Below are positions 1-64,000 of a DNA stretch of 64,000 nucleotides, one piece after another. Both the position numbers and the translations under genes were made by a program. This stretch comes from Heterodontus francisci (Eukaryota): assembly GCF_036365525.1 (NCBI RefSeq), contig NC_090395.1:71253232-71317231 (forward strand), in the 5' to 3' direction. Within the stretch, counting starts at the first letter, position 1. The number at the start of each line of letters is the position of its first letter. A model generated the notes under the pieces. The model did not search any database. It had not been told where the DNA came from and saw nothing but the letters and a program-made list of their open reading frames with translations.

Positions 1-322
1 ACTTAAATCTGCCTCTTTAATTCTTTCTCCTCCTCTGTATCTATTCACGTGCATGTTTATCTTGTATGCATGCTAGCGTGGCTGCGTCACATAGTTTAGT
101 AATTTTAACCGAGTTAGAGTGATAAGGTTAATAAACTTACATCTTTCTTGTTTAAACCTGAGAATACCTGTCTGGTTGGTTCATTTACAATTAGAGAGCA
201 GTGCCTGAGGACTCACTGAGGTGTTAAGCTAAAACACTGTTTTTAAAGTTAAACCCTGTTATGGTCAAACCAGGAAAGGGCCAAGAGGGGAGCCTGAAAC
301 CCCTTCCTCAACCAGCCATAAC
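1..322 (+). mobile_element. 3' part of an LTR (same family as 42281-43173), cut by the window edge
   Basis: AATAAA at ~130 and end ...CATAACA. The block GCTAAAACAC..TTAAACCCTGTTA..G..AAA.CAGG..AGG is shared with the reverse complement of 42285-42372. Confidence 0.55.
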
Positions 323-432
323 AATATGACACTGAGTTGTACATTCTAAACACTTCCTTGGTAAATAAGTTCCTCCTGAATTCTTTATTCTATCTATTGG
401 TGACTATCTTATATTTATGACCACTAGCTTTG

Positions 433-1010
433 AACCATAGAACCATAGAAAAATTACGGCACAGGAGGCCATTCAGCCCGTTGTGTCCATGCTGGTCAAA
501 AAAACTAGCTGTCCAATCTAATCCCACCTTCCAGCACCTGGTCCATAGCCCTGCCGGTTACAGCACTTCAGGTGCATGTCCAGGTATCTTTTAAAAGAAT
601 TGAGGGTTTCTGCCTCCACCACCATTCCTGGCAGTGAATTGCAGACACCCACCACGCTCTGGGTGACAAAGTTTTTCCTCATGACCCCGCTAATCCTTCG
701 ACCAATCACCTTAAATCTGTGCCCCCTGGTAATTAACCTCTCCGCTAGGGGAAACTGGTCCTTCCTGTCTACTCTATCTAGGCCCCTCCTAATTTTGTAC
801 ATCTCTATTAAGTCACCCCTCAGCCTCCTCTGTTCTAAGGAAAACAACCCTAGCCTATCCAATCTTTCCTCATAGCTGCAACTTTCGAGCCCTGGCAACA
901 TTCTTGTAAATCTCCTCTGCACTTTCTCCAGAGCAATTATGTCCTTCCTGTAATATGATGACCAGAACTGTACACAATACATCAACTGTGGCCTAACCAG
1001 CCTAACCAGT
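433..1010 (-). mobile_element. CR1 LINE 3' fragment (ORF2 C-terminus and tail)
   Basis: ORF 518..985 reads YCVQFWS..LEKVQRRFTRMLPGL..YEERLDRLGLFSLEQRRLRGDLIE. Tandem GAACCATA tail at 433-450. Confidence 0.9.
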
Positions 1011-2150
1011 GGTCTCCACTTTGGGCAGAATCACAGTGACTATTCTATTATTCTATGAATCAATAGCAGCAAACCTCTATTAATAAGGCACTGATATTCT
1101 CACTCAGGAAGGGTGGACCATTGGCTGTTATGGATATGCAGAAATGTCACAGTCAAAAAAATCATCTTCTAGCATTGGGGTTAGCGCACATTGTTCAGTC
1201 GGTGGAGTTGGAGTATTTCTCTAACCCATGATATATATTTCTTGGTGATGTGCAATGCTGATACTTGACGCAAAAAGTAATGGGAAAATTTTCCAGCATT
1301 GACAGCTCTTACATTCGTCCAACCAAAATACCTGTTTCGCTGGACCTAAATACCCGCTCCCCCTAAAGAATGTTTGTTAAGGGTCATCAGGAAACAGAAC
1401 AAGGAAAAAAATCCAGGAGTATCAAACAATATTTCAGCAGTAAAGTGAATAAACTCCAACCAGTCTAGAATTACAAAAGGTTGATCATGAATTTATTGAA
1501 ATTCTATTTCACTGAATTACAGAATCACAGAATTGTTACAGCGCTGAAGGAGGCCATTCGGCCCATCGTGTCCGCACTGGCTCTCTGAAACAGCAATTCC
1601 CTCAATCCCATTCCCCTTTCTTCTCCCCATAACCCTACACATTCTTAGGGTGGTGAGTAATCTTTATCTGAAATTATATCTAGATAAGATCCCTCACATC
1701 AGAATGATGGCCAAACTTAAATCTAGCTGATAGGAAACAAAAGTCCTTGGTAATATTTCGAATTGGGAATGTGAAGGATTGGACAAAGAGATGATTAGGA
1801 GCTGGGCAAAGCATGAGCTCTACTTAACCTAGGAGGGAAAGGTAAGTCCAGAACAGTATTTACTTTTCAAGGTATTTCATCCCTTACTCTCCTCAATCAC
1901 TCTGTGGTAATCTATAAGTATGAACTATATGTTCATTCCAAAGTGATTCCATTCACTGTAATGGGAACTGGCACCAAAAACTGCCCTGACAGGCTGCAAG
2001 ATCAACCCACAAAAAGTTATCTGGCTTGCAGCTGTCCCCAGACAAACGTTGAAGAAATTATTGCTGGCTAGTATAGCTTGACTAAAGAAAATTATATTTC
2101 CCTCAATGTTACAAATATAAATGTGACCTCTTCTTTATCCAGATGGAGTT

Positions 2151-2207
2151 GGCGGGGGGAGGGGGGGAGGGGTGGAGGAGTGGGGGAAGGGAGGGGGGAG
2201 GGAGGGA
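2151..2207 (+). repeat. G-rich polypurine tract (G-quadruplex potential)
   Basis: At least seven runs of three or more G in about 57 nt. Confidence 0.6.
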
Positions 2208-2377
2208 GTATTCCCATTGCATTTCCTTGGAACACTCCCCATTCCCCCAAACATGTTTCTCCTCTTCTGCAGGCATTGACCTATATTTGATTACAGTTTC
2301 AACACCATTCACAAATATCTCCCTTTTCATGCTAGTGGGACACTCTTGGTGTTGGGAATCTCACCTGTGTAATGTAG

Positions 2378-2648
2378 TGTTGTGGTAACTTCACCTTTAA
2401 GAAAGCATACCTTTAAGAGACCAAGCCACTGATACAATTGATGATGTCATCATACATATATAAGGAGACACCATTTTGAGAGACACACTCAGCACATGGC
2501 TTACAGAGATCACATGCATACCAATAAGGAAAAGACCTGGATCTGAGATTGTGCAATGTAGATAAATAAGACAATAAATAGTGTTTGTGTTGAATCCAAA
2601 TATAAAGCCTGCGGCTATCATTTAATGACACGAAAACACAGTACAACA
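2378..2648 (+). mobile_element. Solo LTR of a Gypsy- or BEL-type retrotransposon
   Basis: Termini TGTTGT...ACAACA, TATA-like TATATAA at ~2457, AATAAA at ~2573. Flanks ATGTAG/ATGTAA fit a TSD with one mismatch. Confidence 0.65.
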
Positions 2649-2663
2649 ATGTAACCGGGAGAT

Positions 2664-2896
2664 AAAAACAAGAAATGCTGGAACCACTCAGCAGGTCTGG
2701 CAGCATCTGTGGAAAGAGAAGCAGAGTTAACGTTTCGGGTCAGTGACCCTTCTTCGGAAGGGTCGAAGAAGGGTCACTGACCCGAAACGTTAACTCTGCT
2801 TCTTTTTCCACAGATGCTGCCAGACCTGCTGAGTGGTTCCAGCATTTCTTGTTTTTATTTCAGATTTCCAGCATCTGCAGTATTTTGCTTTTACTA
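2664..2896. mobile_element. Fold-back Penelope-terminus element with hammerhead motif (copy A)
   Basis: Two inverted ~95 bp arms matching the PLE 3' end at 12535-12669. 12-bp TSD TAACCGGGAGAT at 2652-2663 and 2897-2908. Confidence 0.9.
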
Positions 2897-3029
2897 TAAC
2901 CGGGAGATCTCGTTTTGATGAAGCCCGACCCAGGAAATGTGTTGAGGTTAGGATGGAGTCAGAGGGACAATTGGAATTCCTACCCTGCCAGAAGTTCACT
3001 TCACAGGGGAGGATTCTCAGCCTTATCTG

Positions 3030-3530
3030 TAACTGTTAGAGAAGTGGTATTAACCTTATATAGAACCTTGATTAGACCACACTTAAGGTACTATGTACAC
3101 TTCCAGTCTCCATGTTACAAAAAGGATATAAAGACATGAGGGAATATGCAAAAAAGGATCATATGAACTGAAAGGTTATACTTATTAGGAAAGGCTAAAC
3201 AAGCTAGGGCTATTTTCTCTTGTGGAGGAGGCCAAAACTAGGAGCCATAAATATAAGATAGTCACTAATATATCCAATGGGCAATTCAGCAGAAACTTGT
3301 TTTTTCTCTAAGAGTGGTTAGAACGTGGAACTGACTACTAAATTGGAGTAGTTCAGACGAATAGTGTAGATGCATTTAATGGGAAGCTAAATAAGCACAG
3401 GAGGGAGAAAGGAGTAGAAGGTTATGCTGATGGGATTAGATGAAGTCGGGTGTGAGGATGCTCAGATGGAACATAAACATGGATCAGTTGGGCTGAATGG
3501 CCTCTTTTAGTGCTGTAAATTCTATATAAT
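3030..3530 (+). mobile_element. Degraded CR1 LINE 3' fragment
   Basis: LYRTLIRPHLRYYVHFQSPCYKKDI peptide and a CR1-type tail GGGCTGAATGGCCT..TGCTGTAAATTCTAT. Confidence 0.75.
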
Positions 3531-3961
3531 TCTCTTTCAAATTACTTTACACTCTCCAGGAAAAGGGCTTCCCCAGGCTGTTTGTGTGAGTTCTAATAAA
3601 GGGTCACAATTTAAACATTAACCTGTCTTTTCTCATTAAGATATGGACCGACTCGCTGGGTATATTCTGCTTTCAGATTCCCAGCAGTCGGAGTTTTGTT
3701 TATAAATCTCGCATGAGAATCTGGACAGTTCCCCATTTGATGAATTAGTCAACCAGAGACTGAAATCCCCAAGGCTCTCTGATTGGATGCATTAAAACTG
3801 CACAAGCACCAAAAACTTAATCCAATTGCGTTCAACCTGAATATTTATTTTTTCAACTAACTGATTTACAGGTACCTCAGCAAGTTCATAACAGAGTGAT
3901 GGCATGCTCAGTCATCTGTAGGACACAGGGAAATGCATGTAAAAGCCAAAAGATATTTGAT

Positions 3962-4165
3962 AGGTCAGGCAGCATCTGTGGAGAGAGAAAGAAAGTTAAC
4001 GTTTCAGGTCAATGACTTTTTATCAGAAAGGTTCTGATGAAAGGTCATTGACCTGAAATGTTAGATCTCTTTCTCTCTCCACATGTGTTGCCTGACTTGC
4101 TGAGCATTTCCAGCATTTTCTACTTTTAGTTCAGATTCTCAGCATCTACAGTATTTTCCTTTTGT
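3962..4165. mobile_element. Older fold-back Penelope-terminus element (copy B)
   Basis: Inverted arms around ~4030 and CTGATGA-A-AGGTC-ATT-GACCT-GAAA at 4034-4058. The possible TSD is degenerate. Confidence 0.8.
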
Positions 4166-4849
4166 AAAGTATATTTGGTAATGTGAGAGAAATAGAACAG
4201 TCAGATTGTACAATAGCATATCAATCTGAAATGTAAAGATAGTCATTGCTAGATTTAAAATCTAGACTAAAGGGTTTAGTGGAGGAAGGCCCTTGTGAAT
4301 ATTTGGTCTAATCCTTTCATAATAGTGAATCTACCATTTGCCCTTTACATATTTCAAAGCCAGCCTTGAAGGCATGTGGACCTCATTTTATCGCCCATAT
4401 GATGGATAACAACTCTGACAAAACAGGACTCCGTCAGCACTGCACATTATGTGCTCAAGTCCTGCTCTCTAGTTCAAAGCCCAGAACCTTCTAACCCAGA
4501 GAAAGAGTACTCCCAGATTGCAGCCATACTTAGAAGGATCGTGGATTGGAGAATTATGATTGCAGCTCTATCTATGATCATGCTATCAAGCTGGCATCGA
4601 ATGAACTGTTGTGGGTAGGCTGGATTTGGCACGAGTTTTGTCTTCCATTGTTTGTAAGTAATCTTAGGCGCTGAATTTACTCTTGTATGTGTCTGGAACT
4701 ACTTGAGCGAGAATTTAGATCAAGCAATTTATACATCTAAGGCACTAATATTATGACAAAGGCCACAAGTCTAACCATGGGTGTTGCTTGGGGACCATTC
4801 TGAGGATTGCTGTAACTTAAATGGGACATTACATTGTGTATACATCACT

Positions 4850-5110
4850 GCAACAGGCCACTCGGCCTAGCTGCTTTGTGCTGGCTTTTATGTTCCACAC
4901 GAGCCTCCTCCCAACCTTCTTAATCCCACCCTGTCAGCATATCCTTCAATTCCTTTCTCCCTCATGTGCTTATCTAACTTCCTCTTATATGCATCTATGC
5001 TATTTGCCTCATATACTCATTTAGCAAGTTCCACATTCTCACCACTCTCTGGGTAAAGAAGTTTCTCCTGAATTCCCTATTGGATTTATTAGTGACTACC
5101 TTATACTTAT
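4850..5110 (-). mobile_element. CR1 3' end fragment
   Basis: Similar to 44255-44301 joined to 48181-48420 (ACCACTCTCTGGGTAAAG..CCTGAATTCCCTATTGGATTTATTAGTGACTA). Confidence 0.7.
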
Positions 5111-5264
5111 GATGATGTGGAATTGCTCGTGCAATTTCCCCAATGCTATTTCAATTCTGCCACTGTGGGGAGTAGCCAACTGAGAGCCAGAAACTTCTTC
5201 ATAAGAAGAAGCAGAAATAAACCCAGTGGGTAAATTCTGTAAACCTGCACTCTAAGGGAAAAGA

Positions 5265-7375
5265 CATGTTCAGTTCCATTCACAACCACTCAGATAATGA
5301 AGCAGTCTGTGCCCACATGCAGCAAGACCAAGACAAAATTCAGGCTTGGGCTGATAAGTGGCAGGTAAAATGTGTGCTACACATGTGCTCAGCAATATTT
5401 GTGCCACACATGTGCCAGGCAATGACCATCTCGAACAAGAGAAGCCCCTTGACAATCAATGCCGTTGCCATAATTGAATCCCCATCATCAACACCCTGAG
5501 AGTGACTAGAAACTTAACTGGACCAGCCAGGTAAATACTGCAGCTACAAAGACAGGTCAGAGGCTGTGTTTTCTGTGGCAAGTAACTCACCTGCTGACCC
5601 CCCCCCCCCACTCCCTCAACCAATGGTGGAGGTCCCACATGTCTGCTGCCCTTGTCCTTCTAAATGGTACAGGTTGTGGGTTTGGAAGGTGCTGTCGAAT
5701 GAGGCATGGTGAATTGCTGCAGTGCATCTTGTAGATGGCATACAGTGCTGCCACTGTGCGTCAGTGGTGGAGGGAGTGAATGTTTTAAGGTGATGGATGG
5801 GGTGCCAATCAAGTGGGTTGCTTTGTCCTAGATGGTGTTGAGTTTCTTGAGTGTTGATGGAGTTGCACCCATCCAGGCAACTGGAGAGTATTCCATCGCA
5901 CTCCTGACTTGTGCCTTGTAGATGGTGGACAGGCTTTAGGGAGTCAAGAGGTGGGTTACTCGCCACAGAATTCCCAGCCTCTGTCCTGCTCCTGTAGCCA
6001 CAGTATTTATGTGGCTGGTCCAGTTCAGTTTCTGGTCAATGGTGATCCCCACAGGATGTTGATAGTGAGGGTATTCAGTGATGGTAATGCCATTGAACAT
6101 CAAGGGGAGATGGTTAGATTCTCTTTTGTTTGAGATGGTCATTGCCAGACACTTGTGTTGTGTGAATGTTACTTGCTACTTATCAGCCCAAGCTTGAATG
6201 TTGTCCAGCTCTTGCTACATATGGACATGGACTGCTTCAGTATCTGAGGAGTTGGGAATGTACGATGTTCAGTACCAGTCATCAGTGAACATCCCCCCTT
6301 CTGACCTTATGATAGAGGGAAGATCATTGATGAAGCAGCTGAAGATGGTTGGGCCTAGGACACTCCCCTGAGGAACTCCTACAGCGATGTCCTGGGGTTG
6401 AGCTGATTGGCCTCCAACAACCACAACCATCTTCCTTTGTGCTAGGTATGATGCCAACCAGCAGTGAGTTTTCCCCTGATTCCCATTGACTCCAGTTTTG
6501 CTAGGGCTCCTTGATGCCACATTCAGTCAAATGCTGCCTTGATGTCAAGAGCAGTCACTCTCACCCCACCTCTGGAGTTCAGCTCTTCTGTCCATGTTTG
6601 GACCAAGGCTGTAATGAGGTCAGGAGCCAAGTGGCCCTAGCAGAACCCAAACTGAGCATCAGTGTGCAGGTTGTTGCAGCTTAAGTGGCACTTGATAGCA
6701 CTATCAATGACCCCTTCCATCACTTTGATGATTGAGGGTAGACTGATGGGGTGGTAATTGGCTGGATGCGATTTGTCCTGCTTTTTGTGGGCAGGACATA
6801 CCTAGGCAATTTTCCACATGTCAGATAGATACCAGTGCTGTGGCTGTACTGGAACAGCTTCTACAAGCCACAAGTCAGGCATATAATGGGATATTCTCCA
6901 TTTACCTGGATGGATGCAGCCTCAACAACATTTAGGAAGCTCGACAACTTCCAGGACAAAGCACCCCATTCACTACCTTAAAAATTCATTCACTTCACCA
7001 CTGGTGCACAGTGGCAGCAGTGTGTGCCATCTACAGGATGCACTGCAGAAAACGTCTAAGGCTTCTTCAACAGCACTTTCCAAACCCACAGCCTCTACCA
7101 CCTAGATGTTAAGGGCAGCAAGCTCATGGGAGCTCCACCACCAGCAAGTTCCCCTCCAAGTCACACACCATCCTGAATTAGTATTATATCAATGTTGCTT
7201 CATTGTCGTTGGGTCAAAATACTGGAATTCCCTACCTAACAGCACTGTGTGTGTATCTAAACAACATGGACTGCAGAAGTTGAAGAAGGTGGCTCACCAC
7301 TAGCTTCTCAACAGCAAATAACATTGGGCAATAAATGCTAGCCTTGCCGCCTACCTACATCCCATGAATGACTAA
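5265..7375. mobile_element. LINE family B: a + copy (5265-5600 and 6860-7375) interrupted by a - copy (~5623-6859)
   Basis: Peptides MQQDQDKIQAWADKWQV (+) and GVPQGSVLGPTIFSCFINDLPSIIRSEGGMFTDD (-). Family tail GGGCAATAAATGCT..CCCATGAATGA at ~7326-7371. Confidence 0.85.
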
Positions 7376-7433
7376 ACAAAAACACAGCAGCTCAGCCAGT
7401 ATCTGAAAACAATGAGAAAAGGACAGGCTAACC

Positions 7434-7751
7434 CAGGGTTGTCCAACCTTTTCGGGCAGAGGGCTGCATTACAATTTTTGCTTGGCCTGGTGGGCTGGTG
7501 AGCAAATTTCAAAAGATAAAGTCATTAAAAATTGATCTTACTAATAAAAACAACAAATATGCATTTTTGAAGAAGCTTCAAATGAGAAGACTAATTTATT
7601 GACAGACTTTCTCGTCATTATATTGAAAACTGATTTAGTGACATACCTGGCATTGTTTTTGCTTTAATAAGTAGTCAATCTCTGCCGGCACATTTGATGT
7701 AGCGAAGCAGAGCATTCCGGATAGATATCCATCTGTCAGGAGTGATCTTGA

Positions 7752-7783
<32 letters not shown>

Positions 7784-8583
7784 CCTGTCTCCCCCCTCTC
7801 TGTGTCATTCTCCTCTCTCAGTATTGTTCCCCCCCGCCCCGTGTTGTCCTCACTGTGTTCCCCTCTCTGTCATGCCCTCTCTGTCCCCCCCCCTCTATAT
7901 CCCCGACCTCTCTCTGTCCCCCCACCCCTCTCTCTTTTCCCCCCTCGCTCTGTTCCCCCCCCCTCACTTTGTTTCACCCTCTCTCTTTTTTCCCCTCGCT
8001 CTTTTAAAAAAAGTCAGAAAACCCTGAATCTCTGCAATGTTGGGAAGCGCATTCCTGCTTCAGCAGCTGTCAGCTGTGAAACTGACAGAGCGATGTTTTT
8101 AAAAAGACCGCTCTGCAAGACAAATACAAAGGGTGGCACAGTGGCGCAGTGGTTAGCATCACAGCCTCACAGCTCTAGTGACCTGGGTTCAATTCTGGGC
8201 ACTGCCTGTGTGGAGTTTGTAAGTTCTCCCTGTGACTGCGTGGGTTTCCACCAGGTGCTCTGGTTTCCTCCCACAGCCAAAGACTTGAAGGTTGATAGGT
8301 AAATTGCCACTAGTGGTGGTAGGAGAATGGTGGGGATGTGGTAGAGAATATGGGGTTAATGTAGGATGTGTATAAATGGGTGGTTGTTGGTCAGCACAGA
8401 CTTGGTGGGCTGAAGGGCCTGTTGCAGTGCTGTATCTCTAAATATAAATAAAAGAGAAATTTCTCATTTCCTGTCACAAAACCCTGGTGAGGATGAGGAA
8501 CAACCCTGGGTGCAGTTTACACTTGCGGGCCAGATGGGAATCTTTGGGGGCCTGGATTGTGGGCTGTATGTTGGACAACCCTG
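7434..8583. mobile_element. Non-autonomous hAT DNA transposon with nested SINE
   Basis: Perfect 14-bp TIRs CAGGGTTGTCCAAC / GTTGGACAACCCTG. 8-bp TSD GGCTAACC (7426-7433) / GGCTAACT (8584-8591). Internal CT-rich tract at 7752-8000. Confidence 0.9.
8131..8452 (+). mobile_element. HE1-type tRNA-derived V-SINE
   Basis: A box GTGGCGCAGTGG, B box GGGTTCAATTCT, V-domain TGTGTGGAGTTTG..GGTTTCCTCCCACAGCCAAAGAC and a CR1-type tail. Three copies in the window. Confidence 0.9.
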
Positions 8584-9134
8584 GGCTAACTTTTCCCATC
8601 CGATCAGAGCTGTTAAGATATAAGGCTTAGCAACAGCATTTACCCAATGGAGAAGACCCTTCTCTAGGTGTCCTAGTGGTACATTATGATAAGAACAGGA
8701 GGAGGCCATTCAGCCCCTTAAGCCTGTTCTTACATTCAATTAGGTCCTGACTGATCTGTATCTTAACTCTGTTTTTCTGCCTTGGTTCTGTAACCCTTAA
8801 TACAGGCAGGGTAGGACTCACAGCAAGTTTATTTTACACCAAACAGAGTCTAGTTAAGCAGCACATGACAGCAAACAATCTACAGAGTCTACTCAAAAAG
8901 TGTCTCTACAAATTTCAGTAAACAGAATTTGTGACTGAAACCCCAGCAATGTTTCCTGATCCATGCAGGACGATGCTTCCAGCAAAATGCAGTGAGTGGA
9001 GGAAGGTTGCATAGTACAAATTAGGTGCATAAAGTCAATCCCAGTCAGTTAGAGCAGTGCAGTCTCCAGGCGTGATTGACAGGTCCATTACTCAATCATC
9101 ACTATTCTGTTGGGAATAGTGGTGTCACTAAATA

Positions 9135-9231
9135 AAAACAAGAAATGCTGGAAATACTCAGCAGGTCTGGCAGCATCTGTGGAGAGCGAAGCAGAGTTAA
9201 CGTTTCAGGTCCGTGACCCTTCATCAGAACT
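9135..9231 (-). mobile_element. Single-arm Penelope-terminus element with canonical hammerhead core (copy C)
   Basis: Minus strand 9231-9195 reads AGTT-CTGATGA-A-GGGTC-ACG-GACCT-GAAACGTT-AACT. ACTAAATA is duplicated at 9127-9134 and 9229-9236. Confidence 0.85.
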
Positions 9232-10277
9232 AAATATGCAGCTCTGAAAATCTGCCCATGCTCAAGGTCTGTGCCCTGTTAAATAGACAACACATTGTAC
9301 ATCTTTGTGGAACTTGGGTTTTAAAGTGTCCTCTAATAAACCCTTACACTAGCTTTGAAAGAGGTGAATGTAGGATGACAGAATGCTATATTTGGCTGTG
9401 TCCTGTTATTTCTGCTTGTTGTGCAGTCCACAATATGCCACATCTGTGAGTTTTCTGTGAATCAAGAACAAACGAGACCCAAGGAGCTTAAGGGAACTCT
9501 GATTAGATTTTTAAAAGCAATTCTGTTCTGTAACAGCCAATCTGCTGCTAAAATATAACCTGCCATTGGAGTAGGGGTTAGAGTGAAGTATAGTTTGAAG
9601 CAAATAGAGGTGGAATTCAAAATGTTTCTTTCCCTCTTCCAGTGAAGGATATGCTTCAGTGGTCGGAGAGAATGAAAGAAACAATCGCATTGCAACATTT
9701 TCAACAAGGCTCATCAATGACAGATTGGACAAGACAAGAAGCCCTAGACCCCCAATCTTGACCCTTTTGCCCCTGCTTTCCACCCCCGCCCCCCCCCCCC
9801 CCCACCCCACCATGCCTAATGTGGATGGAGCTTGCGGGGGTGGGGGGTGTGGTTAAAATGACCAAGTCACCTAGCATTGTGTCACTCCCCATTTTAACAG
9901 GCGCATTCTAGCCAGCTCACAAGGCCTCATTGAAATTCAAAAGTCAGCGTTATGACCCTGATTATATTTTAACAATGGACAGTTTTGACACATTGCTTGA
10001 GCATTTTCTCAAGAAACTTGCTGCTCTTCTGCAAATAATTATCTCTGAAAGATATATGGCTAGATTTATCCTCCAGCTGTAGAGGGAGATGCTGAGAGAG
10101 GTCAGTAGAGGATTGTGCCAGAGCTTCCGCCCACTATCATGACCCCCATCACAACCTCAGTCACATCACCAACCTGCCTTGATGGTTTGTAGCTCCTTAA
10201 CCGTGCAGGCCCAAACATGGAGTCTCTGTCAATGAGGAAAATGTAGCAGAGTGATACTGCAGTGCCAGGAAGAGGAA

Positions 10278-10730
10278 GAATCATAGCAAGTTTACAACAC
10301 AGAAAGAGGCCACTTGGCCCATCGTGTCTGCACTGGCTGAAAAACGAGCCACTGAGCCTAATCCCACTTTCCAGCATTGGGTCTGTAGCCCTGCAGATTA
10401 CTGCACTTGAGGTGCAACTCCAGACTCCTTTTAAATGAGTTGAGAGTTTCTGCCCTTACAAGCAGTGAGTTCCAGACCCCCATCACCCTCTGGGTGAAAT
10501 GTTTTTTTCCTCATCTCCCCTCTAACTTTTTACCAATCACTTTAAATCTATGCACTCTAGTCACTGACCTCTCTGCTAAGGTAAATACACCCTTCCCAAC
10601 CACTCTTTCCAGGTCCCTCACAACTTTGTACATCTGAATCAAATCTCCTCTCAGCCTCCTCTGTTCCAAGGAGAACAACACCAGCCTATCCAATCTTTCC
10701 TCATAGCTGCATTTTTCCAGTGCTGGCAAA
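10278..10730 (-). mobile_element. CR1 LINE 3' fragment
   Basis: YEERLDRLVLFSLEQRRLRGDLIQMYK peptide; similar to 433-1010. Confidence 0.85.
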
Positions 10731-10859
10731 GCCAACTTAAAAAGCAGACAAAAAAACCTCAAAGATTTTTGGGGGTCGATCTTTTTTGGGTGCAATTGGG
10801 AAATGTGATTGAGATTGTGCTGATTCGGTTACATTTCATGTTAAAACTGATTTACATGA

Positions 10860-11283
10860 TAGTGACTCATTTGGAATCACTCCTGCCTCTAAACTAAAAG
10901 GGTATGGGTTCAAGTCCTAATCTAGGAATTGAGTCCAAAACTCAAGGCTGACACTCCAGTGTAGTCTTTCATATAAGATGGTAAGCTGAGGTGCGAACTG
11001 CCCTCTCAGGTGGATGTAAAGGATCCCATAGCATTATTTGAAGAAGAGCAGGGGAGTTCTCCGCAGTGCCTCGCCAACATTTATCCTTCAATCAACATCC
11101 CAAAAAACAGATCATCTTGTCATTCTCATATTGCTGTTTGTGGGAGCTTGCTGCATTCAAATTGGCTGCCACATTCCCTACATTACAGCAGTACGAAACT
11201 TCTAAAGAAATACTTAATTGGCTGAAAAGCACTTTAGGACATCCTGAGGTAGTGAAAGGTGCTATAGAAATGCAAGTCTTTTT
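10860..11283 (+). mobile_element. Deu-domain SINE (SacSINE1/AmnSINE1-like) with L2-type tail
   Basis: B box GGGTTCAAGTCC, body CTCTCAGGTGGATGTAAAGGATCCCAT..GAAGAAGAGCAGGGGAGTTCTCC and tail GCTATAGAAATGCAAGTCTTT. Confidence 0.8.
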
Positions 11284-11379
11284 AATCACAACTGTAAACT
11301 CTTTCATGCATCAGCACAATGGAACAGCAGAATAGAATGTAATCGTTTCTTGATTTTCTCTTTCCATTATTCCTTGATG

Positions 11380-12000
11380 TATTTAAGTGTGGTTACCTGG
11401 TGCCGTTTTATTAATTTAACCCTTGGAGTCCAGATGTCATTCTGGTAAATCCGTGCTGCATTCCTTCCAAGGCTAATATATCCTTCCTAAGGTTTGATGC
11501 CTGTAACTGCTCACAATACTCAAGAGCTTTGCATATAGCTAAAGCATGTCTTCTATACCCTTGTATTATGGTCCTTTAGGTATAAAAGGCAGCACCACAT
11601 TAGGCTTTTTAATTATTTTCTGTTACCTGTTCATGACATTTTACTCATCTATGTACCTTGACCCACAATTCTCTTTGGACCTCCAATATTTCTTGCTTTT
11701 CACCATTTAGAAAGTGTCCTGTTCTATCCTTTTTAGGTCCAAAATGGATGGTCTCAAATTTGCACTCATTCACGAAGAAGGAGGCCATTTGGCCCTTCTT
11801 TCCTGTGTTCGCTCTTCTATCCAATTAGTCAATCTCACCTGCTCTTTCGCCATTCCCCTGCAAGTTTTTCCCCTTCAAATATTTATCTCATTCTCATTTG
11901 AAAGTTATTATTGAATCTACGTCTACCATCCTTTCAGGGAGTGCATTCCAGATCATAACAACTCAGAAAGAAAATTCTCTTTTCCCCTCTGGGTCTTTTT
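11380..12000 (-). mobile_element. Degraded CR1 fragments
   Basis: CR1-like RT C-terminal and tail motifs (GGAGGCCATTTGGCCC, GTGCATTCCAGATCATAACAACTC). Confidence 0.55.
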
Positions 12001-12534
12001 ACTTTCTCCCTTTTTCAGCCGCATGCACCTGTATTTGATGCAAAAATAAAACTTCTGAAATCATCCGATGCTTCAGTTATTCCACAGATGGTGTTGGCTC
12101 CTTTAGGCACTGAATAATGAATCTACATGACGTTTCTATACAGCTTGGTGTATCACTAAATCCTTTCATCATATCTATTTCAAATCTCCCTTTCTCTGAA
12201 TCATAATCGTCTTTACCTGTCAGTTATATAAAGCTCTGATCAGACCCCGTCTGGAGTAACTGCATTCAGTTCTGGGCACTGTGCCTCAGGATGGATATTC
12301 TGGCCTTGGAGGGAGAACAGCACAGATTCATCACAATGATACCAGGGCTGAAAGGGTGATATTAGGAGGACAGTTTGCATAGACTAGGCTTGTATTCCCT
12401 CAAGTATAGAATATTAAGGAGTGATCACATTGAGGGGTTTTGATTAAAAGATTTGATAGGGTAGATAGAGAGAAACTCTGGCAAGGTAGGCTAGACGGGA
12501 ATGCATGAACACAATCACAGGTAATGTCCAGAAA

Positions 12535-14705
12535 TAAAAGCAAAATACTGCGGATGCTTGAAATCTGAAATAAAAACAAGAAATGCTGGAACCACTCAGC
12601 AGGTCTGGCAGCATCTGTGGAAAGAGAAGCAGAGTTAACGTTTCGGGTCAGTGACCCTTCATCGGAACTGACAAATATTAGAAAAGTCACAGGTTATAAG
12701 CAAGTGAGGTGGGGGTGGGGCAAGAGATAACAAAGGAGGTCTAGATTGGGCCAGGCCACATAGCTGACCAAAAGGTCACGGAGCAAAGGCAAGCAATATG
12801 TTAATGGTGTGTTGAAAGACAAAGCATTAGTACAGATTAGGTGTTAATACACTGAATATTGAACAGCAGCAAGTGCAAACCTGAAAAAAAAACAGTGGGT
12901 AAGCAAACTGAACAAACTAAGATGAAATGAACTAAATGCAAAAAAAAAGATTGTAAAAAATGTAAAAAAGAATGTAAAAAAAAAAGGAAGAAAAAAATAA
13001 CTAAAAATGAAAATAAAATGGGGGGCTGTCATGCTCTGAAATTATTGAACTCAATGTTCAGTCCGACAGGCTGTAGTGTGCCTAATCGGTAGATGAGATG
13101 CTGTTCCTCGAGCTTGCGTTGATGTTCACTGGAACACTGCAGCAATCCCAGGACAGAGATGTGAGCATGAGAGCAGAGGGAAGTGTTGAAATGGCAAGCA
13201 ACCTGAAGCTCAGGGTCCTGCTTGCGGACTGAGCGGAGATGTTCCGCAAAGCGGTCACCCAGTCTGCGCTTGGTCTCCCCAATGTAGAGGAGACCACATT
13301 GTGAGCAGCGAATACAGTATACTACATTGAAAGAAGTACAAGTAAATCGCTGCTTCACCTGAAAGGAGTGTTTGGGGCCTGGGATAGTGAGGAGAGAGGA
13401 GGTAAATGGGCAGGTATTACACCTCCTGCGATTGCAGGGGAAGGTGCCATGGGACGGGGACGAGGTGGTGGGGGTAATGGAGGAGTGGACCAGGGTGTCA
13501 CGGAGGGAACAATCCCTTCGGAATGCTGACAGGGGAAGGGAGGGGAAGATGCGACTAGTAGTGGCATCACGCTGGAGGTGGCGGAAATGGCGGAGGATGA
13601 TCCTTTGGATATGGAGGTTGGTGGGGTGAAAAGTGAGGACAAGGGGAACCCTGTCACGGTTCTGGGAGGGAGGGGAAGGGATGAGGGTAGAGGTGCGGGG
13701 AATGGGCCGGACACGGTTGAGGGCCCTGTCAACCACAGTGGGGGGAAATCCTCGGTTGAGGAAAAAGGAGGTCATATCAGAAGCACCGTCATGGAAGGTA
13801 GCATCATCAGAGCAGATGCGTCGGAGACGGACAAACTGGGAGAATGGAATGGAGTCCTTACAGGAGGTAGGGTGTGAAGAAGTGTAGTCGAGGTAGCTGT
13901 GGGAGTCGGTGGGCTTATAATGGATATTAGTAGACAACCTATCCCCAGAGATGGAGACAGAGAAGTCGAGGAAGGGAAGGGAAGTGTCAGAGATGGACCA
14001 TGTAAAGGTGAGAGAAGGGTGGAAATTGGAAGTAAAGTTGATAAAGTTTTCCAGTTCGGGGCGGGAGCAGGAAATGGCACCGATACAGTCATCGATGTAC
14101 CGGAAAAAGAGTTGGGGGAGGGGGCCTGAGTAGGACTGGAACAAAGAATGCTCGACATATCCCACAAAAAGACAGGCATAACTAGGACCCATGCGGGTAC
14201 CCATAGCAACACCTTTTACTTGAAGGAAGTGCGTGGAGTTGAAGGAGAAGTTGTTCAATGTGAGATCAAGTTCAGCCAGGCGGAGGAGGGTGGTGGTGGA
14301 TGGGGACTGGTTGGGCCTCTGTTCCAGGAAGAAGCGGAGAGCCCTCAACCCATCCTGGTGGGGATGGAGGTGTAGAGCGATTGGACATCCATAGTGAAGA
14401 GGAGGCGGTTGGGACCAGGAAACTGGAAATTGTCAAAATGACGTAGGGCGTCAGAAGAGTCATGGATGTAGGTGGGAAGAGACTGGACCAGCGGAGAAAA
14501 GATAGAGTCAAGATAGGAAGAAATAAGTTCAGTGGGGCAGGAGCAGGCTGACACAATGGGTCTGCCGGGTCAGTCCCGTTTGTGGATTTTGGGAAGGAGG
14601 TAGAAGCGGGCTGTCCGGGGTTGTGGGACTATGAGGTTGGAAGCTGTAGAGGGAAGATCTCCAGAGGAGATGAGGTCAGTGACAGTCCTTTGGACGGTCA
14701 TGCCA
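12535..14705 (-). mobile_element. Penelope-like element (Neptune-type), 5'-truncated: RT plus GIY-YIG endonuclease, with 3' terminus
   Basis: RT motifs FTMDVQSLYTSIP, GVAMGTRMGPSYACLF and RYIDD. Cys linker PCNRRRCNTCP and GIY-YIG VVYCIRCSQCGLLYIGETKRRLGDRFAEH..GLN. One frameshift near 14350, stop at 13029. 13-bp TSD TAATGTCCAGAAA at 12522-12534 and 14706-14718. Confidence 0.95.
12633..12669 (-). ncRNA. Minimal type I hammerhead-like motif in the PLE terminus (variant core CCGAUGA)
   Basis: AGTT-CCGATGA-A-GGGTC-ACT-GACCC-GAAACGTT-AACT. PLE termini are known to carry minimal hammerheads. Confidence 0.65.
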
Positions 14706-15384
14706 TAATGTCCAGAAACACTTCTTCCCACAAAAAATTGTGAAAATCTGGAACTCTCTCCCCCAAAAAGCTGCGAGTCTGGGGGTCAATTGAAAATTTC
14801 AAAATGGAGGTTAATACATTTTTTTTTTGGTAAGGATTATAGAACCAAGGCAAGTAAATAGAGTTAAGACACAGCTAAGCCATGATCTAACTGAATGGCA
14901 GAACAGACCTGAGGTACCAAATGGCCTCCTCCTGTTCCTACGTGCCACATGCAGGAAATAAGGAGGAGAATGAACAAAGAGTTGACAATGGTCCTCACTC
15001 ACTCCCAGGATGCTCCATTGGTGTACCACCTACTTTGCGGTTACCTTCCGACCTCAGCTGGTAATTGCAGCACCTGCTATAGAAGTGAGACATGACATTA
15101 AGGGCTGTAGATGCTGTATATCACAGTGCCATACACTCATAAACCAGCTCCCCATTCCACCACAGCTCCCCAAATCAGTCATGCCATATCCCCTATCCCA
15201 AATTCCAAACATGACTCCTATAGTGAAAGTTGAAATGTTTAAGATTATGGCCACATACTGTGGGTGGGAGGTTGTGATCCCAATGTAGAGAATGTAGCCA
15301 GGCTTCCATTGTCTCAGCTTTCATTATAGCAGTAGACTAGATCTGGAGTGTGCAGTGGCTGCACTTTTAAAGAAATAAAAGGAA

Positions 15385-15800
15385 GCCTTTCGTTTCTATG
15401 GAAACTTTCATAACCTCAGGGTATCCCAAAACACTTTGTAACCATTAAGTACTCTTGAAGTGTAGTCACTGTTGTAATGTAGGAATGTGGCAGGAATTTG
15501 CACACAAACAGTAATGTGATAATGGCCAAATAATCTGTTTTAGTGATGTTGATTGATAGATAAATATTGGCCAGGACACCAGCAATAATTCTCCTGCTTT
15601 TCATCAAAATAGTGCCCAGGGATCTATTATCTCCACCTTAGATGGCAGACAGGGCCTTGGTTTGACAACTTATCTAAAAGATGCTATCTCCAACACTGCA
15701 GCATTCCCTCAATGAGAGTATCAGCCTGGATTTTTATACTCAAACCCTGGAATAGGACTTGAACCCACAACCTTCTAACTGAGAGGTAAATGTGCTACCT
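15385..15800 (-). mobile_element. Deu-domain SINE
   Basis: Reverse-complement match to 25770-26235 (TAAATATTGGCCAGGACACC, GGACTTGAACCC). Confidence 0.75.
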
Positions 15801-15899
15801 GCTGAACCACAGCTGATGTTGAGATGGAGGATGTTGCAGTCTTATTGAGAGCATTCCAATGTGTTCGTCGTCATCTTCAAACAAGCCACAAATGTCAAA

Positions 15900-16113
15900 A
15901 TAAAAGCAAAATACTGCAGATGCTGGAAATCTGAAATAAAAACAGAAAGTGCTGGAAATACTCAGCAGACCAGGCAGCATCTGTGGAGAGAAAAGCAGAG
16001 TTAACACTTCAGAATTCTGATGAAAGGTCACAGACCTGAAACGTTAACTCTGCTTCACTCTCCACAAATGCTGCCAGACCTGTTGAATATTTCCAGCATT
16101 TTCTGTTTTTATT
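15900..16113. mobile_element. Fold-back Penelope-terminus element (copy E)
   Basis: Inverted arms with canonical CTGATGA-A-AGGTC-ACA-GACCT-GAAACGTT-AACTC at 16017-16050. TSD CCAYAAATGTCAAA at 15886-15899 and 16114-16127. Confidence 0.85.
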
Positions 16114-16127
16114 CCATAAATGTCAAA

Positions 16128-16855
16128 TCCTGGAAACATCCTTGTAAACCTTTTTGGCAATTTCCCTAGTGCTTCAATATCCCTTTTGTCGCCTGGAGAC
16201 CAGAACTGTATCCAATACTCCAAGTGTGGTCTAACCAAGCTATGTCTAAATTTAGGATTTCCTTTTTGCACTTACATTCTATTGCTCTAGAAATGAACCC
16301 TAGTTCCTGGTTTGCACACTTTCCAGTCTTACCAACTTGTGCCCCTACTTCTAGTCATTTATATATTTGTATTCGGGACCATGCAACTCCACCCAATTTA
16401 GTTTCTTGCCTCCCAAGGAATAAATGGCCTCCTTATTCCTCGTACCAAAATGAACCACCTTGTATTTTAAAATTTTAATTGCCATTTATCCCCTCACTCT
16501 GCAAGCCTGTTTACTACCTTTCTATATTTTGGTGCAGTCCTACACATAATGAGCTATAATTCCCCCCTCCCCCCCCCCCCCCCATTTTATATCATCTGTA
16601 AATTTTGACACTATATTTCCAATTGTCTAAATTGTTTCTATATATGGTGAATAACAGTGGTCCCAGCATGGATCATTGTGGGATACCACTTCCCACTCTT
16701 TGTCAGTAGGAGAAACAAACTTCCCTTAACCCCTGCCCACTGTTTTGTAACCATCTTTTAATCCATTCTGCTACCTGACCACTGACTCCACACTCCCTGA
16801 TCTTCATCACGAGTCTCTTATATGGCACCTCATCGAAGGCCAATTGAAAGTCCAT
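16128..16855 (-). mobile_element. Old CR1 RT fragment
   Basis: SLVRPHLEYWIQFWSPGDKRDIEAL..KRFTRMFPG peptide and a degenerate GVPQGS motif near 16660-16690. Confidence 0.7.
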
Positions 16856-16867
16856 TAGTATCAAGAG

Positions 16868-17883
16868 GTGGAGGATTTTTAAACATTGCTTAAGAGTTGG
16901 TGACGGCGATTTTCAGCAGCACCTTTCAGGACGTAATGATCCTACGAGGTGGCCAAGATGGGGTCATAAGCTGAAATGCTGGTTCAGCTCCATTTAGCAT
17001 AAGACGCCACCTTGTTAAAGGATTTGAAGCCTGCACTAGGAATGGCTCCCCGGAAGTTCATTAAACAACTGATTGCCACTAAAAATGCCTGCTAGCATTC
17101 ATTAAAGAGATTATATGACATTTTGGTGGCTAGCAATTGTCTTAACACACTCTCCTAACAGTGACTAGCTGTTTGGGAGTAAACATGGCATTGATCTCAA
17201 TTTCAAGAACTACTTAAAGAAATATTCACAATTTCATGACGACTGCTGCTGGAGCTGTGAAGAGGATCTCTGAAACACATCGGGAGACTCTGTGCGACAC
17301 TTTGTCTAGACTTCACCAACACACGAGCAGCATTTATTCTGGAAATTCTCTGAGGACTTCACCTCAAAAAATTAAGTGCTGTGCTACCCCACCTTATAGG
17401 AGTCACCAGGAGGGAGTGCTTGGTCATGGGCATCTTGCTAGGAGACTCCTTCGGTCTGGACGAGGATATGTGGGCAGGCAGAGCAGCACCAGCTGCTGCA
17501 GGAGAAAAGGACAGAAGGGCAAGATGGCATCTTCCACTCCCTGTGGGTACAGGACATCTCTACTGGACCTCCTCCAGCAGGAGGATCTGCAATGCTACAT
17601 CCAGGAACCTGTGCACCCTTTACCTTGGTCCCTGAACCAGCCTGCAATGTACTGCTGGGTGCCAACGTGAACATTCCACATGTTCAGTGGAAGTAGGTGT
17701 GAGGAGCCCACATATACTGCTCCACATAAAATGCGTCCAATCAGGCTTCAGTGCGAAACCTACATGTTCTGGTTTAGCATCACCAGGCAAATTCAAATTA
17801 TTGTATTCAAGTAGGAGCAAAGTCATGTGGTAAATCATGTGTTGAAACACAGCACAGCACCCAATTAGCACCTGAAATTCCCT
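16868..17883 (-). mobile_element. Possible degraded PIF/Harbinger derivative with Myb/SANT-like ORF remnant
   Basis: Minus strand ~17620-17540 translates, with a stop and a frameshift, as RVHRFLDVALQILLLEEVQ*R/DVLYPQG. This resembles the start of Harbinger Myb/SANT proteins. Ends are not clearly defined. Confidence 0.3.
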
Positions 17884-17917
17884 TTAGTTAAAATAACTCC
17901 CGTGGTCTTTTTTATCA

Positions 17918-19697
17918 CTAAGTGAGTCTGGGGAATTAATAATGGATAATAAGGAGATGGCAGATGAATTGAACAGATATTTTGCATCGGTCTTCACTAT
18001 TGAGGATACAAGTAACATCCCAGTATTAGCTGTGAGTCAGGAAATGGAAGGGAGGGAAGAATTGAAGAAAATTACAATCACCAGGGAAGTGGTACTGAAC
18101 AACTTGTTGGAGCTGCGGGCTGACAAGTCCGTGGGTCCTGATGGACTTCATCCTAGGGTGTTAAATGAAGAGGCTAGTGAGATAGTTGATGCGTTAGTTT
18201 TAATTTTCCAAAATTCCCTAGATTCGGGGAAGGTTCCATTAGATTGGAAAATAGTGAATGTAATTCCTTTATTCAAAAAGGGAGGGAGAGAGAAAGCAGG
18301 AAACTACAGTCCAGTTAGTTTAACATCTGTCTTAGGGTAAATGTTAGAAGCTATTATTAAAGACGTTATAGCAGGGCATTTAGAAAAATTCAGGGGAATC
18401 AGGCAGAGTCAACATGGTTTTGTGAAAGGGAAATCATGTTTAACCAATTTATTGGAGTTCTCAGAGGGAGTTACATGTGCTATGGATAAAGGGGAACCAG
18501 TGGATGTACTGTCCTTAAATTTCCATAAGGCATTTGATAAGGTGCCACATCAAAGGTTATTGCAAAAAATAAAAGCTCATGGTGTAGGGGGTAACATACT
18601 GGCATGGATAGAAGATTGGCGAGCCAACAGGAAACAGAGACTAGACATAAATGGGTCATTTTCTGATTGGCAAGATGTGACGAGTGGTGTGCTACAGGGA
18701 TCTGTGCTGGGGCATCAACTTTCTACAATTTATATAAATGACTTGGATGAAGGGACCAAAGGTATGGTTGCTACATCTGCTGATGACACAAAGATAGGTA
18801 GGGAAGTAACTTGTGAAGAGGACATAAGGACGCTACAAAGGGATATAGATAGGTTAAGTGAGTGGGCAAAGACCTGGCAAATGCAGTATAATGTGGGAAA
18901 GTGTGAAATTGGCCACCTTGACAGGAAGAATAAAAAAGAAGCATATTATCTAACTGGTGAGAGATTACAGAGCTCTGAGATGCAGAGGGATCTGGGTGTC
19001 CTAGTGCATGAATCACAAAAGGTTAGTATGCAGGTACAGCACGTAACTAGGAAAGCTAACAGAATGTTATCATTTATCGCGAGCGGAATTGAATACAAAA
19101 GTAGGGAGGTTATGCTTCAGCTATACAGGACATTGGTGAGACCACAACTGCAGTACTGTGTACAGTACTGGTCTCCTTATTTAAGGAAGGATGTAAATGC
19201 ATTGGAGGCAGTACAGAGAAGGTTTACCAGACTGATACCTGGAATGGGTGGGTTGTCTTACAAGGAAAGATTGGACAGTTTAGGCTTGTATCCGTTGGAG
19301 TTTAGAAGAGTAAGAAGCAACTTGATTGAAACATATAAGATCCTGAGGGGTCTTGACAGGGTGGATGTGGAAAGGATGTTTCCTCTTGTGGGAGAATCTC
19401 GAACTAGGATTCACTGTTTAAAAATAAGGGGCCGCCCATTTAAGACAGAGATGAGGAGAAATTTTTTCTCTCAGAGGGTCGTGAGTCTTTGGAATTCTCT
19501 TCCTCAAAAGGCAGTGGAAGCAAAGTCTGAATATTTTTAAGGCAGAGGTAGATAGATTCTTGATAAGCAAGGGGGTGGAAGGTTATCGGGGGTAGGTGGA
19601 AATGCGGAGTAATCAGTTCAGCCATGAACTTATTGAATGGCGGAGCAGGCGCCAAGGGCCGAGTGGCCTACTCCTGCTCCTAATTCGTATGTTTATA
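17918..19697 (+). mobile_element. CR1 LINE, 5'-truncated ORF2 (RT) pseudogene
   Basis: ORFs 17942..18340 and 18341..19540 are one frame with an internal stop: GPDGLHPRVL, QHGFVKGKSCLTNLLEF, KAFDKVPH, QGSVLG, SADDTK. Confidence 0.95.
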
Positions 19698-21699
19698 ATA
19701 ATAGTTTGTTCCCCCCTCCCCCGCCAAGGCTCCCTGTCCTCAGCGACCCCCTCCCCCAACCTTCCCCCGAGCAATTTACTGCAAACAGTGAAGCAGCTGC
19801 TTTAAATACAGGCTGCCCACAGTCTGAGATTCTGGTGACCGGTTTCATTAGTTTGTGAAAGCAGACAGTAGAGGGTGGTGGCAGTGGCTGCCTGGATTAC
19901 CTGTTGCACAGTCAATGCAGCACCTTGTCCAACTCATGTCCAAATCAATGGGTTGTCCTTGATATCATTCTCCATTCCCTCCTCGCCTATCAGTTCATTG
20001 GGCTGTAATATTATTTTCAGATATTTGCCAACAATCCCCACAGTGAGAAAAGTCACACAAAACGCACAAATCTCTCAGATTCAAAACACAAATAGTTCTT
20101 CATGTGTCTGAATAGATTTAACTACAAGCGATATTGAATTTATCCCTAAGCTCCCACTGACAGTGGATACAAATGATATTAATTTTAAAAATATATAAAA
20201 GAAGAAGATTTAGCGCAAATGTTGCCTAAAAGTACCTAGGCTCCGAAAGTTACTGGACCTTCTTATCTCTACGTTTGTATCCCGGAAACATTCCTCCCCA
20301 AGTAATTGAAATGAGTTTGGTTTTACACATGAGTGGCCCGGCCAACTTCCTTATCAACACTGATTTATCTTTCATGTGTGAAGAGGTAATTTAATGGAAA
20401 CAGTGAACATTTCCAGTTAGATACCGGGCTGGTCTCTTCCTTCCAAGCATTGCTTAGTTTCAAAAGGTGCAATTTGCAGCGAATAATTATTATCTATTAA
20501 CAATGTCTGTAAAATTTGCTCTCCCTTTTAACAGGACACAGTACATGACTTTCAATTGGTTACCAATCGCTTTTGTAGTGAATTAGTTGTTAATGAGTTT
20601 GGAAACCATGAAGAAGTTTTGAAAAATGAGAAGGTGTGGGAGAAATTTATCACAATGCAGTGATACAGCCGTGCTAATCCACCCCTGCTCAGAATGCCAT
20701 TTAGAAAAGCAAGGATTCGGCAAGAGCTCAATTGCAGTTTTTACGTGGAAACTGCGCCATCTGTCTATGTAAAAGAAATCGTTCACAACTCATTCCTCAC
20801 AATAAAAAGTTAATTAATTCAATCCAGTAACACATTACAGCCAAAAAATTAGCATTCTGTTGGAAAGGCTCCCGCAGGTCCTAAATATTGAGCACTTGAT
20901 CTTTATCTTGTGTTTACAATTTTCAAAAATAAAATTTTAAACACAGAAAGAAGTCTAAATACCTGGTTGTGGGGAGTCCGTCCCGTCTCTTCCATTCCCA
21001 AGACCTGGAGAATCTGCCTATTTCTAGTGCGTTTTGATTTTATCTCAGTTTTCCAACATTGTTTTCTGTATATATCTAGCAAGGTCGCTGTTATTTCAGT
21101 AGTAGCTATGCCCGTGTTTAATCGTTCTGTCTTGCCCAAGACAGTCTTTTTGTTGCTCATGTGGGACAAAACCAAAATGCTGCAGTTGCCGGAAATCTGA
21201 AATAATTATCTGGGACATTGTTCCCAGAATAAAACTGAGCCGGAGTGAGTTACCTGCTGCTGAATGGCAAAAGCCACTCTTCCCTGTGTGCCTGCTCTTT
21301 TTTACATCGACAACACAAGCACTAATAAACCCTCAAAAATCAATATAACAAATAACTCCAGGGAGAAAGTTGCGAGGCAAAAACCCAGGGAAACACTGAG
21401 GGAGAGTTGGAACTGGGTGACTTGCAATGGGTGTAAGGGGGTGGAATTCAGCAAACATTTGGGAATTCTAAGACAGACTGGTTTGGGAAGGGCTGCAGAG
21501 GACACCGCTGACATTACTGAAGAATGATGTAGACTTTAGATGCATTTATTCCGGAGTTTATCAGTGCCTAGACAAATGCTTTATAGATTTATAAGGAATG
21601 AGACACGTGCAAGTCATTTCTGTAACTGCAACGTGTCCAGAAAACAGATACATCTGTTGATTTTTTTTTATCCTGACGGTAAAACTATACATGAGTGGG

Positions 21700-22650
21700 G
21701 TTTCAAATTCCGCCCCCCCCCCCCCCTCTTTAATTCTACAACTAATACTACATTAACCGAGAAAACCAGTCGTGAAGGGAGCAGTGATTCTCGCAGTGCA
21801 ACAGATCCAATGGCTCCCCTCAGCCCAGCCAAGGTGAGTTTTCAGCCGCTCTCCTCGGGACCTTTACACCCATGTGTTCTATTAGCCCCATGGGAAGGTA
21901 TCCTCATTCTGATCCTTGCATAGAAGGCGCCTGTTGTTCGTGCGCGTTGAGAAATAGATTGAATCAGTGAAAGATAATCATGTCTCTCGGTTTCGGTGTA
22001 GATAATCCAGCCTGCAATAGGGTAGAAGCTTTCACCCTGGTTATATATACAGCATCTAACAGGTTGTGAATTGTAAAGGTTGGATCGTCCCCTCCCCCAC
22101 CCCCCCCCCCCCCCCCCCCCCCGCCCCCCTCTCTCTCTCTCTCTCTCTCACTCTCTCTCTGTCATACTACGTCTCTATGGGCTAGGTACAGTGGCTCAGA
22201 GGCACCGCCAGAGCCGAGGGAGACCACTGTCCATCATTCCAGGCTAAACATGCCATCACAACCCTGACCCGCCTATCGCAGCCGTGCCATTTAAAGTAGA
22301 GAACGACAGAGAGCGAGAGAGAGAGAGAGAGAGAGAGAAGGTAATAAGTCAAACATTTGGAAATAACCATAATAAAACATAAACCTGTTACCTTAGCCTG
22401 CGAGCAAAGTAAGTAGAGGGGAAAAAAATCCGTGACGACCAAGCACAAAAAGGCAGTGACACCGGCGGGACTGGCGCAGCTGATTCTGTGCGCTGACTTC
22501 TCGCTCCTCTTGACTGTATCTTCACCTGGCTCCTCGCTACTGCGGGATTTACCTTCCCATTGAAGAGTTTTTTATTTAAATTCTTTTGTCCTCGAGAAGA
22601 AGGATTGTCCCTGTAAGCAAGACTGAGTCTCCCTCCCATTCCCAAGGTAA
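21700..22650 (+). promoter_or_regulatory. KCND3: Probable KCND3 promoter and non-coding first exon(s)
   Basis: Repeat-poor, locally CpG-richer region upstream of the acceptor at 23400. Consensus donors AAG|GTGAGT (21833/21834) and AAG|GTAAGC (22646/22647). The TSS cannot be determined from sequence. Confidence 0.45.
22089..22338. repeat. Poly-C tract and (CT)n, followed by (GA)n microsatellite
   Basis: C runs at 22089-22128, (CT)n at ~22128-22160 and (GA)n at ~22308-22338. Confidence 0.9.
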
Positions 22651-23439
22651 GCCCTGTATCTTTTTTTTTAAGAATGAAGCGAACACGCTTCTGTCCAAAG
22701 TTTCCGAGGTTCTCTTTACAGAGACTCTGTTGCAAGCTTAACCAGCCTGCAGTTCCTCTGTTTTTTTAAAACAACTATGTCCATAAAATGAGGGGTCGGT
22801 TGAGTCGTTTCTGCAATGACATTGCCCTTTTCCATGCTTTGTGTTCTTTTTATTGTAATTGTTCTCTATGATTGGAGATGTTTTTAATGGGAGAAAGGGG
22901 AGGAGTCATTGATCTTATCTTCAAAAACGTGTGTCAGGTCTCCTCAATCATCTCCCATACAGCTCCTCTACTTGTTTTCCCATCAGCAAGATGCCTGTCC
23001 TTCATCAGACACAGCAGAGCTGTCAGTTGTAATGGTAAGACATCAACAGCCCATCAGCCAGCTAGAAAACAGAAGATTTGTCTTTTAATAAATCAAAAAA
23101 GTCAGTTAGAATGTGGTTAAGAGTAACTAACATCATTAATTGGAACCCTGTTTGCAAACTGAGGAAGGGGATCCAAGGCGACAGTCTGTAGTGATAACTG
23201 TGTTGAGTTGTTAATGCATTTGCAGTTTTACGCATTTACAATGATTGTCTGACAAACAGGAGGACTTTTAAGCAGTGGAGATATTGGCTGGGTGGCATTG
23301 CATTGTGATAACTTTGTCCCGCAAATGTCGAAATGATAGACAATGTGTGTTGCTGAAGACTGATCTTGAGATGGAAATTGGTTTCTGTCTTCACTTTCAG
23401 ATGTCGCCTAGTCGCCAACGAAGGTTCTTCTCACTGTAG

Positions 23440-24588
<1,149 letters not shown>

Positions 24589-25571
24589 TAGGTCCTATTT
24601 TTTCACCCTTTGTTGTGATTGATACATATCAGTTTTCCAAACGCTACCCTGTCTCCGTGTGAGACCATTGGCTCCAATGTTCAACATGTATGTTTACCCA
24701 AGTGGCGCCTGCCTCAATAATCAAGAAATTGTGCGGATTTTTACAAGGCACTAACGTTATTCAGCTTTCAAAATAATCTTTAATTAATAGATGATAAACG
24801 CGCCTTTTATTTAGTAACATGGGGCAAAGCGTTGAAAGTAGAAAGGATTAACTAAATATCGCCTTAGCTCCAGAATACAGGTATAACTTGGTTGATTTGA
24901 CGAACAATCTGGATATTTGTAATTACATTCTCAGAATTAGCACTGTTTAATCTCCTTTTCTAAGCAGTACCAGGCATTACCAATAGTTATTGCATCGCAC
25001 TGAAACAGAAAGGCAGGACCAGATATTAATCTTCGTCAGGCAGGGAATGAGAAAGTTTATTTCACAAGGAGACTGTGCAAACGAATGAGTGAAAAATGAC
25101 ACGTAGGCTGTTAGAACTTAAACGGTGCTTATGTCTCTCTTAGTTACTGGCCATTTTCCCTAGTTACTGCACGCTTCCACTATAAGGCAATGGGTTAAAA
25201 GCCATCCCTAGAGCATTTTATCTATTGTAACACCAACTCTTGTATTTCATTTAATCAAGAAGGAACATAGAAAAAGCACTTGTAATTTCTGCTGTTCATA
25301 AAACGGTCTGTATAGCGCAATAAGACGATAGATTTTCTTGCAATAAAGGGCTGACTTGCTTTGAGAAAAGATCAGGCTGTCTATATAATCTGACAGATGT
25401 TTCGACGATATACAATGTGACACACACAAATAAAAATGTTTTCTCAGAACTCTCGGGCTAATGACCTTGAGGCTTATTTGTTGGAGTGAGAAGACTTATG
25501 ACAACAGTAATAAAGTTTTTACAAGAGAACTTCGTGGCTGAAGTGCTACCTGGTGTTGAATGCTGATTACA

Positions 25572-25592
25572 GCCCCTGTCCGTGGTGCTGAA
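25572..25592 (-). promoter_or_regulatory. RE1/NRSE silencer (REST/NRSF site)
   Basis: Minus strand TTCAGCACCACGGACAGGGGC versus consensus TTCAGCACCACGGACAGCGCC: 19/21, with the first 17 nt identical. Confidence 0.9.
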
Positions 25593-25767
25593 CCTCGGTT
25601 CCTGCATTTCCAGTAAGGTAGCTGCAAATTGGCGGTGAAATTGGTCATTTCTCGGAACGATGGTTGTTCGTGCGTTTCATGCTGTCCTTCTCGCAGACTT
25701 CAATTTTTTTTTTGGCGATATGTTACTGCTACATCGAACAAGGACGATCTAAGTTACTTTCTTTGTC

Positions 25768-26235
25768 AGCCATGATTCATTGGGTAGCACTCTTGCTCCT
25801 TAGTCAGAAGGTAGGGGTGTCACCTTCCACTCCCGAGATTCGATCGCATAACCCAAGGCTGACACTCCCATTGCCAGTACTGAGGGAGTGCTGCCCTGTC
25901 GGAGGTGCCCTCTTTTGGATAAGGCCTTAATCCAAGGACCTGTCTGCCCTCCCAGGCTGGTGTAAAAGATCCCATGGCACTATTTTGAAGGTGAGCAAGG
26001 GGCGTTCTCCCTGGCGCACTGGCCAATATTTACCCCTCAACCAACATCATTAAACAACAGATTATCTGGTCATTATCTCATTGTTGTTTGTGGGAGCTGG
26101 CTGTGTGCAAGTTGGCTGCTGCATTTCCTACATTACAACAGTGACTGCACTTCAAAAAGTACTTTGTTGGCTGGAAAGTGCTTTGGGACATCCTGAGGTC
26201 ATGAATGGTGTTGTAGAACTGGAAGTTCCTTCATA
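25768..26235 (+). mobile_element. Deu-domain SINE, near full length
   Basis: CAGTACTGAGGGAGTGCTGC..GTCGGAGGTGCC..GTAAAAGATCCCATGGCACTATTTTGAAG body and L2-type tail. Confidence 0.85.
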
Positions 26236-26599
26236 CTTTCTGGTGACTTTGTTCAACAGTTGACCTTAGCAATGGCAAAAACAAATGTGAAGTAAAATTG
26301 CATTGTTAGTGCAAACTGAAGGTATTGACCAAAGACAGAGACCTTTTTGATGGGACTACCTTTAGAGCATGTGAGTGTAGGACTAGTCTCCTGGATATAG
26401 TTATGATTATTATGACTTTGCAATTCACATTTTATCAGTCTATGATAATAGTACATTTTTATTTGGAAATTCACAAGGAAACAAAAATCAGTGCAATTAT
26501 ACAAATTCAGATAATTTTTAAAAAACAATCAAACTTTTATTTCTATTATCGTCCTGAGCCCCTTTCATTTATCGAGCCTTAGGGGTTTCTTGGGTAGAT

Positions 26600-28480
26600 A
26601 AGAAAGATAAGGCAGAAGCATTTGCAACAATCTTCAGCCAGAAGTGCCGAGTTGATGATCCATCTCGGCCTCCTCCTGAAGTCCCCAGCATTACAGATGC
26701 CAGACTTCAGCCAATTTGATTCACTCCACGTGATATCAAGAAACGACTGAAGGCACTGGATACTACAAAGGCTATGGGTCCTGACAATATTCCAGCAATA
26801 GTACTGAAGACCTGTGCTCCAGAACTTGCCGCACCCCTAGCCAAGCTGTTCCAGTATAGCTCCAACACTGGCATCTACCCGACAATGTGGAAAATTGCCC
26901 AGGTATGTCCTGTACACAGAAAGCAGGACAAGTCCAACCCGTCCAATTACCGCCCCATCAGTTTACTCTCAATCATCAGCAAAGTGATGGAAGGTGTCAT
27001 CAACAGTGCAATCAAACGGCACTTGCTTAGCAATAACCTGCTCAGTGATACCCAGTTTGATTTCCAACAGGACCACTCAGCACCTGACCTCATTACAGCC
27101 TTGGTTCAAAAATGGACAAAAGAGCTGAACTCAAGAGGTGAGGTGAGAGTGACTGCCCTTGACATCAAGGCAGCATTTGACCGAGTATGGCATCAAGAAG
27201 CCCTAGCAAAACTGAGGTCAATGGGAATCAAGCGGAAAAATCTCTGCTGGTTAGAGTCATACCTAGCGCAAAGGAAGATGGCTGTGGTTGGTGGAGGTCA
27301 ATCATCTGAGCTCCAGGACATCACAGCAGGAGTTCTTCAGGGTAATATCCATCTTCAGCTGCTTCATCAATGACCTTCCTTCAATCATAAGGTCAGAAGC
27401 GGGGATAAAAACAAAAAATGCTGGAAACACTCAGCAGGTCTGGCAGCATCTGTGGAAAGAGAAACGTTAACTCTGCTTCTCTTTCCACAGATGCTGCCAG
27501 ACCTGCTGAGTGGTTCCAGCATTTCTTGTTTTAATTTCAGAATTCCAGCATCCGCAGTATTTTGCTTTCATTATTATTACAGAAGTGGGGATGTTCGCTG
27601 ATGATTGCACAATGTTCAGCACCATTCCTGACTCCTCAAATACTGAAGCGGTCTGTATAGAAATGCAGCAAGACCTGGACAATATCCAGGCTTGGGCTGA
27701 TAAGTGGCAAGTAACATTTGCGCCACACAAGTGCCAGGCAATGACCATCTCCAACAAGAGAGAATCTAACCATCGCCCTTTGACATTCAATGGCATTACC
27801 ATCGCTGAATCCCCCACTATCAACATCCTAGGGGTTACCATTGACCAGAAACTGAACTGGAGTAGCCATATAAATACCGTGACTACAAGAGCAGGTCAGA
27901 GGCCAGGAATCCTGCAGCGAGTAACTCACTTCCTGACTCCTCAAAGCCTGTCCACCATCTACAAGGCACAAGTCAGGAGTGTGATGGAATACTCTCCACT
28001 TGCCTGGATGGGTGCAGCTCCAACAACACTCAAGAAGCTCGACACCATCCAGGACAAAGCAGCCCACTTGATTGGCACCCCATCCACAAACATTCACTCT
28101 CTCCACCACTGACGCACAGTGGCAGCAGTGTGTACCATCTACAAGATGCACTGCAGCAACGCACCAAGGCTCTTTAGACAGCACCTTCCAAACCCGTGAC
28201 CTCTACCACCTTGAAGGACAACGGCATCAGAAGCATGGGAACACCACCACCTCCAAGTCACACACCATCCTGACTTGGAACTATATCGCCATTCCTTCAC
28301 GGTCGCTGGGTCAAAATCCTGGAACTCCCTTCCTAACAGCACTGTGGGTGTACCTACCTCACATGGACTGTGGCGGTTCAAGAAGGCAGCTCACCACTAC
28401 CTTCTCAAGAGCAATTAGGGATGGGAAATAAATGCTGGCATAGCCAGTGATCCCCACTTCCCATGAATTAATAAAAAAAA
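26600..28480 (+). mobile_element. LINE family B, 5'-truncated RT region with poly-A end
   Basis: GPDNIP, NYRPISLLS, ALDIKAAFDRVWH and MFADD motifs; 3' end ..CCCATGAATTAATAAAAAAAA. Confidence 0.92.
27407..27579. mobile_element. Fold-back Penelope-terminus element (copy F) inserted in the LINE RT
   Basis: Inverted arms with most of the hammerhead core absent at the junction. TSD CAGAAGYGGGGAT at 27394-27406 and 27580-27592. Confidence 0.88.
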
Positions 28481-29357
28481 GAATAATTTATCTCTGAAGA
28501 TTGGAAATGACTATCCAAAGTCATCAACAGTGAATGGCATTATACTGTGATAACTCAAATCTTTCTAAAATCTGAAGCAACATTTGACTTGGAGATCATA
28601 TTCACATTTAAATATATATCCATTCTTCAAGAATAAATCATTTTTGCTTAAATAGAATCATTTTATATGACATTTTTTTAGTGTCTCTAGGACAAGGTAC
28701 AGACAGCATACAAGTATTTTTAGAAACATGAAAAAGCCATTAGGCCAAACCAACCCATCCATTTTTGATATATCCACTCCAACTTTGTGTTTTATCACCA
28801 TAATATCTAATCCTTTCTCCCTCCATAAATGCACTTGATTGTCTCGTCAACTCATTTACACTCCCTGCTTCAACAACCTTCCCTGATATCTTATTCCATA
28901 ACTCTATTACATCTTATGCAGACAACTCCCATCTGACATCGTTTCCTGCTCCTAACCTCTTTTTTTTGTTTTGTTCCCCCTGGTATTTGAAGCCTTCACC
29001 ATGCTCAATAATTTGCTTGTATCAGGTAACATATTATTCTTCAGCATTATTGCACATAAAGAATAGAATTCAAAGTTTAAGAAAAATGGGAATATTGAGG
29101 CTCCAGTGCACTGCTTTAATATTTATTGCTTCACAATCTAGTAGAATTTTCCTTTACATTATCTCTTTTGTCTTCCAAACTCTTACACCACAAACCAATC
29201 CCTCCGTTAATAGGTTGTAGAAACAGTCTGCCATCTGACATTTTGCAATTCCCTTCTTGTCCTAAGCCCTAGAAAGTGAAGGTCCAAAAAATGGCTTGTA
29301 TCCTTCCTTCTCTCTCTCTCTCTCTCTTTCCATGACCTCTTCTCATCAGCTGTACCA

Positions 29358-30460
29358 TACATAGTAACAGGAGTAGGCCATTCAGACCCTCAAGTCTGTT
29401 CTGCCATTCAGTTTGATTGTGGCTGATCTGTATCTGAAACCCATTTACCTGCCTTTGATCCATACCCATTGATTCCCTTACCCAACTAAAATCTGTTGAA
29501 CTCAGTCTTGAAGGTTTCTATTGACCCAGCATCTACAGCCTTTTGGGGGTGAGAGTTCCAGATTGTTACTCCCCTTTGTATGAAGAAATACTTCCTGACT
29601 TCAAGCCTTAATGGCCTACCTCTAATTTTTAGGTTAAGACCCCTTGTTCTAGATTCACCCACCAGAGGAAGAAGTTTCTCTATATCTACTCTATCAAATT
29701 CCTTATAATTTTAAATACCTCAATTAAATAGCCTCAATTTCCTATACTCAAGGAATTACACACCAACAGCCTGGGTATTCTGCTGCAAGTGATTCACCTC
29801 CTGACTCCCCAAAGCCTTTCCACCATATACAAGCACCAAATCAGGAGTGTGATGGAATAGTCTTCACTTGCCTGGATGACAGCAGTTCCAACAACACTCA
29901 AGAAGCTCAACACATTCCAGGACAAAGCAACCTGTTTGATCAGCATCCCATCCACCAATCTGAACATTCACTCTCTCCACCACTGCAGCAGCAGGTACCA
30001 TCTACAAGGTACACAGCATCAACTCACCAAGGCTTCTTTGACAGTACCTTCCAAACCCATGATGTCTAGCATCTAGGACAAGGACAGCAGGGGTACGGGA
30101 CCACCACCATCTCCAAGTTCCCCTCCAAGTAGCCCACCATTCTGACTTGGAAATCAATCACTGTTCCTTCAATGTTGTGGTCAGGATTCTGGGATTCCCT
30201 GCCTAACAGCACTGTAGGAGTACCTTCACCACATGGACTACAGAGGTTCAAGAAGACAGTTCACCACCACCTTCTCAAGAATAATAAGGGATGGGAATTA
30301 AAACCAGCCTTGCCAGCAATACCCGCTTGTGAGTGAATGAAAAACAAAGCCTATGCAACCTGTCCTTCTAATTTAACCCTTGAACCCCTGGTAACATTCT
30401 GGTGAATCTTTGCTGCACCCCTTTCGAAGGCCAAAATATCCTTCCTGAATGCAGCACTTC
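29358..30460. mobile_element. CR1 3' fragment (-) interrupted by LINE family B 3' fragment (+, ~29765-30345)
   Basis: CR1 tail CAGGAGTAGGCCATTCAG and family B peptide PTTLKKLNTFQDKA. CR1 sequence resumes at ~30348. Confidence 0.75.
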
Positions 30461-31413
30461 AGAATTCTTATCCCACATAAACAAACTTGGCTTGTGGAAA
30501 GTCATAGGTGTAAATGTGGAATCTACCACTTTGTGGAACTGCTTAACAGAAAACTACCATATTTACCACAATTAGTGGGATTCTCAGCTCAGGGATCATT
30601 ATTGGCATGATTCACATTTGCATTACTCAAAATGTTCTTTCCAAGTGAACTGGAAGCCATTTTCTTTTTAGGAATGGTGGAGTGCAGATTACAGAGCAAT
30701 AAATCTTCGTTTTCAGGCAGCTAGCAAATGGACGCTTGATAACAAATTGTGCATTATGACTAAACAACAAAACCACATTAGCTTAAAAGAGAAGCAACCA
30801 TTCTTAGCTAGAGCTTAATAGCTGAGGGATGAATAGTTAAATCTTTATACGAAGAAAACACGTTCATCAGAATTGCGTTTTAGATTTGTTCTGTGGAACC
30901 TGAAATTACAGTTGAGATAAGGGAGTGACTGCATTCTTATTTTACCTTTGTGCTTAAATATAAGAAGGTAACTTTCTTATCATTTTAATTCTCCAATGAC
31001 CATTAAATAGAACACAATATTGATGAATGTTGGTGATTGTTGCAAGCATTTGATTATAGCTAACTTCAAATGTGTTAAAATTGGGCTCCTTAAATGAGCA
31101 TGTAAAATCCTATGGAACTCATTTGTTGTTTTAATGGATGAGTTAGTTCCTTTTAAATTAATGAGGCTTGCATTTGTACACTAATATTCCTAAATCCCAA
31201 TTTCAAGGCACATGGCAGGATGTGTGTTTGTTAAGGTTGGTGCCTGTTCATTTATTTAAGTGCCTTGGAGTTCTTTCATAGTAAAAGTGAGTAAAATTAT
31301 TGTGCCAATAACTATGTTTTTTATGATTTGTGCCAGTAACTGATTTGAATAAATCTCCTACTGCAATAACTGGGCAATCCATTGAAAATCAGTAGAGGTT
31401 ACAGAAATGACTA

Positions 31414-31770
31414 ATGACTTATGTGGAGAGACTGGAGAAGATGGGATTGTTCTTCCTGGAGCAGAGGTGGTTCAAGGGAGATTTAATAGAAGTGTTCAAA
31501 ATCATGAAGGGTTTCGAAGGAGGAAATAGGGAAAAACTATTTCTAAAGGCAGAAGGGTCAGTAACTCAAGGAGAGCCAAAGGGGCAGATGAGGATAATTT
31601 TTTATTTTAGAGATACAGCACTGAAACAGGCCTTTCGGCCCACTGAGTCTGTGCCGACCATCAACCACCCATTTATACTAATCCTATATTTCTACCACAT
31701 CCCCATCTGTCCCTGTATTCCCCTATCTATACTAGGGGCAATTTATAACAGCCAATTTACCTATATTCAT
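31414..31770. mobile_element. CR1 fragment (+) followed by HE1 SINE tail (-)
   Basis: YVERLEKMGLFFLEQRWFKGDLIEVFKI, then GAGATACAGCACTGAAACAGGCCTTTCGGCCCAC (reverse of the HE1 tail). Confidence 0.7.
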
Positions 31771-31858
31771 TTTTGACTGATTTTATGCTGGTTTCTATCA
31801 TTTCTGGGTATGACTGGGGAATGCCAGCAGTTGCTTGCCAAAGCAATGCAGAGGCTCT

Positions 31859-32076
31859 TGTAGTACAAGAGTCTGAAAGGGTTAATGTTTGAGACAGTGA
31901 GAGTAACCCCTCCCACTGTAGTGATGAGATGTAATAGTCACATGCTTTTTAGGCTTGAAAGAAGCTAGAAGCATCATGAGTGCACATAGTTATGTATATA
32001 AAATAAATGAGTTACTATTTAGCCACACAAAGACTCTGAGACATCTGTAAACAACACTCGAACTATGCTTACAACA
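31859..32076 (+). mobile_element. Small solo LTR
   Basis: TGTAGTA...TACAACA termini, AATAAA at ~32002, flanks GCTCT/GTTCT (5-bp TSD, one mismatch). Confidence 0.55.
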
Positions 32077-32569
32077 GTTCTGTCCTGGGGAAACTCAAGG
32101 CTGTGGGTTAGTCAATCAGGGAACTACATTTATGCATCTTTTTGGTGGGCTAGAACTTAACGACTAGAACCTACCTGTGTTTTTCCTTTGTCCAGTCCCA
32201 GAGCATTAATGGGAGGAATTACACCTCAAAAAAGACCCATGAAGATTGTCCTTTCTCCCCTTCCCCACTACATGCGAATGATGGCCAGAGAGGGACGTGG
32301 TTTGCTATATGGCCTCATTTTAACACCCTTTTTTCCCAGTTTTGCCAGTAGAAGATTAATGCCTCAATGGAAGATGAATGGAGAGCTGGCCAGAGGCACT
32401 GTAGACTAGAAGTCCACAATGATTCTAGAGCAAATTGTGGGTAAGGATGGTTAAAGTATAGATTTTCTGTCAATTTAACATTTTGTCGTGTATAAGCTTT
32501 TCAAAGTATTATAAAAAGACTTAAAGTTTTTTTAAAAAATCTTGTGGCCTGAGCTTTGGGAACAAGTGG

Positions 32570-33530
32570 AGCATAGGAAAAGGAGGAGGCCATTCAATCC
32601 CTCGAGCCTGTTCCGTCATTCAATTAGATCACGGCTGATCACTACCTCAACTTCATTTTCCCACCTTTGAACTATATCTCTTATTACCCTTACCCATCAA
32701 AAATGTATGAATGTCAACCTTGAAAGCTCCAATTAACCTCCAGCATCCACAGCCTTTTGAGGGAGAGCGTTCCACATTTCTGCCACATTTTGTGTGAGGA
32801 AGTGTTTTCTGATATCACTCCTGAACAGCCTGGTTCAAATTTTCAGAATATGCCCCCTTGTTCTAGATTCTCCCACCCGAGGAAATAGATACCCTCTTGA
32901 TCCTTTCATCATTTTAAATACTTCAGCATGATCACCCCTCAGTCTTCCTTAGGCCTTCCTCTTTCCCTCTGTTCTGAGAATGAAGACAGCACAGATTAGC
33001 AAGATGATTGCAAAGATAACAGACTGCACAGGAACCTCCAGCTCCTGTCCACTGCTACCCATGCCGTCTTGTCTGTGAATCCAGGGGTGAAAGGTTATCG
33101 GGGGTAGTTGGGAGTGTGGAGTGATCAGTTCAGCCATGAATTTATTGAATGGCAGAGCAGGCTAGAGGGGCTGAGTGGCCTAATCCTTCTCCTAATTCAT
33201 ATGTTCTTACTTTGACTATGTTAAATGGACCCTAAGTGATGTAAGGACATGCCTCCCTCATGGAATCAAAGAATAGTACTGCACAGAAGTAGGCCATTCA
33301 TCCTATTGAATCTGTGCCAGCTCTTTTGGACTGCAGTCCAATTAGTCCCACTCCCCATCTCTTTTCCCATAGTCCTACAATTGTCCCTCCTTCAAGTCTT
33401 TATCCAATTCCCTTTTCAAGGCCACTGTTGAATCTGTTTCTACCATCCTATCAGGCAGTGCATTCCAAATCCTAGCCATTTTCATCATTCGCCTCTGGTT
33501 CTTTTGCCAATCAGCTTAAAATTTTGTCCT
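32570..33530. mobile_element. Cluster of three CR1 tail fragments (-, +, -)
   Basis: GGAGGCCATTCA / AGGCCATTCA tails. 33083-33228 matches the tail at 19570-19695. Confidence 0.7.
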
Positions 33531-34280
33531 CTTATTATAATACAATAATTGAGTTGTATCAGCTGTCGGATACCTGTGGTCACTGTTGCTAAGGGAGACT
33601 CCCATTTGCCTACGGTAGCCTGATGACATGTTCCTCCAGATCTACCAAGGCTTCTGTTTGCAGCTCATTCTGCAGCTCCATCGGGCTGACAAATCACCCA
33701 CCTTGGACCAAGTCATTCTGCACAAATCCCATCAGTGACGAATGTAAAACTCACTGGAAACAAACCTGATGATCTTCCTGGTTATTTAAGACCTGAAGAG
33801 AATTGGGCTGATTGTGTGACGAGTTGCACTGACTACTGGCAGTGCAGTTTCAGAGCTATTCCAGCATTAAATCAACCTCGGCCACTTTTGTATTACAGAT
33901 TTGACTTGTGGGTAAACCTTGGCTTTTGGGAAATCTAATCTTTGTAAATCTTGGAGGGTTTGCACATTACGATACTTGGGATAATTTCAGGTGGTAGAAA
34001 TATGCAGCAGGTGTAGCAAAACTAGGGACTGAAATCACAAACATGGTGGGATTTCACATTCAGGAGATAGACTTACTGTGCTTCAGCACTGCACCAGTAT
34101 GATAGCACTTCTCAGCTTTAACTGAATTGGTACATGAGAACTCCAATGGCATTGCTGGTGAGAAGAAAGCTTCACTTTAAAACTTTCTTTTGTCAGTCAG
34201 TATTGGCAAGACAGTGAACTCCACTAGCAAAATGTAAACTGTGCAGAGGCACTGATGAGAAGTGAAATGAGTTCTTTTTA

Positions 34281-34515
34281 TGTTGTCTGATGCGACATAA
34301 ATGAGATGCATGGAGTTCAGTTGGTTGAAGATCTCAAGCAGGTTTATTTACAGCAAAACTATTATACACAGTACAGAGTTAACTATTTACAGAACTTGCC
34401 TCTTGGTGTTATAGTGGCAGGGTGAATCTGGCTTCCAGTAATCTGACCTGGTACTTAGATCATTAGCATACTAAGATCTTAAAGCGGCATCACTCTTAAA
34501 GGCAATCATACAGCA
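34281..34515 (-). mobile_element. Possible solo LTR
   Basis: TGTTGT...ACAGCA termini, minus-strand AATAAA at ~34343, and paired CTTTAAG motifs as in 2378-2648. No TSD seen. Confidence 0.4.
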
Positions 34516-35244
34516 AGAGGAACTTTGCAGCTGTGAGCAGATATGTATGCAGACATGTGCAGGCATACATGCTGACATGCATGTAGGCATGCGTACGTGT
34601 GACTATCGTTGCTTGGTCACAGCTTGTTGCAGGCATGTGCCAATTTTCATCTTTCACATTTCAGAAATAGTCTTCAGCTCATTGGGATGACATACTTGGG
34701 ACCACAGATACAATTCCCCACCAGTTGCTGCCATGTAAATTGGCATAATCAGAAAGTATAAGTTATTGTTTCATAGTAACTTTACAGCATTGCTGCTCTA
34801 CAAGCAGAGCTCTGTGTGCAGGTATACATATTGAGAATTTGAGTATGAGCTCTATGATTTCCTGGCTATTCATTTTAGTCGCAGCAACTGGTGGGGACTT
34901 GCATCTATAGTTCCACGTATGTCATCCCAGTGAGCTGAAGACTATTTCTGAAATGTGAAAGATGAAAATTTAGCCCTTTTGAATCACTCCATCTTAAAGG
35001 AACCTTGAAACTTTACGTAGGGCCAACATTTTGAATGCAAGATCCTTACCTTTGGCAATAAAGCCACTCATGGACTCAGTCCTGTCACAAACTCCTCCTG
35101 ACCTGAAGCTCAGTGCATGCATCACACTCTTTCAACTGTTCCTGCCTTTACGCCCCTCTTCCTCGTTCCACTCTACCTTTTCATGGCCGAGGCTTCATCC
35201 ATCCCAGCCCACTCTTTTACACATCGTATTCTTGTGATCTGGAT

Positions 35245-36497
35245 TTTTTTTTAAGTTTATTTGTTTCATGGGATATGGGCATCGCTGGCCAGGCCAGCAT
35301 TTATTGCCCATCCCTAATTGCTCTTGAGAAGGTGGTGGTGAGCTGCTTTCTTGAACCGCTGCAGTCCATCTGGTGTAGGTACACCCACAGTGCTGTTAGG
35401 AAGGGCATTCCAGAATTTTGACCCAGCAATATATTTCCAAGTCAGGATGGTGGGTGGCTTGGAGGGGAACTTGCAGGTGGTGCTGTTCCCACACATTCGC
35501 TGCCCTTGTCCTTCTAGGTGGTAGAGTTTGCAGGTTGGGATGATGCTGTCTAAGGAGCCTTGGCGAGTTGCTGCATTGCATCTTGTAGATAGTACACACT
35601 GCAGCCACTGTGCATCAGTGGTGGAGGGAGTGAATGTTGAAGGTGTTCGATGGGGTGCCAAACAAGCAAGCTGCTTTGACTTGGATGGTGTTGAGCTTCT
35701 TGCGTGTTGTTGGAACTGCACTTTTGAATTCTATATCCCTAGAAATAAATCCCAATTCTTTGTTAGCATATTTAATTACTTTGCTGACCTGCGATGCTGG
35801 TTTTAATGATGTGCTCACCTGTATCCCTTTGCTCTTCTTATTTTTCTTATTTCCGTTACTGGAATGCCAGTAGTGATGTCAGTGACTTCTAGATGCATGA
35901 GATAAATCAGAGGCTGGGAATTCTGCAGCAAATAATCCACCTCCTGACTCCCCAAATATTGTTCACCATCTACAAGTCACAAGTCACAGTGTGATGGAAT
36001 ACTCTCCACTTGCCTGGATTGGTGCAGCTCTAACAACACTCAAGAAGCTCAACACCATCCAGGACTCGTTTGACACCTATCCACCACCTTAAACATTCAC
36101 TCCCTCCACCACCAATGCACAGTGGCAGCAGTGTGTACCATCTACAAGATGCACTGCACCAACGCACCAAGGCTCCTTAGACAGCACCTTCCAAACCCGC
36201 GACCTCTACCACCTAGAAGGACAAAGGCAGCAAATGCATGGGAACACCACCACCTGCAAATTCCCCTCCAAGTCGCACATCAACCTGACTTGGAAATATA
36301 TCACCATTCCTTCACTGTTGCTCAGTCAAAAATCTGAAACTCCCTCCCGAACAGCACTGTGGGTGTACCTACACCAGATGTACTGCAGCAGTTCAAGAAG
36401 GCAGCTCACCACCACCTTCTCAAGATCAATTAGGGATGGGCAACAAATGCTGGCCTTGCCAGTGGCTCTTATAACCCATGAAAGAATTTTTAAAAAG
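35245..36497. mobile_element. Two divergent LINE family B 3' fragments (-, 35245-35720; +, 35905-36497)
   Basis: Both encode AAVCTIYKMxC..PRLLRQH. Family tails lie at the outer ends. Confidence 0.88.
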
Positions 36498-36733
36498 TAA
36501 AATTAAATGAACAGAATGCTTTCTAAGTTACTTCTAACATTATCTATCAGGATAATATTAGGTTCAAATATCTGATTAATTTACTAAAATACTTGTTATT
36601 GCTGACCTAATGGTATTGTAGAATCTCATAACATAATGACTTTAAAAAACATTAACACAGTGTATTAGTCAGATAATGCACATTTTGCCTCCTCAGTAAA
36701 GTAGAGCAAATCTCACAATAAAGGCTTTAAAGA

Positions 36734-36969
36734 AATAAAAGCAAAATACTGCGGATGCTGGAAATCTGAAACAAAAACAAGAAATGCTGGATTCACTCAG
36801 CAGGTCTGGCAGCATCTGTGGAAAGAGAAGCAGAGTTAACGTTTCGGGTCAGTGACCCTTCTTCGGAATGTTCCGAAGAAGGGTCACTGACCCGAAACGT
36901 TAACTCTGCTTCTCTTTCCACAGATGCTGCCAGACCTGCTGAGTGAATCCAGCATTTCTTGTTTTTGTT
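36734..36969. mobile_element. Fold-back Penelope-terminus element (copy G), perfect hairpin
   Basis: Arms 36770-36868 and 36871-36969 are reverse complements with a TG spacer. 15-bp TSD TAAAGGCTTTAAAGA at 36719-36733 and 36969-36983. Confidence 0.93.
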
Positions 36970-36983
36970 AAAGGCTTTAAAGA

Positions 36984-37478
36984 GGCTGCAGAAAAGATTT
37001 ACAAGAATGGTTCCAGGGATGAGGGGGACTTCTGTTACAGCGATAGATTGGAGAATCTGGGGTTGTTCTCCTTAGTGAAGAGAAGTTTGAGAGGAGATTT
37101 GATAGAGCTGATCCAAATCATGAGGGGTCTAGACAGAGCTGATAGAGAGAAACTGTTCTCATTAGCAGAAGGGTTGTGAATCAGAGGACGCCAATTTACG
37201 GTGAATGGTAAAAGAAGCAACAGTAACATAAGCAAAAGCATTTTTACACAGCCATTGGTTAGGACCTGGAAAGCACTGCCTGAGAGTGTGGTGGAGGCAG
37301 ATTCAACCGTGGATTTCAAAAGGGAATTGGATAAATATCTGAAGAGAAACAGTTTGCAGGACTACTGTGAAAGGACAGGGGAGTGGGGCTAGCTGAGTTG
37401 CTCTTGCAGAGAGCTGGCATGGACGTGATGGGCTGAATGGCCTCCTTCTGTGCTGCAACCATTCTATGATTCTATTTT
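36984..37478 (+). mobile_element. CR1 LINE 3' fragment
   Basis: YSDRLENLGLFSLVKRSLRGDLIE peptide; tail ATTCTATGATTCTAT. Confidence 0.85.
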
Positions 37479-37977
37479 TCTATGATATTCCTTTAAGAAA
37501 TAATCTCCACGAACCAGATAGATTTTTCCTCATTGTTGCTGTGCTGAATTATTTCATATTTCTATGTTTTGTTCTGGGACCAGTTGTATTTAGAATCTTG
37601 AATATCCATTATCTGTGTGTTGCATTGGCTCAGTTGGTAGAATTCTTCCCCCTGGGTTAGAATCCTTTAGAGCCCCATATCGTGTTTGAACTCATAACAC
37701 AGGCTGCTACTCATATGCAGGAATATTGTATTGTCAGAAATTATGTCCTTCAGGTCAAGACATTAAAGCAAGGTTCAGTCCTACGGTACTGAAAACACAG
37801 TTCGAAGAAGAACAGTGCATCCTGTGGTTGTCCCTCCCGACATCCTTCTTTCAACCAGTGTCGCCAAACACAAATTAACTGGCCATTTACTGTGAGATGG
37901 ATCATGAGCATTGCAAGGACAGAATTGTTGCTGTATTTGTTTAACAATTACACTGTGTGTGAGTGAAACACATTGAG

Positions 37978-40510
37978 ATCATAGAATCATAGAACGGTAA
38001 CTGCACAGAAGGAAGCCTTTCTTCATGTCATGTTGTTGTCGACTGTCTGTAAGAGCTGCTCAGCGAGTCCAACTCCCTTTTCTATTCCCTGTAGCCTTGC
38101 AAATTTTTTCTGTTCAGGTAACTATCCAAGTCCCCTTTGAAAGCCGCGATTGAATCTGTCTCACAGAAGCACGGAATCACAGAATAATACAGTGCAGAAG
38201 AGGTCCTTCGGCCCTTCGCCCCATCGAGTCTGCACCGATGCATTAAAACACCTGACCTGTCTACCTAATCCCTTTTGCGCTTGGCCCATAGCCTTAAATG
38301 TTATGACGTGCCAAGTGCTCATCCAGGTACTTTTTTAAAGGATGTGAGGCAACCTGCATCTACCACCTTCCCAGGCAGGGCATTCCAGACCGTCACCACC
38401 CTCTGGGTAAAAAAGTTCTTCCTCAAGTCGCCCTTAAACCTCCCGCCCCTCACCTTAAACTTGTGACCCCTCGTAACTGACCCTTCAACTAAGGGGAACA
38501 GCTGCTCCCTATCCACCCTGTCCATGCCCCTCATAATCTTGTACACCTCGATCAGATCACCCCTCAGTCTTCTCTGCTCCAGCAAAAACAACCCGAGCAT
38601 ATCCAACCTCTCTTCATAGCTTAAATGTTCCATCCCAGGTAGCATCCTGGTGAATCGCCTCTGCACCCCCTCCAATGCAATCACATCTTTCCTGTAATGT
38701 GGCGATCAGAATTGCACACAGTACTCCAGCTGTGGCCTTACCAAAGTTCTGTACAACTCCAACATGACCTCCCTGCTTTTGTAATCTATGCCTCGATTGA
38801 TAAAGGCAAGTGTCCCATATGCCTTTTTCACCACCCTATTTACCTGCCCTACTGCCTTCAGAGATCTATGGACAAACACGCCAAGGTCCCTTTATTCCTC
38901 AGAACTTCCCAGTGTCAGGCCATTCATTGAATACTTCCATGTCACATTACTTCTTCCAAAGTTTATCACCTCACACTTTTCAGCGTTAAATTCCATCTGC
39001 CACTTTTCTGCCCATTTGACCATCCCGTCTATATCTTCCTGTAACTTAAGACACTCCACCTCACTGTTAACCACTCGGTCAATCTTTGTGTCATCCGCGA
39101 ACTTACTGATCCTACCCCCCACATAGTCATCTATGTCGTTCATATAAATGACAAACAATAGGGGACCCAGCACAGATCCCTGTGGTACACCACTGGACAC
39201 TGGCTTCCAGTCACTAAAACAGCCGTCTGTCATCACTCTCTGTCTCCTACAGCTAAGCCAATTTTGAATCCACCTTACCAAGTTACCTTGTATCCCATGT
39301 GCATTTGCTTTCTTGATAAGTCTCCCATGTGGGACCTTGTCAAAGGCTTTGCTGAAATCCATGTAAACTACATCAACTGCACTACCCTCGTCTACACACC
39401 TGGTCACATGCTCAAAAAATTCAATCAAATTTGTTAGGCATGACCTCCCTCTGCCAAAGCCATGCTGACTATTTCATATCAAATTTTGCCTCTCCAAGTG
39501 GAAATAGATTCTCTCCTTCAGAATTTTCTCCAATAGTTTCCCTACCAGTGACGTAAGACTCACTGGTCTGTAGTTCCCTGGCTTATCTCTACAACCTTTC
39601 TTAAATAGTGGGACCACATTAGCTGTTCTCCAGTCCTCTGGCACCTTCCCTGTGGCCAGAGAGGAATTAAAAATTAGGGTCAGAGCCTCTGCAATCTCCA
39701 CCCTCGCCTCCCACAGCATCCTGGGACATAAATCGTACAGATCTGGAGATTTGTCCACTTTTAAGCCTTCCAAAACCTCCAATATCTTGTCACTCCCTAT
39801 GACAATTTGCTCAAGAACCTCACAGTCTCTCTCTCTCTAAGTTCCATATCTACATCCTCATTCTCTTGGGTGAAGACAGATGTGAAGTATTCATTCAACA
39901 CCCTACCAATGTCCTCTGGCTCTACCCACAAATTTCCCCCTTGGTCCCTAATGGGTCCTACTCTTTCCTTGGTTATCATCTTCCCATTGATATACTTATA
40001 GAATATCTTGGGATTTTTCCTACTTTTACCAGCCAGAGCTTTCTCATATCCCTTCTTTGCTCTCCTAATTGCTTTCTTAAGCTCCAGTTATCACCAGACT
40101 CTCAGACAGTTCTTTCCAGAATGTTGAGAGCAGATTTGATGGAGGTGTTCAAAATTATGAGGGGTCCAGACAGAATAGATAGCGAGAAACTGTTCCCATT
40201 GGTAGAAGAGTCGAGAACCAGAGGTCACCGACTGTAAGTGATCAGGAAAAGAACCAGAGGCGACATGAGAAAAACCTTTTTACGCAAGAATGGGTAGGTT
40301 CTGGAATGCACTGCCTGAGAGTGTGGTGGAGGCAAATTCAATTGTGGCTTTTGAAAGGGAATTGGATAACTATCTGAAGAGAACAGATTTGCAGGGCTAT
40401 GGGGAAAAGGCAAGGGGGTGGAACTAGCTGAGTTGCTCTTGCAGTAAACCAGCATGGACACGATGGGCCGAATGACCACCTGTGTTGCAGCCCTTCTATG
40501 ATTCTATGTT
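37978..40510. mobile_element. CR1 cluster: tail (-), long RT fragment 38162-40088 (-), 3' fragment 40120-40510 (+)
   Basis: VDVVYMDFSKAFDKVPH, GVPQGSVLGPLLF and KFADDTK in ORFs 38319..38684, 38892..39428 and 39474..39782. Confidence 0.92.
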
Positions 40511-41357
40511 CAGCATCTTCTCAAACCCACCTGCTTAGTCTGACCATCTCCTAGAAGAAAATAATAAATCTGCGACCAAGTCAGGAATGGGAATCGTGGC
40601 AGATTTTTTATCTCTCCCTAGTTCAGTGATACTGAGGGCATTGCCCAGCTGACGTCAGCTAGATTAGTACTGAATATCACTGAATATACATTTAAGGGGC
40701 AGAAAGACTACATTTCTACGTGTCTTAGTTCTGTGATCATAGTCTAAGTCAATTTATGTGCATGGGCACATAAAGCGATAGAAAGATTGGTTGGTTTATT
40801 GGCACATTTCCACTGGCTTAAATAGCATTGGCAAAGCTTCACTTTCCAACTCCATTATGGTACATTTCTAAAATGATGATGTGTTGTAAAGATTTAATCA
40901 TGCACTAAATCTATTCTGAGCCCTGATTTGCAAGTTTCCTGTCCAGGGTCTTACTAGTTTGTGCTTTATATCTTACTCACATTGTATCCTGTCTCCCGTC
41001 ATAAGGACTTTGCAATCTGTTCGAGGTACAGGTTAGCAGAAAATAATTGCCATAAGTTCCCTGAGTATTTTCTGCCACCCATTATTTAAAAATTTTGAAT
41101 AAAAAAGTTTTTGCCAAGCATTTATACAGGTCTGGAACTAAGCAGATTGGTAACTGACTGGAGAACCAGGAACATCTGGACCAACAGCAACGTAGGGTCC
41201 CTCTGAAGGAAGAGGATTTGTTTTTGTGGTCTCAACATTGCCCCCTAATTGAAATTAAAACAGAAAGATACAAAGGGAGTATGTCGGGTCACGTGCAAGT
41301 CTAGGAAGACAAGAACAACCTATTTTAAAGGTGCTAAATAAATGATTATTGTTGTTG

Positions 41358-41760
41358 TTGAACAGGAGGAGGCCATTCAGCCCCTCAAACCTATTCTGTC
41401 ATTCAATTCAATCATAACTGGACCATATCTTAACTCCATTTATCTTCCTTGGTTCCATAACCTTTATTACCCTTACCGAACAAAAATCTATCAATCTCTG
41501 ATTTGGAGTTTTCAATTGACCCCCAGACTTAACAGCTTTTTGGGGGAGAGAGTTCCAGATTTTCACTACCATTTCTGTGAAGAAGTGCTTCCTGACATCA
41601 CCCCTGAACAGCCTAGCTCTGATCTTAACATTATGCCCCTTCCTCTGAACTCGCCCCATCAGACAAAATAGATCCCCTCCATCTACCCAATCAAATCTTG
41701 CAACCATCTTAAATACTTCAATTAGATCCACCCTTTGAATCTCTATACTCGAGGGATCAC
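41358..41760 (-). mobile_element. CR1 3' fragment
   Basis: DLIEVFKMV..FRGDVRKHFFTEMVVKIWNSLP peptide. Confidence 0.8.
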
Positions 41761-42280
41761 AGGCCAGAAAACGTATCATAGATGATTCTGCTGTATGATT
41801 CAGTAGGTAAATACACTGCCCAGTTTGACACTGAGGCATACAGGCCAAGTGGGTTCCTGATCCATTTCTCTGCTGAGTTTGCTGGTCTCAACCAAATCAA
41901 TCAATATGGGGCATTCTACCATTGACCACAATGCCTCTAAATTAGGGAGGAAGTGAAAACTAGTGAGGTTCTCTGCTCTATTCACCATCTGGTGGCATAT
42001 GCTGGAAAGTGAACGTTGCATGAGAATAGTCCATGATGCTCCCCATGGTCAACCAGGCATTCAACATACATAGTCCAATATTGCATCTGGATTTTTTGCC
42101 AAGATTTAGCAAGACAGCCAGTGCCCATTCTTACCATGCTGATTTGCAAAATTTGGAATAGTTGGTAATTTTTGTAGTTGGACCCTAATTATGTAGAAAG
42201 CTGAGGCTCAGCGAAAAACAATAGCCTGAAATGTGAAAGTTGAAAATATCTGAACCAAACACAGAATGAAGGAGCACAAA

Positions 42281-43173
42281 AGCCAGTGAGAAAGAGATCT
42301 AGGGTTCCCTTTCGGCCTTCACCTGCTTTTACCGTAACAGGGTTTAATTTTAAACACACCATGTTTTTAGCTCCTCCTTGGTGAATCCTTGTTCATCGCT
42401 TTCCAATTATAAGGCAAAGAAACCAGCACAAACAGGTTTTCTTCGGTTTAAAGAAGAAAAGTTGAAATTTACTAAACTTGAACTTAAACTCTAATTCGGT
42501 TGATGCCTACGGATACACGATGAGCCCAGGCTAGCATGCATACATGATACACACATGCAAATAGAGACAGAAAAAAGCAGAAGAAAAAATAAAGTGAAAA
42601 GTTGGAGTTGAAATATCTGAAGAGTTTTTGTTACGGTTCTTCGAGCTCACTGTACAGTCCTTTATTGCAGATAGATCTTGCTTTTCATTAGGGCCCAGTA
42701 TTCTTCTTAAACCTTGTTCGCTGTAGGAGACTTTTCTTTCTTGGGGTTCATGTGTCTTCAGTGGATTCAGAGGCTTGTGAGGAAGAGATGGGAGCAGACA
42801 GGAGAGATCTTCTCAGTCCAGGAGCAAACAGTCTTTCTCAGTTCAAACTCTCTGGGACTAGTTCAAAAGACCACTGGAACAGCCAGTCAGTCATGTGACC
42901 AGCTGATCCAACCAGTCTTGGCCCCTGTGGATTGCATTACCCCAGCAGGCCCTAGAATGCACTTCTCCACCCCTTCACTGTCCAGTGTGGGTTGAATGTG
43001 TCAGGGAATGGTTCTTTATCTACACAAGCACTGTCTGTTAATATGCAACTATCTTTTCCAGCCATGGCTGATCTGTTTAAAAGTCATTTCCTCACTCTAA
43101 TAACAGTTTAAAATCAATGTTCATGACAAAATTAATGTGCCTCATTCTTGGCAGGTGGGAGCCTCGCATGACA
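42281..43173 (-). mobile_element. Solo LTR (~0.9 kb)
   Basis: Minus strand starts TGTCATG at 43173, and its 3' third is homologous to 1-322. The terminal CA is not preserved. Confidence 0.55.
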
Positions 43174-43474
43174 ATAACCATAGCACCAGGAGAAAAAACT
43201 GAATCATAAAACATCTGTATGGACATACACTAGCCATCTTTCCAACCTTTTGCAGTCATATTTATGATTTAGTGCCATTTAGAGCTGAAAGTTTGAACGT
43301 TTTCATGCCGTGAACTCTCTTACTTGGAGCTACATTAATGCTGCTTTAAGTGCACTTCACTTACAACCATTACAGCTGGCAATGAAAGGAGATTTTCATC
43401 CCATCAGATTAAGTTGGCATTGAGCCCAGGTCCTTTGCCATCCATTCCCTCTCCAAAAATACAGCAGATGAATG

Positions 43475-43680
43475 AGAGCAGGCAAATTGTCCCCGTGTCC
43501 TGGCCAATATTTATCCCACAACCAACATCACTGAAACAGATTATCTTGTCATTATCACGTTACTGCTTATGGGAGCTTGCTGTGCTCAAATTAGCTGCTA
43601 TGTTTCCTACAATAAAACAGTGACTACATTTTAAAGAGTACTTCATGCAAGCTGCTATATAAATGTAAGTCTTTCTTGCT
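43475..43680 (+). mobile_element. Deu-SINE 3' fragment
   Basis: GTGTCCTGGCCAATATTTATCCC..GCTATATAAATGTAAGTCTTT. Confidence 0.75.
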
Positions 43681-44301
43681 TTCCTTCTCTCTCTCTCTCT
43701 ATTTCTGATTTTATCACCAATGCTTCAAATTCTGAGCACAGACCTGAGCTTATAGGCTTTTGCCAACTGATGGACACATAGTTCAATGAAGCAAAGTAGC
43801 CTTTAAAGACTAATTGCCAGCACAGTTCCACTGTCTCATATCAGATGAAAGCCTCAGACAACATTTGAAAATGAAAAATTGCAAGCCTTCTTTAATGGGC
43901 CTGTGTATACAGACATCTTTACAAGGTGCACTCAGCATGCTGACAGCCGTTAGTCTTAGCAGGAATGTTTTCAAAACTGGACAACAGCATTAATGATTTA
44001 AAATCCCAGGCTACAACTGTCTGTGTGCTGCAATGTTATTCACTTCATCCATTTGACCTGACACACAGCTGTTTATAGACCACAGTGAGGCCCTCCACTA
44101 TTTCCAGTCTGTGACAATCATTGTTAGGTCTAGCATTGAGAAACTCGGGGTCCATTTGCACTTACATGTTCAATATTCAGGATAGTAATACAGGGTTCAG
44201 AAAATGTTGGTGCATTGAAACCCCAAATGTCTTTTACAGTCAGTTGCACCGCGTTAACAGAAAAGAAACAGGCCATTTGGCCCAACTGGTCCGTGCTGGT
44301 G

Positions 44302-47300
44302 TTTTTTTTGATTCGGTCGTGGGATGTGGGCATTGCTGAATAGGCCAGAATTTATTGCCCATCCGTAATTGCCCTTGAGAAGGTGGTGGTGAGCTGCCTT
44401 CTTGAAGCGCTGCAGTCCTTAGGGTGTAGGTACACTCACAGTGCTGTTAGGAAGGGAGTTCCAGGATTTTGACCCAACGACAGTGAAGGAACAGCGATAT
44501 AGTTCCAAGTCAGGATGGCATGTGGCGGTGTTCCCATGCATCTGCTGCCCTTGTCCTTCTAGGTGGTAGAGGTCGCGGGTTTGGAAAGTGCTGTCTAAGG
44601 GGCGTTGGTGCGTTGCTGCAGTGCATCTTGTAGATGGTACACACTGCTGCCACTGTGCATTGGTGGTGGAGGGAGTGAATTTTGAAGATGGTGGATGGGG
44701 TGCCAATCAAGCGGGCTGCTTTGTCCTAGATGGTGTCGAGCTTCTTGAGTGTTGGAGCTGCACCCATCCAGGAAAGTGGAGAATATTCCATCACACTCCT
44801 GACTTGTGCCTTGTAGATGGTGGACAGGCTTTGGAGAGACAGGAGGTGAGTTACCCGCCGCAGAATTCTCAGCCTCTGACCTGCTCTATTAGCCACGGTA
44901 TTTATGTGGCTGGTCCAGTTCAGTTTCTGGTCAATGGTGACCCCCAGGATGTTGATAGTGGGGAATTCAGTGATGGTAATGCCATTGAACGTCAAGGGGA
45001 GATGGTTAGATTCTCTCCTGCTGGAGATGGTCATTGCCTGGCACTTGTGTCGTGTGAATGTTACTTGCCACTTATCAGCTCAAGCATGGATATTGTCCAG
45101 GTCTTGTTGCATTTCTACACCGACTGCTTCAGTATCTGAGGAGTTGTGACTGGTGCTGAACATTGTGCAATCATCAGCGAACATCCCTAATTCTGACCTT
45201 ATGATGGCAGGAAGGTCATTGATGAAGCAGCTGAAGATGGTTAAGCCTAGGACACGACCCTGAGGAACTCCTGCAGTGATGTCCTGGGATTGAGATGACT
45301 AACCACCAACAACCACAACCATCTTCCTTTGCGTTAGGTATGACTCCAAACAACGGAGAGTTTTCCCCCTGATTCCCATTGACTCTAGTTTTGCTGGGGC
45401 TCTTTGATGCCATACTCAGTCAAATGCTGCCTTGATGTCAAGGGCAGTCACTCTCACCTCACCTCTGGAGTTCAGCCCTTTTGTACATGTTTGGACCAAG
45501 GCTGTAATGAGGTCAGGAGCTGAGTGGCCCTGTCAAAAACCAAACTGGGCGTCAGTGAGCAGGTTATTGCTGAGCTAGTGCCACTTGACGGCACTGTCAA
45601 CAACCCCTTCCATCACTTTGCTGATGATCGAGAGTAGACTGATAGGGTGGTAATTAGCCGGGTTGGATTTGTCATGCTTTTTGTACAGAACATGCCTGGG
45701 CACTTTTTCACATTTTTGGGTAGATGCTAGTGTTGTAGTTGTACTGGAACAGCTTGGCTAGGGGCGTGGCTAGTTCTGGAGCACAGGTCTTCCATACTAT
45801 TTCTGGAATGTTGTCAGGGCCCATAGCCTTTGCAGTATCCAGTGCCTTCAGCCGTTTCTCGATATCACGTGGAGTGAATTGGATTGGCTGAAGACAGGCA
45901 TCTGTGATGCTGGGAACCTCAGGAGGAAGCCGAGATAGATCATCCACTCGGCACTTCTGGCTGAAGATGGACGCAAATGTACTGATGTGCTAGACTCTCC
46001 CATCAATGAGGATGGCGATATTTGTGGAGCCTCCTCCTCCTGTCAGTTGTTGAATTGTCCACCGCCATTCATGACTGGATGTGACAGATCACTGAAAGTG
46101 GCAACGCAGGTGGATCAGGTAGTTAAGAAGGAATACGGCATGCTTGCCTTCATCGGTCAGGGCATAGAGTATAAAAATTGGCAAATCATGCTGCAGCTGT
46201 ACAGAACCTTAGTTAGGCCACACTTGGAATATTGCATACAATTCTGGTCGCCACACTACCAGAAGGATGTGCAGGCTTTGGAGAGGGTGCAGAAGAGGAT
46301 GTTGTTTACCAGGATGTTGCCCGGTCTGGATGGTATTAGCTATGAGGAGAGGTTGGATAAACTCGGATTGTTTTCACTGGAACGACGGAGGTGGAGGGGC
46401 AACATGATAGAGGTTTACAAAGTTATGAGTGGCATGGACAGAGTGGATAGTCAGAGGCTTTTTCCCAGGGTGGAAGAGTCAGTTACTAGGGGACATAGGT
46501 TTAAGGTGTGAGGGGCAAAGTTTAGAGGGGATGTGCGAGGCAAGTTTTTTACACAGAGGGTGATGAGTGCCTGGAACTTGCTGCCCGGGGAGGTGGTGGA
46601 AGCAGGTACAATAGCGACGTTTAAGAAGCATCTTGACAAATACATGAATAGGATGGGAATAGAGGGATATGGTCCCCGGAAGTGCAGAAGGTTTTAGTTT
46701 AGGCAGGCATCAAGATTGGTGCAGGCTTGGAGGGCCGAATGGCCTGTTCCTGTGCTGTACTGTTCTTTGTTCTTTGACTGCAGAGCCGTTGGTTATGGGA
46801 TTGCTAAGCCCTGTCTATCGCATGCTGCTTACGCTGTTTGACATGCAAGAAGTCCTGTGTTGTAGCTTCACCAGGCTGATACCTCATTTTATGTATGCCT
46901 AGTTCTGCTCCTGGCATGCCCTCCTGCACTCTTCATTGAACCAGGGTTGGTCGCCTGGCTTTATGTTAATGGTACAGTGGGGGATAAGCCTGGCCATGAG
47001 GTTACAGATTGTGGTTGAATACAATTCTGCTGCTGCTGATGGCCCACAGTGCCTCATGGATGCCCAGTTTTGAATTGCTAGATCTGTTCGAAATCTATCC
47101 CATTTAGCACAGTGGTAGTGCCTCACAACATGATGGAGGGTATCCTCAGTGTAAAGATGGGACTTTGTCTCCACAAGGACTGTGTGGTGGTCACTCCTAC
47201 CAATACTATCATGTGCACTGCCATGCATCTGCGACAGGTAGATTGGTGAGGACGAGGTCGAGTAGGTTTTTCCGTCTTTTTGGTTCCCTCATCACCTGCC

Positions 47301-48180
47301 GCAGACCCAGTCTAGCAGCTATGTCCTTTCAAATTCAGCCAGCTCAGTCAATAGTGGTGCTACTGAGCCACTCTTGGTGACAGGCATTGAAAACCCCACC
47401 CAGAGTACATTTTGTGCCATTGCTCAGTGCTTCTTCCAATTGGTGTTCAACACAGAGAAGCATTGATTCATCATCTGCAGGAGGGTGGTAGGTGGTTTCC
47501 TTGACCAGGTTTGACATAATGCCATGAGACTTTATGGGGTCAGGAGTCAATATTGAGGATTCCCAGGGTATCTCCCTCCCGACTGTATACCACTGTGCTG
47601 CCATCTGGATAGGACATACCCAGGGATGGTGATGGTGGTATGTGGGACATTGTCTGCAAGGTATGATTCTGCGAGTATGACTATGTCAGGTTGTTGCTTA
47701 ACTAATCTGTGGGACAGCTCTCTCAATTTTGGCACAAGCCCCCAGATGTTAGTAAGGAGGACTTTGCAGGGTCAACAGGGCTGGGTTTGCCATTGTCTTT
47801 TCCGGTGCCTAGGTCAATGCCGGGTGGTCCATCCGGTTTCATTCCTTTTCTTAGGCTTTGTAGTGGTTTGATACAACTGAGTGGCTTGCTAGGCCACTTC
47901 AGAGTCAATCACATTGCTGTGGGTCTGGAGTCACATGTAGGCCAGACCAGGTAAGGGCAGCAGATTTCCTTCCCTAAAGGTGAACCAGATGGGTTTTAAC
48001 AACAAATGACAATGGTTTCATGGTCACCACTAGATTAGCTTTTAATTCCAGATTTTTTATTGATAGAATTCAAATTCCACCATCTGCCGTGTTGGGATTC
48101 AATCCCATGTCCCCAGAGCATTAGCCTTGGGGATCTGAATTATTAGTCTAGTGACATTACCACTATGCCACCACCTCCCC
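44302..48180 (-). mobile_element. Apparently full-length LINE family B (tRNA-like head, APE endonuclease, RT, A tail), degraded
   Basis: APE motifs QQPDIVILAESYL and IGRSDHHTV, linker PWFNEECRRA, RT GPDNIP onward. Head at 48180-48090. A host CR1 tail continues collinearly from 44301 to 48181. Confidence 0.9.
46087..46775 (+). mobile_element. CR1 3' fragment nested in LINE family B
   Basis: LYRTLVRPHLEYCIQFWSPHYQKDV peptide; tail TGTTCTTTGTTCTTTG. Confidence 0.9.
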
Positions 48181-48555
48181 TCTCCATATGAACCTCCTCC
48201 CACTCCTCTTCATTTCACCCCATCAACATAACCTTCTATCCATTCATTCCTCATGTGCTTATCTAGCTTCCACTTAAATGCATCTATAATATTCGCCTCA
48301 ACTACTCCTAGTGGGAGAAAGTTCCACATTCTAACCACTCTCTGGGTAAAGTTTTTCCTGAATTCCCTATTGGATTTATTAGTGACTATCTTATATTTAT
48401 GGTCTCTAGCTTTGTTCTCCTCACAAGTGGAAACATTTTCTCTACATCTATCTTATCAAACTCTTTCATTAACTTAAAGACCTCTATCAGGTCACCTCTC
48501 AGCCTTCTCCTTTCGAGAGAAAAGACCCTCAGTCTGTTCATCACTTCCTGATAGT
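48181..48555 (-). mobile_element. CR1 3' fragment (continuation of 44255-44301)
   Basis: Collinear with the uninterrupted relative at 4850-5110. Confidence 0.75.
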
Positions 48556-50185
48556 TTTGATGGAGAATTTTTCATTTTCCCCTTGCTATTGGAGATACTG
48601 ACTCCTGACTGGGTAAGATTACATTGCTTCCATCTGGTACCTCACCCAAGAGGTCATTCTTAATGCGAGCTTCTAGACGGTGTATGTCAACAAGCTATTT
48701 ATCCATGGCGTGCACTACAGCTGAGCCCGATCCTGCTCTTACCTGATAAGAACAAGTAGAGAGTTTATTAGAGAGTAATCTGGAGCACTTCTTCCCTTCC
48801 CAAACTCAATGATATGGAGACCAAATGTAGGATTCTCTACAACTGGCCAGCTGACGTTAGCTAATGCCGTGTAGATCAGAATTAAACCTGGGAACTTTCC
48901 AGGCATGTGTGGCTCAGTGTCCATTGGATAAATTTTCCTCAGGAGGTTTTTTTCATGCTTTGTAAATACAAAATAATGGAGTCAATAGAGTTTGCTAAGC
49001 CTACCAGTGACATCTAGGGATAAATCTTTAGTACTGCAACAGACATTTTTCAATGCTCATTTTCGAACCATGGATCCTTTCCACACTGACTGATTGGGAT
49101 TTCCATCCTTTGCTGCTTGACATATACCAGACAAAAAAACTGACAAACCCAAAGTAATCTACAGCACGATCCCTTGTTGCATTGCCTCCAAGAAACCAGT
49201 AATTTCCTGATTTATTTCGTTGGTGAGCCCATGTGGTGATTAACTGTGAGGATTAGGCCAAGTGTTAGATTGACCTCTCACGGAATCAAGGGATATGGGG
49301 TGCGGGCGGGAAAGTGGAGTCGAGGCAGAAGATCAGCCATGGTCATATTGAATAGTGGGGCAGGCTCGAGAGGCCTTATGGTCTACTCATGCTCCTATTA
49401 TTTATGTTCTTATGTTCTCAAGCTGCAAACCTATCAAAACCTCGCCCCTGACAGAAAAAGGACCAATCAGGCAGATCTTCACTCAATTATTCATATTTGG
49501 TTTGCTGTAAAGTTACTATGATCGTGTCACTAAAGGAAAATCAATAACAATGGGGCATAAAGTTACTCCAAATTGCAAGATCTACAGGGTACACTGTATT
49601 TACAGCACAGAGCAAGGTAATTCAGTCCAACAGATCTATGCTGGTGTATATGCTCCCACAAACCATCTGGTACAGTGTACGTTAGCCACAGAATAATGTT
49701 TTTGCCACACTGGCCACCTAGGCATCACCAGGTCAGCAACAACGTGAAATTAAATACAGAGTGATATTCCCTCACAGAAGTAGGACCAAGTCAGATACCA
49801 TACACATTAGATACAGACTAAAGCACCCTCTACACTCTTCCATCAAGTAGGACCAAATCAGCTATAGCATAGATTTGATGTAACCTAAAGCTTCCTTTGC
49901 ATGTGATGGAAATAGAAATTTCCCTTTTTATTTCATACGTTACACATGGCTAAGGTCAAAAATAGAGGCTATTAATTATTTGCTAAGTTTTGAAATGGAA
50001 GACAGGAGACAGTGAGTCTGGTAGTAATGAACAATAGCTTGTGTTCAGAACTCAGTTCAGATAATGTCATTTCGAAAAGTGCTGCAGCTGTTTGAAATGT
50101 TGTTGTCTGCAGGTAACTGATGGAAAAGGTCCATGCTTAGCTTCATGTTAGCTGCTGAACTCAAGAGTAAGGCTGCACAAGTTGC

Positions 50186-50340
50186 CTTTTTTAATTCATT
50201 CATGGGATGTGAGTGTGACTGGCTAGGCCAACGTTTATTGCCCATCCCTAATTGCCCTCAAGAAGTTTGTGGTGAGCTGCCTTCTTGAACCGCTGCAGTC
50301 CTTGGCATGTAGGTACACCCACAGTGCTGTTAGGAGGGGA
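50186..50340 (-). mobile_element. LINE family B tail
   Basis: TTTATTGCCCATCCCTAATTGCCCT..GGTGAGCTGCCTTCTTGAACCGCTGCAGTCC. Confidence 0.85.
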
Positions 50341-50689
50341 AATGTTGGTGCATTGATACCTAGATACTTTGACCCCATCCTACAGGCCAGTACTGCCTGC
50401 AAGGTGCAGTCAAGCTTCAGGCCAGAACTGATTGTTACTGTCTCTGCATTCACATGCTCTCTGTGCAAGGTAGCTGCATTTGAGTAATCTCAGTCATTAC
50501 ATGTGTTGAGTGTAGCATGCTTGAGAGAAACAGGTGACTTTAGACCTATGGTTCCCAAAGCTCTCCCCCACTCTGGATTTTGCTCACCTCATGTCTGGGT
50601 CTGGTGTAGACTCATTGATAGAAATTGATTGCTGTGATTAGTCAATAACTCCATTATCATTGTATCATGTGACTACTAGGCTAGTAGAA

Positions 50690-50915
50690 AAAAAAGGACT
50701 TGCATTTATATAGCACTTTTGACAAACAACTGACGTCTCAAAGTGCTCAACATCTAATGTAGTACTCTGAAGTGTAATCATCATTGTAATGTAGGAGATA
50801 CTGCAGCCAATTTTCACACAGCAAGCTCCCACAAACAGCAATGAGATAATGACCAAATAATCTATTTTTGTGCTGTTGATTGAAGGATAAATATTGGCCA
50901 GGACATCGGAGATAA
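50690..50915 (-). mobile_element. Deu-SINE 3' fragment
   Basis: GACTTGCATTTATATAGCAC..AAGCTCCCACAAACAGCAATGAGATAATGACC. Confidence 0.8.
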
Positions 50916-51141
50916 CAAGAAGGACCTTGGTCTTTTATCGTCAAACAATTCCTACGTGTCCTTTCAGCAGACAGCATTGCTCATATCTGCTACTCTACTG
51001 ATTTGCAGAAGGCAGATCTCACAGTAGCTTTGCCATGACCTGCAGAAATAGTAGGTACCATCTTCGTTGCATCTTAGTTGCTGCAGCTAAAAAGGCAACA
51101 CTGGCAACCTCCTTTCATGCAGTACAATCTTGAGCGTGATA

Positions 51142-51660
51142 ACAACAAATTATATTTACATAGCACCTTTGATGTAGTAAAATGAACCATTGTACTACAC
51201 AGGAGCGTTATCAGACAAAATTTGACACCAAGGCAGTGAAATACCAGGACAGATGACCAAAGGCTTGATCAAAGAGGTAGATTTTAAGGAGCATCTTGAA
51301 GGAGGAGAGTGAGGTAGAGAGGCTGAGAGATTTGGGGAAGGAATTCCAGAGCTTAATGTCGCGGTAGCTAAAGGCACGGCCACCAATGGTGAAGCAATCA
51401 AAATTGGGGAAGCACAAGAGGCCAGAATTGGAGGAGCACAAATATCTCAGAGGGCTGTCGGGCTGGAGAAGTTTACAGAGATAGGGACGGGTGAGGCCAC
51501 AGAAGGATTTGAACACAAGAATGAGAATTTTTAAATTGAGGTATTGTTGGACTGGGAGCCAATGTAGGTCAGCGAGCACAGGGGTGACGAGTGAACAGAA
51601 TTTGGTGTGAGTTAGGATATGAACAGCAGAATTTTGGATGAGGTGACATGTTGGATTGAG
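51142..51660 (-). mobile_element. L2 LINE 3' fragment
   Basis: IQNSAVHILT..TPVLADLHWLPV..KILILVFK..GGRAFS..LWNS.P..FK..LK.YLF is a typical L2 ORF2 C-terminus. Confidence 0.88.
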
Positions 51661-52357
51661 GTGGATCTGAAGAACCTTCCATCTGTCCTTCACATCTCAT
51701 AGTAATGTCACTGGGATCTGCTGGTACAGGCTCATTTAGAAGAAGAGCCTCTAATTATGTAACACCTCCTGAAACAAGGTACGTTACTTCTCTCTTCAGA
51801 TAATGCATGGAGTCCCTCTCATCCAGTCTGACCCATCTGAATCCCTTCATATCTCATTTTCCTCCAGACATGTTAGTTCATTGGATCCTTATTGGTAACC
51901 CTCTGGTATTATAAATTGGAGCTGGGACCAAATGCCAAAAAAAAGTCACAAAAGCTCATGAAAAGCTAAATACAGTAGAGAAAAGAAATTACAAGAAAGG
52001 TCTTTAAAAGGCCGGAAACACATCTTTTAACATTTGTGGGCCTGTTGAAGGCCCTCCCACATGAACGTTTGCTTAAAGCCATCTAGCAGTACTCTACTAT
52101 GGATGACTATTTGGCACTAATAATAAATTATTCAAAATATGAAGCAGGAGAAATACCTACAATTACCCGAGAGCGGTAGACTTCACGTTGATTGTAGTTC
52201 TCTAGTTACTGGCCAAGACACTCCTTCTGTACATCTGTAACATTGAAGTTTCTTTAACAGTTGCTTTTATACTTTAATTCCAGGGAGGGACAAGATAGTA
52301 TACTGACAGTGGCTTACAGTCCAATTAATATTTGTTTTAGGCTGATATGCCCTATTA

Positions 52358-53153
52358 GGGGGAATGGTAGTATAATGGTAATGTGACTCGACTAATAATC
52401 CAGACACATGAGTTCAAATTCCACCAGGGCAGCTGTTAGGATTTAAATTTAATTAATAAATCTGGAATAAAATGCTTATCTCATTAATAACGATCATCAT
52501 GAAACTACCAGATTGTTGTTAAAAACCCATCTGGTCCACTACAGAATTGTTACAACACAGAAAGAGGCCATTCGGTCTGTCATGTCTGCACCGGCTCTCT
52601 GAAAGAGCAATTTACCTAGTGCCTTCTCCCCGTGGCCCTGCACACTTTTCATTTTCAGATAACACTCCAATTCCCTCTTGAATGCCTCGAATGACCCTGC
52701 CTCCACCACCCTCTCAGGCAGTGCATCCCAGATCCCAACCACTCGCTGCAGAAAAAAAGTTTTTCTTCATGCTGCTGTTGCTTCTTTTGCCAATTACCTT
52801 AAATCTGTGCCCTCTTGTTCTCGATCCTTCCACCACACTGATGACCTTCAGAAGAAGAAATCTGCCATCCTCACCTAGTCTGGCCTACATTTAACTCCAG
52901 ACCCACAGCAATGTGGTTGATTCTTAACTGCCCTTTGAAATGTTGCCGCAAGCCATGCAGTTGTATCAAACTGCTACAGAAAATAGCACTGTGTACACCC
53001 ACACACTATGGATGTATCTTTACAACATGGTTTTAACATTTCTGCAACAGTTCAAGAAGGTGACTCACCAACACCTTCTCAAAGGCAATTAAGGATGGAC
53101 AATAAATGCTGACCTTTCAAATGATACTCACCTCCCAAGGACGAATGAAAAAA
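52358..53153 (+). mobile_element. SINE-like derivative of LINE family B (head, body, tail), with a CR1 tail nested at ~52540-52832
   Basis: The 5' part matches the reverse complement of 48180-47862. The 3' part matches the family B tail (TTCAAGAAGG..CTCACC..GGCAATT..AATAAATGCTG..GAATGAAAAAA). Confidence 0.8.
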
Positions 53154-53172
53154 GTCACATGCTGAGTCTTCA

Positions 53173-54765
53173 GGGTGGCACAATGGCGCAGTGGTTAGCA
53201 CCGCAGCCTCACAGCTCCAGCAACCCGGGTTCAGTTCTGGGTACTGCCTGTGCGGAGTTTGCAAGTTCTCCCTGTGTCTGTGTGGGTTTCGGCTGGGTGC
53301 TCTGGTTTCCTCCCACAGCCAAAGACTTGCAGGTTGATAGGTAAATTGGCCATTGTAAATTGCCCCTAGTGTAGGCAGGTGGTAGGAGAATGGTGGGGAT
53401 GTGGTAGGGAATATGGGGTTAATGTAGGATTGGTATAAAGGGGTGGTTGTTGATCAGCACAGACTTTTTTTTTAGAACATTACAGCGCAGTACAGGCCCT
53501 TCGGCCCTCGATGTTGCGCCGACCTGTGAAACCATCTGACCTACACTATTCCATTTTCATCCATATGTCTATCCAATGACCACTTAAATGCCCTTAAAGT
53601 TGGCGAGTCTACTACTGTTGCAGGCAGGGCGTTCCACGCCCCTACTACTCTCTGAGTAAAGAAACTACCTCTCACATCTGTCCTATATCTATCACCCCTC
53701 AACTTGAAGCTGTGTCCCCTCGTGTTTGCCATCACCATCCGAGGAAAAAGACTCTCACTATCCACCCTATCCAACCCTCTGATTATCTTATATGTCTCTA
53801 TTAAGTCACCTCTCCTCCTCCTTCTCTCCAACGAAAACAACCTCAAGTCCCTCAGCCTTTCCTCGTAAGACCTTCCCTCCATACCAGGCAACATCCTAGT
53901 AAATCTCCTCTGCACCCTTTCCATAGCTTCCACATCCTTCCTATAATGCGGTGACCAGAACTGCACGCAATACTCCAGGTGCGGTCTCACCAGAGTTTTG
54001 TACAGCTGCAGCATGACCTCGTGGCTCCGAAACTCGATCCCCCTACTAATAAAAGCTAACACACCATATGCCTTAACAGCCCTATTAACCTGGGTAGCAA
54101 CCTTCAGGGATTTATGCACCTGGACACCAAGATCTCTCTGTTCATCTACACTACCAAGAATCTTCCCATTAGCCCAGTACTCTGCATTCCTGTTACTCCT
54201 TTCAAAGTGAATCACCTCGCACTTTTCCGCATTAAACTCCATTTGCCATCTCTTAGCCCAGCTCTGCAGCCTATCTATGTCCCTCTGTACCCTACAACAT
54301 CCTTCGGCACTATCCACAACTCCACCGACCTTAGTGTCATCCGCAAATTTACTAACCCACCCTTCTACACCCTCTTCCAGGTCATTTATAAAAATGACAA
54401 ACAGCAGTGGCCCCAAAACAGATCCTTGCGGTACACCATTAGTAACTAAACTCCAGGATGTACATTTGCCATCAATCACCACCCTCTGTCTTCTTTCAGC
54501 TAGCCAATTTCTGATCCAAAGCTCTAAATCACTTTCAACCCCATACTTCCGTATTTTCTGCAATAGCCTACCGTGGGGAACCTTATCAAACGCCTTACTG
54601 AAATCCATATACACCACATCCACTGCTTTACCCTCATCCACCTGTTTGGTCACCTTCTCGAAAAACTCAATAAGGTTTGTGAGGCACGACCTACCCGTCA
54701 CAAAACCGTGCTGACTTGGTGGGCCGAAGGGCCTGTTTCAGTGCTGTATCTATAAATAAAAAAAA
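53173..54765 (+). mobile_element. HE1-type V-SINE split by a CR1 insertion
   Basis: HE1 sequence 53173-53466 resumes at 54713; GACTT is duplicated at the junctions. Confidence 0.88.
53467..54712 (-). mobile_element. Young 5'-truncated CR1 LINE (uninterrupted 386-codon RT frame)
   Basis: ORF 53541..54701 with DFSKAFDKVPH, GVPQGSVLGP and FADDTK; short tail ending in an A run. Confidence 0.95.
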
Positions 54766-57700
54766 TTATAGGATTCCTATACTCCTAGGTTCCTTTGTTT
54801 GAAAAAGCCCACCCTGGCAGTGTCAATCTTCATTAAATTTCCATCAGTCAGTTTCCATCAGTTGGGGGTAGATGTTCGGCTGGACCCGGCTGCATTGGCA
54901 TCCTTCCAAAGTGTTTGTGTCTTTAGCCCACCAGCCATTCTTAGTTGTTAATGTCTTATCAAAACTCATCAATTCTCAAGGCTGAAGACTGGTTCCCTCA
55001 TTTCAAACACAGATGTTTCATCTCTGAAGACTATGGCTTTGTTCAATTTGACTGCACTGTCTGGGGAAACACAATTACTACAGAATACTACAGTTTAGCA
55101 AGTTTTAACAGAAACCAATAGTTTTGCCATCAAACTGTCCTCAGCTCTCTAGGCATGATGCTAATGTGGTCAAGCTTTAGCGTAAAGTTAATTTTTAGTT
55201 AAGCCGTTACTGTTTTACATTCCCCCCTCAAATGTCTAAGTGAATGTTTTTGTTAATCCATTAAGACACTTCCAAGATTCATTCTCGATCAGCCCTTTGC
55301 CACTTTTTTGAACAATTGTTTCTGCTTTCTCTTTTGATTTCATCATACCAGATCAATTAGTAAGAATACCACAATAATCAATAATGACTAGTTTTCTTAT
55401 AACATACTGGTGTAATTGTTCTTCTAACTCAACTTCTATAAGAATATCTACTTGCTTATGTGAATTAGCAGTATTCTAACAGTTACCTTTCCTAATTAAG
55501 TGCTATTCTAATAAACAGCTTGCAAATATTCTCGAGGGCCTGCCCCCAGCCGCACAAATACCCCAACAAGGGCCACCAATTCTAAAATATTACCATGCAA
55601 GTGCATATGCATCCAGCAACAGATCAAGCATGGACTTAAAAGATTTTCCAGCACTCACTTTACCCGTATGCATCTTCTGGATAGTTTTTACTAAATACTA
55701 TATCTTCCTAGCCTTCAATTGACCCAATCCAAATTGTGTATCCCTTTAATTTAATTTTACGCCTTCTGACCAGTACCGGTGTGTTTAATTCTATCTTGAT
55801 TATTTTAACGTCAGTTCCTCTATGGTGTATGTGCTAATGCCTTGGTAATTTTAAAGAATATTATCTCACTCTATTGACTACATTAACCATTTCATGTCAT
55901 GCTGTTTGTCAAGTAACTGAGCATGTCTGAGACCCGTTCTTCAGTGCAGATTCACTATGCATTTCTACGTGTTAGTTGCTTCATGTGTAACAAACCACAT
56001 CTGCACACATACCGGTATCCCATGCCACATGTGCCATCCGATACAAGCCATTCTTGGACTCTCAGATGATCTTATCAAAGGGTTAAGGGGGGATGTCTTT
56101 CTGAAGATCTTTGCTTTTCTCCCCCTGTATAGTTCCAATGTCTGAGGTAGTGGCCCGACTATCAGCAAATGCAGTTATCTTAAAAAGTTCAGAGGCAAAG
56201 ATGCAAGCATCTCTAAGAGAAAGCTATCAATTTACTAGTCCCATCTAAACTTTCCTTTCATTAGAATGTACATTAATACCACATTTATATATTCCATTAA
56301 ATTGCACCCCAGTGATTTTTCCAATTCCCATTTGGTGGTGTGTTTTTCCCTGTCTCTATCTTCTATCCTAAATCACTTCCTCTCATTCAATTTTACACAT
56401 CCCATTAGTTACCATTTCACCTCATTCAAGGGCCTGGAGAAACTTTACTGTCCAATACAATATTCTCATATCTTTCAAACAGAAACCAAACATTCCCACT
56501 TGATTCCAGGCATTAGCACATTTTGTTTGTTCTTTATTTTAGATGACCTTTTATTTCTCAAAAATAACCTGTTAAATTGTGCCTGACATTTTATCATTTC
56601 AAAATTACCTGAAATTCAAATAAGAGTATTGTTGAGCTGACAGGCGTTGTCAAAGTTCAATTTACTTCTCCCCAAAAGAAACCTTTTTTTTTGTTACTCA
56701 GGAATCACCTAGATTGTTTTTAATTTTTAGTTTCTTTTAAATGAAAATTTGATTATCCCTTAAATTTCAGATAAATTTCCCTTTGAGTGCGTGAAATTAG
56801 CAACACATATCAATTTATTTTATCAATTCCCATCTCTGAAGCAATGATGCTCAGGCTTAGTGATTTTACATGGTGTTTTTACATCAGAGACAACAGGGTT
56901 CACAATCAGTTTAGAGGTGTCTCCCCTTCTCGAGAACTTTGTCTCAGAAGATAACAAATGGACTGCATAGATCAAGGTCAAGTCTTTAAAAGGCAAAGCA
57001 TTTAGTTTAAATCATCACCATGCTGTGACATTTGATGTCTGCAGGTAAACTTCTTAAATTTCAAAAGCGTTTCAATCTCTTGCTGAGGTTTGGACTCATG
57101 CAGCTCTGGAAACCATTGTCATCTGTTTAAAAAGCACAAAGAATCCATTGTAACTCTGCCCAGGATGCCAATAGGTTAATTTTTCCAGTCATATCTATCA
57201 ATTTAGAAACTTGAGACTTAATTGTGTCCAATATATAAATTTACACTCAGCAATACAAATATGTGGTGAATTAAATTTTAAAAGCTGTCAGCAGAAAGGG
57301 TTAACTTCGCTGCTTGTTTACAAGAGGACAGAGCAAAACATTCTCAGATGCACGCAATTGTGTCACTTTACGTAATTTTTTTCCCTTCCTGATCAAAGAC
57401 GAACGAAGCACCATTTTAAATTGTTTTCCCAAGTCTTAGAACCTTTTTTAAGTGACACAAGTTTTTTTTAATCCTTAGGAATTGAAAACAAAAAAAAAAC
57501 ATTCGTAACATTGTCATTTCAAAGGAAAAACATTCTCCTTAGAGAAGACAGCATTTTCAATTAAACTCCAATTGTTTCCAAACATTTTAGCATTTTTTTG
57601 TAAGAGGTTTCTAACCCAAGATTTTTTTTTGGTATAACAAATATCCCAAATTCCAACTTACACCATTAAATATTTAAATTCAAAACTGCCAAGCTTTAGA

Positions 57701-59053
57701 TGTGTGAGCCATATTATCAAGAATTAAAGACTCCCACATACTTTATCATAATAACCAGGATTTCACTTTGCCACAATGGAAACCTGGTTTCCACAACTTA
57801 ACAGGTTAGTTAACCTTAATAATTCCAATTCAATACAGACCAATGTTTATTAACTAAACACAGAATAGAATAGCACATGCTAAAAAAGAAAAGATAAATT
57901 ACTTAATTTTTCTTGTGCTTTCTTCAGGCGCCTTCCAAATGACTGTAATAAAACTAAAGGAAAAGTTAGCGTTCACAGTTAAATGAAACCTTCAACATTC
58001 TTATATCATAAAGAGTTAAAGAGGGCAGAGCTTTGCACAGCTTGTGAACTCTGAAACTTTCACACCAGTTTCTTAAAGCAACAATGCTGCAAACTTGCAG
58101 TTTTTAAACAGTATAAAAGGGGCCAGAATCTTTCCCGTATCTCGATTATTTATGTTTTTTTCTCCCTTAAGGCATTTTATCAATTTCAGATGTCTTTAAA
58201 TTACATTGCAAAAAAAAACAATAGCAGTATTTTTTAACAAAAACTCCAGTACAATTAATGCATAGTGTTTTGGAAAGTTTAAACTGGATTTCTGCCAGAC
58301 ATCTTCAAGGCTTCAAGGCTGAAGCTTATCTCTTATAAAGCAAACACTTTGGTGTCTTTCACAATTGCAAAACTAAACTTATGCTTCCAACATTGAAGGC
58401 AAGACTACAAAGGGTTAATGACTTTTAGCTCTGCAGAGAAGGGTGTAAATCTCCAGCAAACAGAATTTTTTTTAAAAAACAAATTTTCATTCGCAACTCG
58501 GGAAGCTCTCCACCTCTCTCATACACAGATACTGAATACAGAATCCAGTTGCCTTTCCTTAAAAACAGAACATGTCAGCTATTCCTTTTTTCATAGCAGT
58601 TTTAATTTTTGTTGTGAGCCTTTTTAACTTATTTCTTTTCTCAGGTGGGGGTTCAGGTGGGGGTCAGTTATTACCAGGTCCTCTATCGCAACCTTCTCTC
58701 CACCACTATCCAATGACACCCATGTTCCTTCCACTGGGACCATTCCTTGCATGCAAGTGTACCCCTGCATCCACTATTCTGCTTTGCTGATGGTCTCTCT
58801 TGTACCCACCCCTCCTCCAGGGTAATTCACAGAGTGGACCTTCTTGGACTCCCCCTCCCCCCTCCGAGGGATAATTTCCATGCAACATATTTAGTAACCA
58901 ATTCATCCAAAAATATTCCCTTAAGATTTGATTGTTCCATTACTCCTTATTCATTTCACTTTGTGGACGGCTATATCTGTAGAACCTTTTGGTCTACTTA
59001 TTCTGGTTTATACATGAGAAGTACAGGAAATAATGGAGTGCACTCAAACTTCT

Positions 59054-59363
59054 GGGCGGCACAGTGGCGCAGTGGTTAGCACCGCAGCCTCACAGCTCCA
59101 GTGACCTGGGTTTGGTTCTGGGTAATGCCTGTGTGGAGTTTGCAAGTTCTCCCTGTGACTGTGGCGGTTTCAACCAGGTGCTCCAGTTTCCTCCCACTGC
59201 CAAAGACTTGCAGGTTGATAGGTAAATTGGCCATTTTAAATTGCCCCTAGTGTTGGTAGGGAATATGGGATTAATGTAGGATTAGTAAAATGGGTGGTTG
59301 ATGGTCAGCACAGACTTGGTGGGCCAAAGTGCCTGTTTCAGTGCTGTATCTCTCTATGACTCT
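59054..59363 (+). mobile_element. HE1-type V-SINE
   Basis: GGGCGGCACAGTGGCGCAGTGGTTAGC head, V-domain and tail CTCTATGACTCTA. Confidence 0.9.
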
Positions 59364-59566
59364 AATTATCCAACAATATTATGTTGAACCAAAATGTATC
59401 AAAACATGTAATATGAACCTGTACTGTACGATGGATGACTATTTGGCGCTAATAATAAATTGTTCAAAATATGAAGCAAGTGAAATATCTGCAAAAACCG
59501 TAGAGCGGTTAACTTCGCTTTGATTGTAGTTGTCTGGTGACAGACCGAGTCACTCCTTCTCAACAG

Positions 59567-60827
59567 TTTTTTTTTAATGCATTCATGGGATGTGGGCGTC
59601 GCTGGCCAGGAGAGCATTTATTGCCCATCCCTAATTGCCCTTGAGAAGGTGGTGGTGAGCTGCCTTCTTGAACCGCTGCAGTCCATTTGGGGCAGGTATA
59701 CCCACAGTGCTGTTAGGAAGGGAGTTCCAGGATTTTGACCCAGCGACAGGGAAGGAATGGCGATATAGTTCCAAGTCAGGATGGTGTGTGACTTGGAGGG
59801 GAACTTGCAGGTGCTGGTGTTCCCATGCATTTGCTGCCCTTGTCCTTCTAGTTGGTAGAGGTCGCGGGTTTGGAAGGTGCTGTCTAAGGAGCCTTGGTGC
59901 CTTGCTGCAGTGCATCTTGTAGATGGTACACACTGCTGCCACTGTGCGTCGGTGGTGGAGGGAGTGAATGTTTGTGAATGGGGTGCCAATCAAGTGGGCT
60001 GCTTTGTCCTGGATGGTGTCGAGCTTCTTGAGTGTTGTTGGAGCTGCGCTCATCCAGGCAAGTGGAGGGTATTCCATCACACTCCTGACTTGTGCCTTGT
60101 AGATGGTGGACAGGCTTTGGGGAGTCAGGAGGTGAGTTACTCGCCACAGGATTCCTATTCTCTGACCTGCTCTTGTAGCCACGGTATTTATATGGCTACT
60201 CCAGTTCAGTTTCTGGTCAATGGTAGCCCCTAGGATGTTGATAGTGGGGGATTCAGCGATGGTAATGCCCAGGGGAGATGTTTTGATTCTCTCTTGTTGG
60301 AGATGGTCATTGCCTGGCACTTGTGTGGCGCGAATGTTACTTGCCACTTATCAGCCCAAGCCTGGATATTGTCCAGATCTTACTGCATTTCTACACGGAC
60401 TGCTTCAGTATCTGAGGAGTCACGAATGGTGCTGAACATTGTGCAATCATCAGCGAGCATCCCCACTTCTGACCTTATGATTGAAGGAAGGTCATTGATG
60501 AAGTAGCTGAAGATAGTTGGGCCTAGGTCACAACCCTGAGGAACTCCTGCAGTGATGTCCTGGAGCTCAGTTGATTGACCTCCAACAACCACAACCATCT
60601 TCCTTTGCGCTAGGTATGACTCCAGCCAGCGGAGGGTTTTCCCCCTGATTCCCATTGACCTCAGTTTTGCTATGGCTCCTTGATGCCATACTCGGTCAAA
60701 TGCTGCCTTGATGTCAAGGGCAGTCACTCTCATCTCACCTCTGGAGTTCAGCTCTTTTGTCCATGTTTGAACCAAGGCTGTAATGAGGTCAGGAGCTGAG
60801 TGGCCCTGGCGGAGCCCAAACTGAACG
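59567..60827 (-). mobile_element. LINE family B, 5'-truncated, inserted in the right-hand LTR
   Basis: QFGLRQGHSAPDLIT, ALDIKAAFDRVWH and MLADD motifs. LTR homology resumes on both sides. Confidence 0.92.
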
Positions 60828-61228
60828 TTGCAACACAAAAGTTTCTTTAGCAATTTCTTTTGTACTCTAATGCTAGGGAGCGACAAGATAGTATACTGAC
60901 AGTAGCTTACAGTCCAATTAGTATTTGTTTTAGGCCACAATACCCTATCAAATATGGAGTCCTTTGTTTGAAAAAGTCCAGTCCGGCAACGTCAATCTTC
61001 TTTAAACTTCCTTCAATCAGTTTCCATCAGTTGGGGGTTTTTGGGGACGGTTCTTTACCCTCCAGTCTCCGGCTTGACTCGGCTGTATTGGCATTGTTCC
61101 AAACAAGTTTGTGCCTTTAGCCCACCAGCCATTGTTTGTTGTTAGTACCTTATCAAACCTCGTTAATTCTCAAGGCTCAAGAACTGTTCCCTCGTTTCAA
61201 GCACAGGTGTTTCATCTCTGAACACTAT

Positions 61229-61967
61229 GGCTGGAATTTTACGGCTCTGGTGGGAGCAGGCTGGAGGCAGGGGAGTGTAAAATTGAGTGGGAGGACGGGG
61301 GGTGCCGTTCCCATCGCCTTCTCGCCCCTGCTGAAATTTTATGCGCAGCGGAGGAGATGACAAACCACCTGCCCACCCCATGCCAATTAAGGCCCTTAGG
61401 TGGCTAATTATGTTCCACCTAAGGGCTCCCTCTTACCACCACTGTATGTTACCAGCGGCAGACCACTTTATCAGCTGTGGAGGCTGGCCAGTAAAATCTG
61501 ACGGCCTCCTTGTGGGCTGGGGGCGCCCTCCTGATCGGGCACCATGTGACCCATGGAGGGCCCCCACAACACAAGCTGCACCCACTGGAGCACCTCCTCC
61601 ACCCATCCATCAACCCACCCCCCTCCCCGCCTCACCAGGGCCAAGCTGTTTTTCCCCGATGAGGACCCACACACTTACCTCTATTCCGGAGCCTCCTCCA
61701 TTGCTGTTCCTGTCACTGGGTGCAGCCCCTTCAATGGCCACTGCTCCAGTGGCACTGCTGGGACTGAAGGGCTGCCAACTCTCTGATTGGTCAGCAGATA
61801 TTGGAGGCGGGACCTCCTGCCTCAAAGGGGCGGAAGTCCCATCTGAGGCCAATTACTGGCCTGGGCCACTTAAAATTACGGCGTGGCTTCCAGGCAGGGC
61901 AGAGATGCACTCGGCCCGACTTTTTGGCCAGTGGGCAGGGCCTCCGCCCCGATGTAAAATTCCGGCC
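61229..61967. mobile_element. Non-autonomous PIF/Harbinger-type transposon (MITE)
   Basis: TIRs GGCTGGAATTTTAC / GTAAAATTCCGGCC (13/14) and 3-bp TSD TAT. The empty site ACTATGGCTTTG is present in the paralogous repeat at ~55030. Confidence 0.88.
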
Positions 61968-63911
61968 TATGGCTTTGTTCAATTTGATTGCACTGTCTGG
62001 GAAAACATAATTACTACAGAATATTACAGTTTAGCTATTTTTGTCAGAAGCCAGTGGTTTTCCCATCAAACAGCCTCGGCTCTCAAGGCATGATGGTAAT
62101 TTGGTCAAGCATTAGCATAAAGTTAATTTTTAGTCAAGTTGTTACTGTCTTAAAGTTCTGTTCCACACCTGAGTTTATCTCAAAACCAATGATTAACCTG
62201 GTGGAGCATCTGAATTATATTCTTGTCACTATCACCCAGTTTAACTTCCTTCCACAATGTCTATTATAGATTCCCAGGTTAGATATGACATGCATTAAGC
62301 AATATCGAATGCTTGAAGTCATTCAGTTTGATAGTTAGCATTACTTAAAGCAAGATCTTAAGAAAACCAATGTGCATTTTAGCCAGTCTTTGCATACTGC
62401 TATATTCAAAATTTCTACACTCTTAAGTTTAAAAAGATTATGCTAATTTATATAGATTTGCATAATGCTTGTAATAAGAATTTTGACCTAGCTCACTTGA
62501 TATAACTTCCAATCTAATGCTGTTAGTCTCGCTGTAAGAACCTTGTTGATTGAGCTGTAACTGGGTTTTTAACGCTGTGCTAACTTCATCATTACTGCTA
62601 AACACCCTCACTCACCCTGAAAAGCTAATTTTATATTTATGGCATGTTAAGTTTCTCTGCAATGATTACAAATTCCACATATCTTATAAACTTTTTTTAT
62701 TTTTAAACAAATCTGTTTATCTTTATTTTAGTTTCTATCTTAACACAGCCATATTTATTTCGCTATCTGAAAATTAAAATTAAGGTGAATTAAGTACTTT
62801 CAGCTTCCTGGTTTGCTGTGTGCGAATACTTCAATTCGTTTGGTTGCCTCCCTGCTTGCTGGCATCACTACTGCTGCACACTGGTAGATCCTCTTGACTT
62901 GGCACTAGATTTAATCTGTCATTGGCAATGTGGAAAGATTGCTAGATCTTTGAAGGCAGCTTTCTTCAAGGTCAGTAGTCAGCAAACGAGCTTCCCCACT
63001 GACTGCAAATTCCAGGCCATTGAGTGTTGTTCTGGTGCCCAAGTGATACAGTTAGTGTGAAAGCAAAGTTGACTACTCTTAACTTCGAAGAACAGCTAAT
63101 GACTTGAGGAATGATGCCCATATACTCGACATCTCTTTACGATATTTGTCATTTAGCGTAAGGCAACATCAAAGGGATATTTTGTTCATTATATTTGCCT
63201 GAGGCTCCAGTTACATGGAGCATTTTATTTTCTTCCCAATCATTCATAATCTTTAGCCTAGTCTGCAATCATGTTGGATGATGGGATATGTCTCATCCTT
63301 GACATTTTCCCGGCTGCACAATTAATTGATGAACTGTAGCTTGTGCAGGTCTGGACTTTGAATGTCAGGAGTGAAAGACAAACAAACTGGCTCTCCGACT
63401 CCCCTGTCTCCTGCATCACAAAGGGCAGTGTTTGATGCTGAACTCTTGTTTGTTACGTGGCCTCACCGGGTCATTTAGGAGCTGAATAATTGGGACAATT
63501 CTGTACACAATTACGCTCCACATTACGGTTCTCGTTTCCTGAATTTTCCACCTTCTCCCGGAGGTGCTGATTCACGTCCCATTACAGCTCCATGGGCACC
63601 CGGCTACCGTTCAGTGCCTCAGCCCACATTGAGGCTCGACACTGAGAATCAGAAAGCTGGTCGTCCATACATGGCACCACAGCCAAGCTTCCTCCTGTTA
63701 CTACCTGACATCAAATGGTTCAGTTTTTTCTCCTGACACCTTCCTCATGTTAAAGTAAACAAGGGAGGCCCTTTATGAGCGTAAGTCCACTATTTTTCAT
63801 CATAGCTCACATGCCCAGATTTAAATATTAATCACCGCTTGTGGTAAATCTAGAAGAAGGACGGGGAAAAGACTATTTTGATTAAACTGCGAATCACAGA
63901 GGATGGTGACT

Positions 63912-64000
63912 ACATAAGAACAAAAGAACATCAGAAATAGGAGCAGGAGTTGCCTGCTCTGACATTCAATGAAATCATGGCTGATCTGATTGTGGCCTTA
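63912..64000 (-). mobile_element. CR1 tail
   Basis: ACATAAGAACA..GAAATAGGAGCAGGAGT..CATTCAATGAAATCATGGCTGATCTG. Confidence 0.7.

What the first reader, a model, noticed from the sequence alone, without database searches (positions are those of the whole stretch)
2652..36983. Dispersed family of tiny fold-back Penelope-terminus insertions, each with its own TSD
Seen: six 100-250 bp insertions (2664, 3962, 9135, 15900, 27407, 36734) consist only of the last ~135 bp of the PLE at 12535-14705. Five are two inverted arms, and five have clear 8-15 bp TSDs, the same range as the 13-bp TSD of the coding PLE. One arm usually reaches the true 3' end (..TATTTTGCTTTTA) while the other stops about 35-40 nt earlier at ..TTGTTTTTAT. 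Known: PLEs often carry inverted partial terminal repeats. Inference: these are a high-copy non-autonomous unit, or a stereotyped abortive product, mobilised by the Neptune-type RT/GIY-YIG protein. They resemble MITEs but would be made by retrotransposition.
Basis: partly seen in the sequence, partly recalled or inferred. Interest (0 to 1): 0.75.

Follow-up and report, generated by a model that had tools for sequence, protein, structure and literature searches.

The report
Penelope run-off fold-back insertions
These tiny hairpin insertions are real pieces of a Penelope-like jumping gene's end, in an arrangement already known for this class; they are likely dead-end products made afresh each time the element's reverse transcriptase runs off the start of its own RNA, not a mobile family of their own.

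Summary
In detail: six short copies of the last 100-135 bp of a truncated Penelope-like element (PLE), five head-to-head. Four TSDs are clear (10-15 bp), one is marginal (8 bp), one is absent; one insertion has paralogous empty sites. The long/short arm offset is the published PLE 'tail'. Inner ends are sharp: 7 of 11 arms stop at 12667-12669, about 30 nt downstream of a TATA-like box, not at the predicted ribozyme cut. A second PLE family (51% protein identity, another animal) has the same fold-backs with 11-17 bp TSDs; 24 of 65 arms stop in the 10 nt before the ribozyme core, 29-38 nt downstream of a TATA box. Junctions differ between copies, which argues against a self-propagating unit. Best reading: two cDNAs start at the two internal initiation sites shown in vitro for a lizard PLE, run off the RNA's 5' end and are joined. 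The architecture is known, and the scan noted the same pattern twice on other DNA. The link to the transcription start is my addition; it is inferred, with no RNA 5'-end data.

The parts
12535..14705 (-). 5'-truncated EN+ Penelope-like element: broken RT-GIY-YIG ORF remnant, pLTR and tail; source-type sequence, not an intact donor
   Evidence: 467-aa open frame 13029-14432 with YIDD, C-x4-C-x2-C linker and GIY-YIG motif; a stop and a frameshift further 5'; best homologues in sharks and rays; 13-bp TSD 12522/14706
12633..12669 (-). Minimal type I hammerhead motif: helix I 4 bp, helix II 6 bp, palindromic helix III; predicted cut between 12637 and 12636
   Evidence: Pattern scan finds 7 copies in the window, all in this family; helix II 94% paired with one G-C/A-U change, covariation not above shuffles; activity not tested
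12667..12671 (-). Modal inner end of the arms; initiator-like TCAGTT, putative transcription start (also reads as a CAG splice acceptor)
   Evidence: 7 of 11 arms end at 12667-12669; loose ends at 12667 or 12663 in 3 of 4 runs; motif at 12671
12694..12698 (-). TATA-like box 29 nt upstream of the initiator A
   Evidence: Only TATAA in 12532-13028; promoter function inferred
12745..12749 (-). CCAAT box 80 nt upstream of the putative start
   Evidence: Only CCAAT in 12532-13028; function inferred
12532..12569 (-). Tail of about 35 nt between the two outer ends; both ends carry the motif TTTTATT
   Evidence: Motif at 12575 and 12539; loose-end modes 12532-12537 in 4 of 4 runs and 12569 in 2 of 4
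2652..2908 (.). e1: short arm + long arm, 12-bp TSD, junction with a short templated-looking insert
3962..4164 (.). e2: old fold-back, 67-bp arm + long arm, no TSD above chance
9127..9236 (-). e3: single short arm from the short outer end to 12669, marginal 8-bp TSD
15890..16127 (.). e4: long arm lacking its inner end + short arm, 10-bp TSD
27394..27592 (.). e5: fold-back joined at a 3-nt microhomology, 13-bp TSD, inside a LINE copy; 10 extra AT-rich repeat bases at the long end
   Evidence: three paralogous empty sites
36719..36983 (.). e6: near-perfect palindrome (99 nt, 100% complementary, 2-nt loop), 15-bp TSD; arms share three private variants

Best explanation
These are TSD-flanked insertions of the last 100-135 bp of a Penelope-like element, mostly as head-to-head pairs, and each is likely a dead-end run-off product made anew by the element's protein. 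Inferred steps: (1) the element's RNA starts about 30 nt downstream of the TATA-like box, at the 5' edge of the hammerhead. (2) The GIY-YIG domain nicks both strands 8-15 bp apart. (3) Each 3' end primes reverse transcription inside the RNA, one at each tail boundary, as shown in vitro for the anole Poseidon element. (4) If the promoter-proximal copy of these sites is used, only about 100 or 135 nt lie upstream, so both cDNAs run off the RNA 5' end, like retroviral strong-stop DNA. (5) The two cDNA ends are joined by end-joining, often at a short palindrome or microhomology. One primed strand gives a single arm (e3). Priming in the downstream pLTR gives ordinary 5'-truncated copies such as 12535-14705. 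Shown here: the anatomy, TSDs, end modes, differing junctions and motif spacing. Not shown: the RNA start, the enzymology in this family, the joining pathway.
For: Inner ends: 7 of 11 arms, from 5 of 6 insertions, in 3 nt; simulated chance 3.5e-5 or less, treating arms as independent. Summed contig depth falls 4.7- to 27-fold past 12671 and then stays roughly level for 800 bp in 4 of 4 runs from three organisms; not a copy number. Comparison family: stop rate 0.047 per nt in the 10 nt before the ribozyme core against 0.0007-0.003 further than 22 nt upstream; 15 of the 24 stops lie 29-32 nt downstream of a TATA box; a CCAAT box lies upstream; no AG acceptor there. Five more arms (4 loci) start 0-4 nt after the predicted ribozyme cut, as expected if arm ends mark RNA 5' ends. 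Variable TSDs and differing junctions in both families. e3 shows a short-site start without a fold-back. In vitro, the anole protein extends both strands from two internal sites, and shortening the RNA 5' end shortens the product (PMC11167929).
Against: No RNA 5'-end data: contigs cannot show a start. In the window's family the putative start, the helix I edge and a splice-acceptor-like AG coincide, and the mode (12667) fits the AG exactly and lies 2 nt short of the initiator A. In the comparison family 9 of 24 stops lie 1-3 nt before the core, 5 of them exactly at the helix I edge. Drosophila Penelope has a TATA-less internal promoter with a 45-nt first exon (PMC2377424), so the layout is not universal. 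Sister arms share private variants (e6: 0 of 98 differences), which snap-back copying explains equally well. A few joints have depth 67-830 where the lowest listed contig depths are 2-6, so some junctions are multi-copy. Two further families gave too few copies (5 and 9) to test. The in vitro work is on a Poseidon element, not this clade.
Confidence: 0.6

Rival explanations
1. Same two-ended or abortive insertion, but the inner end is set by the hammerhead: reverse transcription stops at the protein-bound or paired ribozyme core/helix I edge, not at the RNA 5' end.
For: All stops lie within 10 nt of the core; 5 comparison arms start exactly at helix I; the anole paper notes the core must unfold for RT to pass (supplement legend).
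Against: Arms include the whole ribozyme and stop just after it, not before it; 0 of 55 arms stop in +11..+27 and 4 of 55 in 0..+10; the main comparison pile lies 4-7 nt beyond helix I.
Confidence: 0.14
2. Snap-back: one cDNA (long arm) folds on itself at the inner end and copies itself outward, and the endonuclease resolves it about 35 nt short.
For: Palindromic centres (e6; C85, C491, C227); near-identical sister arms; self-priming and EN resolution were proposed in PMC3846280 and PMC8557442.
Against: Single short arms exist (e3; C5, C575, C622); e5 arms differ at a site that is polymorphic family-wide (12592); many centres are not palindromic; RT starts at both sites in vitro. It still needs a reason for the fixed inner end.
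Confidence: 0.12
3. A discrete non-autonomous unit (a retro-MITE) that is transcribed and re-mobilised whole by the PLE protein.
For: High abundance and sharp ends; some multi-copy joints, one (12588/12667) in two organisms; two identical comparison junctions (C85, C491); non-autonomous PLE derivatives exist (bioRxiv 10.64898/2026.07.22.740005).
Against: 5 of 5 window junctions differ; the identical pair is a perfect palindrome at a 4-nt self-complementary site, which can recur; the insertions carry no promoter motifs; the largest listed joints are about 0.1% or less of local depth. Perfect palindromes are probably invisible in contigs, which limits this test.
Confidence: 0.08
4. The template is spliced at the AG at 12668-12669, or longer inverted copies lost their centres later.
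For: The mode is exactly 12667, behind a pyrimidine tract; in D. virilis the intron ends at helix I (PMC4209133); e4 and e5 show centre loss at microhomologies.
Against: No shared exon sequence at the folds; loose-end letters at 12667 agree only 0.35 in the largest run; no AG at the comparison mode; random centre loss would not give a 3-nt mode.
Confidence: 0.06

Closest known systems
Canonical EN+ PLE insertion with inverted pLTR and tail (PMC3846280; PMC8557442; PMC2377424)
   Same: Head-to-head inverted copies, 30-40 bp tail on one end, variable TSD of about 8-15 bp, palindromes at the inverted junction.
   Different: The published examples I read carry an ORF or a full pLTR; here both arms are cut down to the ribozyme-to-tail segment, with a sharp inner end about 30 nt behind a TATA-like box.
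Poseidon from Anolis carolinensis, in vitro (PMC11167929)
   Same: Two internal RT start sites bounding the tail, both strands nicked and extended, hammerhead just upstream, product length set by the RNA 5' end.
   Different: Poseidon clade; the paper has 0 hits for 'transcription start' and 'TATA' and does not treat inverted genomic products.
Minimal hammerheads of PLEs (PMC4209133)
   Same: Type I core, long helix II, unpaired base before helix II, palindromic helix III; opposite-strand pairs 100-700 bp apart were noted in Schistosoma.
   Different: Here the pairs are nearly adjacent; many copies have C instead of U at core position 4; cleavage untested.
Non-LTR retrozymes (bioRxiv 10.64898/2026.07.22.740005)
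   Same: Non-coding, hammerhead-bearing, pLTR-derived; reported in one chondrichthyan.
   Different: Defined as head-to-tail tandem units; these are head-to-head or single arms with TSDs.
MITEs (definition recalled)
   Same: Short, non-coding, inverted-repeat structure, TSD, many copies.
   Different: TSD length varies, ends are asymmetric, junctions are not shared, the partner is an RT/GIY-YIG element.

Membership tests
EN+ PLE insertion product | Sequence from the terminus of an element coding RT plus C-terminal GIY-YIG | tested here: met
   (Pfam GIY-YIG hit 20 bits, below the 22.6 cut-off; motif present)
EN+ PLE insertion product | 30-40 bp tail on one end only | tested here: met
   4 of 5 fold-backs; end modes
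EN+ PLE insertion product | Head-to-head inverted copy within one variable-length TSD | tested here: met
   4 of 5 fold-backs
EN+ PLE insertion product | Hammerhead motif in the pLTR | tested here: met
Neptune clade | CX2-5CxxC linker motif before the GIY-YIG domain | tested here: met
   residue 333; shared with Nematis per PMC8557442
Neptune clade | RT phylogeny groups with reference Neptune elements | not tested
   no labelled reference elements were fetched
Minimal type I hammerhead | Core, helices I and II, palindromic helix III | tested here: met
   84% of cells paired against 40% or less when slid; position 4 is C in 5 of 9 copies
Minimal type I hammerhead | Covariation beyond chance | tested here: inconclusive
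   one two-sided change; 37-442 of 500 shuffles reach the observed values; no Rfam match
Minimal type I hammerhead | Self-cleavage | not testable with these tools
   needs an assay
MITE | Fixed-length TSD and symmetric terminal inverted repeats | tested here: not met
   TSD 8, 10, 12, 13, 15 bp; ends offset by about 35 nt
Non-LTR retrozyme | Two or more head-to-tail units with a hammerhead each | tested here: not met
   none in the window; one go-back joint of 109 bp elsewhere
Non-autonomous retroposon family | Copies descend from one unit, sharing junction and ends | tested here: not met
   5 of 5 and 13 of 14 junctions distinct; small samples, no genome-wide census
Non-autonomous retroposon family | Own transcript | not testable with these tools
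   only contigs were available

The most novel reading that the evidence does not exclude
The mini fold-backs are fossilised strong-stop intermediates of the PLE cycle: initiation near the RNA 5' end normally makes the second end (the inverted pLTR) of every PLE insertion from a sense transcript, and arm-end histograms read out each family's transcription start and in vivo ribozyme cut from DNA alone.
Probability: 0.3. Interest if true: 0.65.

Novelty: new member of a known kind. Interest (0 to 1): 0.35.

Why it matters
As an object it is ordinary for PLEs and should be annotated as PLE debris, not as a MITE. Its value is mechanistic. How inverted pLTRs form is open: PMC3846280 argued for self-priming on an antisense template. 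If arm ends mark RNA 5' ends, head-to-head structures come from sense RNA primed twice, the in vitro finding extends to a second clade in vivo, and thousands of copies give a DNA-only map of start sites and ribozyme cleavage, which the anole RNA-seq did not detect. Near-perfect 100-bp hairpins inside introns would also be a source of double-stranded RNA (inference).

Tried and rejected
No genome was held for the window, so no genome-wide BLAST or orthologous empty-site test was possible. Rfam: 0 matches. DNA pattern scans: 0 hits in viral contigs and metagenomes; one chance hit in a bacterial gene. Protein-based locus searches: nothing in viral contigs or first genome scan; one decayed fragment without terminus. 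Whole-terminus RNA folding is no better than shuffles, z -0.28. The bacterial promoter scan (69) does not apply. Two more hammerhead families had too few copies. The higher terminus-to-ORF depth ratio in the possibly-RNA run X5 (27 against 4.7 in X1, same sample) was not used as evidence: the run type is a guess and contig depth is a poor measure of expression. Ribozyme cleavage as the cause of the main fold point was rejected: the predicted cut is 30 nt downstream of it. Searches by sequence and by TATA/run-off words (74) of earlier findings gave nothing. Paper searches that found no description of mini fold-backs or of run-off from the start site; the library lacks most subscription papers and Repbase/Dfam, Lunse et al. 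2017 was not held, and supplementary figures of PMC11167929 could not be seen; its Fig. S2 may already show the 5' pile.
Full report
Observation. BLASTN of 12535-14705 against the window returns the six stated insertions and a weak seventh fragment; every hit is confined to the first 144 bases of the query. Five insertions are two inverted arms with their element 3' ends pointing outward; e3 (9135) is one arm. TSDs are 12 bp (e1), 10 (e4), 15 (e6), 13 with one mismatch (e5), 8 (e3) and 13 (PLE). In 2000 random site pairs 55 reached 8 bp, 4 reached 10 and 1 reached 12, so e3 is marginal and e2 (7 bp) has no TSD above chance. e5 sits in a LINE copy; three paralogous copies lack it and hold the 13-mer once. 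Long arms end at 12532-12536 (5 of 5) and short arms at 12566-12570 (5 of 6).

Context. The window holds a Shal-type potassium channel exon and many LINE fragments. The PLE remnant has YIDD, a C-x4-C-x2-C linker and a GIY-YIG motif; its 5' part has a stop and a frameshift, so it is not an intact donor. Five of the six best homologues are named from sharks and rays, 62-68% identical. The linker motif marks Neptune and Nematis (PMC8557442, passages); I made no tree.

What the terminus is. Read on the minus strand, 12669-12633 is a minimal type I hammerhead. A pattern scan finds seven such motifs in the window, all in this family. Helix II is 94% paired over 9 copies with one G-C/A-U change; covariation is not above shuffles, and Rfam has no match. 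Such motifs are standard in PLE pLTRs, and opposite-strand pairs were noted before (PMC4209133, parts 1-2 of 4 read). The 35-nt offset between arms is the known tail (PMC3846280, passages and Discussion; PMC8557442). Both outer ends carry TTTTATT.

Inner ends are not random. Seven of 11 arms, from 5 of 6 insertions, stop at 12667-12669; the others stop at 12664, 12644, 12644 and 12628. Simulated chance was 3.5e-5 or less, assuming independent arms, which overstates the case. None stops between 12670 and 14704. Contigs of four public runs from three organisms were laid on 12468-13467. Summed depth over 12570-12637 is 4.7, 11.5, 26.6 and 15.9 times that over the ORF, while upstream pLTR and ORF differ by less than twofold: a step, not a decay. 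Depth here is not a copy number, and diverged subfamilies can add to the step. Among the 24 loose ends shown (2100 not shown) are modes at 12532-12537 in all four runs, 12569 in two and 12667 or 12663 in three; the letters beyond 12667 are heterogeneous in the largest run (agreement 0.35). The predicted ribozyme cut (12637/12636) is 30 nt away, so cleavage does not set the main fold point. At the mode lies an initiator-like TCAGTT, with the only TATAA of the pLTR 29 nt upstream and the only CCAAT 80 nt upstream. The same bases also read as a splice acceptor.

Independent test. A search of prokaryotic genome records found animal-like PLE loci in one contaminated assembly, G001 (up to 53% protein identity). 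Its commonest family has its own minimal hammerhead with TATATAAA 39 nt upstream of the core and a CCAAT box further up. Two searches scored 40 of 69 and 40 of 100 candidates, so the sample is partial; 65 arms were mapped. Outer ends have two modes about 55 nt apart. Twenty-four of 65 inner ends lie in the 10 nt before the core (19 insertions), 15 of them 29-32 nt downstream of the TATA box. The stop rate there is 0.047 per nt against 0.0007-0.003 more than 22 nt upstream. There is no AG at this place. Five arms (4 loci) start 0-4 nt after the predicted ribozyme cut, with none in the 17 nt before it or the 8 nt after. Palindromic centres can shift these ends by a few bases. Twelve of 14 short fold-backs gave a TSD candidate of 11-17 bp, one of them in a microsatellite; mini arms also pair with long copies. 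Thirteen of 14 junctions are distinct. A TATA(A/T) start within a given 4-nt window has a chance of about 0.8-1.3%; the window's own match was spotted after the fact, the second family was the check. Two other families were too sparse to test.

Mechanism. The anole Poseidon protein nicks and extends both strands, starts reverse transcription at two internal sites that match the tail boundaries, and gives shorter products when the RNA 5' end is shortened (PMC11167929, parts 1-2 of 4 and passages read). If this family's RNA starts at the hammerhead's 5' edge, the first pair of initiation sites lies only about 100 and 135 nt downstream. Priming there from both nicks yields two complete run-off cDNAs; joining them gives a long arm, a short arm and one TSD. 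One primed strand gives e3. Templated-looking inserts and microhomologies at the centres fit end-joining (inference). Sister arms share variants (e6: 0 of 98 differences and three private changes), which fits one source transcript type, but also snap-back copying. Against the model: no RNA-end data; the mode is 2 nt short of the initiator A; five comparison arms start at the helix I edge; Drosophila Penelope has a TATA-less promoter and a 45-nt first exon (PMC2377424, parts 1-3 of 4 read).

Mobile unit? The window's five junctions all differ. A few joints are multi-copy (depth 67-830), one occurs in two organisms, and one is a 109-bp go-back that may be a retrozyme-like tandem (bioRxiv 10.64898/2026.07.22.740005, parts 1-3 of 5 read). 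These are about 0.1% or less of local depth, but 155 joints were not shown and perfect palindromes probably collapse in contigs. A mobile subfamily is not excluded (0.08).

Novelty. The architecture, tail and ribozyme are published. Two earlier notes of this scan report the same pattern on other DNA and judged it ordinary; I had formed my reading before seeing them. The match of inner ends to a predicted transcription start in two distant families, and the minor pile at the ribozyme cut, were not in the papers I searched (PMC6765202 and PMC8969392 seen as passages only). Repbase, Dfam and supplementary figures were not visible. Verdict: real, a new member of a known kind, with a testable mechanistic addition; interest 0.35.

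Noticed in passing
window 34642-34740 and 34872-34970: Unrelated inverted repeat, 99 nt, 89% complementary, 131-nt spacer, no hammerhead or obvious TSD; downstream of the potassium channel exon, probably intronic.
   Followed up: no
window 23440-24591: First coding exon of a Shal/Kv4 (KCND-type) channel gene; e5 and e6 lie downstream of it, probably in the intron.
   Followed up: no
window 3591-3697, 21001-21059, 21167-21205: Decayed fragments of the same terminus; the two near 21 kb face tail-to-tail.
   Followed up: partly
window 27570-27579: Ten extra bases of a short AT-rich repeat between e5's long end and the TSD, resembling repeated slippage at the start of reverse transcription.
   Followed up: no
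window 12532-12590: The tail looks like a degenerate tandem copy of the sequence before it; both initiation points end in the same U-rich motif, and the comparison family has TTAT at both ends.
   Followed up: partly
joints 12667-12559 and 12663-12535: Multi-copy joints from the inner end back to the tail, possibly head-to-tail arrays of the terminus (retrozyme-like).
   Followed up: no
   Followed up: partly
window 12664 and L005:1992: Core position 4 is C instead of U in the young copies of both families; effect on cleavage unknown.
   Followed up: no

Follow-up and report, generated by a model that had tools for sequence, protein, structure and literature searches.

Background

Minimal hammerhead ribozymes (min-HHRs) have been described in Penelope-like elements (PLEs) of metazoans, and the published model holds that they have to act as dimers, monomers being inactive and dimers only weakly active (PMC4209133). 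The hammerhead of a lizard PLE cut only with the element protein present, and two internal reverse-transcription starts of a lizard PLE were shown in vitro (PMC11167929). Among the genomes reported to carry non-LTR retrozymes there is one chondrichthyan (bioRxiv 10.64898/2026.07.22.740005). The role of the PLE hammerhead is still described as open (PMC8557442, PMC11167929).

Here we analyze a hammerhead motif in a stretch of 64,000 nucleotides from Heterodontus francisci, referred to as the window, in which a family of short PLE-derived copies is present. The account that we favor, with a probability of roughly three in four, is that the motif is a minimal PLE hammerhead carried in a stump of about 100 bases, that it is likely inactive, and that its stump was likely copied from the 5' end of an element RNA that had not been cut. 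The min-HHR of metazoan PLEs is reportedly also the subject of a study by Lunse et al. from 2016. In the literature searched, which included few subscription papers, no description of such a PLE hammerhead from a shark or other elasmobranch was found, and a shark row was not found in the one supplement file of PMC4209133 that was searched.

Results

The hammerhead motif at 9195-9231

An earlier note on this DNA had reported a minimal hammerhead at this place without naming a strand. The motif is present and lies on the minus strand, which reads AGUU-CUGAUGA-A-GGGUC-ACG-GACCU-GAAA-CG-UU-AACU from 9231 to 9195 (Table 1). The core CUGANGA...GAAA...UH is complete, helix I has 4 bp and helix II 5 bp, and the predicted cut after GUU accords with the standard hammerhead numbering. 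A degenerate 28-nt pattern derived from the window copies matched nine places in the window with up to 3 mismatches and none in 100 shuffles, and a structural descriptor was passed by four window copies and by nothing in 30 shuffles. The stem II closing pairs and loops that had been quoted for the copies at 2771, 4042, 12633, 16025 and 36881 were correct on re-reading. The stem I AGUU/AACU, on the other hand, is complete at 9195 and 12633 but at no other window copy, and at 9195 its AGU falls inside the 8-bp target-site duplication, so that it may be target-derived.

The Rfam search that had been proposed as a check gave no hammerhead match, either in the whole window at E<=1 or in 9150-9280 at E<=10, a miss probably caused by the absence of stem III. 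With the palindromes Rfam returned only fold-back miRNA-type matches below the gathering score.

Table 1. Features of the PLE family in the window; coordinates are window positions, TSD is target-site duplication
Feature	Coordinates	Strand	Remarks
Minimal type I hammerhead (min-HHR) motif	9195..9231	-	sequence and structure descriptor
Stem I of 9195 motif	9231-9228/9198-9195	-	
Core C3-A9 of 9195 motif	9227-9221	-	
Extra A of 9195 motif	9220	-	
Stem II of 9195 motif, G.U closing pair	9219-9215/9211-9207	-	
GAAA of 9195 motif	9206-9203	-	
Palindromic ACGU of 9195 motif	9203-9200	-	
Predicted cut of 9195 motif	between 9199 and 9198	-	
Solo PLE stump: hammerhead and ~65-nt downstream part, short 3' end	9127..9236	-	8-bp TSD 9127-9134 / 9229-9236
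Parent PLE copy, 5'-truncated, long 3' end	12535..14705	-	15-bp direct repeat (1 mismatch) 12522-12536 / 14706-14720
RT (YIDD), CX4CxxC linker and GIY-YIG frame	13029..14432	-	upstream frameshift and stop; 5'-truncated
Parent hammerhead, complete 4-bp stem I, with U4C and G10.1-C11.1	12633..12669	-	
Parent predicted cut site	12636	-	
Optional ~34-bp tail between two 3' ends	12535..12569	-	
Putative core promoter: TATA-like TATAAC and initiator-like TCAGTT	12666..12698	-	pattern match; presumed function
Head-to-head inverted pair, C4/G-C subfamily	2664..2894	.	14-bp TSD; arms differ at 1/93 sites
Older inverted pair, U4/A-U subfamily	3963..4170	.	~10-bp TSD; arms differ at 10/67 sites
Inverted pair, U4/A-U subfamily, left arm ends inside stem II	15900..16113	.	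14-bp TSD; arms differ at 9/67 sites
Inverted pair without hammerhead core	27407..27579	.	13-bp TSD; arms differ at 3/55 sites
Young inverted pair, C4/G-C subfamily	36734..36968	.	perfect 15-bp TSD; arms identical, 0/96

The parent copy and related PLE loci

The motif had been placed among the minimal type I hammerheads of PLEs, those in which stem III is a palindromic ACGU. This was right: the parent copy carries an RT and GIY-YIG frame, and the same motif occurs in relatives. The parent hammerhead lies about 360 nt past the stop of that frame, which is the location expected of a pLTR. The frame shows the motifs YIDD and VVYC...YIGET, and its linker CNRRRCNTC, at residue 333 of 467, fits the CX2-5CxxC feature given for Neptune/Nematis (PMC8557442). 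Its GIY-YIG Pfam match is weak (E 8e-4, below the cut-off); its homologues include 111 longer proteins, up to 56% identical and most of them annotated PF00078. A full-length member of the family was not obtained, the parent in the window being 5'-truncated. Scans with DNA patterns gave no match in viral contigs or in metagenome contigs, and when viral contigs were scanned at the protein level no relative emerged.

The search for related motifs covered metagenome loci that encode related proteins (the best 80 of 240) and gave 13 strict motifs. The extra A and G10.1 occur in all 13, and stem III is palindromic in 12, features for which the descriptor did not ask; the cleavage triplet is GUC in 11 of the 13 and GUU in the window copies, and U4C recurs in one related locus (L025). 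Twenty-two loci reach the end of the frame, and after removal of five with too little flank a motif was present 92-143 nt downstream of the frame in 9 of 17 (shuffled mean 1.05) and absent downstream in the other 8. Both sides of 7 of the 10 stem pairs change among 15 motifs (3 from the window and 12 of the 13 strict ones), a count inflated by the choice of motifs with a stem-requiring descriptor. Genuine covariation appears only against invertebrate relatives. Taken with the parent frame, the motif at 9195-9231 is almost certainly a minus-strand minimal hammerhead of a PLE.

Two of the related loci, L023 and L040, have terminal direct repeats. Apparently full-length PLE frames were noted at L040:323-3406 (1049 codons) and L023:319-3726 (1139 codons), counted from stop to stop; both overlap the hammerhead, and the first AUG in L040 is that inside CUGAUGA. 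In the parent copy, pyrimidine-rich, acceptor-like words ending in CAG/ were seen on the minus strand at 12593-12626 and 12555-12575, the former followed directly by an ATG whose frame is open to the end of the copy.

Stem II variation and subfamilies

Compensatory stem II changes across copies had been claimed. The closing pair 10.1-11.1 does covary, being G.U at 9195, G-C in 5 of the 9 core-holding arms and A-U in 3, but it is only one of five stem II pairs and it tracks subfamilies; the only other stem II difference among these arms, found in a decayed one, is a single unpaired substitution. The nine arms fall into three linked haplotypes: C4 with G-C (five arms), U4 with G.U (one, the 9195 copy) and U4 with A-U (three). 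Since position 4 is perfectly linked with the closing pair, the variation is a subfamily difference, which amounts to about one event and not to repeated compensation. CpG decay is unlikely as the main cause of the C4/U4 and C11.1/U11.1 differences, as the sites are perfectly linked in 9/9 arms and no change is seen at G5 or G12, although it may apply to the lone G.U copy.

The same comparison shows a core change that had gone unmentioned: the G-C copies have CCGA (U4C) in place of CUGAUGA, four of the five together with A7. The near-identical pairs (0/96 and 1/93 differences) are C4/G-C, whereas the A-U pairs differ at 10/67 and 9/67 sites, indicating that it is the younger subfamily that carries U4C, a change reported to lower hammerhead activity in vitro considerably (PMC3088659). 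The extra A is present in 9/9 arms and ACGU in 8/9. Nor could the core be distinguished firmly from its flank in conservation: non-majority cells number 2/90 in the core and 24/333 in the tail (Fisher p = 0.09, with rows that are not independent). At parent position 12637, in the cleavage triplet, about a quarter of the depth in run X18, which is from another species, reads GUC instead of GUU, compared to 0.3% in run X1.

Solo and inverted insertions in the window

Eleven short arms in the window match the end of the parent with 78-98% identity, namely the solo 9195 copy and the arms of five head-to-head pairs. Target-site duplications of 8-15 bp surround 7/7 window insertions. Each of the five pairs has exactly one long-tailed arm, the pair junctions are heterogeneous and usually lie at the hammerhead edge, and the inverted-pair units measure about 170-235 bp and have no ORF.

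Among the surroundings of these insertions, the plus strand carries at 23440-24591 a large potassium-channel exon of the Shal type (Kv4/KCND), with Pfam matches to Shal-type, BTB_2 and Ion_trans; with this exon and its many LINE fragments the window has the look of vertebrate DNA. Downstream of the exon, probably in an intron of the channel gene, are the pairs at 27.4 kb and 36.7 kb, which would fold into perfect RNA hairpins of about 60-100 bp, possible editing substrates. The pair at 27407-27579 is inserted within a LINE reverse-transcriptase fragment. Such fragments were seen at 18341-19540 (+), 53541-54737 (-), 38892-39836 (-), 26720-28112 (+) and 59631-60991 (-), and RVT_1 was confirmed for the first (18341-19537). 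A fold-back of about 225 nt at 22121-22347 is unrelated to the PLE arms and gave weak miRNA-family matches on both strands.

The 5' boundary of the copies

The short arms begin at a preferred place. Eight of the 11 start at parent positions 12664-12669, within 6 nt at the edge of stem I, and the other three start elsewhere (about 12627-12645); the cut site is the 5' end of none of the 11. Evidence from public contigs was obtained by aligning four contig runs to positions 12500-13120 of the window, X1 and X5 coming from one sample; the RNA-labelled runs are no gauge of expression, as they consist of contigs and the copies ride in host transcripts. The rows listed leave a further 1154 loose-end, 62 joint and 63 variant rows, among which ends at the cut site may occur. 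Loose ends at 12667 were found in 92 contigs with an agreement of 0.35, the only heterogeneous upstream row among the rows listed (DNA run), indicating that no sequence is shared upstream. The summed depth across 12667/12668 falls 2.3-, 7.0-, 5.0- and 3.2-fold in the four runs, a step that is not clean because the depth is already declining from 12605-12625.

The boundary coincides with a putative core promoter. On the minus strand TATAAC starts at 12698, 29 nt above TCAGTT, and stem I opens with the A of the latter word (12669); textbook values are used here for the initiator consensus and for the distance from TATA to start. The TATA-like word is imperfect, and its bases at 12694 and 12697 vary in run X18. 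Ten of 16 motifs have a TATA-like word in the 100 nt upstream of them (null mean 3.9), counted with a pattern widened to admit the window word; four of the ten belong to one invertebrate family (4 loci, TATAAA 37-38 nt above C3), and the remaining six motifs have no such word within that distance. In L023 and L040 the TATA and initiator words lie 45-80 nt upstream and would start an RNA about 45 nt above the core. We consider the chances even that the 5' boundary originates from a transcription start at or near stem I. Starts at the stem I edge, the lack of starts at the cut and the TATA/initiator words together make it likely that the stumps are cDNAs of an uncut 5' leader.

The heterogeneity of the pair junctions would also fit a process in which there is no RNA end at this place and reverse transcription stalls or switches template at a folded or protein-bound hammerhead, or primes itself by fold-back. 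The PLE protein is reported to assist hammerhead folding (PMC11167929), and self-priming has been proposed for head-to-head palindromes (PMC3846280). However, the ends lie beyond the motif and not at its 3' face, where a stall is expected, the isolated 9195 37-mer folds weakly (-7.3 kcal/mol, z -0.44, no stabler than shuffles), and the TATA/initiator spacing fits a start site, so that this explanation is unlikely.

It is still less probable that the boundary is a 3' splice site (CTAAT...CAG/TT) and that spliced or splice-cleaved RNA gave rise to the stumps. The arms have no shared upstream exon sequence, as the contig agreement of 0.35 also indicates; no GT..AG joint into 12667 is present among the 15 of 77 joints listed; the one skip, 12667->12764, lies on a GTCAG microhomology; and AG is found at this place in 0/15 motifs from related loci. 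These observations are set against an AG/TT at 12668/12667 with CTAAT just upstream, the position of the loose ends at the first base past AG, and an intron of the Drosophila virilis Penelope that ends at helix I (PMC4209133).

3' ends and proposed mechanism of insertion

Loose 3' ends recur in the public contigs at 12532-12536 and at 12569, about 34 nt apart, and these two ends match the two reverse-transcription starts of the lizard PLE (PMC11167929). Tail-to-tail joints of 12533 and 12536 with 12569, on opposite strands, were seen in 11 and 6 contigs of X1 and may represent insertion into the AT-rich end of the element or an assembly effect.

In the account of the stumps that we favor, transcription would start at or beside the first base of stem I, and the element protein would prime reverse transcription at two internal sites about 100 and 135 nt downstream. 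Reverse transcription running off the 5' end of the RNA would give stumps, and priming from both nicked strands would give head-to-head pairs in which one arm is long and the other short. In the source element the motif would act as a ribozyme of weak and conditional activity, with cutting after GUU limited to the double hammerhead and/or to the presence of the protein, and insertion would not need the cutting.

A more specific form of this account is tentative, and we judge the odds to be somewhat against it. The hammerhead would be the first part transcribed, the stumps would be cap-to-primer cDNAs of the uncut leader, the ribozyme would be a switch that removes a capped leader of 33 nt from the mRNA of the element itself, and the youngest subfamily would be weakened by U4C. 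If so, the mirror pairs would be two leader cDNAs primed on opposite strands, the hammerhead would act as a leader-removal switch and not as scissors for multimers, and the many stumps of the genome would preserve, like fossils, the position of the start site and the escape from cleavage.

Predicted cleavage capacity of the copies

In a nearest-neighbour model the 9195 double hammerhead has -8.5 kcal/mol compared to -22.7 kcal/mol for the best dimer fold, and the parent double hammerhead -13.7 compared to -26.2 kcal/mol. Such models omit the tertiary contacts of the core, and the energies may point to weak hammerhead activity. In 5/7 insertions the motif lies opposite its own antisense copy, with predicted long hairpins of -95 to -202 kcal/mol that would bury it. 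An anti-ribozyme switch, in which 12690-12681 would pair with stem II, was rejected, since 17 of 100 shuffled upstream sequences were as good and the effect was not consistent among 10 related motifs.

A reading in which selection in place maintains the copies as functional ribozymes that cleave host or retrozyme-like transcripts as dimers, with stem II compensation reflecting this, would agree with core differences being rarer than tail differences. The solo 9195 and parent motifs are moreover same-sense and 3.4 kb apart, and head-to-tail joints, 12667->12559 in X5 and 12663->12535 in X6, each in a single contig, would set same-sense hammerheads about 110-130 nt apart, in a retrozyme-like manner. 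The core-tail difference, however, has p = 0.09, the stem II covariation is one subfamily event, most insertions are predicted hairpins, the double hammerhead is disfavored in the energy model, and the youngest pairs carry U4C with its reportedly lower activity in vitro (PMC3088659), all of which make selection in place very improbable. The 9195 copy is, very probably, an inert by-product of insertion.

A chance resemblance, in which a hammerhead-like word has arisen by accident in a repeat, is scarcely credible, for despite the lack of an Rfam match and an unremarkable fold energy the same core, extra A and ACGU palindrome stand at the same place in relatives with differing, covarying stems.

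Discussion

Copies that start at the first bases of the ribozyme, in a family of very high abundance, offer a cheap test of the role of the PLE hammerhead, and the coexistence of an older version (U4, A-U) with a younger one (C4, G-C) likewise permits such a test.

The motif resembles the min-HHR of metazoan PLE pseudo-LTRs described by Cervera and De la Pena (2014, PMC4209133) in being of type I with a short helix I, in the additional nucleotide that separates position 9 from 10.1, in the palindromic 15.2-16.2 without loop 3, and in its occurrence as single motifs scattered in truncated copies together with opposite-strand pairs. In the alignment of that paper a pufferfish row has the same CGUU end, and G.U and A-U closing pairs are found in the cichlid and coelacanth rows, the G10.1-C11.1 pair being conserved without being invariant. 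As to differences, helix II has 5 bp in the window motif, the youngest subfamily carries U4C, and the triplet is GUU as against the GUC of 11 of the 13 related motifs.

Poseidon PAc, the Anolis PLE studied by Frangieh et al. (2024, PMC11167929), likewise has a tail of 30-40 bp arising from two reverse-transcription starts. In that system both strands are extended, uncut RNA is the main substrate and the hammerhead lies at the 5' end of the ORF. The window PLE differs in its CX4CxxC linker, which is of the Neptune/Nematis type, and a clustering of 5' ends at stem I is not among the subjects discussed for PAc in the available text of that paper.

The insertions are similar to the units of EN+ PLEs with an inverted pLTR and a tail (PMC3846280, PMC8557442, PMC2377424), where a 5'-truncated copy is likewise inverted head to head, an optional tail is present on one side and the TSD is about 8-15 bp. 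Unlike these, the window units are reduced to about 170-235 bp, have no ORF and usually have their junction at the hammerhead edge; for short copies with an inverted pLTR, only PMC8557442 was found in the literature searched. Non-LTR retrozymes (bioRxiv 10.64898/2026.07.22.740005) are also non-autonomous, PLE-derived and provided with a type I hammerhead, but they consist of tandem same-sense units, whereas all copies in the window are solo or inverted. Motif, setting and layout of the insertions are of known kinds, and the locus adds one family to the class described in 2014.

Follow-up and report, generated by a model that had tools for sequence, protein, structure and literature searches.

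A tRNA-derived head on elasmobranch Zenon LINEs and its possible use as an RNA polymerase III promoter

Introduction

As a rule, LINEs are mRNAs made by RNA polymerase II (Pol II), and SINEs are non-coding parasites that RNA polymerase III (Pol III) makes. The LINEs closest to the one described here are the published elasmobranch Zenon elements: Zenon-1 of CarCar, HypSab, RhiTyp and ScyCan, and Zenon-1/2/3 of SquAca (Stuart et al. 2026, PMC13343379). That work already reported Zenon without ORF1. The word 'tRNA' occurs nowhere in its main text or in that of its preprint, and neither takes up how the 5' end is built, the promoter, the start codon, runs of T or short derivatives.

RTE-1_DAn and elements related to it (Repbase) are said, in one passage of Kojima (2018, PMC5786205), to contain a tRNA-like sequence matching many SINE2. 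Passages of the same source on bipartite SINEs (Bov-tA, AfroSINE, CoeSINE4/5, SINE2_Gav) describe a tRNA head joined to 5' and 3' LINE parts, and list only RTE, Ingi, Vingi and R2 as the LINEs that form them. Sharks also possess tRNA-headed SINEs that have the 3' tail in common with a partner LINE, namely HE1/HER1 (V-SINE) and SacSINE1/L2 (Deu-SINE) (PMC3747384, PMC5499810).

Here we analysed a window (the whole stretch of 64,000 nucleotides) in which an initial annotation had described a LINE with a tRNA-like SINE head.

Results

The element and its insertion site

The element lies on the minus strand at 48180-44302, inside a CR1 copy. The features, in the order in which the element is read and with the separate short form last, are:

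48181-48560, minus strand: 3' region of the host CR1, upstream half (insertion target); aligns to the CR1 3' ends at 3355-3470 and 5011-4894
48085-48180, minus strand: tRNA-derived head with A box (48170-48160), B box (48106-48094) and an anticodon-loop remnant; its 5' end is 10 nt before the A box
47860-48084, minus strand: SINE-like body, common to the short form, with a 3' half that hardly varies among five species (by eye)
47772-47894, minus strand: Arg-rich leader in the APE frame, without in-frame AUG
47725-47842, minus strand: short +1 frame MKPDGPPG.. that begins at a conserved AUG (47842) and overlaps with the start of APE
46777-47771, minus strand: decayed APE endonuclease plus linker, with stops, frameshifts and deletions
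46090-46776, plus strand: canonical CR1 3' fragment (~690 nt), nested here by a later insertion and foreign to the element
44365-46089, minus strand: decayed RT and C-terminal portion of the one ORF, closing with ..HHHLLKGN, with stop TAG in other copies
44302-44364, minus strand: short 3' UTR, in which a GGGATGGGC/GCCCACATCCC stem is predicted, and after it the A tail
44255-44301, minus strand: 3' end of the host CR1, downstream half, from alignment to other CR1 3' ends
52357-53155, plus strand: short non-coding form, with the same head and body fused to the final ~140 nt of the LINE

Judged by its letters, the element is a full-length, decayed member of the elasmobranch Zenon family; the name is based on the near-identity of its 5' 400 nt to the published rows labelled Zenon. 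A quick ML tree, which contained the window copies, relatives and canonical CR1 but no named Zenon reference, placed the RT of three window copies in a 23-row clade (SH-aLRT 99) with one lepidopteran and one lancelet protein. The three canonical CR1 rows of the window sat apart; the RT placement proposed in the initial annotation put the window copies in a Zenon-type clade. Our own first guess, the RTEX clade, was dropped after the published Zenon rows and the RT tree.

APE, RT and C-terminus follow one another in the same order as in relatives of 962-983 aa, with no ORF1; about 340 nt separate the 5' end from the leader in the frame of the single APE-RT ORF. The description as a single-ORF LINE of the CR1 group therefore holds. 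The missing ORF1, which had been thought unusual for this group, is unsurprising, since its absence is normal in Zenon, Rex1 and several L2 lineages. All nine copies compared had A-rich 3' ends, matching the Zenon poly-A tail.

Although 44302-48180 was first annotated as one LINE, the opposite-strand CR1 piece at about 46090-46776 is separate, and without it the element measures ~3190 nt (published consensus lengths, 2886-3314). Its flanks aligned with successive stretches of two further 3' ends of CR1 elsewhere in the window. This confirmed that a CR1 tail is interrupted here, though the split, described earlier as exact, is so only to within 3 nt. The insertion is at a TTT/A-type site, with ~2-3 nt of the target lost and no target-site duplication. 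In public contigs, the host CR1 without the insertion is visible as a loose end at 44304.

The tRNA-derived head and the body

Both the A box (TGGCATAGTGG, 48170-48160) and the B-box-like motif (GGGATTGAATCCC, 48106-48094) were found in the window where they had been reported. A strict A+B pattern matched once in the 64 kb on both strands, at this head. A relaxed pattern gave five matches, and of the remaining four, three were at heads of other SINE-like repeats. ARAGORN called no tRNA at the head, and the Rfam tRNA model aligned over 48171-48091 at 15.2 bits, below its cut-off of 29 bits; the head hence derives from a tRNA but is not a tRNA gene. As in SINE2-type heads, A and B boxes stand at the 5' end of a tRNA-similar sequence. 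The 3.2-kb coding element itself is not short and non-coding as a SINE is, whereas the short form at 52357-53155 is both.

Comparison of the body with known SINE domains, also proposed earlier, yielded no match to the Meta, V and Deu-type sequences compared. The 66-bp Meta domain, guessed at first, was given up: the body was unlike the BivaMeta-SINE1 and BivaMD-SINE1 rows (by eye), and four exact motifs were absent from the same supplement. Against two window repeats that we take to be V-like, the scores (26, 29) were below the shuffle maxima (32, 37), and head and body were unlike the BivaV rows (by eye). Against three repeats that we take to be Deu-like (DeuSINE/SacSINE1), scores of 22-26 were likewise below the shuffle maxima of 35-46. 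Exact body motifs were missing from the supplements of PMC5804259 and PMC11481361. The body folded no better than shuffles (z -0.5, -0.6), and the folds of head (z -1.6), leader (z 0.5) and tail (z -0.45, -1.6) were not significant.

Distribution of the head in the family

Head (with A and B boxes) and body open 7/7 published elasmobranch Zenon consensus sequences, from five species (first 400 nt; supplement of PMC13343379). None of the three hagfish/coelacanth Zenon consensus sequences begins with the head (first 400 nt). Compared with the general consensus forms of the boxes, the A box fits TRGCNNAGTGG in 7/7 rows and the B box GTTCRAATCC in 6/7 (by eye), that of the window copy being one base short. 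Among the seven rows the boxes are kept, in contrast to variable letters in spacer and acceptor stem (by eye). Every elasmobranch consensus and the window copy start 5-11 nt ahead of the A box, which is about the distance at which Pol III initiates.

A pattern scan found the A/B pair upstream of 0/40 invertebrate-type relatives, two of which (L004, L051) belong to the Zenon-type clade. ARAGORN called no tRNA in 41 relative loci, but the same tool also misses the Zenon head. Since the relatives lack the head, it was likely the LINE that gained a SINE module; instead, the short forms of today could have arisen from the headed LINE by deletion.

In three public DNA runs, summed depth did not drop from the body (0.87-1.33 M) to the APE start (0.86-1.03 M), summed depth being distinct from copy number and its low bins falling on deletions in the window copy. 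Public contigs with 46-61 differences span the body/leader-APE junction (47607-47930, 47616-47885, 47627-47968), and the leader is fused to APE in 3/4 protein matches. The element was also found in contigs of run X18, guessed to be RNA; these reveal no start, strand or level, and we draw no evidence of expression from them. Searches with protein P0001 (viral and genome contigs), with the leader motif and an RT piece (metagenome contigs) and with alignment A1 (viral contigs) gave no usable shark copies. The body motif was absent from viral contigs and had three matches in genome contigs, all isolated and of 19-20 nt.

Other 5' ends or an ORF1 in most long copies, the outcome named in advance as pointing to a one-off chimera, were not seen in the consensus sequences, contigs and proteins compared. 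Such a chimera, or a SINE beside a truncated LINE as two adjacent insertions, might have been suspected from the short form with the same head in the window. It can be regarded as refuted: the junction is common to all seven consensus sequences, to the bridging contigs and to proteins from other loci, and the length without the nested CR1 is that of the family. Head and LINE thus form one unit, as had been proposed, and we take the head on the LINE to be a family trait.

The head could also act as RNA: RNase P would cut it as a tRNA mimic and so release the element's 5' end from read-through transcripts. The RNA would then be uncapped and begin exactly at tRNA +1, and self-cleaving ribozymes of ORF1-less or target-specific LINEs (R2, RTE, Ingi) would be a precedent by analogy. 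We consider this very improbable, given the variable acceptor stem in the seven rows and a window copy that lacks a cloverleaf fold, is passed over by ARAGORN and stays below the Rfam cut-off.

Coding frame and leader

The APE frame was initially read as LKWPSKP..DPAKSSLLT; it actually runs ..RNETGWTTRH*PRHRKRQWQTQPC*PCKVLLTNIWG. Both stops of the leader in the window copy are TGA, where the published rows have CGA, and the intact relative P0010 has a comparable basic leader. The APE frame is without AUG. The conserved AUG at 47842, present in 6/7 published rows, belongs to a different frame, and the predicted proteins P0167 and P0168 begin there; by eye, the stretch from this AUG to the APE start showed no conserved -1 slippery heptamer. 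Upstream of the leader, a mini-frame ATG-GCC-TAG-CAA is intact in six published rows (by eye), and in the window copy it starts with GTG, in frame with APE. Stop read-through from it is unsupported, because it is in the APE frame in just 3/6 intact rows and out of frame in the other three (by eye).

3' end and short forms

AATAAA is present in the tail of the element at 48180-44302 and of most copies in the window, and the predicted stem showed no compensatory pairs among nine copies. The short form at 52357-53155 is split by a CR1 piece at about 52541-52840. Short forms of the SINE type, with head and tail, occur with several different junctions.

T runs and the choice of polymerase

Internal T runs had been expected to stop Pol III. 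This objection fails, because the family is almost without runs of T≥4: 11 family pieces, which are window copies that are not independent and cover the 5' half by one copy only, had four in 9831 nt (10.4 expected from dinucleotide shuffles). CR1 had 28 in 6679 nt (28.7 expected). With the tails trimmed, 20 G runs stood against three T runs at equal base frequency of G and T. Coding parts had 0.38 T≥4 runs per kb, compared with 6.05 per kb in 80 relatives. The two runs of the window copy are missing from 3/3 other window copies, and that at 47393 is interrupted in most public contigs covering it. Within the first 400 nt, TTTT is found in 3/3 headless rows and in none of the seven headed ones (by eye).

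When the protein and third-base use were fixed, a codon-level null gave a mean of 1.5-2.1 T4 runs in about 2 kb, with a chance of zero runs of 0.09-0.18. L005, the nearest relative with DNA, has a similarly C-rich code and only a single T4 run over 2763 nt of coding sequence; its AUG is in frame, and its 3' UTR contains T5/T6 runs. L078 is likewise low in T4 runs. C-rich codon use therefore accounts for most of the scarcity, which permits Pol III but is no proof of selection for it.

The T-run scarcity would be such a by-product if the SINE-derived module were an internal Pol II promoter yielding capped RNA, with the nearly invariant body binding factors and the TFIIIC sites helping at most. 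The codon-level null, the T4-poor L005 ORF, a 3' body half that varies less than the head among five species (by eye) and the AATAAA in the tails all agree with this. LINEs are, moreover, taken as Pol II-transcribed in the passages concerned of Kojima (2018, PMC5786205), which counts against Pol III. Yet all five species keep the two boxes and begin the element at tRNA +1, neither of which Pol II would need, and a scanning ribosome would find no in-frame AUG. We judge a Pol II promoter unlikely, though a serious alternative.

Kept boxes, absent terminators and absent AUG would be jointly explained by a division of labour, in which the head makes Pol III template RNA and protein comes in trans from copies within, or spliced into, host Pol II transcripts; the element would be SINE-like in transcription and autonomous only collectively. 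Family pieces are indeed embedded in predicted host proteins (P0005, P0006, P0165), and published tables list very few intact ORFs: 0/2313 in white shark, 1/1419 in whale shark, and 3/612, 1/294, 0/396 and 0/59 elsewhere (PMC13343379). The chimeric proteins, however, are gene predictions only. For an ORF to persist over hundreds of millions of years, selection has to act on the protein-making copy, and cis-preference supplies such selection. This arrangement appears rather improbable to us.

Discussion

Our preferred reading, held with about even confidence, is that the headed Zenon is a Pol III-transcribed single-ORF LINE. Since the family is almost without T≥4 terminators, the prediction is that Pol III reads through all 3.3 kb. 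Before the shark-ray split, template switching would have given an ancestral Zenon a SINE 5' module in place of its 5' UTR. TFIIIC and Pol III would initiate at +1 and continue to the first genomic T tract beyond the A tail. The uncapped RNA may be translated non-canonically from a non-AUG start in the Arg-rich leader, or from the conserved out-of-frame AUG by way of a shift or a restart. The protein would bind the predicted 3' stem and copy the RNA by target-primed reverse transcription, and internal deletions would give ready-made SINEs retaining promoter and tail. It counts against Pol III that its uncapped RNA is poorly translated.

The complete scenario is put forward tentatively, with somewhat less confidence than Pol III transcription itself: an autonomous vertebrate LINE that moved from a Pol II to a tRNA-derived Pol III promoter before the shark-ray split, purged terminators from 3.3 kb including its ORF, is translated uncapped and AUG-less, and sheds SINEs by internal deletion. 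If true, a coding element keeping a Pol III head across sharks and rays would break the LINE/SINE polymerase rule, on a scale of thousands of long copies per genome, as the white and whale shark numbers illustrate. It would provide a natural example of translation from a Pol III transcript several kilobases long, and a direct path to SINE birth by deletion of a headed LINE. If Pol II is used instead, a LINE has still recruited a SINE 5' module as UTR, unremarked in PMC13343379. Relative to that paper, the recognition of the tRNA-derived head on Zenon is new; the lack of ORF1 was known.

The window copy resembles the elasmobranch Zenon in head, body and leader letters (first 400 nt), length, absence of ORF1, A tail and a CR1-group APE-RT, and by these letters we count it as a member of that published group. 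R2 is similar to the proposed Zenon as a single-ORF non-LTR element made by a polymerase other than Pol II, uncapped and without a conserved start methionine; it differs in Pol I co-transcription with rRNA, site specificity, a ribozyme and a restriction-like endonuclease. RTE-1_DAn belongs to the RTE clade, and the one passing sentence on it in Kojima gives neither position nor function of the tRNA-like sequence and claims no Pol III transcription (PMC5786205). Between HE1 and HER1, and SacSINE1 and L2, the tail alone is shared, unlike in Zenon. The bipartite SINEs resemble our short form at 52357-53155, but in the passages describing them it is a LINE with a deletion that receives the head, and the autonomous form is headless (PMC5786205). 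In Zenon, unlike those partner LINEs, the full-length CR1-group LINE itself carries the head.

Structure and insertion site of the headed element

The element on the minus strand at 48180-44302 is a decayed copy of the elasmobranch LINE family Zenon, with the features listed here.

48180, minus strand: 5' end of the headed element, opening with GGGGAGGTGG
48170-48160, minus strand: A box
48106-48094, minus strand: B-box-like motif
3' of the head, minus strand: body of about 225 nt
about 46090-46776, orientation opposite to the headed element: nested CR1 fragment of about 690 nt
44309-44302, minus strand: A tail, 3' end of the headed element

The two boxes named by the initial annotation are present, and a strict A+B consensus pattern gave its single match here in 64 kb searched on both strands. 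ARAGORN called no tRNA at the head, and the Rfam tRNA model scored 15.2 bits on 48171-48091, below its cut-off of 29 bits. By eye, the published heads carry at the equivalent of 48149-48133 what we take, from the usual tRNA layout, to be an anticodon arm (CTGGA-CTAGTAA-TCCAG-like, AGT loop), suggesting a tRNA-Thr(AGU) origin. Processing of the head by RNase P as a tRNA mimic is quite improbable; the acceptor stem of the head is not conserved. Pfam detected APE and RT fragments, and in blastx 47837-44377 was colinear with intact relatives of 962-983 aa. The ends proposed for the element hold, but the interval includes the nested CR1; once this is subtracted, about 3190 nt remain.

The window has two further CR1 3' ends, and the flanks align to consecutive parts of these. 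A single CR1 tail was split, as had been proposed, to within 3 nt: about 2-3 nt of the target were lost, without duplication. The uninterrupted host CR1 form was present as a loose end in public sequencing runs. On the opposite strand the target reads TTT/A, which would be the kind of site where APE could nick and the A tail prime.

Both headed copies have taken up a CR1 3' fragment, the full-length one at 46090-46776 and a short form at 52541-52840, and the full-length element itself sits within a CR1 tail. Hence either CR1 and the headed family were active over the same period, or the headed element falls between several waves of CR1.

The head is a family-wide trait

Those protein hits that carry a name come from sharks, so the window is probably elasmobranch. 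The accessible text of Stuart et al. 2026 (PMC13343379) describes the Zenon elements of hagfish, coelacanth and five elasmobranchs; every one lacks ORF1 and has a poly-A tail. In its Supplementary Table 2, the same head and body lead into the same leader in all seven elasmobranch rows (2886-3314 characters), as compared over the first 400 characters of each. The body motif matches exactly these seven rows and none besides in the searchable supplement text, and the head is absent at the start of the two hagfish rows and the coelacanth row. Since the rows were made by extension from RT seeds (PMC13343379, accessible text), they represent RT-bearing copies.

In three DNA runs, summed depth was 0.86-1.03 M at the APE start and 0.87-1.33 M in the adjoining body bin, with no fall between them; it was lower in the head bin (0.20-0.36 M) and was 0.03-0.04 M in the CR1 flank. 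At least three contigs, with 46-61 differences, join APE to leader or body among the matches listed (32 of >900,000 pieces). Of the four proteins matching the APE start, three share an extended part of this leader and one shares its final residues. Placement of the RT, suggested with the initial annotation, put three window copies within a 23-row clade (SH-aLRT 99) that includes a lepidopteran and a lancelet protein and is separate from canonical CR1, in a quick tree of 58 rows.

It is clear that the head is real and family-wide, and that its carrier is a member of an already described family. The view that head and LINE form one unit is borne out by the rows, the bridging contigs and the leader-APE proteins. 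A one-off chimera, in which most long copies would have a different 5' end or an ORF1, is extremely improbable; rows, depth, contigs and proteins revealed no such pattern. An A/B pair was found upstream of none of 40 relatives; because only two of these lie in the Zenon-type clade, it is likely, and no more than that, that elasmobranch Zenons gained the head in their own line.

Three Zenon-family fragments of differing age abut in alternating orientation at 5266-7389; with just about 70% similarity to the main family, the piece at 5266-5600 shows that there are older subfamilies. A young MITE-like palindromic repeat family (90-98% alike) is also present, and one copy breaks a Zenon fragment at about 27407-27574.

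36731-36969, 2653-2897, 3953-4163, 9130-9237, 12530-12678, 15898-16119 and 27397-27574: MITE-like palindromic copies

Short forms and the body

A non-coding copy at 52357-53155 (plus strand) has the same head and body fused to the LINE's terminal ~140 nt. Joints skipping 3497 nt (44377-47875) and 3465 nt (44405-47871) occurred in 4/4 runs, with additional variants in one run. These junctions, at least three of them distinct, suggest that short forms arose when the headed LINE lost internal sequence on several occasions; tail swapping from a donor SINE could also account for them.

The tRNA-headed SINE copies at 8130-8450, 53172-53466 and 59049-59353 presumably resemble shark V-SINE HE1, and have CR1-type tails. 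We take those at 10886-11290, 15383-15830, 25766-26240, 43469-43647 and 50692-50915 to resemble SacSINE1 (Deu type). Comparison of the body with Meta, V and Deu-type sequences, also suggested earlier, gave no match: no alignment with two V-like and three Deu-like window repeats exceeded shuffled scores. Nor was any likeness seen by eye to the bivalve Meta and V rows in the accessible part of PMC4824008.

T runs and possible Pol III read-through

The element had been assumed to contain internal T runs that would stop Pol III, but the counts show such runs to be nearly absent from the family. Just 4 runs of T>=4 occur across the 9831 nt of the window's eleven family pieces, where dinucleotide shuffles predict 10.4, compared with 28 in 6679 nt of nine CR1 pieces (28.7 expected), the window copies being non-independent and the 5' half represented by one copy. 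With tails trimmed, runs of four or more number 20 for G and 3 for T, though each makes up 21% of bases, and the chance of a T run extending falls stepwise in the family pieces (0.20, 0.11, 0.08). Runs per kb were 0.38 in family coding parts, 4.1 in CR1 and 6.05 in related GTDB loci (best 80 of 399). A T5 at about 45540 is missing from all three overlapping copies, and a T4 at 47393-47390 is disrupted in 53-100% of depth, depending on the run.

Under a codon-level null with unchanged protein sequence and the third-base usage of the element, 1.5-2.1 runs were expected in about 2 kb, with P(none) 0.09-0.18. The nearest relative with DNA, locus L005, shares this codon bias approximately and shows a single run over 2763 coding nt; it does have an in-frame AUG, and its 3' UTR contains a T5 and a T6. 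Locus L078 is likewise low in T>=4 runs. The sequence permits Pol III read-through; given the few runs expected from codons, the low counts in both relatives and the dependence of the copies on one another, with one covering the 5' half, T-run scarcity does not prove selection for it.

L078:37-1632, a canonical-CR1-side relative, has one T>=4 run against 7.6 expected from codons (P about 0.001). In all, animal-type APE-RT proteins of the CR1 group are encoded by 399 stretches (L004-L083 among them) of GTDB species-representative genomes. Many of these genomes are bins of symbionts from bivalves or other invertebrates, and the stretches are likely host animal DNA contaminating these bins.

Translation start and proposed mechanism

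The peptide initially placed ahead of the APE lies in another frame. The APE-frame leader is Arg-rich, resembles that of the intact relative protein P0010, and has no AUG after its last stop. An AUG at 47842 is kept in six of the seven published rows, as far as these are accessible, and opens a +1 frame overlapping the first APE strand; the overlap was confirmed by eye in the HypSab consensus, the sole AUG-bearing row visible that far. By eye, no conserved read-through or slippery signal lies near the start. With no APE-frame AUG and a conserved AUG in the +1 frame, translation has to start by a non-canonical route or to include a shift of frame.

The missing in-frame AUG would be easier to reconcile with uncapped RNA than with an mRNA that ribosomes scan. 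A Pol II promoter within the captured module is a tentative alternative, unlikely but deserving attention; Pol III-made template RNA with protein supplied in trans has a distinctly smaller chance. The best model, to which we would give roughly even odds from sequence evidence, is that Pol III starts at the head and transcribes the entire element. The RNA would then be translated by a non-canonical route, target-primed reverse transcription would take place in cis, and SINEs would be shed from the headed LINE by deletion.

Relation to known elements

The literature searched, whose coverage excludes most subscription papers and Repbase Reports, gave no account of a Pol III-headed autonomous LINE. 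In the accessible text of PMC13343379 and its preprint 'tRNA' occurs 0 times, though the published sequences contain the head. It appears that neither the SINE-type head of an autonomous element nor its almost complete lack of Pol III terminators has been remarked on so far. The Zenon family and its missing ORF1 are already published (PMC13343379, accessible text), and Zenon LINEs are described in the accessible part of PMC11481361 as having donated the tails of bivalve SINEs.
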